A stretch of 64,000 bases of DNA, taken from positions 137,868,737 to 137,932,736 of the forward strand of contig NC_052160.1 in NCBI RefSeq assembly GCF_902713615.1, in the 5' to 3' direction. Source of the DNA: Scyliorhinus canicula. Lineage: Eukaryota. The notes under the pieces were generated by a model that worked only from the letters and a program-made list of their open reading frames with translations, did not search any database and was not told where the DNA came from. A program made the translations under genes and the position numbers. Positions 1 through 64,000 of the stretch are shown here, piece after piece. How positions within the stretch are numbered: position 1 is the first letter of the stretch; the number at the start of each line of letters is the position of its first letter.

Positions 1-1765
1 CCCTATGTCGTTTAGTGCCATAGATTTAATTTTGTTCTTAACTAACAAGGCAACCCCACCCCCTCGGCCCACCTCCCTGTCTTTTCGATAGGTTGTATAT
101 CCTTGGATGTTTAACTGCCAGTCCTGAACCCCCTGCAGCCATGTCTCTATGATGCCTACCACATCATAATCATTCATGATGATCTGTGCCATTAGTTCGT
201 CTACTTTGTTACAAATGCTACGAGCATTCAGGTAAAGTGCCTTAATGCTAACTTTCTTATCATTACAGATATTGGAAGTCCTAAGATGTCCAAAGTTATC
301 CTTCCTTTCTGTTGCATTCCTAGTCTGCCTCAAGCTTAAATCCACCTGCCTACATGTTATCCTCCTGTGTATCTTGCCATTTAACCCCATGCTCCCTGTC
401 GCTTTCACTTTCCCTTCCCCCCAACTCAGAAGTTTAAAGTCCTACTGACCACCCTATTTATCCTCTTCGCTAGAACACTGGTTCCAGATCGGTTCAGGTG
501 GAGACCATCCCAACGGTACAGATCCCCCCGGTTCCAAAACTGATGCCAATGTCCCATGAAGTGGAATCCCTCTTTCCCACACCAATCCCTTAGCCACGTG
601 TTTACTTCCCTAATTTTCTTATCCCTATACCAATTGGCACGTGGCTCGGGCAGTAATCTGGAGATTATGACCCTTGAGGACCTGTATTTCAATTTTCTTC
701 CTCGTGCTTGATAGTCCCCGAACAGGTCCTCCACCCTAGCTTTACCTATGTTGTTAGTCCCAATGTGGACCACAACAACTGGATCCTCCCCCTCCCGCTC
801 CAATATCCTTTCAAGCCGGTCAGAGATTTCCCGCACCCTGGCACCGGGCAGGCAACACACCATGTGAGACTCCCGATCCGGCTTGCATAGGATACTATCT
901 GTCCCCCTAATTATAGAATCCCCTATAACAACTACTTGTCTTTTTACTCCCCCCTCTTGAATGGCCTTCTGCACCATGGTACCGTGGTCAGCTGGCTCAT
1001 CCTGTCCAGAGCCCTTTTCCTCATCCATACAGGGAGCAAGAGTCTCATACCTGTTGGACAAGGTCAAGGGCTGAGGCTCCTGCACTCCTGAACTCAGGTT
1101 CCCCCTGCCTGCCTCACTTACAGTCACACTCTGAAGTCCCTGATCACTTACTGAATGTGAATTACTTAATCTCCCAGGTGTGACTGCCTCCTGAAACAAA
1201 GTGTCCAGGTAGCTCTCCCCCTCCCGGATGTGCCGCAGTGTTTGAAGCTCAGATTCCAGATCATCAACTCTGAGCCGGAGTTCTTCCAGCAACCAACACT
1301 TGCTGCAGATGTGGTCATTGCCATTCACAAGGGGAACAGCCAGCTCCCACATCATACAGCTACAGCACATCACCTGCCCAGCCATCTCTGATTAGTTAAT
1401 TACTTTATTACTTTGTATAAATTTCCGTTAAAAAAAAAACTTGGATACCTCTGCTATAGTCTTTTCCAACCTAGTTCTGGTTAACAAATAAGAAAAAGAA
1501 AAATAATAATGTAATAAGGCACTCACCTGCTCACCCCAATGGGTCTTATTATTAGGTTAGAGGAGGAGGGCGGGTGGGAGACACTACACGTGTAGTGTCT
1601 CGGGTTTCATCTCCACCAGAATTTATTGACTAGGGAGGGGTAAACCTTCCCAGAAGTCCGCGGGACAAACTTCCTGTTTCCTGCAAAGGTAAGTAATTTA
1701 AACTTACAACTCACCTCCCGACAGGCTCAGCACCTGCCGGTATCCAATGGCTGGCCGCTGCTCCT
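1..1765 (-). mobile_element. CR1-clade LINE, 5' part (5' UTR, ORF1 426-1385, start of endonuclease)
   Basis: ORF1 with CxxC...CxxC zinc finger, coiled coil and SGNH esterase motifs (GDSI, GTNN, DGLH). Confidence 0.9.
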
Positions 1766-1879
1766 GCAATGAAATTTACAAATCTACTCACCAGCTGATA
1801 CTGTCCCAGCTCCCGCCGAAATCCAACTGGCTGTCATGTCCCTCATCTGTTACCTACAATGTTACAGACCAAGAGCGAG

Positions 1880-2440
1880 ATTGCAGAATCAGCCGGAGCA
1901 TCTCCTCCCTGGAATACACGACCTCGGGGCGGGAGTGGGGAATTTACCCTCCTGAGCCCAACACCCTCACTGTGATCGTGGCTGATCCCATCCTGGCCTC
2001 AATTCCACCATCCTGCCCATTCTCCATAACCCTTCCACCTAATTAAAAATCTGTCTAACTCCTCCTTGGACTCGCACACTGGGGTAGCGAATTCCATAGA
2101 TTCACAGCCCTTTGGGAGAAGTTGTTTTTCCTCAAATCTGTTTTCAATTTGCTGCCTCTTATTCTGAGACTATGACCTCTCATTTCAGAATGCCCCACAA
2201 GACTAAGCATCCGCTCCACGTCTACTTTATCCAGACCGTTTAGCACCTTGTATACCTCAATTAGATCTCCCCTCATCCTTCTAAACTCTGGAGAGTGTAA
2301 AGCTAATCTATCCTCATATGACAAACCCCTCATCTCTGGAACCAATCTGGTGAAACTCCTCGCAACTGTCTCCAATCCCACTACATCTTTCCTCAACTAA
2401 CAGGACCAAAACAGTGCACAATACTCCAGGTTTCAGTCTT
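1880..2440 (-). mobile_element. Older CR1 3' fragment (copy at ~58145-58700)
   Basis: RGLSYEDRL...RGHSLRIRG...FSQRAVNLWNSLP, the CR1 ORF2 C-terminus. Confidence 0.8.
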
Positions 2441-2710
2441 ACTAATGCTTCCAAAAGACAGATGGACATACATTTGAAGGGGACCAATGTGCAGGGTTTC
2501 GGGGGGGAGCTGGGGTGTGGGATTAAATTGGACAATAAATTTTCTAAGAGCTGGCACAGACATGACAGGCCGAATGGCCTCCTTCTCTGCTTTAAGGTTC
2601 TAGATTCCAGTCCCACTCAGGATTTGTGTGTGTCCCCTTGTGAAAGGATTGTCTAAAATTCATTGTTGGGATATTTCCAGCTTTCCTAAAACTTAATGTT
2701 TCCCCAACAG

Positions 2711-3040
2711 CTTCACAGACACAGACGGCTCCGATAGTGATGAGAGCTGCAGTGGGAGAAACCATCACAGTGGGATGTCCACAGGCAGAAAGGTACAAAA
2801 GAAACTATGTCATCTGGTGGTGCAGGGCAATTTCGGGAACTCGGTTCAATCATATATCGAGCATTTATGGGCAGACAGTCAGAAATGATTATCGAGGAAC
2901 ATCGATTGCTGATACCAATGGCAAGATTTCAGTAACCATACGACACCTTGAAGAGATAGATACTGGAACATATTGGTGTGGACCAGAAGATAAACACACA
3001 TTCAGTGTTTCAGATGTTATATTGCTGAAGGTTTTCACAG
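2711..3040 (+). CDS. Gene 1 exon: V-set Ig domain D1
   Basis: ccccaacag acceptor, ACA G|gtaag donor, 330 nt phase 1-1; ITVGC...IWWC...DTGTYWCG V-set motifs. Confidence 0.92.
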
Positions 3041-6000
3041 GTAAGAATGTTTCAGAAGATTAATTCTAGCGTTGATAATGTGGTTGGGCTGCAGTAACAC
3101 TGCTGCTGTGTGAGCTCAGACTATGAAAGGATTATCACAGCTCGTTATGTGCAAGTAAAGACCCCCCCCCCCCCATCCTCCTATTTCTCTCCATTTCCAT
3201 TAACCTCTCTAAACATACTTCCACCGTACACATCGACAAACCTAAAATCATATTCCATCCAATGCCTCTTTTTAAAAATTATTTTACGGTATGTTGGCGT
3301 CGCTGGCTAGGCCAGCATTTCTTTTCCTAGAAAATGAGCACGATAAAGGTGCTGGAAAAAGCATCGACCGACCAGAGCGACCAAATGGTCGCCCGGAGGC
3401 TGAACTGAAGAGGTTGCTGGCGACCCAGGGGAGCCGGATGGGGAAGGGTGAGGACCAGGAAAATCAGTCGAGGTGACAGAACATTCGAATAGTGGACCTG
3501 CCGGAGGGAATCGAGGGCAGGGACTCGACCGACTACATGGCTCAAATTCTGGGCACCCTAGTGAGGAGTGACAGCTTCCGCAAGCCACCGGAGATTGACA
3601 GGGGTCACAGGTCACTCAGACCAACGCCCAAGGCAGAGTGGCAGCCGAGAGCGGTCATAGCCAAGCTGCAGAAGTACCAGGGCCGGGAAAGGATCCTTTA
3701 CTGGGTCAGACAGTCAAAGTCATGTAACTGGGAGGGACATGAAATCAGAATCTACCAGGACTATGGGGCGGACTTGGCAAAGCACTGGCGGAATTTAATC
3801 AGGGCAAAGTCGGCCCTATATAAAATCAAAGTCAGATTTGAGATGTTATTCCCAGCCAGACTCTGGGTTACATATTAGGGTGAGGAACATTATTTTACTG
3901 ACCTGCAGAGGCGGACAAGTCCATCCGTAAGATCCGTTTGGACAGACAGCAGAGAGGCAGCGATGAGGCAGACACAGAGGAAGCGGAGGAAGCCAATGGA
4001 GAATTTTGGACGGGGCTACATCACCTCGCGGTGAACAGGGGAACCAGCTCATGGGAAGGAGAGGGCGAGGGCACCATAGAGCAGGAGAGGGTGAGGAGGA
4101 AATAGCAGGGTCATCAGCAGAGCGGGTGTGGGGGTGGGTAAGATGTACCCTGGGAGGGGAGGGGACACCATACCAGCAGGAAAGGCAGCAGCAGGAACTA
4201 TGAGGGAGAGGGGGGCAGCGGCACATGTCCCAGGAGACAGCATGTGGCGGGGTGGGGGTGCGGGGGAAGACACGGCGTCGAGGGGCGGGGGAGTTAGACA
4301 GAAGAGGAGGGAGGTGGGGGTTGAGGGTAGGGGGGTCTCAGCGAGGGGAGGAAACAAAACCACAGGGGGAACAAAACGGTAAGAGTGGAAAGGCTCTAGA
4401 CTGGCTTCAGCAGGTTGATGCACGATCAATTGAACAAAGACTAGAATTGGATACAACTGAGGCTTTATTGCTCTAAGATGTGTGGCCTCCCACAGCAGAT
4501 GGCAAAATGGCTGCCACATGGAGGACACACATATTTATACTCCGTCTACTGGATGGAGCCAGCAGGCAGGGACTACCAACATACCTGTAGTACAGGTCCT
4601 ACCATAAATCACCTAATAGAGGTGCAACAGTGGTTTACCACAAGGTGGTGTGTGTTTGAGGTGCAGAAGTCGGGGGTGGAGAGAGCCATCGTCGGGGATC
4701 TGGGCTCAAGGTTTGGTGGCATCTTTTGCGGCCTCTAGACTCGGCCCGAGATGAGGATGAGAGGGATGTTGGCCCGAGGCCAGAAATGGGTGAGGGTGGT
4801 GGGGAGAGATTCTTTGGATTATTTGATATGGGGGAAGGAGGTGGGGGGTAGTATCGAAAACTAGACTCTGTGTAAGATTCAGAACACAAAATACAGGTTA
4901 ACTTCAACAGTTCATTTATTTACTTGCAGCAAGGGGGGACTGCACCGAAGCAAAGATTAGGGTGTGAATCTGAAGTATAACAGTTTTCCTGGGATATTTA
5001 TACACTGGAGTAAACAAGTAACACATGCCTTAAAATCCCTGACTCAGCTTAAAATCCTAAAAGACCAACATTTAACTTGAAATTGTGACTCCTACTATGC
5101 CAAGATGCACTCAAGCTGTATCGACAATGTATCAATACATTCCTATGACAATGTGGGGAAACAGATGGATAGAGATAAGGAAGTGACACTACAATACTCA
5201 GGAAAGGGGACTCTCCGACCTATTCTTGCCCCCTCAGCAGTATTGTGAGCCCACCACAAAGATGGCCAAGCATCCCATCATGCACTGGTTACTGTGGGTC
5301 GACACTATGTTAGATTGACTGAAGACCTATGTCTAACCTGACCAGCCTATACTGCTAGCACATGGTGAAGGTTTGTGCTACTGACTGCGAGCTCTGTCTG
5401 GCTCAGAGGCTGCATCCCCAATGAGCGGGAAAACTAGTGCCCTCTGGCTTTATAGTGAGCGTGCCCTAACTGGTGATTGGCTGCTGTGTTGTGTGTGTTG
5501 ATTGGTCTTGCAGTGTCCCAGTCAGTGTGTATCTCTGCACCATCATACACTGATGTGTATATTATGACATCCACCCTTTTTTTTTAAATGTGTGTTTGTG
5601 GCAATAAATAATGTATGATGTGAATGTTCCTAACTATGTGTGGCATATGTGAGCATATTTACTAGATTATGTATAGAAACTCTAAGATATTTAGATTGGA
5701 AGGTGTCTAGTGCAGATGGACAGTATGTAACAGACAAATAACTAGAACAACAGTATGTACAAACCAGTGAGTTAATCAAACAGGGCAAAGAAACAATCAG
5801 TTCATGAGTTCAGAGAGTCCATGAATTCAGGCAGTTCATAAATTTAGTCTCTGAGGTGGGCGACGAATTCTGGTTGACCGCCTCAAGGGTGGGTCAGGGG
5901 CCGCCTGTTCTGGAATGGGTTGGACTGTAGCAGACTCAGAAGGTGGCAGAGCGAAAGAGAGATCTGCAAAGTCCGTAACGGGTTTGTCGTGATGGCGAGG

Positions 6001-9000
6001 CAGTACATGATGATCTGGTGGCGAGTGAGGAAGGAGTCGTAGTGCCCGCCTATTTCGGCGCAGAAGAGAGCTGTCTGGTAGACGAACCAAAAATGACCTG
6101 GGGGCCACTTGTCTGAGCACCACAGCAGTGGCGGACCAGCCACCATCTGGAAGTTGGACACAGACGTCATCATCAGGAGCCAGAGCAGGGAGATCCGTGA
6201 CACGGGTGTCGTAGGCTGATTTCTGTTGGGCCAGAGACAGCTGCATTCGGCGAAGGACTGGAACGTTGTCCAAGTCCGGGTCATGAATGGCCAGCGCCAT
6301 TGCCCGCAGCGTGCGATTCATCAATAATTGAGCCGGTGACAGGCCGGTGGACAATGGAGCGGATCTGTAAGCAAGCAGGGCGAGGTAAAAATCAGATCCT
6401 GCATCAGCCGCCTTGCACAGGAGTTGTTTTACGATGTGCACCCCCTTTTCAGCTTTGCCTTTGGACTGGTGGTAATGGGGACTGGACGTGACATGTGTGC
6501 AGTTGTATCGTTTGGCAAAGTTGGACCACTCCTGACTGGCAAAACATGGGCCATTGTCGGACATGACCGTGAGCGGGATGCCATGGCGAGCGAAGGTTTC
6601 CTTGCACGCACGGGTAACCGCTGTCGACGTGAGGTCGTGTAGCCTAACTACCTCCGGGTAGTTCGAGAAATAGTCCACTATGAGGACGTAGTCCCGGCCA
6701 AGCGGATGGAACAGGTCGATGCCCACTTTGGTCCAGAGGGACGTGACAAACTAATGGGGTTGCAAGGTCTCCCTTGGCTGAGCAGGCTGGAATCGCTGGC
6801 ATGTTGGGCAGTTGAGAATGGCGTTGGCTATGTCCTCGTTGATTCCAGGCCAGTACACTGCTTCACGGGCCCGTCGGCGGCATTTCTCCACTCCCAGGTG
6901 GCCCTCATGGAGCTGCTCAAGGACGAGGTTGCGCATGCTGTGCGGTATGACGATCCTGTCCAATTTGAGTAGAATTCCATCTACCACCGCCAGGTCCTCT
7001 TTAACGTTATAGAATTGAGGGCATTGGCCCTTGAGCTAACCGTCTGTCAGGTGGCGCATGACACGTTGGAGCAGGGGATCGTCGGCCATCTCACGACAAT
7101 TCTGGATGAGTTGTTCATCCGTGGCGGGCAGATTGGATGCGGCGAATGCCACATGAGCATCAATCTGGCACACGAAGCCCGCTGGGTCGCAGGATGTGGT
7201 GACAGATCGGGAGAGTGCATCGGCAACGGTGAGCCCCTTACCCGGGGTGTAGACGAGCTCGAAGTCGTACCGCCTGAGTTTAAGGAGAATGTGCTGCAGG
7301 CGCGGCGTCGTGTCGTTAAAGTCTTCTTGAATGATATTGACCAGTGGCCTGTGGTCTGTCTCGACTGTGAACTTTGGAAGTCCATTGACATAGTCATGGA
7401 ATTTGACGACTCCGGCAAGAAGGCCCAGGCACTCTTTTTCAATTTGCGCATAGCACTGTTCGGTGGGCGTCATTGGATTGGATTGGATTGGATTGGATTT
7501 GTTTATTGTCACGTGTACCGAGGTACAGTGAAAAGTATTTTTATGCAAGCAGCTCAACAGATCATTCAGTACATGGAAGAAAAGGGAATTAAACAAAATT
7601 CAAGAAAAGACAAGAAAATACATAATAGGGCAACACAAGATATACAATGTAACTACATAAGCATTGGCATCGGATGAAGCATACAGGGTGTAGTGTTAAT
7701 GAGGTCAGTCAATAAGAGGGTCATTTAGGAGTCTGGTGACAGTGGGGAAGAAGCTGTTTTTGAGTCTGTTCGTGCGTGTTCTCAGACTCCTGTATCTCCT
7801 GCCCGATGGAAGAAGTTGGAAGAGTGAGTAAGCCGGGTGGGAGGGATCCTTGATTATGCTGCCCGCTTTCCCCCGGCAGCGGGAGGTGTAGATGGAGTCA
7901 ATGGGTGGGAGGCAGGTTCGTGTGATGGACTGGGCGGTATTCACGACTCTCTGAAATTCCTTGCGGTCCTGGGCCGAGCAGTTGCCATACCAGGCTGTGA
8001 TGCAGCCCGATAGGATGCTTTCTATAGTGCATCTGTAAAAGTTGGTAAGGATTAATGTGGACATGCCAAATTTCCTTAGTTTCCTGAGGAAGTATAGGCG
8101 CTGTTGTGCTTTCTTGGTGATAGCGTCGACGTGGGCGGACCAGGACAGATTTTTGGTGATGTGCACCCCTAGGAATTTGAAACTGCTAACCATCTCCACC
8201 TCGGCCCCGTTGATGCTTGGGGTGAATGTGATTCACACTATATATAGTTGCCAATATCACTCCATGTATATATGTTCATTATCTACCCGTTGTAAGAGCA
8301 ATGCTGTATATAGTTGCCAAAATAACTCCGTGTATATATGTTCACTATCCACCATTGTAAGTGCATTTGCACTATCCGACCGTCAGGGGGAGTCGCTCTG
8401 GGAGTACGCGAGAGTTTGTACTGGGCTCCTCCCTTGGCTCCGCCCAGGACTCCTCCCCCTGGGGCCGACGTATAAAGGCAAGTGCCTTAGAGCCAGCCTG
8501 CCAGTTCATCTGAAGTTCAGCGACGAATAGGCTGGCTCTGTTGTAAGTGTATTAAAGCCTCTGTTCAGATCCAACTACACATGTTCGCTGAATTGATGGT
8601 TCCATCAATTTAAGAAACGCTGCGGCCTATGCTCAGGCTCTGCCCCCTCCCACCACGTGTGATCCATGGGGGCCGCCATCTTGGCAAACCTCCACCATGC
8701 GGCCGGCCATGTGCGATTCATGGGGGCCACCATCTTGGACGCCATCTTCATCACCACTCTCCACGTGCGATCCACGGGCCCTAGCTGCATCCCCAGACTC
8801 AAACAGCTCATCAGAGGAGTACGACCTCCCCGAGCAGTCACCACATGGCCCGCAACTCAGCGCAGTGTTCCTGCATCAAGCTCGCCAGAACGCAGCGGCA
8901 TCTACTCGACAGGACACCCGATCGGAAGAATTCGACTCCCCCTGGCACCCAACACGCGGCCCGCAACTCAACGCGGTCACCCTCGACCAATCTCGCCCCT

Positions 9001-12000
9001 AGCATCTGAGAAATTCGATGACGGAGGCCCAGATCAACGGGTACAACACATCGTGCCTCTTCGACTCCGGGAGCACAGAGAGCTTCATACACCCAGAGCT
9101 GGTAAGACGCTGTTCACTCCCTATTTATCCCGTCAACCAAACTATCGCCCTCGCTTCGGGCTCCCATTCCATCCAAATCCAAGGCCGCACTACAGCAACG
9201 CTAACGATTCGAGGCGCTAGCTATTCTAAATTTAAACTGTATGTCTTGCCCGACCTCTGCGCGCCACTCCTCTTAGGCTTGGATTTCCCATGTAATCTCA
9301 AGAGTCTCACCCTCAGCTTCGGCGGGCCCCTGCCCCCACTCACTATCTGCAGCCTCGCCACGCTGCGCATCGCCCCCCCCTCCTCTCTTCGCCAACCTCA
9401 CCCTGGATTGCAAACCGGTAGCCACCCACAGCAGCCGGTACATCCTGCAGGATAGGGTATTTATCAGAACGGAGGTCCGAAGGCTGCTCAGTGAGGGGAT
9501 CATAGAGGCCAGAAACAGTCCCTGTAGTGGTGGTCGTCAAGACCGGGGAAAAATTCCGCATGGTCGTCGACTATAGCCAGGCCATCAATCGCTTTACGCT
9601 CCTAGATGCGTATCCCCTCCCCAGAATTGCAGACATGGTTAATCAGATCGCCCAATATCGGGTATTTTCCACGGTGGATCTGAAGTCTGCATACCACCAG
9701 CTCCCAATCCGCCCGGAGGACCGCCACTACACGGCGTTCGAGGCCGTTGGCCGCCTCTTCCATTTCCTCCGGGTTCCCTTTGGCGTCACTATCGGGGTTT
9801 CGGGGTTTCGGTGTTCCAACGAGCAATGGACCGAATGGTAGACCAGTACGGGCTGCGGGCCACATTTCCGTATCTGGATAATGTTACCATCTGCGGCCAT
9901 GACCAGCAGGACCACGACGCCAACCTCCATTGTTTTCTCCAGACGGCCCAAAAAGTAAACCTTGCATATAACAAGGAGAAATGCGTGTTCTGCACAAACA
10001 GACTAGCCACCCTCGGCTACGTCGTGGAGAACGGAGTCCTGGGTCCAGACCCGGACCGAATACCCCTCCCCCATGACCCCAAGGCCCTCAAACGGTGCTT
10101 GGGGCTCTTTTCGTACTACACCCAGTGGGTCCCCCAATATGCGGACAAAGCCCACCCATTCTTCAAGGCCACACTATTTCCCCTGTCTGCTGAGGCGCGC
10201 CAGGCCTTCAGCTGCATCAGGGACGACATCGCCAAAGCAGCCATGCGGGCGGTGGATGAATCCACTCCCTTTCAGGTTGTGAGTGACGCCTCAGAGATAG
10301 CGCCAGCAGCCACTTTAAACCAAGCAGGGCGGCCCGTTGCATTTTTCTCCCATACCCTATCCGCTTCAGAACTCCGACACTCCTCAGTCGAGAAGGAAGC
10401 ACAAGCCATCGTGGAGGCTATCCGACACTGGGGGCACTACATCGCAGGGAGGAGGTTCACCCTCATTACCGACCAACGGTCGGTCGCCTTCATGTTCGAC
10501 AACTCGCAAAGGGGCAAAATTAAAAATGACAAAATTCTTCGGTGGAGGATTGAACTCTCCACCTACAATTACGATATCAAATATCGACTGGGGAAGCTCA
10601 ATGAGCCCTCGGATGCCCTATCCCGCGGGACATGCGCCAGCGCGCAAATCAGCCACCTAAAAGCCATCCACAATGACCTCTGCCACCCAGGGGTCACCCG
10701 GCTCGCCCACTACATCAGAGCCCGAAACCTGCCTTTCTCCAACGAGGAGGTAAAAGCGGTCACCAGGGACTGCCCGATCTGTGCGGAGTGCAAACTGCAC
10801 TTCTATAGACCAGACAGGGCCCACCTGGTCAATGCTTCTAGGCCCTTTGAACGCCTTGCGATCGATTTCAAAGGGCCACTCCCCTCCACTAACAAAAACA
10901 TTTACTTCCTCAACATTATTGACGAGTTCTCCCGATTCCCCTTCACCATCCCATGCCCCGACATGACCTCCCACACAGTCATTAGGGCCCTGCATAGCGT
11001 CTTCACCCTGTTCGGTTTCCCCAGCTACGTGCACAGCGACCGGGGTTCGTCCTTTATGAGTGACGAGCTGCGTCAGTACCTGCTCGACAAGGGCATCGCC
11101 TCGAGCAGGACTACCAGCTACAACCCCAGGGGGAACGGACAGGTGGAGAGGGAGAACGCGACGCTCTGGAAGACCGTCCTACTGACCCTCAGGTCCAGGA
11201 AACTCCAAGTTTCCCAATGGCAGGAAGTCCTTCCTGACGCGCTCCACGCAATTAGATCCCTCCTGTGTACAGCTATCAACCAAACCCCCCACTAGCGGCT
11301 CTTCATTTTTTCCAGGGGCACTACCACAGAGGTCTCACTTCCGGCATGGCTGTGGACGCCAGGCCCGGTTCTCCTAAGGAAGCACGTCAGGGCGCACAAG
11401 ACCGACCTCATTGTTGAAAAGGTGCGCCTGCTTCATTCCAACCCACAGTACGCATTTGTTGAGTTCCCGGACGGTCGCCAGGACACAGTATCCCTCTGGG
11501 ACCTGGCACCCGCTGGATCTAGCCCCCCATCTACCCCCACCGAGGAACTCCTTTCCCCGTTCCCTATGCGTCCGCCCTCTTGCGCCCCCGAATCTGCGAG
11601 CTCACCCCACCAGTCCCGAGCGCCAGCACCAGCCCGCCCCCCGCGCTCCCACCTCCATTCGACCAGGAGGTGTATGAGGCTCGGACAAGACTCGCACCGG
11701 AGCCGGCAACCGTACCCCAGACCTCGACGCCCGCCCAGCCACCGCAAGAGGCTGCAACCCCGGTGCTCCGCAGATCAAAACGGACAATTTTTCCACCGGA
11801 CAGACTGACTCTTTGAGCCATCACCCCCGCCGGACTTGATTTTTTTTAACAGGGGGTGAATGTGGTGAATGTGATTCACACTATATATAGTTGCCAATAT
11901 CACTCCATGTATATATGTTCGTTATCTACCCGTTGTAAGATCAATGCTGTATATAGTTGCCAATATAACCCCGTGTATATATGTTCACTATCCACCATTG

Positions 12001-15000
12001 TAAGTGCAGTTGCACTATCCGACCACCAGGGGGAGTCGCTCTGGGAGTACGCGAGAGTTTGTACTGGGCTTCTCCCTTGGCTCCGCCCAGGATTCCTCCC
12101 CCTGGGGCCCATGTATAAAGGTCAGTGCCTTAGAGCCAGCCTGCCAGTTCATCGGAAGTTCAACGACGAATAGGCTGCCTCTGTTCAGATCCAACTACAC
12201 ATGTTCGCTGAATTGATGGTTCCATCAATGCTGACAGGGGTGTGTACAGTACTTTGCTTCCTGAAGTCGATGACCAGCTCTTTAGTTTTGCTGGCATTAA
12301 GGGAGAGATTGTTGTCATTACACCACTCCACTAGGTTCTCTATCTCCCTCCTGTATTCGGACTCGTCGTTATTCGAGATCCGGCCCACTATGGTCGTATC
12401 GTTAGCAAACTTGTAGATGGAGTTGGAACCAAGTTTTGCCATGCAGTCGTGTGTGTACAGGGAGTAGAGTAGGGGGCTAAGTACGCAGCCTTGCGGGGCA
12501 CCGGTATTGAGGACTATTGTGGAGGAGGTGTTGTTGCTCATTCTTACTGACTGTGGTCTGTTGGTCAGAAAGTCAAGGATCCAGTTGCAGAGTGGAGAGC
12601 CAAGTCCTAGGTTTTGGAGCTTTGATATGAGCTTGGCTGGGATTATAGTGTTGAAGGCGGAGCTGTAGTCAATATCGGGGCAGCAGGGTAGCATGGTGGT
12701 TAGCATCAATGCTTCACAGCTCCAGGGTCCCAGGTTCGATTCCCGGCTGGGTCACTGTCTGTGTGGAGTCTGCACGTCCTCCCCCTGTGTGCGTGGGTTT
12801 CCTCCGGGTGCTCCGGTTTCCTCCCACAGTCCAAAGATGTGCGGGTTAGGTGGATTGGCCATGCTAAAATTGCCCGTAGTGTCCTAAAAAGTGCTGTACT
12901 GTTCTATGTTCTAAATAGGAGCTTGATGTAGGAGTCCTTGTTTTTGAGATGCTCTAGGGATGAGTGTAGGGCCAGGGAAATGGTGACTGATGTGGACCGG
13001 TTGCGACGGTATGCGAATTGAAGTGGGTCAAGACGTTCCGGGAGTATGGAGGTGATGCGCTTCATGATCAGCCTCTCAAAGCACTTCATTACAACTGACG
13101 TCAGGGCCACCGGGCGGTAATCATTGAGGAACGTTGCCTGGTTCTTCTTTGGTACCGGTATGATGGTGGTCTTCTTGAAGCAGGTGGGAACCTCGGAGTG
13201 GAGTAGGGACAGGTTAAAGATGTCCGTGAATACCTCTGCCAGCTGGTATGCGCAGGCTCTGAGTGCACGACCAGGGATCCCGTCCGGGCCCATCGCCTTC
13301 CGTGGGTTCACTTTCAGGAAGGCCGATCTGACTTTGGAAACTGTGATGTTGGGTATGGGTGAATTATGGGCTGCTGGGGCACTCGACAGCGGATTGTTGG
13401 TTACCTGCTCAAACCGAGCATAGAATGCATTAAGTTCATTGTGGAGGGGTGCGCTGCTGCCTGAGATACTGCTCGGCTTCGCTTTGTAGCCCGTTATGTT
13501 GTTTAGTCCTTGCCACAACCGCCGAGAGTCTGTCTGTGACTCTAGCTTAGTTTGATATTCTCTCTTGGCATCTCGGATGGCTTTGCGGAGGTCGTACCTG
13601 GATTTCTTGTATAGGACAGGGTCGCCTGCCTTGAACGGGGGTCTGACCTCTCCCCCCGCCCCCAGTAGACTCTCAATGGGAAGCGCTAGCATAGATTTTT
13701 AAATAAATTTCCGTCCCTCCGCCGAAAAACTCCTCCGCCGAATCGGCCACGCCGAAACGTCCCATTCCAATCGGCTACGCCGAACTGGCCCCGCCGAATC
13801 GGCCACGCCGAACTGGCCACGCCGAAACGTCCCATCCCCCAGGTTGTATGGCACAGTCCGGTGAGGCGGGGGTGAGCCATGTCTCTGTGAAACAGAGCAC
13901 ACAGCAGTCTCTTACTTCCCTCTGAGAGGTAAGTCTGGAGTTAAGTTCATCCAGCTTGTTTTCGATCGCTTGGACGTTTGAAGGAGTATGCTGGGGAGAG
14001 GGGTCTTGAAACCGCGTTGCTTCAGTTTCACCTGCAGTCCGCTGCGTTTCCCTCGCTTCCTCGGTCGGCGGCTGCTGCTGGATGATCCTGGGATCCAATG
14101 GGAGACGTCTGCCCTTGTGGAAGGTAGGTGGTTGCGTCTGGTGGTGTCCAGGGCGCTAGAGACGTCCAGGGCGCTGTTTACATTTCCGGGGTCGCGTCTG
14201 GCAGGGCCCCGGGCGCTGGTTGAGGTAGAGGGGTTGCTGGGGGGGTGAGTTTGCGATCCGGATGGGTCCCGGCGTTCTGCGGGCGCGGGAATACCTTCCA
14301 GCGCGTTCGGGTCCTTGCGCGCGGTCTCCGTTGTTTTTGGAGTCGTGGGCAGGGGCTTCCTGGGGCAGATTGGGCTAGGTCCCATGGTCTGTTCCCTCCC
14401 TGGGTGCTCCCGGGGTCGGATCTTGAAGTCGGCACGGTGGGGCCTCCATGTGGATTTTTCTTTCTTCCATCACCAGGTAGGTCGGGTTGCTGGGCGGGGC
14501 CTCTCCGGGTCGGGTCGCTGGGCGGGGTCTCTCCGGGTCGGGTTGCTGGGCGGGGCCTCTCCGGGTCGGGTCGCTGGGCGGGGTCTCTCCGGGTCGGGTT
14601 GCTGGGCGGGGTCTCTCCGGGTCGGGTTGCTGGGCGGGGCCTCTCCGGGTCGGGTCGCTGGGCGGGGTCTCTCCGGGTCGGGTTGCTGGGCGGGGCCTCT
14701 CCGGGTCGGGTCGCTGGGCGGGGTCTCTCCGGGTCGGGTCGCTGGGCGGGGCCTCTCCGGGTCGGGTTGCTGGGCGGGGCCTCTCCGGGTCGGGTCGCTG
14801 GGCGGGGTCTCTCCAGGTCGGGTCGCTGGGCGGGGTCTCTCCGGGTCGGGTTGCTGGGCGGGGCCTCTCTGGGTCGGGTCGCTGGGCGGGTCTCTCCGGG
14901 TCGGGTTGCTGGGCGGGGCCTCTCCGGGTCGGGTCGCTGGGCGGGGTCTCTCCGGGTCGGGTCGCTGGGCGGGGCCTCTCCGGGTCGGGTCGCTGGGCGG

Positions 15001-18000
15001 GGCCTCTCGGGGTCGCGTTGGGCCGGGTCTTGCCGTCGGCGGTCGGGTCGGGAGCTCCGGGGACTAGACCGGGCGATCCGGGGGCTGGCGTCGGTAGTTA
15101 GGCCGGGTTTGGAGCTCCGAGGCCTGGGTCAGCTCCAAATCGAAGTCTTTACTTGCGGTTTGGGCCCGATCTTCTTTCAGGTCACGGAGGTCAGGTCGGG
15201 TCGGGTCAAAAGGTCTCCAAGGGCCTCGGAGGATCTTCAAGACTGCAAGAGAAGATAAAAGAGAGAGGTTAGTAATAATATTAGCTTTAGAATTAATTTT
15301 TAAAAGGTTAGAACAAGTATAAGTTAAGTTAAAAGTGGATCTGTTGGGGAGAGCTGGCAGAGAGTCACCTCGCTCCGGCGCCATCTTGCACGTGACGCGT
15401 ATGCGACAGGAGCCCATGAGGAGACGTCGTCACGTTGAAGGAGCACTGCTCCAAAGCCGGACTGACTGGCATCCGTGGAAATCTTTGTTTCCTTGGCCGG
15501 ATTGAAAAATGCCAACACTGGGGCCTTGGTCAGCTTTGCCCTGAGTTCTCGCCATTCTTGTTCGTGGGCGGGGAGCCATTGGAACTCTGTCGTCTTCTTG
15601 ACCAGGTTCCTGAGAGCCGTGGTGTGGGAAGCGAGGTAGGGATGAATTTCCCGAGGAAATTGACCATGCCCAGGAAGCGGAGGACCGCCTTCTTGTCCTC
15701 ATGGCCTTAATGGCAGATACCTTGTCAGCATCCGGCTGCACGCCAAACTGTGAGATGTGGTCTTCGAGGAATTTAATTTCTGTTTGACCAAAGGAGCATT
15801 TGGCCCTGTTGAGGTGGAGGCCATGCTTATGGATTCGTCGGAAGACGCGTTGGAGGCGATCAATGTGCTCCTGTGGGGTGGTAGACCAGACGATGATGTT
15901 GTCCACATACGCGAACCCCTTCAATACCTTCCATCATCTGTTCCATAATTCTGTGGAATACTTCCGATGCAGAGATGATGCCAAACGGCAGCCGGTTGTA
16001 ACAATACCGGCCAAATAGGGTGTTAAAGGTGCAGAGCTTCCGACTGGATGCGTTGAGTTGGATCTGCCAGAACCCGTTGGATGCATCTGGCTTGGTGAAA
16101 GATTTGGCGCGAGCCATCTCACAGGTGAGTTCTTCGCGCTTTGGAATGGGATAGTGTTCTCTCATAACATTGCGGTTGAGGTCCTTAGGATCAATACATA
16201 TACGTAATTCGCCGGATGGTTTTTTCACGCACACCATTGAGCTGACCCAGTCAGTCGGTTCCATAACTTTTGAAATTACTCCCTGGTCCTGGAGGTCCTG
16301 CAGCTGCTGCTTGAGGTGGTCCTTGAGGGGTGCTAGGACCCTGTGAGGTGCGTGCACCACAGGCGTGGCATTTGGTTTTAACAAGATTTCATAAGTGTAT
16401 GGGAGTGTGCCCATGCCCTCGAATACACGGTGGTATCGGTTGATGATGGCGTCCAACTGTGTGCGAAAGACACCGTCCTGAGATGCGGAGGCGTCAGCGG
16501 GTGACAGGGAGTGAACCCTTTGGACAAGGTTTCGGAGTTTGCATGCTTGCGCACCAAGTAGGGAGGCTTTAGAGGATCCCACTATTTCGAATGGCAGGTT
16601 AGCCTTTAATGACCGGTGCGACATTTCAAGCTGGCAAGAGCCACTGGCAGCAATGGCATTGCCATTATTGTCCAAAAGCTGGCAGGCGGATGCCAAGATG
16701 GTAGGCTTAACATGGAGGCTTTCGAGGTCAATGAGGTTGGCTGAAGCGCCGGTGTCCAGGCGGAATCGGATGCGAGATCGGTTGACCGTGAGGGTGGCAC
16801 ACCACTCGTCGTCCGGATCAATGCTGAATATTGGGAGAGACTTGGCTTTTGTCTTCGGGAGCATCTTGTGTTTGGTGATGGTGCCCACTCAAAATGGTGC
16901 TTTAGGGTTCTCGGTGTCAAGGTCCGGAATCAAGTCGGAGTCGGAATCGGTGACCGGTAGCTGGATGGCTCGGACATCCCTGCGTGGCTGGTTGGAACGA
17001 CGAGAGGTAGTAGGTTGAGCAGACCTGCATAAGGCAGCATAGTGGCCAAGCTAGCCTCATTGGAGACAGCGTCGGGATTTGGCAGGACATTGCCGTTTTA
17101 AATGGACGGAGCCACAGTTGCCGCACGTCGTAACGTCAGAACATTCGGTGCGCCACCGCGCATGCGTGGTGCGGTCGTACGTGGTGCGCGCCTGCGCAGT
17201 GCAATCTTTGGCATCGCCGTCCCCTCGGTCAGTGCGCACATGCACGGGAGCCCGCGAAAAGCGCGCAAAATGGCCGCACTCATTCAGGCTCAGGCCCTGG
17301 AGCTGTTTAATGGTTTGCACCCGCTCTGCCTCGTGGGGGCCTTGCCGCGCCGTTTCAGCCGCTTGAATGTGCGAGTATCGGTTAGTGGCGTGTTCATGCA
17401 GAACCCAGTTCTCGATGGCTATAGCAAGGGTGAGCTGTTTAAACTTGAGGAGCTGCTGGCGTAGGGGGTCAGATTGCACACCGAAAACGATCTGGTCACG
17501 GATCATCGAATCGGAGGTGGAGCCGTAATTGCAGGACTGCGCAAGGGTGCAAAGGTGGGTGAGGAAAGATTGAAAAGGTTCATCCTTACCCAGCAAACGC
17601 TGTTGAAAAGCACAGCGCTCAAAACTTTCATTTACCTCGATGTCGCAGTGACTGTCGAATTTGAGCAGGACTGTCTTGAACTTGGACTTGTCTTCACCGT
17701 CAGCGAAAGTGAGAGAGTTGAAGATATGAATGGCGTGGTCCCCGGCCATGGAAAGGAAGAGAGCGATCCTCCTGGCATCTCAAGCAGCTTCCAGGTCTGT
17801 AGCTCCAAGGTAAAGCTGGAATCGTTGTTTAAAGATTTTCCAGTTGGCACCGAGGTTGCCGGTGATGCGGAGCGGCGGTGGGGGGCGGACGCTGTCCATT
17901 AAACCGGATGGCTGATTGCTGGTCGAAGGCAGATCACTTGAAGGTTGGTCTATTAAACTGTAACATCACGTACTGGTACCATGATGTGTTGGGTACTCTG

Positions 18001-21000
18001 GATCTGTGGAGACTGCGTTTACCTTAGCAGTAACATAGACAGGCTACCAACACTTGTAATCGTACAACTCTATTTTATTTAACTGAGAGCTGTTAAACAT
18101 ACTCGCACTGTGGGTCGACACTATGTTAGATTGACTGACGACCTATGCCTAACCTGACCAGCCTATACTGCTAGCACATGGTGAAGGTTTGTGCTACTGA
18201 CTGTGGGCTCTGTCTGTCTCAGAGGCTGCATCCCGAATGAGCGGGAAAACTAGTGCCCTCTGGCTTTATAGTGAGCGTGCCCTAACTGGTGATTGGCTGC
18301 TGTGTTGTGTGTGTTGATTGGTCTTGCAGTGTGTCAGTTAGTGTGTGTCTCTGCACCATTATATACTGATTTGTATATTATGACATACATGGGTTTAGAT
18401 CCTTTATTTTCATTCTTTTGTTTTCTTTCTGCCCTTATCTATTTCTAAGTCCCCCCTCCCGTCCCCTTTCCCCACCCTTCCCGTAGCCCGCTCCCTCTAT
18501 CCCCCTTCCCCCTGCTTCTCTCCCCCTTACCTCCGTCACCGTTTTTTGTGCCTCCCCCTCCCCCACTTGCAGGTGCTGTTCCCCTTGCTAGGGGTGCGCC
18601 GTTGCTTCTGTCTGCTCCATCAGTCATGGTGCTAATTATGCCGCTAGGGTGGTGACTCCCCTCCCGGAGTTACTATCCTTCTGTTCCTCGCCCACTCTCT
18701 GGAATTCCTACCCGCCCTATCCCCGGATTACCCTGTATTTTTCCTGGGTGCCACTCTGCCTTCCCTCTGTCGCTACCCTCATTGTCCCGAACGAGGCCGC
18801 GTTCTCACACGTAAAGCGGTCTCTTTGGTGGGGCTTGCTGTTGGTCGTACAGGTTGTGGTGGGGGGAGGGGGGGTGCGGAGAGGGGGTTCTTATTTCCTC
18901 CACCCCCTCCCCTCCCCATTGTAGCCATCTCAGATGGCCACCTGCAAAGGACCATGGGAATTATGGCCAACCCAGGACTCAGACACACTCAGAGGTTGTG
19001 TGTGTATTTGCAACCCAGATAGCTAGACGCTATCGAAACCTCCGCTCGTTTGCATTCTAATGGCCCATTTCCCCAGAACAAATGGACTGTACTCAGGTAA
19101 CCGTTACAGATGCAGACTAACCGGCGCCACTCCCTTTGCTAAGAAAGCCCAAACAGCAAAGGTCAATGAATGCTCAGGACACGCCCGGCCGGCCTTCAAG
19201 GCACCCACCCCTTTATTGGCCAAAATCGAAGGGAGTGATCGAAGCCTGTCGAATTATTGGGTCCAAAGCTAAGGACAGCCCCAAAGAGGGCGAAATCCCA
19301 GAGGGATAAAAAGAGACACAGTCATGTGATCGGTCTCCCTTGGCCCAGCGCTCGGTCTCTCTTGGCCCCGACCTACGCCTAAAGCCAAGTGCAGCATTAC
19401 GACCAGAAGACAAGTTCAAGACCAACAGTCGCTACCAGACGGATGAGCCCAGCAGAAACGAAGCCACTTCTTCTACCCAGCCACACAAGATCCGAACAAC
19501 GGCCTTGTTCATCTGCAAAGAGCCGGTTGCACTGAAGTTAAGTACAGGTTATTGTAGCTGTTAGGTGTAGTTTAACTTGTAGTGTTTTGTGTTGCTTTTC
19601 GAAGTAATCCTTGTGTGTAAATAAACTATCCTTGAACTTGAACTAACTAACTGGTTGTTTGGTCTTTGATCGATATCCGGTAAAACCTTGTGGTGGTACC
19701 ATTTGATACCTGCCGACTCTGAAAAGCAATATCATCATTAATAACTATCATATCTAGTTAATTTGGCAACATTATTGGCATCTCTGGTACCGATTGGCAA
19801 CACCATGTCAGCCCATTGCTCGGCCCCTGGATTGACTTTTGCCAGGCATTTTTCCCCGTCTCTCTTTTTCCCCCTATTCCACTAAGGTCGGGGGGTTGAG
19901 TTGTTAAGTTCTTCGGCGAATGTTTGGCGAAAAGTAGCTATTTTGCAGGTCCACGGGGAGGAGAGCCACCTGATGTGGGACAGCTCAGCACATCGTCGTC
20001 ACCGGAAGTCTCCTGACTATTTTCTTTAGCACAAAAGCAGTTCAGCAGTTAATCTCAGACCCAATGATTCTGGCGATGAAAACTGAAACTCCATTTGACC
20101 TACAAGTAACAAACTCACATTGTTTGTATATTTTTAGTGTTTATCCAAAGCGATGCTCAGTTTGTGTCCAACAGGCCTGGAGTTGGGTTCCCTTCATCCA
20201 CTTTGAAAATTCACCCGAACGTTCTGAGCAATTTCACTGCAGCTACAGAAATAGAAATGGTTCACTAAACGTAGACCCACACACCTCTGAAATATTAAAT
20301 TAAAGGTTTAGAACGAGCAGGAATTGAACGCAGGAGCTTTCAATGATTACAGTGCATTTTACACTATAATCCAGTCCATACATTAAAAACAGAAAATAAT
20401 TTTGACATTTTTAACATTTGGTTGGTTCATTATGTTTTGAGCAATGAAAAGATGCTCAGGTTTGAACTTTCATTGATTGTGTTTCTCATCTATCAACAGG
20501 TACATGGGAGCCAATTGTATCAGAGATCAGTGGTGTTGTGGGAAATGTCGCCACTGTACCATGTCTGTACACGGAGGAGGAGAAAGTATATAAGAAATTC
20601 CTGTGTAAAGTAACCTCTAGAAATAAATGCACCATTATTGCCAGCTCTGATGGGGCTGTAACCAATCTGCAAAATGGGAGTGTTTCAATCACTATTAATA
20701 ATTCTCAGAATTTTACTGTTACCCTGGGCAACATTAATAAAGCTGATGAAGGAGAGTACTGGTGTGGAGCAGTAAGAATAAAGAACATAACGATCGTCCA
20801 GGTAAAAAATCTGACAACTGCTGAAGGTAAGGTTCAATATAAAATTATTATAATTCAATCAGTGTTGAATAAAACTCCCAAAACAATAACAATTGGTCAA
20901 TGCTTAGTTCTTTATTTACACAATGCGGCCACCCTACTTCATCTCAACCTTTCAGCACATCCTTCTCTTACTTTCCCCCTCGCTAAGTTTAGCTCAATTT

Positions 21001-23348
21001 CCCCCGAAGAGCATCTATGAAATTTGTCACAATTACACCTTGTGGTACAGGTAGAACGTCTCAGATCCGCTGACCAAAAAAACAACAGTGTCCGTCCACA
21101 AACCAGACATTTTTAGGATGCTCAAGGCACCAATTTTAAAAAACGCACTGGACAATTCGGCTAGGTGCCACGTGCCACGTTGGCACAATGTGGCTCCAGA
21201 CTAGATACTGGCTTCACCATCCACTCTATCCGCCGCTCCATACGATCCTTATACCAGCTGACCCGGCCTCACATGAACCACCCGTGGCCTGGACTGCCCA
21301 CCCTGCACCCCAGCAAGATCTGAAAGCCATGACTGGATTGGAGGTACTGTCCCTAGTTCCACATTTAACAAGTTCCAGCTTCTATCAGCTTTCTGGGTAA
21401 AGTGTCCAAAACTTTCACGAATACTACAAGAAAATATAAATGTTAAAAATAAATAGAGAGTTTGTGCTACACCTCACAGATTATTGTCCTTCCAACACTA
21501 TAAGCTCTTTGTGAAGGCCCCTCAGAATCTATTTTTTCCTGAGCTCACAACACCCAGGTTCACTTTCCATAAGTACAGTACGCCAAAGATAATAATGGTG
21601 GCGGTTGGCAGTTATTCATCAAATTATTCATTTATCTTTACTTCCAACAATAGGAAGATCAAGTATTTCCAATGATACCTCAAGGTAAGATTTTAATTTC
21701 CAACTTCTAAATATCAATTTTGTGCCACCCTCATTGAAGCCACGGTTGTTAGATAATCCTGCTTTCCTCACAGGTCATGATGAGCAATGCAATGTTATTA
21801 AATTACTATAATCCACGCAACCGCCATCTTGGTGCCATATATTTCCTCATAATTCTGCCATTGATTGTCTTCCCATTTAATACACACATATCGAAGCCAG
21901 GGGGCGACGTTTTTCAGACCTTGGCAGTAATCATTCGGTGTGATAATATGAGAGAGTGACATTAACACTTTCTGCTGATACCTTCCCTTACGGAACATCC
22001 GACACCCCAGCCCAGCGTTTATTCATTCACGGGATGTTGATGCTGCTGACAAACCCTCATTCATTGCCCATCCCTAATTGACCTTGATAAAATGTTGGTA
22101 AGCCACCACCTTCAACCCCTGCTGTCCATGTGATGCCAATACACCCACCGGTGTTGTACGGTGGAGAGGGTTTTGACGCAGAAAAGGTGATGGAATCATG
22201 ATCCACTTACAGGTCAAGTTAGTGTGGTAGTTGAAAAGGTGAAGTTGAGGTGGTGCTGCTTTACCTGTTGGCCTTGTCTTTCCAACTGGTGATGGTCACA
22301 GGTTTGAAAGGTGTTACTGAAGAAACCTTAGAACACTGCTGTAATGCATCCTCAACAGAGAGATGCAGTCTCACCAGAACACAGCTCGTCCCTGCGCAAT
22401 TCCTGTCAGAGATATTTTCCCTGTGTGTACAAAGCCCAAAACTCCTAGGTATGATTACACTTTGAAAATCACCCCATAGCTCGTACAAACTGTCAATGTG
22501 TTCAATATAATTTTCCAGAATTGTTGGGATGTTACTGATGGTCATTTTGCATAAACTGTGCGTTAATTTATTTTGTACTGTATTAATTATATTTCCTTGT
22601 TTAATCAGAGAGGTTCTGCTGAAGATATGGACTATATTCCGTTGGCTGCTCTTTGCGGCTCTGGCTGTTTGCTCCGCTTCAGTCACATTCTATGAACATT
22701 TTGCAAAAGGGCCAGGTATAAAATATGAAATCTTTTTGCTCTAATATTTACAGATATTTAACTTCAGCCTAAAAACTCAGGCACTTGGAAAGTAGCCAAG
22801 AAAAACAACACATAATCCACAAGAAATGAAGTTCTCTTCGTGAAAATGTAACGAGGGAGCCATTCGAGTGTGATAACAATGACTTTTGGGCTGAATTTTA
22901 TGCTCGTCGACAGAAATGATAAAAATGTCAGTTCGTCAGGAGATTTTCATTTTTACGCGGGAGTGCAAAATGGGAAAAGTTGTGTAGACACTCAATGCAA
23001 AGCACTGTTTAATTAAATTTTTATTTAAAATGCATACCTGTGTCCAATAGTGGCCTTGAACATGGGTAAGGGAGCATCAACAGTGCCCCTGGACCAGGCA
23101 CAGTATGGTGCATTGTATAACCTGGAACCCATGATGTGCCCCAGAGCTGTGGGCACCAGATGCAAAATAGGTTATTGCAAACAAACCTCAGCACTTACAT
23201 CAGGATGTCTCCATCCACACTCTCACCTATTTTTTCGCCATGTATCGCTTGAAGTATTTCACTTACAGAAAGAAGGTCAATTCCTCTGTTTTCTTCATTA
23301 CGATTGATTAAATTTATTTGTTATTCAGTTCTGCAGGCCAGCAAATGA
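2711..23348 (+). CDS. Gene 1 (5'-partial): two-V-domain CD300/pIgR-like membrane receptor; exons 2711-3040, 20500-20826, 21654-21684, 22609-22715, probable last exon 23329-23348; leader lies upstream of the window
   Basis: AG/GT boundaries and phases (1-1, 1-1, 1-2, 2-1) join into one open frame; every exon has a close paralog in gene 2. Confidence 0.8.
3425..3880 (+). mobile_element. L1-clade ORF1 fragment (copy at ~59690-60135)
   Basis: LPEGIEG...DRGHRSLRP...PRAVIAKL...IRIYQD...LFPARLWVT resembles the L1 ORF1p RRM/CTD; frameshifted. Confidence 0.7.
4416..4642 (-). mobile_element. Gypsy solo LTR, TSD AGGT (copy at 60671-60897)
   Basis: Minus strand reads TGTGGT...GCATCA with AATAAA; AGGT on both flanks. 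Confidence 0.8.
4871..5290 (-). mobile_element. Possible truncated LTR-like fragment
   Basis: Minus strand ends ...TTACA after an AATAAA; abuts the truncated Gypsy LTR; no TSD found. Confidence 0.3.
8218..12227 (+). mobile_element. Ty3/Gypsy retrotransposon (inner), two LTRs (8218-8607, 11861-12227), 5-bp TSD ATGCT, most of gag deleted
   Basis: TG..CA LTRs; ATGCT on both flanks; protease FDSGS, RT YLDN, RNase H and integrase (DFKGP...HSDRG...E) in 9018-11295; PPT agggggtgaa. Confidence 0.95.
12678..12911 (+). mobile_element. V-SINE/HE1-like tRNA-derived SINE inserted in the Rex/Babar RT
   Basis: A/B boxes (tagcatggtgg, ggttcgattcc), V-domain core, gttctatgttc tail. Confidence 0.85.
14480..15008 (+). 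repeat. 28-bp GC-rich minisatellite, ~19 copies (GGGTCGGGTYGCTGGGCGGGGYCTCTCC)
   Basis: Unit spacing 28 nt read directly from the sequence. Confidence 0.95.
18920..19802 (+). mobile_element. Solo LTR, 883 bp, TSD CCAT
   Basis: TGTAGCC...GGCAACA termini, CCAT on both flanks, TATA-like gataaaa ~19305, AATAAA 19620. Confidence 0.85.
19803..20000 (-). mobile_element. Probable L1-type 5'-end fragment, continuing at ~18390-18919 on the other side of the solo LTR
   Basis: Minus strand starts gacttccggtgacgacgatg; purine-rich spacer; recognised by resemblance only. Confidence 0.35.
20500..20826 (+). CDS. Gene 1 exon: V-set Ig domain D2
   Basis: tatcaacag acceptor, GAA G|gtaag donor, 327 nt phase 1-1; VPC...KKFLC...KC...ADEGEYWCG, including the extra C-C' Cys pair typical of the CD300/pIgR group. 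Confidence 0.92.
21654..21684 (+). CDS. Gene 1 exon: short stalk ([11 protein letters not shown])
   Basis: aatag acceptor, AG|gtaaga donor; 31 nt converts phase 1 to phase 2, as the TM exon requires; conserved at 37334-37364. Confidence 0.75.
22609..22715 (+). CDS. Gene 1 exon: transmembrane segment ([35 protein letters not shown])
   Basis: ttaatcag acceptor in phase 2, hydrophobic helix containing Arg, CCA G|gtataa donor; paralog at 38289-38395. Confidence 0.82.
23329..23348 (+). CDS. Gene 1 probable terminal coding exon (VLQASK*)
   Basis: ttattcag acceptor; peptide and stop identical in gene 2; AATAAA downstream at 23567; alternative tails are possible (see findings). Confidence 0.5.
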
Positions 23349-23566
23349 TGGGTTCTGTGGAAACATCAGCCAGAGAACATCAATGGGGTCAGAGAGAGCT
23401 GCATTCGAAGACCGGCTAGAAGGTTGACTAATACCTACACGAATGTCCAGAATATTTTCACCTTGCTTTTATAAGTTACTTTACCGTTTTGCAGTATTTT
23501 TATTCTTTATGACAATCTGAAAATCTTTGTAAAGTCTTGAGAAACTATGTGAACTGCTTTCATTAT

Positions 23567-23572
23567 AATAAA
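23567..23572 (+). terminator. Putative polyadenylation signal of gene 1
   Basis: AATAAA followed by T/G-rich sequence; conserved at the same relative position in gene 2 (39498). Confidence 0.5.
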
Positions 23573-23749
23573 AACAACTGGATGATAACATTTCTTGATG
23601 TTTTTGATATTAAGGGGCAGTGGATGCCGGAACACGATCCAAATTTGAGGAGGAGATAGATAGGTTTTTAATTAGTGGTGGAATGAAGGGTTATGGCAAT
23701 GGGCAGGATGGTGGAGATGGGGCCTGGACGAGATCAGCCCAGGTTTTTA

Positions 23750-24090
23750 GGGGAGGTGATGGTATAGTGGTATTGTCACAAGACTAGTAATCCAGAGACC
23801 CAGAGGTCTGGGATCCTGGGTTCCCACCACGGCAAATGGTGAAATTTGAATTCATCTGGAATGAAAAGTATAATGATGACCATGAAGCCATTGCCGATTG
23901 TCATAAAAACCCATCTGGTTCACTAAGGTCCTTCGGGGAAGGGAATCTGCCGTCCTTACCTGGTCTGGCCTACATGTGACTCCGGACCCACACAACAATG
24001 CTTCGCCCCTCAGTTCAAGGGCAATTAGGGATGGGTAACAAATGATGGCCCAGCCCAGCGACGCCCACATCCAAAGAGCGAATAAGAAAA
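23750..24090 (+). mobile_element. Second tRNA-headed SINE family (possibly DeuSINE/SacSINE-like); paralogous copy ~39682-40020
   Basis: tRNA-like head, core gtccttacctggtctggcctacatgtgactcc, A-rich end; another copy on the minus strand at ~49336-49592. Confidence 0.55.
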
Positions 24091-24423
24091 AGTAGTGAAT
24101 GGTGGAGGGGTTGAATTGCCGACCCTTGCTCTTGGTTCCTATAGTCTTATGTTTGTGTCCTAATAAGTCAAATATGATTTCAGAAACTTTTATATGAACC
24201 CAGAATACATATTTAATGATATCAGTGCCTTCGTTGGGAATGACACACCTTGCTTGCAGAGGGGAAAAAATAGAATTTGGACTTTTTTTTAACATTGCTT
24301 TCCTTGTAAAGCAAGAGAAATGGGAGCTTACATTTGGTGCACTTATTCTATCATCCTCACATTAATTTTATATTGCAATTATCAGTAAACAGCCTTCCTT
24401 CTTTAAGCTTGGGGGAGTGATTC

Positions 24424-24764
24424 GGGATGGCACGGTCACACAGTGGTTAGCACTGCTGCCTCACACCTCCAGGGGCCCGGCTTCAATTCCGGCCTCGAGT
24501 GGCGGTCTGTGTGGAGTCTGCATGTCCTCCCCGTGTCTGCGTGGCTTTCCTCCGGGTGCTCCGGTTTCCTCCCACAGTCCAAAGATGTGCAGGTTAGGTG
24601 GATTGGCCGTGCTAAATTGCCCCTTAGAGTCCAAACGGTTAGGTGAGGTTACTGGGTTATGGGGATCGGGTGGAGGCGTGGCCTTAAGTAGGGTGCTGTT
24701 TCCAAGAACCGGTGCAGACTCAATGGGCCGAGTGGCCTCCTTCTGTACTGTAGGGATTCTGTGA
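24424..24764 (+). mobile_element. V-SINE/HE1-like SINE
   Basis: Head, V-domain and CR1-type tail ttctgtactgtagggattct. Confidence 0.85.
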
Positions 24765-25560
24765 TTCAACAACCTTGTTGAATCCTGTGAGAGGCCTCTC
24801 GTGAGATTTGCGACGCTTGTAATGCCTCACGAGAACCAACGGAATCTCACAAGACGTCGCGATCTGGATCTCGCTCTCGCTGCGCGTGACCCAGATCGGT
24901 ATATTTAAATGAACCATTCGGTGTTCGCTGGATTCTCCCAGCACTCGGGATGTAACGGCCGCTCCTTGGAGATCTTCGTCAGGATGCCATTTGGAGCTGG
25001 TTTCCACAAACGTGGATCAGGGATCACAGACTCAGGGTGGGGTGGGGGGCGGGGGGGCTTGCTCCCAGCCGTTAGAGACCCCTGGGTGGTCGGGCACAGG
25101 GCAAGGTGATACCGTGGGACTCCCGATGGCAGCCTGGCACCTTAGCCCTGCCACCCTGGCACCTTGGCAATGCCATCTTGCTGCTGCCTGGGTGCCAGGC
25201 TGGCAGTACCAGCGTGTCCAGGTAGCAGATTGACACTGATGGCGATCAGGCCCAGTGGAGCCTTTACAGGTGGAGGAGGGGTGACAGGGTGTTCCCAATG
25301 ACCTCCTCAAAGTTGGGGTCAGAGGGGTCAAAAACAGGGCGGGAGGACTGAAAGTGTGCAGGGGGGGGGCAGAAAGATCGGACCAGTATTTCAAAATGCG
25401 AGGTGCATTTCCTGCCGGTGAGTAGAAGCAGGAAATCGCTCAAAGTGCGGCCTCAGGGGGGAGTCACTCCCCTCGGCCAAAAGAACAGCAAAGTGCCGTT
25501 CAATATTGGGGTGTTTTTCAGCTCTGCAGCCACCCAGAAACACCCTGCTGAACGCGTGCC
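24765..25560. mobile_element. Probable non-autonomous DNA transposon (MITE-like); inverted copy ~30088-30965
   Basis: Imperfect terminal inverted repeats (gtgattcagc / gctgaacgcgtgcc) and internal short palindromes; no coding capacity. Confidence 0.4.
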
Positions 25561-25959
25561 AACCAGACATAAACATTGTCTGCTTGAATTGCCCTGAGGT
25601 TTCTCATCAACCCTCTTGGGATGAAGCTCAAATCTAGTTGGATTTGTAGCTTCGGATGAGCTGTGGGGTTAGTGAAGTGCCCAATTTAACTCTGCAATCC
25701 TCGGAAGAATTGGACTTCACAGGCTGTTGGGGGACAGGGATTACACTCTGCAAATTTATATCACTGCATGTGTGTCCTGATTGTACATGCTTCACCTGAA
25801 CCAATTGACTGTTGTTTCTACAACCCTTTGGTTAGATAGTTCTGTTTTTGGTACATTTAGAAACCTTGGCTTAAATATTCCACCCATTCCTGACGATGGG
25901 ATATTCCGGTCCTGCCAATGGTGACCACCCGTGGTGCAATCCCGAGTGGCAGGAGATGC

Positions 25960-26645
25960 CAGGAAGGCAAGACACCACATTGAAATTGGCCAGCACAATG
26001 TTGTAGGCGTCACAGAGATGTAGCTGCAAGGAGATCAAGGCTGGGATCTACATATACAAGGTTACGGTTGCATTGTGAGTATGGAATGAAGTTAAATCGA
26101 TGCCAGGGAGCGATATAGCCTCAGAAGGCGTAGAATCTCTGTGGGTAGAGTTGAGGAATCACAAAGGTAAAAAAGACCCTGATGGGAGTTATGTACAGGC
26201 CCCCAAGCAGTAGTCAGGGTGTGGGGCAGAATACAAATCAGGAGACAGAAAAGACATGTAAAAAAGGCAATATCACAATAATCTTGGGGGACTTCAATAT
26301 ACAGGTGGACTGGGAAAATCAGGTTGTGTAGTGGATCCCAAGAAAAGGAATTTGTGGAATGTCTAAGAGATGGTTATTTGAAGCAGCTTGTGACAAAGCC
26401 AACTAGGGAACAGACAATTCTGGATTTGGTGATGTGTAATGAGGCAAATTTGATGAGGGAACTTATGGTGAAGGAACCCTTAAAGAGCAGTGACCACAAT
26501 ATGATAGAATTTACCCTGCAGTTTGAGAGGGAGTAGCTGGAATCAGAGGTAACGGTATTACAATTAAATAAGGGTATCTACAAAGACATGAGGGAGGAGC
26601 TGGCCAGAGTTGATTGGAGAAGGAGCCTATCAGGGAAGACAGTCT
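25960..26645 (+). mobile_element. CR1 endonuclease fragment
   Basis: VESLWVEL...YRPP...GDFN...LEQLV.KPTRE..ILDLVMCN...SDHNMIEF with stops. Confidence 0.8.
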
Positions 26646-26832
26646 TCACTGTGGAAGACACCAGTGGGATTCCAGAGCTCAAATTGAATTGTTATTCATG
26701 ACCCAAGTAGGAGGCATTTGGATTAATTTCCTGCATAAAGCACCAAGAGGATAATTTATTATATTGATACACATTACAGCAAGAAGCAAAACAACCAGAA
26801 ATTGAAATTGAAAAGATATTTTCACATAGAAA

Positions 26833-27002
26833 CAGCAGGATGCTCCATCCCGCTGAACCGCATTTCTGCCCCATCACGCCGGCGGGATGTTCCATTACGC
26901 TGGCCAGTCAATCGGGTTTCCCATTGTGGGGCAGCCCACGCTGTCAGGAAACCCCCAGGCTACCAGCAAAACGGAGCATCTCACCGGCGGAGCATCCCGC
27001 CC
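26833..27002. mobile_element. PIF/Harbinger-like MITE, 170 bp, in the gene 2 promoter region
   Basis: TIR (c)agcaggatgctcc / ggagcatcccgccc; flanks aaa/aat; absent at the equivalent gene 3 site. Confidence 0.7.
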
Positions 27003-27049
27003 AATATCTTTACTTAATGTCGGAATTTGGCAATGGTCAGCCAACAAGA

Positions 27050-27236
27050 GATCATTTCCTCAAATTGCAACAAGTGGCATCGACACAAATAATGTTGTGA
27101 AGCAGTATGATTGGTCAGCTTCTCTTATCCTGTATGTGTTGGGCAGATATTGCTGGATCTAGGAGGAAGTAAATGATTCATCGCAGATCTTCTGACCGAT
27201 ACAGAGACACTGAAAACTGTGGAAACCATTGGGAGC
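27050..27236 (+). promoter_or_regulatory. Putative TATA-less proximal promoter/5' UTR of gene 2
   Basis: ATTTCCTC (reverse ETS, 27054), ATTGCAAC (C/EBP-like, 27064), reverse CCAAT (27108-27114), CTTATC (reverse GATA, 27124), GAGGAAGT (PU.1/ETS, 27163); block conserved upstream of the gene 3 leader; motif-level evidence only. Confidence 0.45.
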
Positions 27237-27276
27237 ATGATTATTACTGCGTTGCTGTTCCTCACTTTGATATCAA
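27237..27276 (+). CDS. Gene 2 exon: signal peptide (MIITALLFLTLIS)
   Basis: gagcATG in good Kozak context, hydrophobic 13-mer, TCA A|gtaag phase-1 donor; paralog at 47824. Confidence 0.85.
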
Positions 27277-28192
27277 GTAAGATTTTCCAATTCTATATTT
27301 GGAGTAACAGCTCATGTTTATGTCTGAGAAAAATGGCACGACGTTTCTATTTTTTAAATTCAGTTCGGGGATGTGGGTGCCGCTGGTTATGCCAGCATTT
27401 ATGGCCCATCCCTAGCTGCCCTTCAGAAAGTGGTGGTGAGCTGCCTTCTTGAACCGCTGCAGTCTGGGTGTAGGTACACCCACTGTCCTGTTCGGGAGGG
27501 AGTTCCAACGACAGTGAAGGAACAGCGATCTATTTCCTAGTCAGGATGGTGAGTGACTTGGAGGGGAACCTCCAGGTGGGAGGGTTCCCAGGTATCTGCT
27601 GCTCTTGTCCTTCTGGATGGTAGTGGTCGTGGATTTGGAAGGTGCGATCTAAGGAACCTTGGTGAGTTACTGAGGTGCATCTTGTAGATGGTACACATGG
27701 CTGCCACTGTTCGTGGTGGTCGAGGGTTTGAATGTTTGTGGAAGGGGGAGCAATCAAGCGGGGCTGCTTTGTCCTGGATGATGTTGAGCTTATTGAGTGT
27801 TGTTGGAGCTGCGCTCACCCCAGACAAGTGGTGAATAAGCCATGGGGACGTCACGGGGTCCAGAGTCGATGTTGAGGACTCCCAGGGCAACTCCCTCCCG
27901 ACTGCATACCACTGTACCACCACCTCTGCTGGGTCTGTCCTGCCGAATAGACAGGACATTCCCAGAAATGGTAATTGTGCAGTCTGTGACATGGGCTGTA
28001 AGATATGATTCTGTGAGTATGACTATATTAGGCTGTTGTTTAGCTAGGCTGTGAAATAGCTCTCCCAACATTAGCACAAGCCCCCAGATGTTAGTAAGGA
28101 GGAACTTGCAGGGTCGGCAGAGCTGGGTTTGCTGTTGTTGTTTCCGGAGCCTGGTTCGGTGTCGGGCAGCTGTCGGGCAGGCCGCCCATTTT

Positions 28193-28224
<32 letters not shown>

Positions 28225-31200
28225 GCAGTANNNNNNNNNNNNNNNNNNNNNNNNNNNNNNNNNNNNNNNNNNNNNNNNNNNNNNNNNNNNNNNNNNNNNN
28301 NNNNNNNNNNNNNNNNNNNNNNNNNNNNNNNNNNNNNNNNNNNNNNNNNNNNNNNNNNNNTTTAGCAGTATATATATATATTTAGCAGTATATATATACA
28401 TATTTAGCAGTATATATATATATTTAGCAGTATATATATATATATTTTAAGGGCCTAACGGGTGTTTAATCTTTTTTTTCCTTTTAAAACTCTTTGGGAA
28501 TTCAAATCAGAGGGGATGGAAGCTAGGGCAGTTACCAGCGCCTCCTGTAGGATGTGGATGGTGATTACACCAGCCGGATGTACACCCAACTCCAGCTCCT
28601 CAGAGACCGCGTTAGGGAACTGGAGCTAGAGCTGGATGAACTTTGGATCATCCGGGAGGCAGAGGGGGTGATAGAGAAGAGTTACAGGGAGGTAGCCACA
28701 CCCAAGGTGCAGGACAAGAGTAGCTGGGTTACAGTCAGGGGAAGGAAAAGGAACAGGCAGACAGTGCAGGGATCCTTCGTGGCCGTTCCCCTTCAAAACA
28801 AGTGTACCGTTTTGGATGCTGTTGGGGACCTACCGGGGGGAGGCCCTAGCAGCCAGGTCTCCGGCACTGAGCCTGGGTCTGTGGCCTAGAAGGGAAGGGG
28901 AAGAATACAAAAGCAATAATGATAGGAGCCTCAATGGTTAGGGAAACGGGTAGGAGATTCTGTGGTCGCGAACGAGACTCCCGGAAGGTATGCTGCCTCC
29001 CGGGTGCCAGGGTCAGGGATGTCTCGGATTGAGTCTGCAGGATTCTGAAGGGGGAGGGGGAGCAACCAGAAGTCGTAGTACACATATGCACCAACAACAC
29101 AGCTAAGACTGGGATGAGGATCTAAAAAGGGAGTTAGGTTGGAAGCTAAAGAGCAGGACAAGCAGAGTACTGATCTCAGGATTGCTACCGGTGCCACGTG
29201 CAAGTGAGGCAAGGAACAGAGAACGAGTGCAGCTGAACACATGGCTACAGGGCTGGTGCAGGAGGGAAGGCTTCAGATATGTGGATCATTGGGATATCTT
29301 CTGGGGAAGGTGGGACCAGTACATGAAGGACGGATTGCACCTAAACTGGAGGGGGCACCAATATCCTGGGTGGGAGGTTTGCTCGAGCTCTTCGGGAGGA
29401 ACAGAACTATCTGACCAAAGGATTGTAGAAACAGCAGTCAATTGGTTAAGATGAGGCAGCTACAATCAGGACACACATGCAGTAACATAAATTTGCAGAG
29501 TGTAAGTCCTGTCGCCCAACAGACTGGGAAGTCCAATTCTGTCCAGGATTGCAGAGTTAAACTTCCTTTTTCATTTTTTTCCAATTAAGGGGCAATTTAG
29601 CGAGGCCAATCCACCTAGCCTGCACATCTTTGAGTTGTGGGGATGAAAACCACGCAAACACGTGGGGGGGGGGGGGGGGGGGGGCGAGGGGGGCGGGGCC
29701 GAGGGGGCGGACGGGACCGAGGGAGGGGGGGGCCGAGGCGGGGGGGGGGGGGCGGACGGAGGGGCGGCCGGAGGGGGGGGGGCCGGGCGGCCGGAGGGGG
29801 GGGGGGCAGGCGGCGGGAGGGGGAGGAGGGCCGGGCGGCCTGGGGGGGGGGGCCGGGCGGCCGGGGGGGGGCCGCTTTGGGGAGGGCGGCCACCGCACAT
29901 GCGCTGGTTGGCACCGGCCCAACTGCGCATGCGCGGGACCCGAGTCTCTGGCGCCCCCGAGCACATGGCGCCCCGGGCGACTGCCCGAGTTGCCGGTACC
30001 TTGGGCCGGCCCTGATTTGAGCTTCATCCCAAGATGGTTGATGAGAAACCTCAGGGCAATTCAAGCAGACAATGTTTATGTCTGGTTGGCACGCGTTTAG
30101 CAGGGTGTTTCTGGGTGGCTGCAGAGCTGAAAAACACCCCAATATTGAACGGCATTTTGCTGTTCTTTTGGCCGAGGGGAGTGACTCCCCCCTGAGGCCG
30201 CACTTTGAGCGATTTCCTGCTTCTACTCACCGGCAGGAAATGCACCTCGCATTTTGAAATACTGGTCCGATCTTTCTGCCCCCCCACCCCCTGCACACTT
30301 TCAGCCCTCCCCCCCCTCCCCCCCTCCTTTTCACCCTTATGACCCCAACCTTGGGGAGGTCATTGGGAACACCCTGTCACCCCTCCTCCACCTGGTAAGA
30401 CTCCACTGGGCCTGATCGCCATCAGTGTCAATCTGCTACCTGGACACACTGGTACTGCCAGCCTGGCACCCAGGCAGCGGCAAGATGGCATTGCCAAGGT
30501 GCCAGGGTGGGAGGGTCAAGGTGACAGGCTGGCATAGGGAGTTCCAGGGTATCACCTTGCCCTGCCCCCAACCACCCGGGGTCTCTAATGGCAGGGTATC
30601 TCCCTGCCCTGCCCCCAACCACCCAGGGGTCTCTAATGGCTGGGAGCAGCCACCCCCCCCCCGCCCCCCGCCCCCACCACCCCACCACCCCGGGTCTGTT
30701 TTGCCTGATCCACGCTTGTGGAAACCAGCTCTAAATGGCGTCCTGACGAAGATCTCCCAGGAGTGACCGTTACATCCCAAGTGCTGGGAGACTCCGGCGA
30801 TTGCCTAATGGCTCATTTAAATATACCGATCTGGGTCAAGCGCAGCGAGAGCGAGATCCAGATCGCGACGTCTCGTGAGATTCCGTTGTTTCCAGCGTCG
30901 CAAATCTCACGAGGGGCCTCTCGCAGGATTCAACGGCCTTTTTGGGCCCAACAAGGCCGCTGAATCACAGAAGCCCGACAGTGCAGAGGGAGGCCATTCG
31001 GCCCATTGACTCTGCACCGGTTCTTGGAAACAGCACCCTACTTAAGGCCACGCCTCCACCTTATCCCCACAACCCAGTATCTCACCTAACCTTTTGGACA
31101 CTAAGGGGCAATTTAGCACGGCCAATCCACCTAATCTGCACATCTTTGGACTGTGGGAGGGAACCGGAGCACCCGGAGGAAACCCACGCACACACGGGGA

Positions 31201-34200
31201 GAATGTGGCAAACTCCACAGAGACAGTCACCCGAGGCCGGAATTGAACCCGAGCCCCTGGAGATGTGAGGCAGCAGTGCTAACCACTGTGCGGCTGTGCC
31301 ATCCCGAATCACTCCTCCAAGCTTAAAGAAGCTGATAATTGCAATATAAAGTTAATGTGAGGATGATTTTTGAATTTTAAATCGGAGTAATAAATACAAA
31401 GTGAGGAGTTATGTTAACCCTTCACTACTCACTGGTTAGGTACTGTGTTCAACTCTGGGCAACACACTTGAGGGAGGAGGTCAAGCCCCTGGCGAGGGCA
31501 CAGGGCAGATTTACCAGGATGATACCAGGGATGTGGCAGTTTGGATTTGTGGGCAGATTGGAGACATTGGGATTATTCTCCTTAGAGCAGAAAAGATTAA
31601 AGGGAAAAAAGTATTGAAATTGAGGAAGGGTCTCATGCAGCAGGTGGAGAGTAATTATTTCCTCTGGCTGGTGGATTGGTAACAAGAGATCATAGAGTTA
31701 AAATAGTTGGGAGAAAAAACAGTGGGTAAATGAGGCGACGTTATTTCACACATTAGGCTGTTATCATCTGGAAAACACCAACTGGAATAATCATGGAATG
31801 TGATTCCAGAGGAACTTTCCAAAGGCTGATGGACATACATTTGAAGGGGACCAATGTGCAGGGTTTCGGGGGGGAGCTGGGGTGTGGGATTAAATTGGAC
31901 AATAAATGTTCTAAGAGCTGGCACAGACATGACGGGCCGAATGGCCTCCTTCTCTCCTTTAAGGTTCTTGACACCAGTCCCACTCAGGATTTGTGTGTGT
32001 CCCCTTGTGAAAGGATTGTCTAAAATTGATTGTTGGGATATTTCCAGCTTTCTTAAAACATGTTTCACCCAACAGCTTCACAGACACAGACGGCGCCGAT
32101 AGTGATGAGAGCTGCAGTGGGAGAAACCATCACAGTGGGATGTCTACAGGGAGAAAGGTACAAAGGAAACTCTGCAATCTGGTGGTGCAGGACAACTTCG
32201 GGAACTCGGTGCAATCATATATCGAGCATTGATGGGCAGAAAGTCAGAAATGATTATCGAGGAACATCGATTGCTGATACAAATGGCAAGATATCAGTAA
32301 CCATACGACACCTTCAAGAGATAGAAACAGGAGCATACTGCTGTGGACTAGAAGATAACGGCTCATTCAATATTTCAGATGTTATATTGCTGAAGGTTTT
32401 CACAGGTAAGAATGTTTCAGAAGATTGATTCTAGCGTTGATAATGTGGTTGGGCTGCAGTAACACTGCTGCTGTGTGAGCTCAGGCTATGAAAGGATTAT
32501 CACAGTTCCTTATGTGCAAGTAAAGACCTCCCATCCTCCCATTTCTATCCATTTCCATTAACCTCTCTAAACATAGGATAAAAGCAAATTACTGCGGATT
32601 CTGGAATCTGAAACGTAAGAGAAAATGCTGGAAAATCTCAGCAGGTCTGGCAGCATCTGTAGGGAGAGAAAAGAGCGAACGTTTCGAGTCCGATGACTCT
32701 TTGTCAAAGCTAAAAGACAGAGAAAGTGGGAAATATGTATACTGTGGAGTGAGAATGAAAGATGAGCCACAGCTACAGAAACCGAGGGAAACTGGGTGCT
32801 AATAGCCACAGAAAGCAAGGGGAAAGATGGCAGTCCCCAGAGAGAACAAAAGGTGTGAAAGGCCAAACAGCAGAAAAACTAACATCAGAGGCTAAACTGT
32901 GACAGATGGAGATGTGGGGGGGGGGGGGGGGGGGGGGGCGGGAAGGGGGAAGCAAAGGGGAGAAGGGGTAAGGAAAGGTGGATAAGATGGAGCGGGGAGT
33001 TAAATATATATTAGGAAAGACAAGAAAGAAAGAAATGGTAAGAGATAGTTGAAATGAAATGGTATGAAAAGCATAATCCTCCGCCATTTTTGCCATCTCT
33101 AGCGTGATGCCACCACCAAGCATGTCTTCCCTTCACTCCCTCTGTCAGCATTCCGCAGAGACCGTTTGCTCCGAGATAATCTGGCCCACTCCTCCACCCA
33201 AAACCTCTCCCATCACCCATGGCACCTTCCCATGCAATCGCAGGAGGTGTAACACCTGCCCCTTTACCTCTTCCATGCTTAACATCCCAGGCCCAAAACA
33301 CTCATTCCAGGTTAAGCAGCGTTTCACTTGCATCTCTTCCAATTTGGTCTACTGCATTCGCTGCCCCAATGTGGTCTCCTCTATATCGGAGAGACTAAAC
33401 GCAGACTGGGTGATCGCTTTGCGGAGTATCTTCGGTCTGTGCGTATTCAGGACCCTGACCTTCCCGTTGCGGCCATTTTAACACAAGACCCTGCTCCCAT
33501 GCCCACATGTCTGTCCTTGGCCTGCTGCAATGTTCCAGTGAAGCTCAACGCAAACTGGAGGAACAACATCTCATCTTCCGGTTAGGCACGCTACAGCCTT
33601 CTGGTCTCAACATCGAATTCAACAACTTCAGATGATTAGCTCTACCCCACCTCGACCCATTTTGTTTTCATCCCATTTCATTTCACCTGTCTCGTAACAT
33701 TTCTGTCTCACGCCATTTCTTGTTAGGTGAATTGGAAAATTCCGAATTCTCCCTCTGTGTACCCGAACAGGCACCAGAATGTGGTGACTAGGGAATTTTC
33801 ACAGTAACTTGATTGCAGTGTTAATGTAAGCCGACTTGTGACAATAAGGATTAATTTATTAATAAATTAATCAATATTAAAGATGCGTGCCAGTGGTGTG
33901 GGAACCTTGTCAGCAATGGGGTGGGGGTGAGGGGCCTTGCCAGTGGCCCTGGGTGGGGGGAGGTGGGGGTCTTGCCAGCGATTCGTGAGGGAGCTGCATC
34001 AATATTGTGAAATGGGGGGGGGGGGGCCGAATACCTGTCAGAGAGATTAGGCCCCACCCCTCTCAAGCCCAAAGTATGGGTGGCACGTTGGCACAGTGGT
34101 GGCTCAGCTCCAGGGATCTGGGTCCATTTCCGGCCTCAGGAGACAGACTGTGCGGAGTTTGCACGTTGTCCCCGATGGGCTGAATGGCTTCCTCCTGCAC

Positions 34201-37200
34201 TGTAATTTCTATGGTACTATGTAAAGCCCAATCCTGTGAATAAAACATTCTAAATCCCATTCAATGGTTTTCCCGCTGGAAAGATTCTGGAGTTTTCAAA
34301 CAGGAGAATTATGGCCCATATTTCTGAATTTCTATTCCTTCAATCAGCCGAAATCTGAGCAAACTTTAGAAGAAGCAGCTTCTATATTAACATATCTTTT
34401 TGAGCTAGTTTTTTATGTTTTTCCTCATAACCTACAACTAATACAGTACATCCCCTCGCCCCCCCCCCCCCGCCACCTCACCCCCGCTATCCCAGATTGC
34501 AGCATTTGTCTTCCCCATCTGCCCCTCTGGAGTCATTTTCTGCCAACTGTCCCCCCCCCCCCCCCCCCCGCCCCCCCGCCCACACTCCTGGATTACATCA
34601 GGTTTCTTCCTTCATATCCCCCCCTCCCCTTCTCCTCCTGCCTCCCTCTCCTCCACCCCCCCCTCTTTGACTCTCCATCCCCCATTATCCGCCAATCTTT
34701 CCACCTTTTTTCCCTACTCATTCCCTCCCTGCCTTCTCTGTTGCTCCGTCTCTTCCCACCACCCTCCCAGCCCTGAGCACGCAGGTCGCAGGGAAGGCCG
34801 GAACTAGAAATGACCCAGGTGTCCAGCTCTACTGCACGTAGTGTACTGGACGTCAATGGGTCGGGGACAGGGGGGACGGGGGACGGGGGGGGGGGGGTGA
34901 CCATCAGAGATGCAGAGAAGAGATTGGGTAGATGGGGGTGGGGGAACAACCAGGCCACCGAGACTCACTCCTATTGTCCTGAGCCCTCATAATTTCTTCC
35001 CAGGTCGACAATTAATAGATTACTAAAATGGATTAAGTGCTGATGGGATATAATAATAATAATCTTTATTATTGTCACAAGTAGGCTTATGCTAACACTG
35101 CAATGAAGTTACAGTGAAAATTCCCCTAGTCGCCAAATTCCGGCGCCTGGTCGGGTACATGGAGGGAGAATTCAGAATGTCCAAATTCCCTAACAGCCCC
35201 TCTTTCGGGACTTGTGGGAGGAAAGCGGAGCACCCGGAGCACGCAGACACGGGGAGAACGTGCAGACTCTGCACAGACAGTGACCCAAGCCGGGAATCGA
35301 ACCTGGGACCCTGGCGTCATGAAGCCACTGTGCTAACCACTGTGCTACCGTGCTGCTGACTTCCCACTTATTAATTAATAATAATAGTAACGCCTGATGT
35401 CTTTCATCACATCTGATATCAAAGTTGGCAAAATACTGCTGACGGCATGAAAAACCCTTCCCAAATTAGAACACGATGTCATTGAATCATAGAATTTACA
35501 GCGCAGAAGGAACATCTGACCATTTTCTTTAGTATAAAAGCAGTTCAGCAGCTAATCTCAGACCCAATGGTTCTGGCGATGAAAACTGAAACTCCATTTG
35601 ACCTACAAGTAACAAACTCACATTGTTTGTATATTTTTAGTGTTTATCCAAAGCGATGCTCAGTTTGTGTCCAACAGGCCTGGAGTTGGGGGTCCCTTCA
35701 TCCACTTTGAAAATTCACCCGAACGTTCTGAGCAATTTCACTGCAGCTACAGAAATAGAAATGGTTCACTAAACGTAGACCCACACACCTCTGAAATATT
35801 AAATTAAAGGTTTAGAACGAGCAGGAATTGAACGCAGGAGCCTTCAATGATCGCAGTGCATTTTACACTACAATCCAGTCCGTACATTAAAAACAGAAAA
35901 TATTTCTGACATTTTCAACATTTGGCTGGTTTATTATATTTTGAGCAATGAAAAGATGCTCAGTTTTTCAGCATTTTGAACTTTTATTGATTGTGTTTCT
36001 CATTTATCAACAGGTACATGGGAGCCAATTGTATCAGAGATCAGTGGTGTTGTGGGAAATGTCGCCACTGTACCATGTCTGTACACGGAGGAGGAGAAAT
36101 TCTATAAGAAATTCCTGTGTAAAGTAACCTCTATAAATAAATGCACCATTATTGCCAGCTCTGATGGGGCTGTAACCAATCTGCAAAATGGGAGTGTTTC
36201 AATCACTATTAATAATTCTCATAATTTTGCTGTTACCCTGGGCAACATTAATAAAGCCGATGAAGGAGAGTACTGGTGTGGAGCAGTGACAGTAAAGAAC
36301 ATAAAGATCATCCAGGTAAAACATCTGACAACTGCTGAAGGTAAGGTTCAATATAAAATTATTATCATTCAATCAGTGATGAATAAAACTCACAAAACAA
36401 TAACAATTGGTCAATGCTTAGTTCTTTATTTACACATTGCGGCCACCCTACTTCATCTCAACCTTTCAGCACATCCTTCTCTTACTTTCCCCCTCGCTAA
36501 GTTTAGCTCAATTTCCCCCGAAGGGCATCTATGAAATTTGTCACAATTACACCTTGTGGTACAGGTAGAACGTCTCAGATCCGCTGACCAAAAAAACAAC
36601 AGTGTCCGTCCGCAAACCAGACATTTTTAGGATGCTCAAGGCACCAATTTTAACTGATTGAAATTTTTAAAAACGCACTGGACAACTCGGCTAGGAGCCA
36701 CGTTGGCACGATGTGGCTCCAGACTAGATACCGGCTTCACCATCCACTCTATCCGCCGCTCCATATGATCCTTACACCAGCTGACCCGGCCTCACATGAA
36801 CCACCCGTGGCCTGGACTGCCCACCCTGCACCCCAGCAAGATCTGAAAGCCATGACTGGATTGGAGGTACTGTCCCTAGTTCCACATTTAACAAGTTCCA
36901 GCTTCTATCAGCTCTCTGGGTATAGTGTCCAAAACTTTCACTAATACTACAAGAAAATGTTGATATTAAAAATATGTTGAAAGTTTGTGCAATACCTCAC
37001 AGATTATTGTCCTTCCAACACTATAAGCTCATTGTGAAGGCCCCTCAGAATCTACCTTTTCCTCAGCTTTCGTGTCAGTCAAGGACAAAGACGTCCTCTC
37101 AAAAATCATTGTTCATTCATCCTGTGTTTGACTAATTGGCTTAAGAAAACGTAATCAGCAAGTGTCCAGGAAAAATGTAACATTTTCCCACCCTTCTGGC

Positions 37201-39284
37201 CACCCACTCCCACCATTTCGCTGCTCACAATACCCAGGTTCACTTTCCATAAATACAGTACGTTGAAGATAATAATTGTGGTGGTTGGCAGTTATTCATC
37301 AAATTATTCATTCATGTTTATTTCTGACAATAGGAAGACCAAATGGTTCCAACGATACCTCAAGGTAAGATTTTAAATTGCAACTTCTAAATATCAGTTT
37401 TGTGCCACCCTCATTGAAGCCACGGTTGTTAGATAATCCTGCTTTCCTCACAGGTCATGATGAGCAACGTGATGTTATTAAATTACTATAATCCACGCAA
37501 CCGCCATCTTGGTGCCATATATTTCCTCATAATTCTGCCATTGATTGTCTTCCCATTTAATACACACATATCGAAGCCAGGGGGCGACGTTTTTCAGACC
37601 TTGGCAGTAACCATTCGGTGCGATAATATGAGAGAGTGACATTAACACTTTCTGCTGATTCCTTCCCTTACGGAACATCCGACACCCCAGCCCAGCGTTT
37701 ATTCATTCACGGGATGTCGATGCTGCTGACAAACCCTCATTCATTGCCCATCCCTAGTTGCCCTTGATAAAATGTTGGTAAGCCACCACCTTGAACCCCT
37801 GCTGTCTATGTGATTTCGATACACCCACCGGTGTTGTACGGTGCAGAGGGTTTTGACGCAGAAAAGGTGAAGGAATCATGATCCACTTACAGGTCAAGTT
37901 AGTGTGGTAGTTAAGAAGGTGAAGTTGAGGTGGTGCTGCTTTACCTGTTGGCCTTGTCTTTCCAACTGGTGATGGTCACAGGTTTGGAAGGTGTTACTGG
38001 AGAAGCCTTAGAACACTGCTGTAATGCATCCTCAACAGAGAGATGCAGTCTCACCAGAACACAGCTCGTCTCTGCGCAATTCCTGTTAGAGATATTTTCC
38101 CTGTGTGTACAAAGCCCAAAACTCCTAGGCATGACTACACTTTGAAAATCACCCCATAGCTCGTACAAACTGTCACTCCGTTCATTATAATTTTGCAGAA
38201 TTGTTTTGACCTTATTGATGGTCATATTGCATGAACTGTGAGTTAAATTATTTTGTACTGTATTAATTATAATTCCTTGTTTAATCAGAGAGGTTCTGCT
38301 GAAGATATGGACTATATTCCGTTGGCTGCTCTTTGCGGCTATGGCTGTTTGCTCCGCTTCAGTCACATGCTACGCACATTTTGCAAAAGGGCCAGGTATA
38401 AAATATGAAATCTATTTGCTCTAATATTTACAGATATTTTACTTCAGCCTAAAAGCTCAGGCACTTTGAAAGTTGCCAAGAAAAGCAACGCATAATCCAC
38501 AAGAAAATAAGTTCTCCCTGTGAAATTTTAACAAGGGAGCCATTCGAGTGTGGTAACAATGACCTTTGGGGTGAATTTTAAACTCGTTAACAGAAAGGAT
38601 AAAAATGTTAGTTCATCAGGAGATTTCATTTTTACGCGGGAGCGCAAGGTGGGGAAAATTTAAGTCGGCAGTCAAGGCAGAGCACTGTTTAATTAAATTA
38701 TTTATTTATAATGCATGCCTGTGTACAAAGGCGGCCTTGAACATGGGTAAAGGAGGATCAACAGTGCCCCTGAGGGCAGCACGGTGGCGCATTGAGTCCC
38801 AGGTTCGATCCCGGCTCTGGGCCACTGTCCGTGTGGAGTTTGCACATTCTCCCCGTGTTTGCGTGGGTTTCGCCCCCACAACCCAAAGATGTGCAGGGTA
38901 GGTGAATTGGCCACACTAAATTGCCCCTTAATTGGAAAAAATGAATTGGGTACTCTAAATTTATTTTTTAAAAACAGTGCCCCTGGACCAGGCACAGCAT
39001 TGCATTGTATAATCTGGAACCCATGATGTGCCCCAGAGCTGTGGGCACCAGATGTAAAATAGAGAGCTTCCCTGAACCCAGGAAATTGGAGCGAGATCAC
39101 AGTGCGAGGTTATGGCAAACAAACCTCAGCACTTACATCAGAATATCTCCATCCACACTCTCACCTATTTTATCACTAGTATTGCTTGAAGTATTTGACT
39201 TACAGAAAAAAGTGAATCCATCCGTTTTCCTCATTCCGATTGTTTAAATTAATTTGTTATTCAGTTCTGCAGGCCAGCAAATGA
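27237..39284 (+). CDS. Gene 2 (complete): two-V-domain CD300/pIgR-like activating-type receptor, 284 aa; join(27237-27276, 32076-32405, 36014-36340, 37334-37364, 38289-38395, 39265-39284)
   Basis: Exon lengths 40+330+327+31+107+20 = 855 nt form one stop-free frame: MIITALLFLTLIST-SQTQ...KVFT-GTWEP...[56 protein letters not shown]; the last exon is the least certain. Confidence 0.85.
27440..28130 (-). mobile_element. Non-LTR retrotransposon fragments (3' end and APE endonuclease); paralog ~48030-49060
   Basis: GELSHRL..QQPDIVILTESYL...QDRPSRGGGTVV endonuclease motif. Confidence 0.65.
28190..28446. repeat. (TA)n/TTTAGCAG compound microsatellite spanning an assembly gap (110 N, 28231-28340)
   Basis: Seen directly. 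Confidence 0.9.
28545..29395 (+). mobile_element. Decayed CR1 ORF1 (esterase)
   Basis: VCCLPGARVRDVSD...WLQGWCRREGFRYVDHW...DGLHLN with stops and frameshifts. Confidence 0.8.
29400..31367. repeat. Inverted segmental duplication, right arm, with a ~450-nt insertion (SINE piece, poly-G tract, terminus ccttgggccggccctg at 29563-30014)
   Basis: Reverse complement of 24350-25846. Confidence 0.9.
30965..31305 (-). mobile_element. V-SINE/HE1-like SINE (duplicate of 24424-24764)
   Basis: Reverse-complement match. Confidence 0.85.
32076..32405 (+). CDS. Gene 2 exon: V-set Ig domain D1
   Basis: cccaacag acceptor, ACA G|gtaag donor, 330 nt; C...WWC...C...YCC. Confidence 0.92.
32576..33693 (+). mobile_element. 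Penelope-like element: GIY-YIG C-terminal fragment (+, ~33072-33600) preceded by an inverted 3'/pLTR segment (32576-33070)
   Basis: GTFPCNRRRCNTC...VYCIRC..CGLLYIGETKRRLGDRF; ccatttcatttca occurs in both orientations, the classic Penelope inverted arrangement. Confidence 0.85.
32674..32711 (-). ncRNA. Minimal hammerhead-ribozyme-like motif in the Penelope pLTR
   Basis: Minus strand AGCU-UUGACAA-A-GAGUC(AUCG)GACUC-GAAACGUU-CGCU. Confidence 0.5.
35051..35356 (-). mobile_element. V-SINE/HE1-like SINE with (TAA)n end
   Basis: Reverse-complement head gcagcacggtagcacagtggttagc, B box and V core. Confidence 0.8.
36014..36340 (+). CDS. Gene 2 exon: V-set Ig domain D2
   Basis: tatcaacag acceptor, GAA G|gtaag donor, 327 nt; DEGEYWCG. 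Confidence 0.92.
37334..37364 (+). CDS. Gene 2 exon: stalk (GRPNGSNDTSR)
   Basis: aatag / gtaaga boundaries, 31 nt, paralogous to 21654-21684. Confidence 0.75.
38289..38395 (+). CDS. Gene 2 exon: transmembrane segment with Arg
   Basis: ttaatcag acceptor, CCA G|gtataa donor, 107 nt; [23 protein letters not shown]. Confidence 0.82.
38773..38972 (+). mobile_element. V-SINE with A-rich tail, 13-bp TSD AACAGTGCCCCTG, specific to gene 2
   Basis: TSD at 38760-38772 and 38973-38985; empty site in gene 1 at ~23079. Confidence 0.9.
39265..39284 (+). CDS. Gene 2 probable terminal coding exon (VLQASK*)
   Basis: Identical to the gene 1 tail; sequence after the stop differs from gene 1 by a 4-nt indel, as expected of UTR. 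Confidence 0.5.
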
Positions 39285-39497
39285 TCGTTTCTGTGGAAAC
39301 ATCAGCCAGAGAACACCAATGGGATCAGAGCTGCACTCGAAGACCGGCCAGAAGGTTGACTAATACCTACACGAATGACCAGAATATTTTCACCTTGCTT
39401 TTAGAAGTTACTTTCCCATATTGCAGTGTTTTATACTTTATGACAATCTGAAAAGCTTTGTAACGTCTTCATAAATTGTGCGAGCTGCTTTGATTAT

Positions 39498-39503
39498 AAT
39501 AAA
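39498..39503 (+). terminator. Putative polyadenylation signal of gene 2
   Basis: AATAAA conserved with gene 1 (23567). Confidence 0.5.
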
Positions 39504-40489
39504 AACAACTAGATGATAAACTTTGTTGATTTTTTTTGACATTAAGGAGCAGTGGATGCCGGAACACTAAAGAAATTTGAGGAGGAGATAACCAGGTTTT
39601 TAATTAGTGGTGGGATGAAGTATTATTGGAATGGGCAGGATGGTGGGAGATCAGGCCTGGACGAGATCAGCCAAGATTGTTAGGGAGGCGATGGTACAGT
39701 AGTGTTGTCATTAGACCAGTAATCCAGAGGTGCGGGATCCTAGTTCAAATCCCACCTTGGCAGATGGTGAAATTTCAATTCAATAAAAAAATCTGGAATG
39801 AAAAGTAGAATGATGACCATGAAACCATTGCCGATTGTCGTAAAAACCCATCTAGTTCACTAAGGTCCTTCAGGAAAGGGAATCAGCCGTCCTTACCGGT
39901 CTGGCCGAAATGTGACTCCAGATACACACAACAATCCTTCGCCCCTCAGTTCAAGGGCAATTAGGGATGGGTAACAAATGCTGGCCCAGCCCAGCGACGC
40001 CCACATCCAAAGAGTGAATTTTAAAAAGTATTGAATGGCGGAGCAGGGCCGAGGGGTTGAAATGCTGACTCCTGCTCCTGGTTCCTATGGTCTTACGTTT
40101 GTGTCCTTATGAGTAAAATGCGATTTCAGAAATTTTTATCTGAACCCAGAATTCATATTTAATGATATTACTAGGGAATTACTAAACCCAAGGTCACTCT
40201 GAGTTGGAAGGTTGTGAATGAGTTTTGTTGTCCAGCAGCTACAATAGCTGATCCTCTCGCTTCGGAATCTCTTTGTCCAGCCACATGACTTTTAAAGTTC
40301 TGCAAGAGGGAATTATTTTGTGCTCACCCAACAGGATTACTTCTCTTAATCCCTCATTCATGTGGCCAATTGTGAGTATTCACACACACCAGTCAAATGC
40401 TAGCTGTTTAATTCTTTCTAATTCAAGGAAGGTTAAGTGGCCTTTTTGCAAGAATTCCTAAATCCCATAGATACATAGATGATAGGAGC

Positions 40490-40800
40490 AGGAGGAGGCC
40501 TTTTCGCCCTGCGAGCCTGCTCCGCCATTCATCACAATCATGGCTGATCATCCAACTCAATAGCCTAATCCTGCTTTCTCCCCATGGCCTTTGATCCCAT
40601 TCTCCCCAAGTGCTATATCTAGCCACCTCTTGAATATATTCAATGTTTCAGCATCAACTACTTCCTGTGGTAATGAATTCCACAGGCTCACCACTCTTTG
40701 GGTGAAGAAGTGTCTCCTCATCTCTGTCCGAAATGGTTTACCCAGAATCCTCAGGCTATGACCCCTGTTTCTGGACACACCCATCATTGGTAACATCTGA
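40490..40800 (-). mobile_element. CR1 3' end fragment
   Basis: RGHSLRI...FRTEMRRHFFTQRVVSLWNSLPQ and tctatg tail. Confidence 0.8.
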
Positions 40801-40969
40801 GGGTTGGGGGGTGGGGTGTGTGCAGAGTGCCACCCCCCCCAACAGCCTCCTGCCTTCCTGAGTACGAGGGGCTGAGGCCATGACTGCAGAACAAGTTAAT
40901 GGAACCCTTCCCGCCACCTCCGTCAGCTTCCCACACAACTCCTGGGAGACATCGGGGGGTTTATAACGC

Positions 40970-43900
40970 TGTGGTAGTATGACTACTGGTACTCCGGTAC
41001 CTAGCAATGCCGAGACACCATTAGTGGAGACGGCTCGCTGCTCATTGGTATGTAACACTAGTCACCCATTGGTTAGAACTGTAAGGTAGCTCCGCCCTGT
41101 AAGGCGGGGTATAAGAGCCCGTGTATTCCCCACAGCTTCCTTTCTGTACCTGAGCTGCTGGGGAAACATCTTGTGTATTAAAGCCTTCAGTTCGGACTAC
41201 AACCTCGCTTCTGTGGTCAATTAATAGTGCATCAATTTAATAGACAAGATTTTAACGGATGGAGGTCCGCATCAAGCCGGAGTGTCGACAACTTAGCCCC
41301 CATGCGACTAACGCAGCAGCAACCTTTAAGCACTGGTTAGCATGTTTTAACGGCTACCTCGGCACGGCAGAAAGCACACCTACGAGGGAGCAGAAACTGC
41401 AGATCTTGCACTCGAGAGTGGGCCTGGACATCTATAGGCTCATCAAGGACGCTACTGACCGGGCGTTAATTTATTGCTTCTCTTTTGTATTTACGGCAGT
41501 GGGGCGGGGGGGGGGAGGGAGTTCTGTTTTTTTTTGTTCTTAGAATTTTCGGTTATTGTTTTCAATTTTGTGAAAATGTGAAAATTTGAATAAAAATTAA
41601 TTTTTTTTAAAAAAGGACGCTACTGACTACGATTCCGCAATGGAACTACACAAAGGACATTATATCCACCCAGTAAACCAAGCCTACGCCCGGCACCTGC
41701 AGGCAACGAGGCGGCAGAGCCCTGGTGAGTCACTAGACAAGTTCTATCGTGCGTTCCTCGTGCTACGGAGAAACTGCAGCTGCCCACAGGTTTGGGCTAA
41801 CGAACATACTGAACTATTGATCCGGGACATTTTGTTGCGGGAATGCAGTCCCCACTAATCCACCAGAGACTGCTCGTGAAAGAAACTCTGGGCCTCAAGG
41901 AGGCACAGGCCTCGCCGACTCGCTGGATGTGGCCTCCCGAAACGCCCGTGCCTACGCCCCCGACCGCGCGCCGGCCCCCTGGGCAGTGTGGAATTCCCCC
42001 TCAGTGGACTCTGAATCGCCTGAGGCCTGCGCTGCGAGACGCCCCAGCAACCCCGCTGGGCCCCGTTGTTGTTTCTGCGGGCAAGCGAAACACCCCCGAC
42101 AGCGCTGCCCAGCCCGTTCGGCAACGTGTAAGGGGTGCGGCAAAAAGGGCCATTTCATGGCGGTCTGCCCGGCCCGGGCGGTCGCTGCGGTCCCGGGCGG
42201 CGAGTGCGGATCGCGGCTCCAACCCTCTCCACGGGTACCATGCCGCCCATGAATATCGCCATCTTCCTCCCTCAGCGCCACGTGGGACCTCCGGGCGCCG
42301 CCATCTTGCTCCGCCGACGCCACGTGCGGGGGGATGGGCGCCGCCATTTTGTCCCTCCTCAGCCATGTGTGACCAATAGGCGCCGCCATCTTGGACCGGC
42401 TCCAAGGACCTCAGAGCGGGTGACCACACACCGCCCGATGATGACTCTGAACTCCTGCCACAGCTGGCACCGGTGACCCTGGACCAGTCTCGACCCTGCA
42501 CTCTTTCCACAGCAACGACAATGGTATTGATCAACGGGCACGAGACGTCCTGTCTGCTCGACTCTGGGAGCACGGAGAGCTTTATACATCCTGAGACAGT
42601 AAGGCGCTGTTCTCTTCCTGTCCACCCCGTCAATCAAAAAATCTCTCCGGCCTCTGGCTCCCATTCAGTTGAAATAAAAGGGTATTGTGTAGCGAACCTC
42701 ACGGTCCAGGGAAGCGAGTTCAAGAATTACAGGCTCTACGTCCTCCCCTACCTCTCGTGGCCACACTCCTAGGGTTGGATTTTCAGTGTAATCTTCAGAG
42801 TCTAACGTTTAAATTCGGCGGCCCTATACCCCCTCTCACTGTCTGCAGCCTCGCGACCCTCAAGGTCGACCCCCCCTCCCTATTAGCAAACCTCACCCCG
42901 GATTGCCACCCCGTCACTCCAGCAGTAGACGGTACAGTGCCCAGGACCTGACGTTCATCAGGACCGAGGTCCAGCGGCTTCTGAGGGAAGGGGTCATCGA
43001 AGCCAGCAACAGCCCCTGGAGAGCTCAAGTTGTGGTGGTAAAGACCGGGGACAAGAACAGGATGGTCATCGATTACAGCCAGACCATCAACAGGTTTACG
43101 CAACTGAATGCGTACCCCCTACCCCGTATATCCGACCTGGTCAACAGGATCGCGCAGTACAAGGTCTTCTCCACGGTAGACCTAAAGTCCGCCTACCACC
43201 AGCTCCCCATCCGCGCGAGTGATCGCAGGTATACTGCGTTCGAGGCGGATGGGCGATTCTACCACTTCTTAAGGGTTCCCTTCGGTGTCACAAACGGGGT
43301 CTCAGTCTTTCAGCGAGAGATGGACCGAATGGTCGACCAATACGGTTTATGGGCAACATTCCCGTATCTCAATAATGTCACCATCTTCGGCCACGACCAG
43401 CAGGACCACGACACCAACCTCCGCAAATTCCTCCAGACTGCAAAACTCCTGAACCTAACGTACAACAAGGATAAATACGTGTTTGGCACCGACCGTCTAG
43501 CCATCCTCGGCTACGTAGTGCGAAATGGAGTGATAGGCCCCGACCCGGAACGCATGCGCCCCCTTATGGAGTTCCCCCTCCCTCACTGCTCCAAGGCCCT
43601 GAAGCGCTGCCTCGGGTTCTTCTCTTACTACGCCCAGTGGGTCCCCAACTACGCCGACAAAGCCCGTCCTCTTATCCAAACAACTACTTTCCCCCTGTCG
43701 ACGGAAGCCCGCCAGGCCTTCAGCCGCATCAAAGCGGATATCGCAAAGGCCACGATGCGTGCCATCGACGAGTCCCTCCCCTTCCAAGTCGAGAGCGACG
43801 CATCTGACGTGGCTCTGGCGGCCACCCTCAACCAAGCTGGCAGACCCGTGGCCTTCTTCTCGCGTACCCTCCATGCTTCCGAAATCCGCCACTCCTTGGT

Positions 43901-45320
43901 CGAGAAGGAAGCACAGGCCATAGTAGATGCTGTGCGACATTGGAGGCATTACCTGGCTGGCAGAAGGTTTACCCTCCTCACGCACCAACGGTCGGTAGCT
44001 TTCATGTTCGACAATGCACAGCCGGGCAAGATAAAGAACGATACGGTGGACGATCGAATTATCCACCTATAACTACGAGATCCTGTATTGTCCCAGGAAG
44101 CTAAACGAGCCTGCTGATGCCCTGTCCCATGGCACATGTGACAAAGCACAAGTGGACCGCCTCCGAGCCCTTCACGAGGACCTCTGCCACCCCGGGGTCA
44201 CTCGTTTCTTCCATTTCGTAAAGACCCGCAACCTGCCCTACTCCATCGAGGAGGTCAGAACAGTCACTAGGAACTTCCACATCTGCACGGAGTGCAAGCC
44301 GCACTTCTACCGTCCAGAGAAAGCGCATCTGATAAAGGCTTCCCGTCCCTTTGAAAGCCTCAGCAAGGACTTCAAAGGTCCCCTCCCCTCTACCAACCGC
44401 AACACGTACTTCCTCAACGTGATTGACGAGTACTCCTGCTTCCCGTTCGCCATCCCCTGCCCCGATATGACCACAACCACAATCATCAAAGCAGTCCACA
44501 GCATTTTATCCCAGTTCGGATTCCCCGCCTACATACACAGTGATAGGGGGTCCTCCTTTATGAGTGACGAACTGCGTCAATTCCTGCTTAGCAAGGGAAT
44601 TGCCTCGAACAGAATGACCAATTACAATCCCCGGGGTAACGGACAGGTTGAGAGGGAGAACGGAGCAGTCGGGAAGACCATCCTACTGGCCCTATGGTCC
44701 AGGAATCTCCCAGTCCCCCGCTGGCAGGAGCTCCTCCCAGACGCCCTCCACTCCATCCGGTCTCTGCTCTGCACTGCAACTAACCAAACACCTTACGAAC
44801 GTCTCCTTGTCTTCCCTAGGAAGTCCTCCTCAGGGACCTCGCTCCCGACCTGGTTGGCAGCCCCCGGGCCCATCCTGCTCCGGAAACACGCGCGGGCACA
44901 CAAGTCGGACCCGTTTTTCGAAAGGGTCCTCTACTCCATGCTAACCCCCAGTACGTGTACGTGGAGTACCCCGACGGCCGACAAGACACGGTCTCCCTAT
45001 GGGACCTGGCGCCCGCTGGATCCCCTCCCTCGCCCTCGACGCCAGCCCCACCTTCCCCCCCACCGGCGCACCTCACTGTCGCCCCCTGCCTTGGACAACC
45101 GGTTTTCCCACTGGCCCTGCCTGGAACCCCCCCCCCCCCCCCGCCCACGACTGCACTCTACAGACGCTCCCTTCCCTGGTCAGTCAACCTCCCCACCAGC
45201 GCCATCTAGAGGTCTGGATGCCGCCTCCCCGGGTCGGCCACCCTCACCAGCGCCATCTAGGGGTCTTGAAGCCGCTATGGGGACTGGATCCACGCTCCCG
45301 GAGTCACAAACGCCTGCACC
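40970..45320 (+). mobile_element. Ty3/Gypsy retrotransposon, 5' LTR 40970-41234, gag-pol with frameshifts, 3' LTR missing
   Basis: TG..CA LTR; gag ATG 41259 with CCHC knuckle (CCFCGQAKHPRQRC); protease LDSGS; RT/RNase H 42903-44072; integrase 44152 onward; same family as 8218-12227. Confidence 0.92.
41460..41612 (+). mobile_element. 153-bp L1-type 3' tail inserted into Gypsy gag, 15-bp TSD AAGGACGCTACTGAC
   Basis: TSD at 41445-41459 and 41613-41627; AATAAA and A-rich end. Confidence 0.8.
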
Positions 45321-45962
45321 TACTTTACACTGGTTTAGGTACAACAGTTATACAATTTTCCAAAATTCAGTACCCACCCCAGTTGGACTATATCCAATCC
45401 CTGTATCTGTCAATTTTATCTTCACCAATGAAGTTTATTTTAGGCAGCATGGTGACTGCGTGATCAGCTCATGATTTAGCCCCATCCTGTTCCCTGGCCT
45501 CTGTCATTTTCATATCCGTGCTCCTTTGCTCCCCCCTGTCCCATGTCGCTTATCTCAATCAGTCCCTGCCCAGCTGATTCTTCGTTCTGGGTGCAGGGTG
45601 TTGAAGCTGGTTCCTCTTTGTGCCATGGCCTGTCTGAGCGCAGGATGTTGGGCCACTGATAAGAAGTATTCACTGAGCTGACTGTGTTACTGCTGGCCAC
45701 ACTATTCCTGTCTAATTCTGCCTATCTTGAGAACTCGGTCACGTTAGCTTAAATCCCATCATACATCCCGCCCACTACTTATCAGCCAGAGTTTAAATGC
45801 CTGTCGCTGCTATGTTCTACAGGTTTAATGGTTAATAATGATTACTGGGGATACTTTCAATGATTAATCTCAATTCTTAACAAGTTAACTTATGTAGAAT
45901 TATTCTAGTGTTATCCTAGCAATCCGGTTTTAAGGGGTCATACCTCAGGACACCCCCCTTCA

Positions 45963-46541
45963 CTGCTGCTGCTGCTGGTGGAGCTGCTGGTGCTGCTGGT
46001 GGAGCAGCTGGTTCTGCTGCTGCTGCTGCTGGTTCTGCTGCTGCTGCTGGTGGAGCTGCTGGTGCTGCTGGTGGAGCTGCTGTTTCTGCTGCTGGTGGAG
46101 CTGCTGCTTCTGCTGCTGCTGCTGCTGCTGCTGGTGGAGCTGCTGGTTCTGCTGCTGCTGCTGCTGGTGGAGCTGCTGGTTCTGCTGCTGCTGCTGGTGG
46201 AGCTGCTGGTTCTGCTGCTGCTGCTGGTGGAGCTGCTGTTTCTGCTGCTGGTGTTGGCAGAGCTGCTGCTTGTGTTCTGGTGCTGCTGCTGGAGCTGCTG
46301 GTGGAGCTGCTGGAGCTGCTGGTGGAGCTGCTGTTTCTGCTGCTGGTGTTGGCAGAGCTGCTGCTTGTGTTCTGGTGCTGCTGCTGGTGCTCCTGCTGGT
46401 GCTGCTGGTGGAGCTGCTGTTTCTGCTGCTGCTGTTGGCAGAGCTGCTGCTTCTGTTCTGGTTCTGCTGCTGGAGCTGCTGGTGGAGCTGGTGGAGCTGC
46501 TGGTTCTGCTGCTGGAGCTGCTGGTGCTGGCAGTGCTGCTG
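45963..46541. repeat. Compound (CTG)n/(CAG)n-based trinucleotide repeat, ~580 bp
   Basis: CTG runs interrupted by GTG, GAG and GTT, with ~90-100-nt higher-order units. Confidence 0.95.
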
Positions 46542-46653
46542 TTTGTGTTTTCAAATGGATTTTGTCAGTTCAGGTAAAATGACAGAGAATAGCACAAGGA
46601 CTGCAAGATACCCAACCCTCATTGAGCAGGGATGAAACCTAAATATCCAATGA

Positions 46654-47000
46654 GGGCAGCACGGTAGCATTGTAGATAGCACAATCGCTTCACAGCTCCA
46701 GGGTCCCAGGTTCGATTCCTGCTTGGGTCACTGTCTGTGAGGAGTCTGCGCATCCTCCCAGTGTGTGCGTCGGTTTCCTCCGGGTGCTCCGGTTTCCTCC
46801 CACAGTCCAAAGATGTGCAGGTTAGGTGGATTGGCCATGATAAATTGCCCTTAGTGTCCAAAATTGCCCTTTGTGTTGGGTGGGGTTACTGGGTTATGGG
46901 GATAGGATGGAGTTGTTGACCTTGGGTAGGGTGCTCTTTCCAAGAGCCGGTGCAGACTCGATGGGCTGAATGGCCTCCTTCTGCACTGTAAATTCTATGA
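46654..47000 (+). mobile_element. V-SINE/HE1-like SINE, full length
   Basis: gggcagcacggtagc head, V core, ttctgcactgtaaattctatg tail. Confidence 0.88.
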
Positions 47001-47629
47001 ATGATGGAAAAATGTTACATGTCATAAAACGACATTCGCAAAATGGCAAAGGAAGTTTGTGAAAAAGTTTTAAATGCTTCCATGAGAAGGGAGACATGAG
47101 ATGGTTTGGGGCAGAGTCAGAGAGAGAAACAGATTTATGTTGTAGAAACAAAGCTCAGGGGAGTCAGCGAAATGTTTATTTCAAAGTCAAAATTTAACTT
47201 CAAATTGAGTATAATCAGCTCCAATCAGGATTGTCTCTAACAGTGTGTTTTATATTACACAGTTACCAATGGATTTCCACAACCCATGTCTTACAAGTAG
47301 CAAACAAATCTGTAAAGTATCAATTTCTGACAACTATCATCGACTGTAAACTTAATAATAACAATAATCTTTATTTGGTTAGGTTCGCATACCCTCAGTC
47401 TAGTTCCTCTTTACACACCCTGGATACCAATTCACAGATTCCCATCCCTCGAATTTTAAAGGATGTGTTTGAATGAATTTCCTGTGTAAAGCACCAAGAG
47501 GGTTATTTATTTTATTAATACAAATTACAGCAAAAAGCAAAACAACCAGATGTCCAAATTGAAAATATATTTTCAAAGAGAATATCTTTACTGAATATCG
47601 TAATGTGAGAATGGTCGGCGAACGAGAGA

Positions 47630-47823
47630 TCATTTCCTCAAGTTGCAACCATTGGCATTTACACAAACTATGTTGTAAAGCAGTGTGATTGGTCAACTTC
47701 TCTTATCCTGTACGCGTTAGGCAGATATTTCTAGTTCGAGGAGGAAGGAAATGCTTCATCGCAGATCTTTTGAACGATACAGAGACTCTTGTACTGAAAC
47801 CTGTGGAAACCGTCACTGGGAGC
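47630..47823 (+). promoter_or_regulatory. Putative proximal promoter/5' UTR of gene 3
   Basis: Paralog of 27050-27236: ATTTCCTC, GTTGCAAC, TGATTGG, CTTATC, GAGGAAGGAAAT. Confidence 0.45.
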
Positions 47824-47863
47824 ATGGTTTTTACTGCATTGCTGTTCCTCACTTTGATATCAA
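47824..47863 (+). CDS. Gene 3 exon: signal peptide (MVFTALLFLTLIS)
   Basis: gagcATGg Kozak context, TCA A|gtaag donor; paralog of 27237-27276. Confidence 0.85.
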
Positions 47864-49071
47864 GTAAGATTTTAAAATACTATATTTGGAATAACAGCTC
47901 ACGTTTATGTCTGAGAAAAATGGCACGACAATCCTATTTAAAAAATTCAGTTCGGGGATGTGGCGTCTCTGGTTTTGCCAGCATTTATGGCCCATCCCTC
48001 GTTGCCCTTCAGAAGGTGGCGGTGAGTTGCCTTCTTGAACCACAGCGAGACTTTGAGGTGTAGGTACACCCACTGTGCTGTTAGGGAGAGAGTTCCAGGG
48101 TGTTGCCCCAGCGACAGTGAAGGAACGGCGATCTATTTCCTAGTCAGGGTGGTGAGTGACTTGGAGGGGAACCTCCAGGTGGTGGGGTTCCCAGGTATCT
48201 GCTGCTTTTGTCCTTCTAGATGGTAGTGGTTGTGGGTTTGGAAGGTGCTGTGGAAGGAACCTTGGTGAGTTACTATGGTGCATCTTGTAGATGGGACACA
48301 CGGCTGCCACTGTTCGGTGGTCGAGGGTTTGAATGTTTGTGGAAAGGCGAGTAATCAAGCGGGCTGCTTTGTCCTGAATGGGTGTCCAGCTTCTTGAGTA
48401 TTGTTGGAGCTGCACTCATCCAGGCAAGTGGAGAATATTCCATTGCACTCCTGACTTGTGTCTAGTAGATGGTGGACAGGTTTTGGGGGTAGGAGGTGTG
48501 TTCTTCGCCTGAGGATTCCTGTATTGTAGCTTCACCAGGTTGACACCTCATTGTTCAGTATTCCTGATGTTGCTCCTGGCATGCTCTCCTGCACTCTTCA
48601 TTGAACCAGGGTTGATCCCCTGGCTGAGTGGTAATGGTAGAGTGGAGGATATGCCGGGCCATGAGGTTGCAGATTGTGGTTGAGTACAATACTGCTGCTG
48701 ATGATGACCCACAGCGCCATATGGATGCCCAGTGTTGAGTTGCTGGATCTGTTCAAAGTCTACCCCAGTTTCCTTGGCCATGTTTAGTCTGAAGCCATAC
48801 GGACTTCATGGGGTCCAGAGTCGATGTTGAGGACTCCCAGGGCAAGTCCCTCCTGACTGTTACCCACTGTGCCTCCACCTTGCTGGTGAGACAGGACATA
48901 GCCAGGAATGGTGATGTCTGGGACGTTATCTGTAAGGTATGATTCTGTGAGTATGTCAGGCTGTTGCATAACTAGTCTGTGAGATAGCTCTCCCAACTTT
49001 GGCACAAGCCCCCAGATGTTAGTAAGGAGGACTTTGCAGGGTTGGCAGGGCTGGGTTTGCCATTGTTGTGT

Positions 49072-49258
49072 CCGGGGCATTGCCGTGTCCGGGGCATTGC
49101 CGTGTCCGGGGCATTGTCGTGTCCGGGGCATTGCCGTGTCCGGGGCATTGCCGTGTCCGGGGCATTGTCGTGTCCGGGGCATTGCCGTGTCCGGGGCATT
49201 GCCGTATCCGGGGCATTGCCGTGTCCGGGGCATTGTCGTTTCCGGGGCATTGTCGTGT
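49072..49258. repeat. 17-bp minisatellite x11 (CCGGGGCATTGYCGTGT)
   Basis: Units at 17-nt spacing from 49072 to 49242. Confidence 0.95.
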
Positions 49259-50839
49259 TTTTCTAGCGGTTGGATATCACTGAGTGGGGATGGGCCATTT
49301 CAGAGGGCGTTTAAACGTCAACCATATTGGGTCTAGAGACACATGTGGGCCAGACCAGGTCAGGATGGTAGATGCAGATTTCCTTCCCTAAAGGGCATTA
49401 GTGAACCAGGTGGGTTTTTAACAACAATTGACAACGGTTTCATGGTCATCATTAGATTTTTAATTCCAGAAATTTAACTGAATTTAAATCCCACCACCTG
49501 CCGTTGTGGGATTCGAACCCAGCTCCCCAGATCATTGTCCTGGGTCTCTGGATTACACATCCAGCGACAATACCACTACACCACTGCCTCCGCACAGGGG
49601 TAAAGAAACACAGACTCTGGGCCAAAGGAGGGAAGGTTGGAGGGGTTGACCAAAAGCTCCGTCAAAGGGGTGGGTTTTAAAGAGGATCCTAAATGGGGAG
49701 AGGGAGTTGGCGAGGAGGAGGGGTTTAGCGATGGAGATTCAAAACTTTCGATCTGATTGAAAACTCAGCCATTAACAGAGGGCAAAGGGAGGAACCGATG
49801 CACTTGTTTTGGAGGATTGGAGAGTTCCCTCAGGGAGGGGGATAATGGAATATTGGAGGATATTACAGGAATGAGAACAGATGACAACAATTTGCAAGAT
49901 CTAGAGGTCCACATGGTACTGAAGCTTGCCATCCAGGGACAGCAGCAGGAATAGAATCCATCATATGTTCCATATCTGAAGGAAAGAAAAGGGAGGAGGG
50001 TGGGGACTAGGACAGTGGGGATAGTACTTTCTGAGGGCAGATCAGTTACAATGATGGGCTGTGTAGTTTCCTTCTGTCTTGTGAAATCCTGTGGTTCCCT
50101 CATGGAAATTGAATATCATCTCAGGATACTGATTAAACCCATTACTTCCCAACATGTTGAGACATTTTCATGTTGCAGAAATCCTTGCCTGCACCCTCAG
50201 CTATCTTTCCCTGCCATACTATCTACTGAATAAGGTAACACCCTCATTTCTGACCAATTATCATCATTTCGGAATATACTTTACCTCTTTGATTGAGGAA
50301 ATGTGGCTGTGTTTCACAAAGGATAAACGATGTGGTGACAAACTTCTGGAGCCTAAAGAAATTTCTTGATTCGTCCAGAATTTTGCTTCACATGAGCCAA
50401 GTCTTGATCTTTAAACAATGTTTATCAGGTTGGGAAGGGTAAAGAGGTCGCAGTCCGTGGTTGAGATTCTATAATAGAGGCCATTCCTTCTGCTTGTGAT
50501 AACACAACGGAAGAAAGGATAATAATCAAAAAGCAGAACACATTATTATTTTAAGAGAATGCAGGTTTAACGTGGATAGGTTTGGGCCCATTGCTCAGTG
50601 CCTGGGAGAGATGTACCTGCAGAATGTGCTTCTCTCTCTGTGCCACATCCTGCAGCGATGGCAGCTGCCCCACAACACATCCAGTCACCAAATGTATCAC
50701 AATGCCAAGGTGGCAGCTTCCTGGGTGGTAGCAGCTGTTAGGATTGGCTCATTCCTGAAGGAGCAGGCCCAATTCTTCACACGCACACATACAAGCACAC
50801 TCACACATACTCTCCCTCTCACTCCCGAACAGACACACT

Positions 50840-51494
50840 GGCCGGGATTCCCCGGCCCTGCGCCGGGTCGGAGAATCCCCGGGGGGAGGCGCGAATCCCG
50901 ACCCACCGCCCCGACGCTGGCTGCCCTATTCTCCGGCGCCGTTTTTCAGGGGCCGGCGGGATTCCCGCCACGCCGGTCAGGGGGCCATTGACAGGGCCCC
51001 TCCCCCAGTGATTCTCTGGGCCCCGATGGGCCAGGTGGCCGTAAAGTTTTGCCCAGTCCTGCCGGCGTGAATTACTCACCTCACGCACAGCGGGACCTGG
51101 CAGGTAAGTGTGCGGGGGCGGTTCTGGGGGCAGGGTGGTTCCGACCCCGGGGGGGAGGGGGGGGCCACGATGGCCTGGCCCGCAATCGAGGCCTACCGAT
51201 CTGCGGGCGGGCTGGTTCCGTGGGGTTCTTCTTTCCTCCGGGCCCCTGTCAGGCTCCGCCATATTGCCCGGGGGCCGGCACGGAGAAGGGAATCACCGCG
51301 CATGCGCGGAAATACGCCAGCCATTCTGCGCATGCGCAAACTCCGGCTGGAGCTGTGGGGCGACTCCGGTGGCAGCCTAGCCCCCCCAGAAAGGTGAGGA
51401 TTTCTCACTTTCGGGGGCTGCTGACATCGGAGTTGTTGGCGCCGGTTTTCCCGCCGGTGTGGGGACATAGCCCCATTTTCAGAGAATCCCGCCC
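50840..51494. mobile_element. PIF/Harbinger-like MITE, 655 bp, CpG-rich, 3-bp TSD ACT
   Basis: ggccgggattc / gaatcccgccc TIRs; ACT on both flanks. Confidence 0.8.
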
Positions 51495-51633
51495 ACTGAC
51501 TCTCTCACTCCCATTAACACACACACACAATCTCACTGCCTCACAAACACACACATCTCTCGTGCACACACTTTCTTTCTCACACACATACACACCACAC
51601 ACACTCACTGGCTCACTTCCACACAAACACAAA

Positions 51634-51768
51634 GGGTAGGATTCTACGTCCGTGGGATCCTCCGCTTCGCCGGCAGCGCACTCACGCCCCTGTGATTTCC
51701 CCATGGAGTGGGGGGGGTCCACAACGGGAAACCCCGTTGGCCGGCTGCCGGGACGGAGAATCCCGCTC
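51634..51768. mobile_element. PIF/Harbinger-like MITE, 135 bp, 3-bp TSD AAA
   Basis: gggtaggattct / agaatcccgctc TIRs; internally related to 26833-27002. Confidence 0.7.
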
Positions 51769-51772
51769 AAAC

Positions 51773-52408
51773 TCTCACTTCCTGACATAAGCACACTCTC
51801 GCTCCTTCACGCACACACTTATCCACACACACTCTCACTTCCTGACACACACACACACACTCTCACTTCCTGACACACACACGCACACTCTCACTTCCTG
51901 ACACACACACACACACTCTCACACACGCACCTTCCCACTTCCTGACACACACACGCACACTCTCACTTCCTGACACACACACGCACACTCTCACACACGC
52001 ACCCTCCCACTTCCTGACACACACACGCACACTCTCACTTCCTGACACACACACACACACTCTCACACACGCACNNNNNNNNNNNNNNNNNNNNNNNNNN
52101 NNNNNNNNNNNNNNNNNNNNNNNNNNNNNNNNNNNNNNNNNNNNNNNNNNNNNNNNNNNNNNNNNNNNNNNNNNNNNNNNNNNNNNNNNNNNNNNNNNNN
52201 NNNNNNNNNNNNNNNNNNNNNNNNNNNNNNNNNNNNNNNNNNNNNNNNNNNNNNNNNNTTCCTGACACACACACACACATGCTCACTTCCTGACACACAC
52301 ACACACACTCTCACACACGCACCCTCCCACTTCCTGACACACACACACACACTCTCACACACGCACCCTCCCACTTCCTGACACACACACATACACACAC
52401 ACACACAC
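51773..52408. repeat. CA-rich minisatellite (CACTTCCTGA(CA)n units) spanning an assembly gap (184 N, 52075-52258)
   Basis: Seen directly. Confidence 0.9.
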
Positions 52409-52451
52409 CATCATCATCCTCTTCCTCCCAAACTCCAACCTCCATTCCGAG

Positions 52452-52677
52452 TGATGCACGATCAATTGTACAAAGACTCAGATTGGTACAACTGTGGCTT
52501 TATTGCAGTCAGATGCGTGGCCTCCTACAGCAGCTGGCGAAATGGCAGCTGCATAGAGGACACACATATTTATACTCCTCTTCCTGGGCGGAGCCAGCAG
52601 GCAGGGGCTACTGGCGAACCTGTAATACAGGTCCTACCTTACATCCCCTAATACAGGTGTAACAATGGTTCACCACA
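52452..52677 (-). mobile_element. Gypsy solo LTR (family of 4416-4642), 5-bp TSD CCGAG
   Basis: TGTGGT...GCATCA on the minus strand; CCGAG on both flanks. Confidence 0.85.
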
Positions 52678-53388
52678 CCGAGGCCTTGCAATGAGCCTCT
52701 CCTCCCCTGCATCTCACAATCTGTGTCTCTTCCCCGGGTCCTCCTCACTCTGCTCCCCATTCCCGTTTGGAGGTGCCGGAGTGGTATTCCGGTGTGCTCC
52801 AGCATCATTACATCACTAACGGAAGAGGAAGATGATAAGGGAGTTGTGGGATTCTTGAATTTTAAATAGGAGTATTAAATACAAAGTGTGAGGAGTTATG
52901 TTAACCCTTCACTACTCACTGGTTAGGTCACTGGTTAGGTACTGTGTTCAACTCTGGGCAACACACTTGAGGGAGGAGGTCAAGCCCCTGGCGAGGGCAC
53001 AGGACAGATTTACCAGGATGATACCAGGGATGTGGCAGTTTGGTTATGTGGGCAGATTGGAGACATTGGGATTATTGTCCTTAGAGCAGAAAAGATAAAA
53101 GGGAAATTTAATAAAAGTATTGAAATTGAGGAAGGGTCTTATGCAGCAGGTGGAGAGTAATTATTTCCTCTGGCTGGTGGATTGGTAACAAGAGATCATA
53201 GAGTTAAAATAGTTGGGAGAAAAAATAGTGGGTAAATGAGGAGATGTTATTTCACACATTAGGCTGTTATTATTTGGAATATACCAACTGGAATAGTCAT
53301 GGAATAAGATTCATAATTCATAGGATATAAGAACAGAATTAGGCTATTTGGCCCATCGAGTCTGCTCCACCATTCTATCATAAGACCA

Positions 53389-56300
53389 TAAGACATAGGA
53401 GTGGAAGTAAGGCCATTCGGCCCATCGAGTCCACTCCGCCATTCAATCATGGCTGATGGGCATTTCAACTCCACCTACCAGCATTCTCCCCGTAGCCCTT
53501 AATTCCTCGCGACATCAAGAATTTATCTATCTCTGCCTTGAAGCCATTTAGCGTCCCGGCCTCCACTGCACTCCGCGGCAATGAATTCCACAGGCCCACC
53601 ACTCTCTGGCTGAAGAAATGTCTCCGCATTTCTGTTCTGAATTTACCCCCTCTAATTCTAAGACTGTGCCCACGGGTCCTCGTCTCCTCGCCTAACGGAA
53701 ACAGTTTCTTTGCGTCCACCCTTTCTTAGCCATGTATTATCTTGTAAGTTTCTATTAGATCTCCCCTTAACCTTCTAAACTCAATGAATACAATCCCAGG
53801 ATCCTCAGCCGTTCCTCATATGTTAGACTCGCCATTCCAGGGATCATCCGTGTGAATCTCCGCTGGACACGCTCCAGTGCCAGTATGTCCTTCCTGAGAT
53901 GTGGGGCCCAAAACTGGTCACAATACTCCAAATGGGGCCTCACGGTAGCATGGTGGTTAGCATCAATGCTTCACAGCTCCAGGGTCCCAGGTTCGATTCC
54001 CGGCTGGGTCACTGTCTGTGTGGAGTCTGCACGTCCTCCCCATGTGTGCGTGGGTTTCCTCCGGGTGCTCCGGTTTCCTCCCACAGTCCAAAGATGTGCG
54101 GGTTAGGTGGATTGGCCATGCTAAATTTCCCGTAGTGTAAGGTTAATGGGGGGATTGTTGGGTTACGGGTATGCGGGGTACGTGGGTTTAAGTAGGGTGA
54201 TCATTGCTCGGCACAACATCGAGGGCCGAAGGGCCTGTTCTGTGCTGTACTGTTCTATGTTCTATGTTCTTATAAAGGCTCAGTAGCACATCGCTGCTTT
54301 TATATTCCAACCCTCTTGAGATAAATGACAACATTGCATTCGCTTTCTTAATCACGGATTCAACCTGCATGTTTACCTTTAGGGAATCCTCGACTAGCAC
54401 TCCCAGATCCCTTTGTACTTTGGCATTATGAATTTTCTCACCGTTTAGAAAGTAGTCTATGCTTGGATTCTTTTTTCCAAAGTGCAAGACCTCATATTTT
54501 CTCACGTTGAATTGCATCAGCCATTTCCTGCACCACTCTCCCAAACTGTCTAGATCCTTCTGCAGCCTCCCCACTTCCTCAGCACTACCTGCCTGACCAC
54601 CTAACTTCGTATCATCGGCAAACTTCGCTAGAATGCCCCCAGTCCCTTCATCCAGATCATTAATATATATGGTGAACAGCTGCGGCCCCAACACTGAACC
54701 CTGTGGGACACCGCTGGTCACCGGCTGCCATTCCGAAAAAGAACCTTTTATCCCAACTCTCTGCCTTCTGTCAGACAGCCAATCCTCAACCCATGCCAGT
54801 AGCTCACCTCGAACACCATGGGCCCTCACCTTACTCAGCAGCCTCCTGTGTGGCACCTTATCAAAGGCCTTTTGGAAATCCAGATAGACCACATCCACTG
54901 GGTTTCCCTGGTCTAACGTACTTGTCACCTCCTCAAAGAATTCTAACAGGTTCGTCAGGCACAACCTCCCCTTACTAAATCCATGTTGACTTGTTCTAAT
55001 CCGACACTGCTCTTCCAAGAATTTAGAAATCTCATCCTTAACGATCGATTCTAGAATTTTACCAACAACCGAGGTTAGGCTAATTGGCCTATAATTTTCC
55101 ATCTTTTGTCTTGATCCTTTCTTGAACAAGGGGGTTACAACAGCGATCTTCCAATCGTCCGGGACTTTCCCTGACTCCAGTGATTTTTGAAAGATCTCAA
55201 CCAACGCTTCCGCTATTTCTTCAGCCACCTCTCTCAGAACTCTAGGGTGTAGCCCATCGGGGCCAGGAGATTTGTCAATTTTAAGACCTTTTAGCTTTTT
55301 TAGCACCATCTCTTTTGTAATGGCAACCATACTCAACTCAGCCCCCTGACCCTCTATAATTTTTGGGATATTACTCATGTCTTCCACTGGGAAGACAGAC
55401 GCAAAGTACTTATTAAGTTCTCCAGCCATTTCCTCGTCTCCCATCACTAGCCTTCCGGAATCAGTTTGAATTGGCCCCATGTCTACTTTGGCCTGTCGTT
55501 TGTTTCTTATGTATTGAAAGAAACTTTTACTATCATTTCTTATATTACTGGCTAGCCTGCCTTCATATTTGATCCTCTCCTTCCTTATTTGTCTCTTTGT
55601 TAACCTGTTTGTTTTTGTAGCCTTCCCAATCTTCTGATTTCCCAGTGCTTTTGGCCACTTTATAGGATCTTCTTTTTCTTTGATACATTTCCTGACCTCC
55701 TTTGTCAGCCATGGTTGTCTAATCCCTCCCCGGATAATCTTTCTTTTCTTGGGGATGAACCTCTGTACAGTGTCCTCAATTATGCATACAAACTCCTGCC
55801 ATTTTTGCTCTTTATTTATTTAACTGTAACACCATTACATCCGATTTTGCCTTCTCTCTTTCAAACTGCAGACTGAACTCAACCATATTATGATCGCTGC
55901 TTCCTAAGTGTTCCCTTACTTTAAGATCTTTTATAAAGTCTGGTTCATTACATAGCACTAGGTCCAGAATAGCCTGCTCCCTTGTGGGCTCCATGACAAG
56001 CTGTTCCAAAAAGCCATTTTGTAAGCATTCCATGAATTCCTTTTCTTTGGATCCACTGGATACGTTATTTACCCAATCCACCTGCATATTGAAGTCCCCC
56101 ATGATCACCGTGACCTTGCCTTTCTGACATGCCTTTTCTATTTCCCGGTACATGTTGCGCCCCTGGTCCTGACCACTGTTAGGAGGTCTGTACATAACTC
56201 CCATTATGGTTTTTTTGCCTTTGTGGTTCCTCAATTCTACCCACACAGACTCCACATCATCCGACCCTATGTCGTTTAGTGCCATAGATTTAATTTTGTT

Positions 56301-58029
56301 CTTAACTAACAAGGCAACCCCACCCCCTCGGCCCACCTCCCTGTCTTTTCGATAGGTTGTATATCCTTGGATGTTTAACTGCCAGTCCTGAACCCCCTGC
56401 AGCCATGTCTCTATGATGCCTACCACATCATAATCATTCATGATGATCTGTGCCATTAGTTCGTCTACTTTGTTACAAATGCTACGAGCATTCAGGTAAA
56501 GTGCCTTAATGCTAACTTTCTTATCATTACAGATATTGGAAGTCCTAAGATGTCCAAAGTTATCCTTCCTTTCTGTTGCATTCCTAGTCTGCCTCAAGCT
56601 TAAATCCACCTGCCTACATGTTATCCTCCTGTGTATCTTGCCATTTAACCCCATGCTCCCTGTCGCTTTCACTTTCCCTTCCCCCCAACTCAGAAGTTTA
56701 AAGTCCTACTGACCACCCTATTTATCCTCTTCGCTAGAACACTGGTTCCAGATCGGTTCAGGTGGAGACCATCCCAACGGTACAGATCCCCCCGGTTCCA
56801 AAACTGATGCCAATGTCCCATGAAGTGGAATCCCTCTTTCCCACACCAATCCCTTAGCCACGTGTTTACTTCCCTAATTTTCTTATCCCTATACCAATTG
56901 GCACGTGGCTCGGGCAGTAATCTGGAGATTATGACCCTTGAGGACCTGTATTTCAATTTTCTTCCTCGTGCTTGATAGTCCCCGAACAGGTCCTCCACCC
57001 TAGCTTTACCTATGTTGTTAGTCCCAATGTGGACCACAACAACTGGATCCTCCCCCTCCCGCTCCAATATCCTTTCAAGCCGGTCAGAGATTTCCCGCAC
57101 CCTGGCACCGGGCAGGCAACACACCATGTGAGACTCCCGATCCGGCTTGCATAGGATACTATCTGTCCCCCTAATTATAGAATCCCCTATAACAACTACT
57201 TGTCTTTTTACTCCCCCCTCTTGAATGGCCTTCTGCACCATGGTACCGTGGTCAGCTGGCTCATCCTGTCCAGAGCCCTTTTCCTCATCCATACAGGGAG
57301 CAAGAGTCTCATACCTGTTGGACAAGGTCAAGGGCTGAGGCTCCTGCACTCCTGAACTCAGGTTCCCCCTGCCTGCCTCACTTACAGTCACACTCTGAAA
57401 TCCCTGATCACTTACTGAATGTGAATTACTTAATCTCCCAGGTGTGACTGCCTCCTGAAACAAAGTGTCCAGGTAGCTCTCCCCCTCCCGGATGTGCCGC
57501 AGTGTTTGAAGCTCAGATTCCAGATCATCAACTCTGAGCCGGAGTTCTTCCAGCAACCAACACTTGCTGCAGATGTGGTCATTGCCATTCACAAGGGGAA
57601 CAGCCAGCTCCCACATCATACAGCTACAGCACATCACCTGCCCAGCCATCTCTGATTAGTTAATTACTTTATTACTTTGTATAAATTTCCGTTAAAAAAA
57701 AAACTTGGATACCTCTGCTATAGTCTTTTCCAACCTAGTTCTGGTTAACAAATAAGAAAAAGAAAAATAATAATGTAATAAGGCACTCACCTGCTCACCC
57801 CAATGGGTCTTATTATTAGGTTAGAGGAGGAGGGCGGGTGGGAGACACTACACGTGTAGTGTCTCGGGTTTCATCTCCACCAGAATTTATTGACTAGGGA
57901 GGGGTAAACCTTCCCAGAAGTCCGCGGGACAAACTTCCTGTTTCCTGCAAAGGTAAGTAATTTAAACTTACAACTCACCTCCCGACAGGCTCAGCACCTG
58001 CCGGTATCCAATGGCTGGCCACTGCTCCT
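53389..58029 (-). mobile_element. Near-full-length decayed CR1 LINE in gene 3 intron 1 (ORF1 56690-57649, endonuclease 55812-56672, RT 54188-55480, 3' tail)
   Basis: Esterase ORF1; YRPP/GDFN endonuclease; YLDFQKAFD, PQGSVLGP and FADD RT motifs; tcttatg tail; absent from gene 2 intron 1. Confidence 0.92.
53941..54269 (+). mobile_element. V-SINE/HE1-like SINE inserted in the CR1 RT C-terminus
   Basis: Interrupts the LSLYK|...LEYC region; gttctatgttc tail. Confidence 0.85.
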
Positions 58030-58973
58030 GCAATGAAATTTACAAATCTACTCACCAGCTGATGTGTCCCAGCTCCCGCCGAAATCCAACTGGCTGTCAT
58101 GTCCCTCATCTGTTACCTACAATGTTACAGACCAAGAGCGAGATTGCAGAATCAGCCGGAGCATCTCCTCCCTGGAATACACGACCTCGGGGCGGGAGTG
58201 GGGAATTTACCCTCCTGAGCCCAACACCCTCACTGTGATCGTGGCTGATCCCATCCTGGCCTCAATTCCACCATCCTGCCCATTCTCCATAACCCTTCCA
58301 CCTAATTAAAAATCTGTCTAACTCCTCCTTGGACTCGCACACTGGGGTAGCGAATTCCATAGATTCACAGCCCTTTGGGAGAAGTTGTTTTTCCTCAAAT
58401 CTGTTTTCAATTTGCTGCCTCTTATTCTGAGACTATGACCTCTCATTTCAGAATGCCCCACAAGACTAAGCATCCGCTCCACGTCTACTTTATCCAGACC
58501 GTTTAGCACCTTGTATACCTCAATTAGATCTCCCCTCATCCTTCTAAACTCTGGAGAGTGTAAAGCTAATCTATCCTCATATGACAAACCCCTCATCTCT
58601 GGAACCAATCTGATGAAACTCCTCTCAACTGTCTCCAATCCCACTACATCTTTCCTCAACTAACAGGACCAAAACAGTGTACAATACTCCAGGTTTCAGT
58701 CTTACTAATGCTTCCAAAAGACAGATGGACATACATTTGAAGGGGACCAATGTGCAGGGTTTCGGGGGGGAGCTGGGGTGTGGGATTAAATTGGACAATA
58801 AATTTTCTAAGAGCTGGCACAGACATGACAGGCCGAATGGCCTCCTTCTCTGCTTTAAGGTTCTAGATTCCAGTCCCACTCAGGATTTGTGTGTGTCCCC
58901 TTGTGAAAGGATTGTCTAAAATTCATTGTTGGGATATTTCCAGCTTTCCTAAAACTTAATGTTTCCCCAACAG

Positions 58974-59303
58974 CTTCACAGACACAGACGGCTTCGATAG
59001 TGCTGAGAGCTGCAGTGGGAGAAACCATCACAGTGGGATGTCCACAGGCAGAAAGGTACAAAAGAAACTATGTCATCTGGTGGTGCAGGGCAATTTCGGG
59101 AACTCGGTTCAATCATATATCGAGCATTTATGGGCAGACAGTCAGAAATGATTATCGAGGAACATCGATTGCTGATACCAATGGCAAGATTTCAATAACC
59201 ATACAACACCTTGAAGAGAAAGATACTGGAACATACTGGTGTGGACCAGGAGATAAACACACATTCAGTGTTTCAGATGTTATATTGCTGAAGGTTTTCA
59301 CAG
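58974..59303 (+). CDS. Gene 3 exon: V-set Ig domain D1; the gene continues beyond the window
   Basis: Same boundaries as 2711-3040; 330 nt, 7 nt differences from gene 1 D1. Confidence 0.9.
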
Positions 59304-61546
59304 GTAAGAATGTTTCAGAAGATTAATTCTAGCGTTGATAATGTGGTTGGGCTGCAGTAACACTGCTGCTGTGTGAGCTCAGACTATGAAAGGATTATCA
59401 CAGCTCGTTATGTGCAAGTAAAGACCCCCCCATCCTCCTATTTCTCTCCATTTCCATTAACCTCTCTAAACATACTTCCACCGTACACATCGACAAACCT
59501 AAAATCATATTCCATCCAATGCCTCTTTTTAAAAATTATTTTACGGTATGTTGGCGTCGCTGGCTAGGCCAGCATTTCTTTTCCTAGAAAATGAGCACGA
59601 TAAAGGTGCTGGAAAAAGCATCGACCGACCAGAGCGACCAAATGGTCGCCCGGAGGCTGAACTGAAGAGGTTGCTGGCGACCCAGGGGAGCCGGATGGGG
59701 AAGGGTGAGGACCAGGAAAATCAGTCGAGGTGACAGAACATTTGAATAGTGGACCTGCCGGAGGGAATCGAGGGCAGGGACTCGACCGACTACATGGCTC
59801 AAATTCTGGGCACCCTAGTGAGGAGTGACAGCTTCCGCAAGCCACCGGAGATTGACAGGGGTCACAGGTCACTCAGACCAACGCCCAAGGCAGAGTGGCA
59901 GCCGAGAGCGGTCATAGCCAAGCTGCAGAAGTACCAGGGCCGGGAAAGGATCCTTTACTGGGTCAGACAGTCAAAGTCATGTAACTGGGAGGGACATGAA
60001 ATTAGAATCTACCAGGACATTGGGGCGGACCTGGCAAAGCGCTGGCGGAATTTAATCAGGGCAAAGTCGGCCCTATATAAAATCAAAGTCAGATTTGAGA
60101 TGTTATTCCCAGCCAGACTCTGGGTTACATATTAGGGTGAGGAACATTATTTTACTGACCTGCAGAGGCGGACAAGTCCATCCGTAAGATCCGTTTGGAC
60201 AGACAGCAGAGAGGCAGCGATGAGGCAGACACAGAGGAAGCGGAGGAAACTAATGGAGAATTTTGGACGGGGCTACATCACCTCGCGGTGAACAGGGGAA
60301 CCAGCTCATGGGAAGGAGAGGGCGAGGGCACCAGAGAGCAGGAGAGGGTGAGGAGGAGATAGCAGGGTCATCAGCAGAGCGGGTGTGGGGGTGGGTAAGA
60401 TGGACCCTGGGAGGGGGGGACACCATACCAGCAGGAAAGGTAGCAGCAGGAACTATGAGGGAGAGGGGGGCAGCGGCACATCTCCCAGGAGACAGCATGT
60501 GGCGGGGTGGGGGTGCGGGGGAAGACACGGCGTCGAGGGGCGGGGGAGTTAGACAGAAGAGGAGGGAGGTGGGGGTTGAGGGTAGGGGGGTCTCAGCGAG
60601 GGGAGGAAACAAAACCACAGGGGGAACAAAACGGTAAGAGTGGAAAGGCTCTAGACTGGCTTCAGCAGGTTGATGCACGATCAATTGAACAAAGACTAGA
60701 ATTGGATACAACTGAGGCTTTATTGCTCTAAGATGTGTGGCCTCCCACAGCAGATGGCAAAATGGCTGCCACATGGAGGACACACATATTTATACTCCGT
60801 CTACTGGATGGAGCCAGCAGGCAGGGACTACCAACATACCTGTAGTACAGGTCCTACCATAAATCACCTAATAGAGGTGCAACAGTGGTTTACCACAAGG
60901 TGGTGTGTGTTTGAGGTGCAGAAGTCGGGGGTGGAGAGAGCCATCGTCGGGGATCTGGGCTCAAGGTTTGGTGGCATCTTTTGCGGCCTCTAGACTCGGG
61001 CCGAGATGAGGATGAGAGGGATGTTGGCCCGAGGCCAGAAATGGGTGAGGGTGGTGGGGAGAGATTCTTTGGATTATTTGATATGGGGGGAAGGAGGTGG
61101 GGGGTAGTATCGAAAACTAGACTCTGTGTAAGATTCAGAACACAAAATACAGGTTAACTTCAACAGTTCATTTATTTACTTGCAGCAAGGGGGGACTGCA
61201 CCGAAGCAAAGATTAGGGTGTGAATCTGAAGTATAACAGTTCTCCTGGGATATTTATACACTGGAGTAAACAAGTAACACATGCCTTAAAATCCCTGACT
61301 CAGCTTAAAATCCTAAAAGACCAACATTTAACTTGAAATTGTGACTCCTACTATGCCAAGATGCACTCAAGCTGTATCGACAATGTATCAATACATTCCT
61401 ATCACAATGTGGGGAAACAGATGGCTAGAGATAAGGAAGTGACACTACAATACTCAGGAAAGGGGACTCTCCGACCTATTCTTGCACCCTCAGCAGTATT
61501 GTGAGCCCACCACAAAGATGGCCAAGTATCCCATCATGCACTGGTT

Positions 61547-63730
61547 ACTGTGGGTCGACACTATGTTAGATTGACTGAAGACCTATGTCTAACCTGACCA
61601 GCCTATACTGCTAGCACATGGTGAAGGTTTGTGCTACTGACTGCGGGCTCTGTCTGTCTCAGAGGCTGCATCCCCAATGAGCGGGAAAACTAGTGCCCTC
61701 TGGCTTTATAGTGAGCGTGCCCTAACTGGTGATTGGCTGCTGTGTTGTGTGTGTTGATTGGTCTTGCAGTGTCCCAGTCAGTGTGTATCTCTGCACCATC
61801 ATACACTGATGTGTATATTATGACATCCACCCTTTTTTTTTTAAATGTGTGTTTGTGGCAATAAATAATGTATGATGTGAATGTTCCTAACTATGTGTGG
61901 CATATGTGAGCATATTTACTAGATTATGTATAGAAACTCTAAGATATTTAGATTGGAAGGTGTCTAGTGCAGATGGACAGTATGTAACAGACAAATAACT
62001 AGAACAACAGTATGTACAAACCAGTGAGTTAATCAAACAGGGCAAAGAAACAATCAGTTCATGAGTTCAGAGAGTCCATGAATTCAGGCAGTTCATAAAT
62101 TTAGTCTCTGAGGTGGGCGACGAATTCTGGTTGACCGCCTCAAGGGTGGGTCAGGGGCCGCCTGTTCTGGAATGGGTTGGACTGTAGCAGACTCAGAAGG
62201 TGGCAGAGCGAAAGAGAGATCTGCAAAGTCCGTAACGGGTTTGTCGTGATGGCGAGGCAGTACATGATGATCTGGTGGCGAGTGAGGAAGGAGTCGTAGT
62301 GCCCGCCTATTTCGGCGCAGAAGAGAGCTGTCTGGTAGACGAACCAAAAATGACCTGGGGGCCACTTGTCTGAGCACCACAGCAGTGGCGGACCAGCCAC
62401 CATCTGGAAGTTGGACACAGACGTCATCATCAGGAGCCAGAGCAGGGAGATCCGTGACACGGGTGTCGTAGGCTGATTTCTGTTGGGCCAGAGACAGCTG
62501 CATTCGGCGAAGGACTGGAACGTTGTCCAAGTCCGGGTCATGAATGGCCAGCGCCATTGCCCGCAGCGTGCGATTCATCAATAATTGAGCCGGTGACAGG
62601 CCGGTGGACAATGGAGCGGATCTGTAAGCAAGCAGGGCGAGGTAAAAATCAGATCCTGCATCAGCCGCCTTGCACAGGAGTTGTTTTACGATGTGCACCC
62701 CCTTTTCAGCTTTGCCTTTGGACTGGTGGTAATGGGGACTGGACGTGACATGTGTGCAGTTGTATCGTTTGGCAAAGTTGGACCACTCCTGACTGGCAAA
62801 ACATGGGCCATTGTCGGACATGACCGTGAGCGGGATGCCATGGCGAGCGAAGGTTTCCTTGCACGCACGGGTAACCGCTGTCGACGTGAGGTCGTGTAGC
62901 CTAACTACCTCCGGGTAGTTCGAGAAATAGTCCACTATGAGGACGTAGTCCCGGCCAAGCGGATGGAACAGGTCGATGCCCACTTTGGTCCAGAGGGACG
63001 TGACAAACTAATGGGGTTGCAAGGTCTCCCTTGGCTGAGCAGGCTGGAATCGCTGGCATGTTGGGCAGTTGAGAATGGCGTTGGCTATGTCCTCGTTGAT
63101 TCCAGGCCAGTACACTGCTTCACGGGCCCGTCGGCGGCATTTCTCCACTCCCAGGTGGCCCTCATGGAGCTGCTCAAGGACGAGGTTGCGCATGCTGTGC
63201 GGTATGACGATCCTGTCCAATTTGAGTAGAATTCCATCTACCACCGCCAGGTCCTCTTTAACGTTATAGAATTGAGGGCATTGGCCCTTGAGCTAACCGT
63301 CTGTCAGGTGGCGCATGACACGTTGGAGCAGGGGATCGTCGGCCATCTCACGACAATTCTGGATGAGTTGTTCATCCGTGGCGGGCAGATTGGATGCGGC
63401 GAATGCCACATGAGCATCAATCTGGCACACGAAGCCCGCTGGGTCGCAGGATGTGGTGACAGATCGGGAGAGTGCATCGGCAACGGTGAGCCCCTTACCC
63501 GGGGTGTAGACGAGCTCGAAGTCGTACCGCCTGAGTTTAAGGAGAATGTGCTGCAGGCGCGGCGTCGTGTCGTTAAAGTCTTCTTGAATGATATTGACCA
63601 GTGGCCTGTGGTCTGTCTCGACTGTGAACTTTGGAAGTCCATTGACATAGTCATGGAATTTGACGACTCCGGCAAGAAGGCCCAGGCACTCTTTTTCAAT
63701 TTGCGCATAGCACTGTTCGGTGGGCGTCAT
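61547..63730 (-). mobile_element. Duplicate of the outer Gypsy 3' part (truncated LTR, integrase, RNase H)
   Basis: ORF 62093-62983 has the same translation as 5836-6726. Confidence 0.9.
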
Positions 63731-64000
63731 TGGATTGGATTGGATTGGATTGGATTTGTTTATTGTCACGTGTACCGAGGTACAGTGAAAAGTATTTTTA
63801 TGCAAGCAGCTCAACAGATCATTCAGTACATGGAAGAAAAGGGAATTAAACAAAATTCAAGAAAAGACAAGAAAATACATAATAGGGCAACACAAGATAT
63901 ACAATGTAACTACATAAGCATTGGCATCGGATGAAGCATACAGGGTGTAGTGTTAATGAGGTCAGTCAATAAGAGGGTCATTTAGGAGTCTGGTGACAGT
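63729..64000 (-). mobile_element. Duplicate of the Rex/Babar 3' end
   Basis: (CCAAT)n tail and 3' UTR matching 7472-7743. Confidence 0.85.

Follow-up and report, generated by a model that had tools for sequence, protein, structure and literature searches.

A 64,000-nt window of the Scyliorhinus canicula genome, which is part of a tandem gene array, carries receptor genes that are probably activating-type members of an ancient paired CD300/MDIR-like family of cartilaginous fishes and not an antibody transporter. The gene structure, the domain type, the arginine-bearing membrane helix, the short tail, the tandem duplication and the conservation of both tail types of the family are direct observations. 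The RefSeq models used for comparison are computational, and we infer the expression, adaptor pairing, cell type and ligand binding of the receptors.

Five V-set exons were found in the window, on the forward strand like the other exons described below, and those of genes 1 and 2 are in phase 1-1. All five exceed the gathering cut-off of 26 of the Pfam V-set family (41.7–46.6 bits), and a tblastn search of the window identified no V exons beyond them. In every copy in the window, all exons have canonical splice sites and open frames. The preliminary description had rebuilt three paralogous two-V genes from splice sites, and this reconstruction was borne out, genes 1 and 2 corresponding to RefSeq models. 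Gene 2 consists of six exons with AG and GT at each junction: the leader exon (27237–27276; 13 codons plus 1 nt, donor GTAAGA), the V1 exon (32076–32405; 330 nt, with PDB matches to pIgR and CD300), the V2 exon (36014–36340; 327 nt), the stalk exon (37334–37364; 31 nt), the transmembrane exon encoding the arginine (38289–38395) and the last coding piece with the stop codon (39265–39284). Its coding sequence of 855 nt gives the stop-free protein of 284 residues predicted earlier, which is identical at 284 of 284 positions to XP_038675791.1 (paralogue P0011 in S. canicula RefSeq). Gene 1 begins in the window with its V1 exon (2711–3040; 330 nt, Pfam V-set 44.1 bits, in splice context), followed by the V2 exon (20500–20826; 327 nt, both cysteine pairs), the stalk exon (21654–21684; 31 nt, canonical AG/GT), the transmembrane exon (22609–22715; 107 nt), which encodes the helix arginine (..IFRWLLF..) and the beginning of the short tail, and the last coding piece (23329–23348; VLQASK, then a stop). 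All 270 residues that the window encodes for gene 1 match XP_038675784.1 (P0003), including 100% of the V1 exon, and its leader exon lies outside the window, where the repeat period places it about 8.4 kb before position 1. Gene 3 is represented by its leader exon (47824–47863) and V1 exon (58974–59303; recognized by Pfam V-set, in splice context), the remainder lying past the window end.

The second C–C' disulfide, which had been proposed for these V domains, stands for V1 of gene 2 and for the V2 domains in the window, where the cysteine pair is intact, but not for V1 of genes 1 and 3, where phenylalanine occupies the C' cysteine position and the disulfide is lost. This loss counts against the CD300-like reading. 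The gene-2-type V1 has cysteine in place of the tryptophan beside the F-strand cysteine. Two hydrophobic stretches, 37454–37640 in gene 2 and 21828–21884 in gene 1, were rejected as transmembrane exons because splicing from the 31-nt exon runs into an immediate stop, and also because the RefSeq proteins use 38289–38395. Similarly, an ATG at 2563 was rejected as a start codon, being in the wrong phase and within a repeat-like stretch. The roughly 1 kb preceding each V1 exon contained no convincing leader candidate; the leader-to-V1 distance is 4.8 kb in gene 2 and 11 kb in gene 3.

Two assembly gaps are located in first introns, and neither is crossed by a coding frame. The first (28231–28360, intron 1 of gene 2) has a 20-bp tandem repeat on its right flank, and the second (52075–52258, intron 1 of gene 3) lies within a single CA-rich tandem-repeat array (period 28/44/72) that continues on either flank. 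As the flanks of the first gap differ, its continuity is not readable from the DNA. The joins are nevertheless supported by the agreement of leader and V1 types (MII with gene-2-type V1, MVF with gene-1-type V1), by homologous intron blocks that are collinear between genes 2 and 3, and by a RefSeq model identical to the joined gene.

The predicted protein comprises a signal peptide, two V domains of the CD300/pIgR type, a short glycosylated stalk, an arginine-bearing helix and a tail of about 13 residues. The AlphaFold model (pLDDT 81.8) contains two V domains and a single helix (241–275) that includes the arginine close to its outer end. The membrane motif ..(F/L)RW(L/I)(L/F)(F/L).. followed by a short or motif-free tail was found in Scyliorhinus, Mustelus, Hypanus, Mobula, Hemitrygon and the chimaera Callorhinchus. 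The arginine is absent from the membrane segment of the annotated Heterodontus and Narcine forms, and this lack of an annotated arginine form in two genera counts against the CD300-like reading.

Other members of the family, the ectodomains of which are nearly identical or closely related to those of the activating type, have an uncharged membrane segment and a tail of about 100 residues with ITIM-like tyrosine motifs. The motifs (I/V)xYS(T/A)V and VEYS(T/A)L are present in relatives from 13 species, several of which additionally have xxYANL. Searches with the tails of S. torazame, Mustelus and Carcharodon relatives identified no ITIM-tail exon in the window, the genes of which are of the arginine type only. 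In the ectodomain tree, activating forms cluster with inhibitory forms of their own lineage, and the tail label requires at least six changes. Predicted isoforms of Hypanus sabinus have one and the same ectodomain of 227 residues, tail type being their only difference, and some Mustelus genes possess three V domains. A 272-residue isoform that skips the transmembrane exon is annotated for paralogue P0001. In gene 1 the last exon is open in the corresponding frame too, and read in this way after such a skip it encodes a soluble-type tail with no stop as far as about position 23416; on this evidence, soluble isoforms of the window genes are possible.

Domain-profile comparisons place these domains closest to CD300. 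Against single-domain chains in the PDB, the V2 profile scored 64.5 bits for CD300LF, 61.5 for CLM-6 and 55.2 for CD300A, compared with 38–41 bits for pIgR D1, and the V1 profile scored 52.6–57.5 bits for single CD300 domains versus 38–41 for pIgR D1, while NKp44 reached 42–46 bits in the same comparison. CD300 thus gives the top single-domain profile scores among solved structures, and the earlier assignment of the genes, with their two V domains, to the CD300/pIgR group is supported. Mammalian CD300/CMRF35-like domains are of the V-set type with an extra C–C' cysteine pair, as in the catshark V2 and the gene 2 V1. CD300 is also a clustered, paired multigene family in which receptors with a charged membrane residue and a short tail are set against receptors with ITIM tails, and the family of the catshark genes, taken as a whole, is organized likewise. 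Lipids such as phosphatidylserine and ceramide are among the ligands of CD300 receptors. The charged residue is arginine in the catshark genes, and some CD300 members have a membrane glutamate. In mouse, VEYSTL is one of two ITIM-like motifs of MAIR-I/CD300a, the partner of which, MAIR-II, has a charged membrane residue (lysine) and binds DAP12 (PMC2194075). VEYSTL is common to mouse CD300a and the shark and ray relatives, whereas the window genes have no ITIM. A mammalian CD300 chain contains a single V domain and each catshark gene two V exons, a difference that counts against the CD300-like reading. Orthology of the catshark genes to CD300 is not claimed.

The genes had been presented as hidden and possibly undescribed, which does not hold: genes 1 and 2 correspond exactly to RefSeq models named "polymeric immunoglobulin receptor-like", homologues are annotated in about 20 cartilaginous fishes, chimaera included, and the skate MDIRs were described in 2006, as cited in PMC3031540. 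According to that paper, MDIRs are multigene activating and inhibitory receptors of cartilaginous fishes with V domains similar to those of CD300, TREM and pIgR (PMC3031540). This published description fits the catshark family, the likeness being one of description. Among the matches to a family member from the thorny skate (Amblyraja), no MDIR-named proteins were found, and the MDIRs in the literature could belong to different branches of this large locus.

A competing explanation is that the genes are orthologous to pIgR, or are its functional forerunner in cartilaginous fishes, with V domains that bind J-chain-containing polymeric IgM and with the receptor or its soluble isoform serving as secretory component. 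Whole-protein matches by sequence and fold (HMMER, Foldseek) are indeed highest to pIgR, including the two-domain teleost pIgR; hence the automatic RefSeq name "pIgR-like", and the Callorhinchus gene is named "polymeric immunoglobulin receptor". An ESM Atlas look-up again returned "pIgR-like / CD300-like". The tandem V domains are of the same subtype as those of pIgR, a transmembrane-less isoform is predicted, and sharks have a J chain (PMC9321927) but no accepted pIgR (PMC13337447). However, the pIgR scores sum five domains, whereas single-domain scores favour CD300. There is no correspondence of V1 to D1 and of V2 to D5: V1 is closest to D3, D4 or D5 and V2 to D5 or D1, and within teleost pIgR both are closest to the second domain. 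In addition, the membrane segment of pIgR is uncharged and its long tail carries sorting and transcytosis signals, for which the arginine helix and 13-residue tail of the catshark proteins leave no space. In mammals pIgR binds polymeric Ig and J chain, and its expression is in mucosal epithelium. Finally, pIgR is a single-copy gene linked to FCAMR/FCMR, whereas the catshark array holds at least six fast-diverging genes with ITIM-bearing partners in the family, and no FCAMR/FCMR linkage was seen within the flank of about 10 kb. We therefore regard this explanation as very unlikely. The same small chance is given to a version in which the two-V family, especially its soluble isoform, binds J-chain-containing polymeric IgM as the missing secretory-component-like partner and represents the ancestral stock of pIgR, the paired signalling forms being a side branch. 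A bearing on the origin of Ig-binding receptors, suggested in the preliminary description, is weakened as far as pIgR is concerned by the membrane arginine, the short tail, the ITIM-bearing relatives and the higher per-domain similarity to CD300.

Outside cartilaginous fishes, the nearest matches of the catshark genes are cyprinid pIgR-like proteins and CMRF35-like molecule 8, with scores of at most 94 bits compared with at least 234 bits within elasmobranchs. Teleost PIGRL/CD300-like (CMRF35-like) clusters resemble the catshark array in having tandem genes with two or more V domains. With respect to shared synteny, the teleost and bichir loci showed only further V-set genes or nothing, and no neighbour gene was seen at the Heterodontus locus. 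For comparison with the 17q25 neighbours of human CD300, an AdoHcyase-family gene (AHCYL1 or AHCYL2) was the sole neighbour observed, at the skate, white shark and chimaera loci. Such a gene is not known as a pIgR neighbour in human, which provides weak evidence against the pIgR explanation.

The proposal of an expanding family is confirmed by a recent tandem duplication, in which positions 1–7743 are 99.4% identical to 56265–64000 with a unit length of 56,264 bp. The two ends of this 7.7-kb duplicate are perfectly identical over 1.1 kb and 2.2 kb. These long identical stretches, and a gap 4 kb upstream of the second copy, would also be expected if gene 3 were a falsely duplicated haplotype of gene 1, an assembly artefact near the gaps. 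Such an artefact is improbable, as the distinct RefSeq genes (at least four of the gene-2 type and at least two of the gene-1 type) exceed two haplotypes. Moreover, at four of the six residues separating gene 3 from gene 1, gene 3 carries the residue of paralogue P0007, which fits conversion between true paralogues. Of the 45 differences between genes 1 and 3, seven fall in V1 (P = 0.003), an excess for which gene conversion from a P0007-like paralogue is the better explanation.

V1 is more variable than V2. The ratio dN/dS among copies is about 1.0–1.8 (1.07–1.81, from few sites), a point against the CD300-like reading in that relaxed constraint would fit as well. Loops of V1 have only a slightly larger share of variable positions (19/49) than its strands (19/60), a non-significant difference. 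Diversifying selection was considered and set aside, since neither the dN/dS values nor the loop/strand split is significant; positive selection is not claimed. In the comparison of gene 1 with gene 2, V1, V2 and the transmembrane exon each have a dN/dS of about 1. This value, together with the retroelement-swollen introns and the altered V1 residues (the lost C' cysteine of genes 1 and 3, cysteine for tryptophan in the gene-2 type), could indicate that some or all window copies are decaying, non-functional duplicates with frames open only through recent duplication. We consider such decay highly improbable, given that all exons are open with canonical splice sites, that the eight distinct catshark proteins of 284 residues are all full length, that V1 of genes 1 and 2 has diverged by 8% with no stop or frameshift, and that the transmembrane motif has been retained since the shark–chimaera split.

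For activating-type members of a paired CD300/MDIR-like family, a mode of action can be proposed. V1, the membrane-distal and more variable domain, would bind the ligand, and the helix arginine would pair with an acidic residue of an ITAM-bearing adaptor, presumably of the DAP12 or FcR-gamma type. An older survey that reported no FcR-gamma chain in sharks (PMC4016189) counts against this adaptor pairing. Ligand binding would then lead to leukocyte activation, counterweighted by the ITIM-bearing relatives, and when the 107-nt transmembrane exon is skipped, the last exon is read in a shifted frame, from which a secreted form would result.

Reviews up to 2026 describe cartilaginous fishes as lacking both pIgR and classical Fc receptors, in agreement with the preliminary description as far as pIgR is concerned, and ask how secretory antibody and phagocyte activation are managed in these animals (PMC4016189, PMC13337447). 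In the proposed interpretation, an uncharacterised "pIgR-like" annotation across sharks, rays and chimaeras would become a paired activating/inhibitory system with CD300-like domains. Both tail types predate the shark–chimaera split, which would move the CD300 paired-receptor design to the base of jawed vertebrates. The predicted stingray gene with both tail types on one set of V exons suggests how receptor pairs may arise, and the window offers concrete genes with which shark adaptor use and candidate ligands (lipids, microbes, immunoglobulins) can be studied.

Immunoglobulin V patterns in stop-free frames were found at five places, all on the + strand of the window and all passing the Pfam V-set gathering score; no sixth V exon was detected in the window by tblastn. 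These frames were assembled into three genes on the + strand. Reading of the DNA and exon assembly showed that gene 2 contains a leader (27237-27276), V1 (32076-32405), V2 (36014-36340), a stalk exon of 31 nt (37334-37364), a transmembrane exon of 107 nt (38289-38395) and a last coding piece (39265-39284). All of its junctions are AG/GT, the V exons are of phase 1-1, and the 855-nt coding sequence gives 284 residues without a stop. Gene 1 has the same exon set from V1 onward, namely V1 (2711-3040), V2 (20500-20826), the stalk exon (21654-21684), the transmembrane exon (22609-22715) and the last coding piece (23329-23348), whereas the leader exon has to be sought some 8.4 kb ahead of the window start. 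Gene 3 is represented within the window by its leader (47824-47863) and V1 (58974-59303) only. Antisense to the transmembrane exon region, a 142-codon open frame is kept in both genes 1 and 2 (22264-22689 and 37944-38369, - strand); most likely, it is open by chance and was copied with the duplication.

A search with the V2 region retrieved proteins of Scyliorhinus canicula that carry the name 'polymeric immunoglobulin receptor-like'. Gene 1 is identical to XP_038675784.1 over 270 of 270 residues (P0003 in our set), and gene 2 to XP_038675791.1 over 284 of 284 (P0011). Thus, the tandem paralogous two-V genes of the preliminary description are confirmed and their models are exact, including the stop-free 284-residue protein rebuilt from splice sites and phases, but the cluster, which it had called hidden, is annotated in RefSeq. 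At least six genes, all on a single chromosome of 147 Mb, stand behind the accessions XP_038675784 to XP_038675793; one paralogue spans 11.3 kb and is followed by the next gene 3.8 kb downstream. The proposed expansion of the family is upheld. Skipping of the transmembrane exon moves the last exon into a frame that matches an annotated 272-residue isoform of a paralogue (P0001), and this soluble-type frame of the last exon is open in gene 1.

The window has a G+C content of 50% and two runs of N (28231-28360 and 52075-52258). Its self-comparison revealed 99.4% identity between 1-7743 and 56265-64000, so the window covers slightly more than one tandem unit of 56,264 bp. All 45 differing positions between the unit copies fall between 1136 and 5576; towards the two ends, the copies are identical over 1.1 kb and 2.2 kb. 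The repeat could stem from a duplication that is very recent, from homogenisation or, in part, from duplication of a haplotype during assembly. Inside the unit, three block pairs show 80-94% similarity (2449-3217 with 31817-32575, 20013-24222 with 35516-40168, and 27003-28147 with 47581-49075), and the rest is mostly retroelement. The two gaps are located in the first introns of genes 2 and 3, respectively, and therefore cross no reading frame. The second lies inside a single CA-rich tandem array seen on both flanks; the flanks of the first are unlike each other. The joins across both gaps are supported by the agreement between leader type and V1 type, by the order of homologous intron blocks common to genes 2 and 3, and by RefSeq.

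Introns and intergenic spacers are filled by pol remnants of LTR retrotransposons (RT, RNase H, integrase) at 9003-11805 and 41813-45471 (+), 15433-17779 (-) and 5839-7674 (-), the latter with a copy at 62096-63931. A LINE in intron 1 of gene 3 (54191-57655, -) has a partial copy in intron 1 of gene 1 (1-1391, -). Its three long open frames, which encode a GDSL-esterase-like ORF1, an AP-endonuclease and a reverse transcriptase, suggest that it is young; CR1-type LINEs typically have such an esterase ORF1. The promoter, the leader exon of gene 2 and the first gap are flanked by two inverted repeats, each about 1.3 kb long (24350-25634 and 30014-31367, 84-93% identical). A related piece lies upstream of the gene 3 leader (46687-46990), and all of these probably derive from a single element. 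Gene 1 intron 1 also holds a G+C-rich minisatellite with 19 copies of a 28-bp unit (14480-15015, 93% matches). Between gene 2 and the gene 3 leader there is an imperfect CTG/GTG-rich tandem repeat of period 21/30 in about 28 copies (45963-46541), which produces spurious open frames of some length on both strands.

Between genes 1 and 2, the dN/dS ratios are 1.07 for V1, 1.12 for V2 and 0.99 for the transmembrane exon, all three based on few sites. Among eight catshark proteins and gene 3, 38 of 109 positions are variable in V1 and 18 in V2, with a small excess in V1 loops over strands. Genes 1 and 3 have 45 aligned differences in 7.7 kb, seven of them in the V1 exon (binomial P = 0.003), where six of the seven alter an amino acid. 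Since gene 3 carries the residue of another catshark paralogue (P0007) at four of these six sites, gene conversion is the simpler account of the V1 excess. The C' cysteine is absent from V1 of genes 1 and 3, and in the gene-2-type V1 a Cys replaces the Trp adjoining the F-strand cysteine.

Whole-protein searches rank pIgR first, with scores that are sums over five domains. When V1 and V2 profiles, each built from 14 elasmobranch sequences, were compared with single-domain PDB chains, the top scores for both belonged to CD300 domains: CD300LF (64.5 bits with V2, 52.6 with V1), CLM-6 (61.5 and 57.5) and CD300A (55.2 and 55.6), followed by NKp44 (41.6 and 45.9) and pIgR D1 (38-41 bits with either). 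V1 does not correspond to D1 of pIgR, nor V2 to D5, and V1 and V2 share only about 30% identity. The assignment to the CD300/pIgR-type V domain family is upheld. The suggested bearing on pIgR origins probably overreaches, and there is a small chance that the ectodomain binds polymeric Ig. In an AlphaFold model (mean pLDDT 81.8), the two V domains are joined through a disordered stalk to a single long helix (241-275). This helix includes an Arg, and its hydrophobic run is followed by only about 13 residues.

Named homologues were found by profile search in about 20 chondrichthyans; the nearest teleost matches, cyprinid pIgR-like and CMRF35-like proteins, follow after a wide score gap. An exhaustive search yielded 2,696 relatives at E <= 0.001, one of them from Callorhinchus. 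Two tail types occur. The activating type, with an Arg-containing helix and a short or motif-free tail, is present in Scyliorhinus, Mustelus, Hypanus, Mobula, Hemitrygon and Callorhinchus. The inhibitory type, in which an uncharged helix precedes a tail of about 100 residues bearing (I/V)xYS(T/A)V and VEYS(T/A)L and, in several species, xxYANL, is present in S. torazame, Mustelus, Carcharodon, Cetorhinus, Pristiophorus, Heptranchias, Hemiscyllium and Pristis, as well as in Hypanus, Hemitrygon, Mobula (two species) and Amblyraja; no ITIM-tail exon was found in the 64-kb window. Mouse MAIR-I/CD300a has two ITIM-like motifs, of which VEYSTL is one. MAIR-II, the partner of MAIR-I, combines a charged residue in the membrane with a short tail and associates with DAP12 (PMC2194075). 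In the maximum-likelihood ectodomain tree, topology tracks species, activating and inhibitory forms are paired within each lineage, and the tail label requires at least six changes. Predicted isoforms of one Hypanus sabinus gene (P0030/P0031 vs P0034) are identical throughout the 227 residues of the ectodomain, so that all differences fall in the stalk, membrane segment and tail, one version having the Arg helix and short tail and the other the uncharged helix and ITIM tail; hence, a single gene may encode both an activating and an inhibitory receptor. The Arg-transmembrane module also occurs with differently built ectodomains: Hemitrygon akajei P0090 has two V domains and an N-terminal region that is not of V type, and Mustelus asterias P0018 has three V domains (its P0019/P0020 have the ITIM tail); such variety fits exon shuffling in a large modular locus.

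In Amblyraja, Carcharodon and Callorhinchus, an AdoHcyase-family gene (569-589 residues) lies on the opposite strand, no more than about 8-10 kb past the last family gene (28405-29154 in locus L001, 19936-21823 in locus L003, and in the Carcharodon locus). This common neighbour indicates that the locus is orthologous across Chondrichthyes, and the linkage in skate, white shark and chimaera is conserved and probably more than 400 million years old. In human, AHCYL genes are not known to adjoin PIGR, CD300 or TREM, which is weak evidence.

According to a survey of shark genomes (PMC4016189), pIgR has no homologue there, and a review from 2026 says the same (PMC13337447), matching the earlier statement that an ortholog is not established in cartilaginous fish. 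Skate MDIRs have been described as multigene activating and inhibitory receptors with CD300/TREM/pIgR-like domains (PMC3031540). Our literature search found no paper on the two-V family in catshark, and the matches of the skate family query included no MDIR-named protein. Taken together, the catshark genes quite likely belong to an ancient family of paired, CD300/MDIR-like receptors, in which they would be the activating type, coupled to an adaptor and possibly also made in soluble form; the adaptor, the ligand and the expression are inferred.
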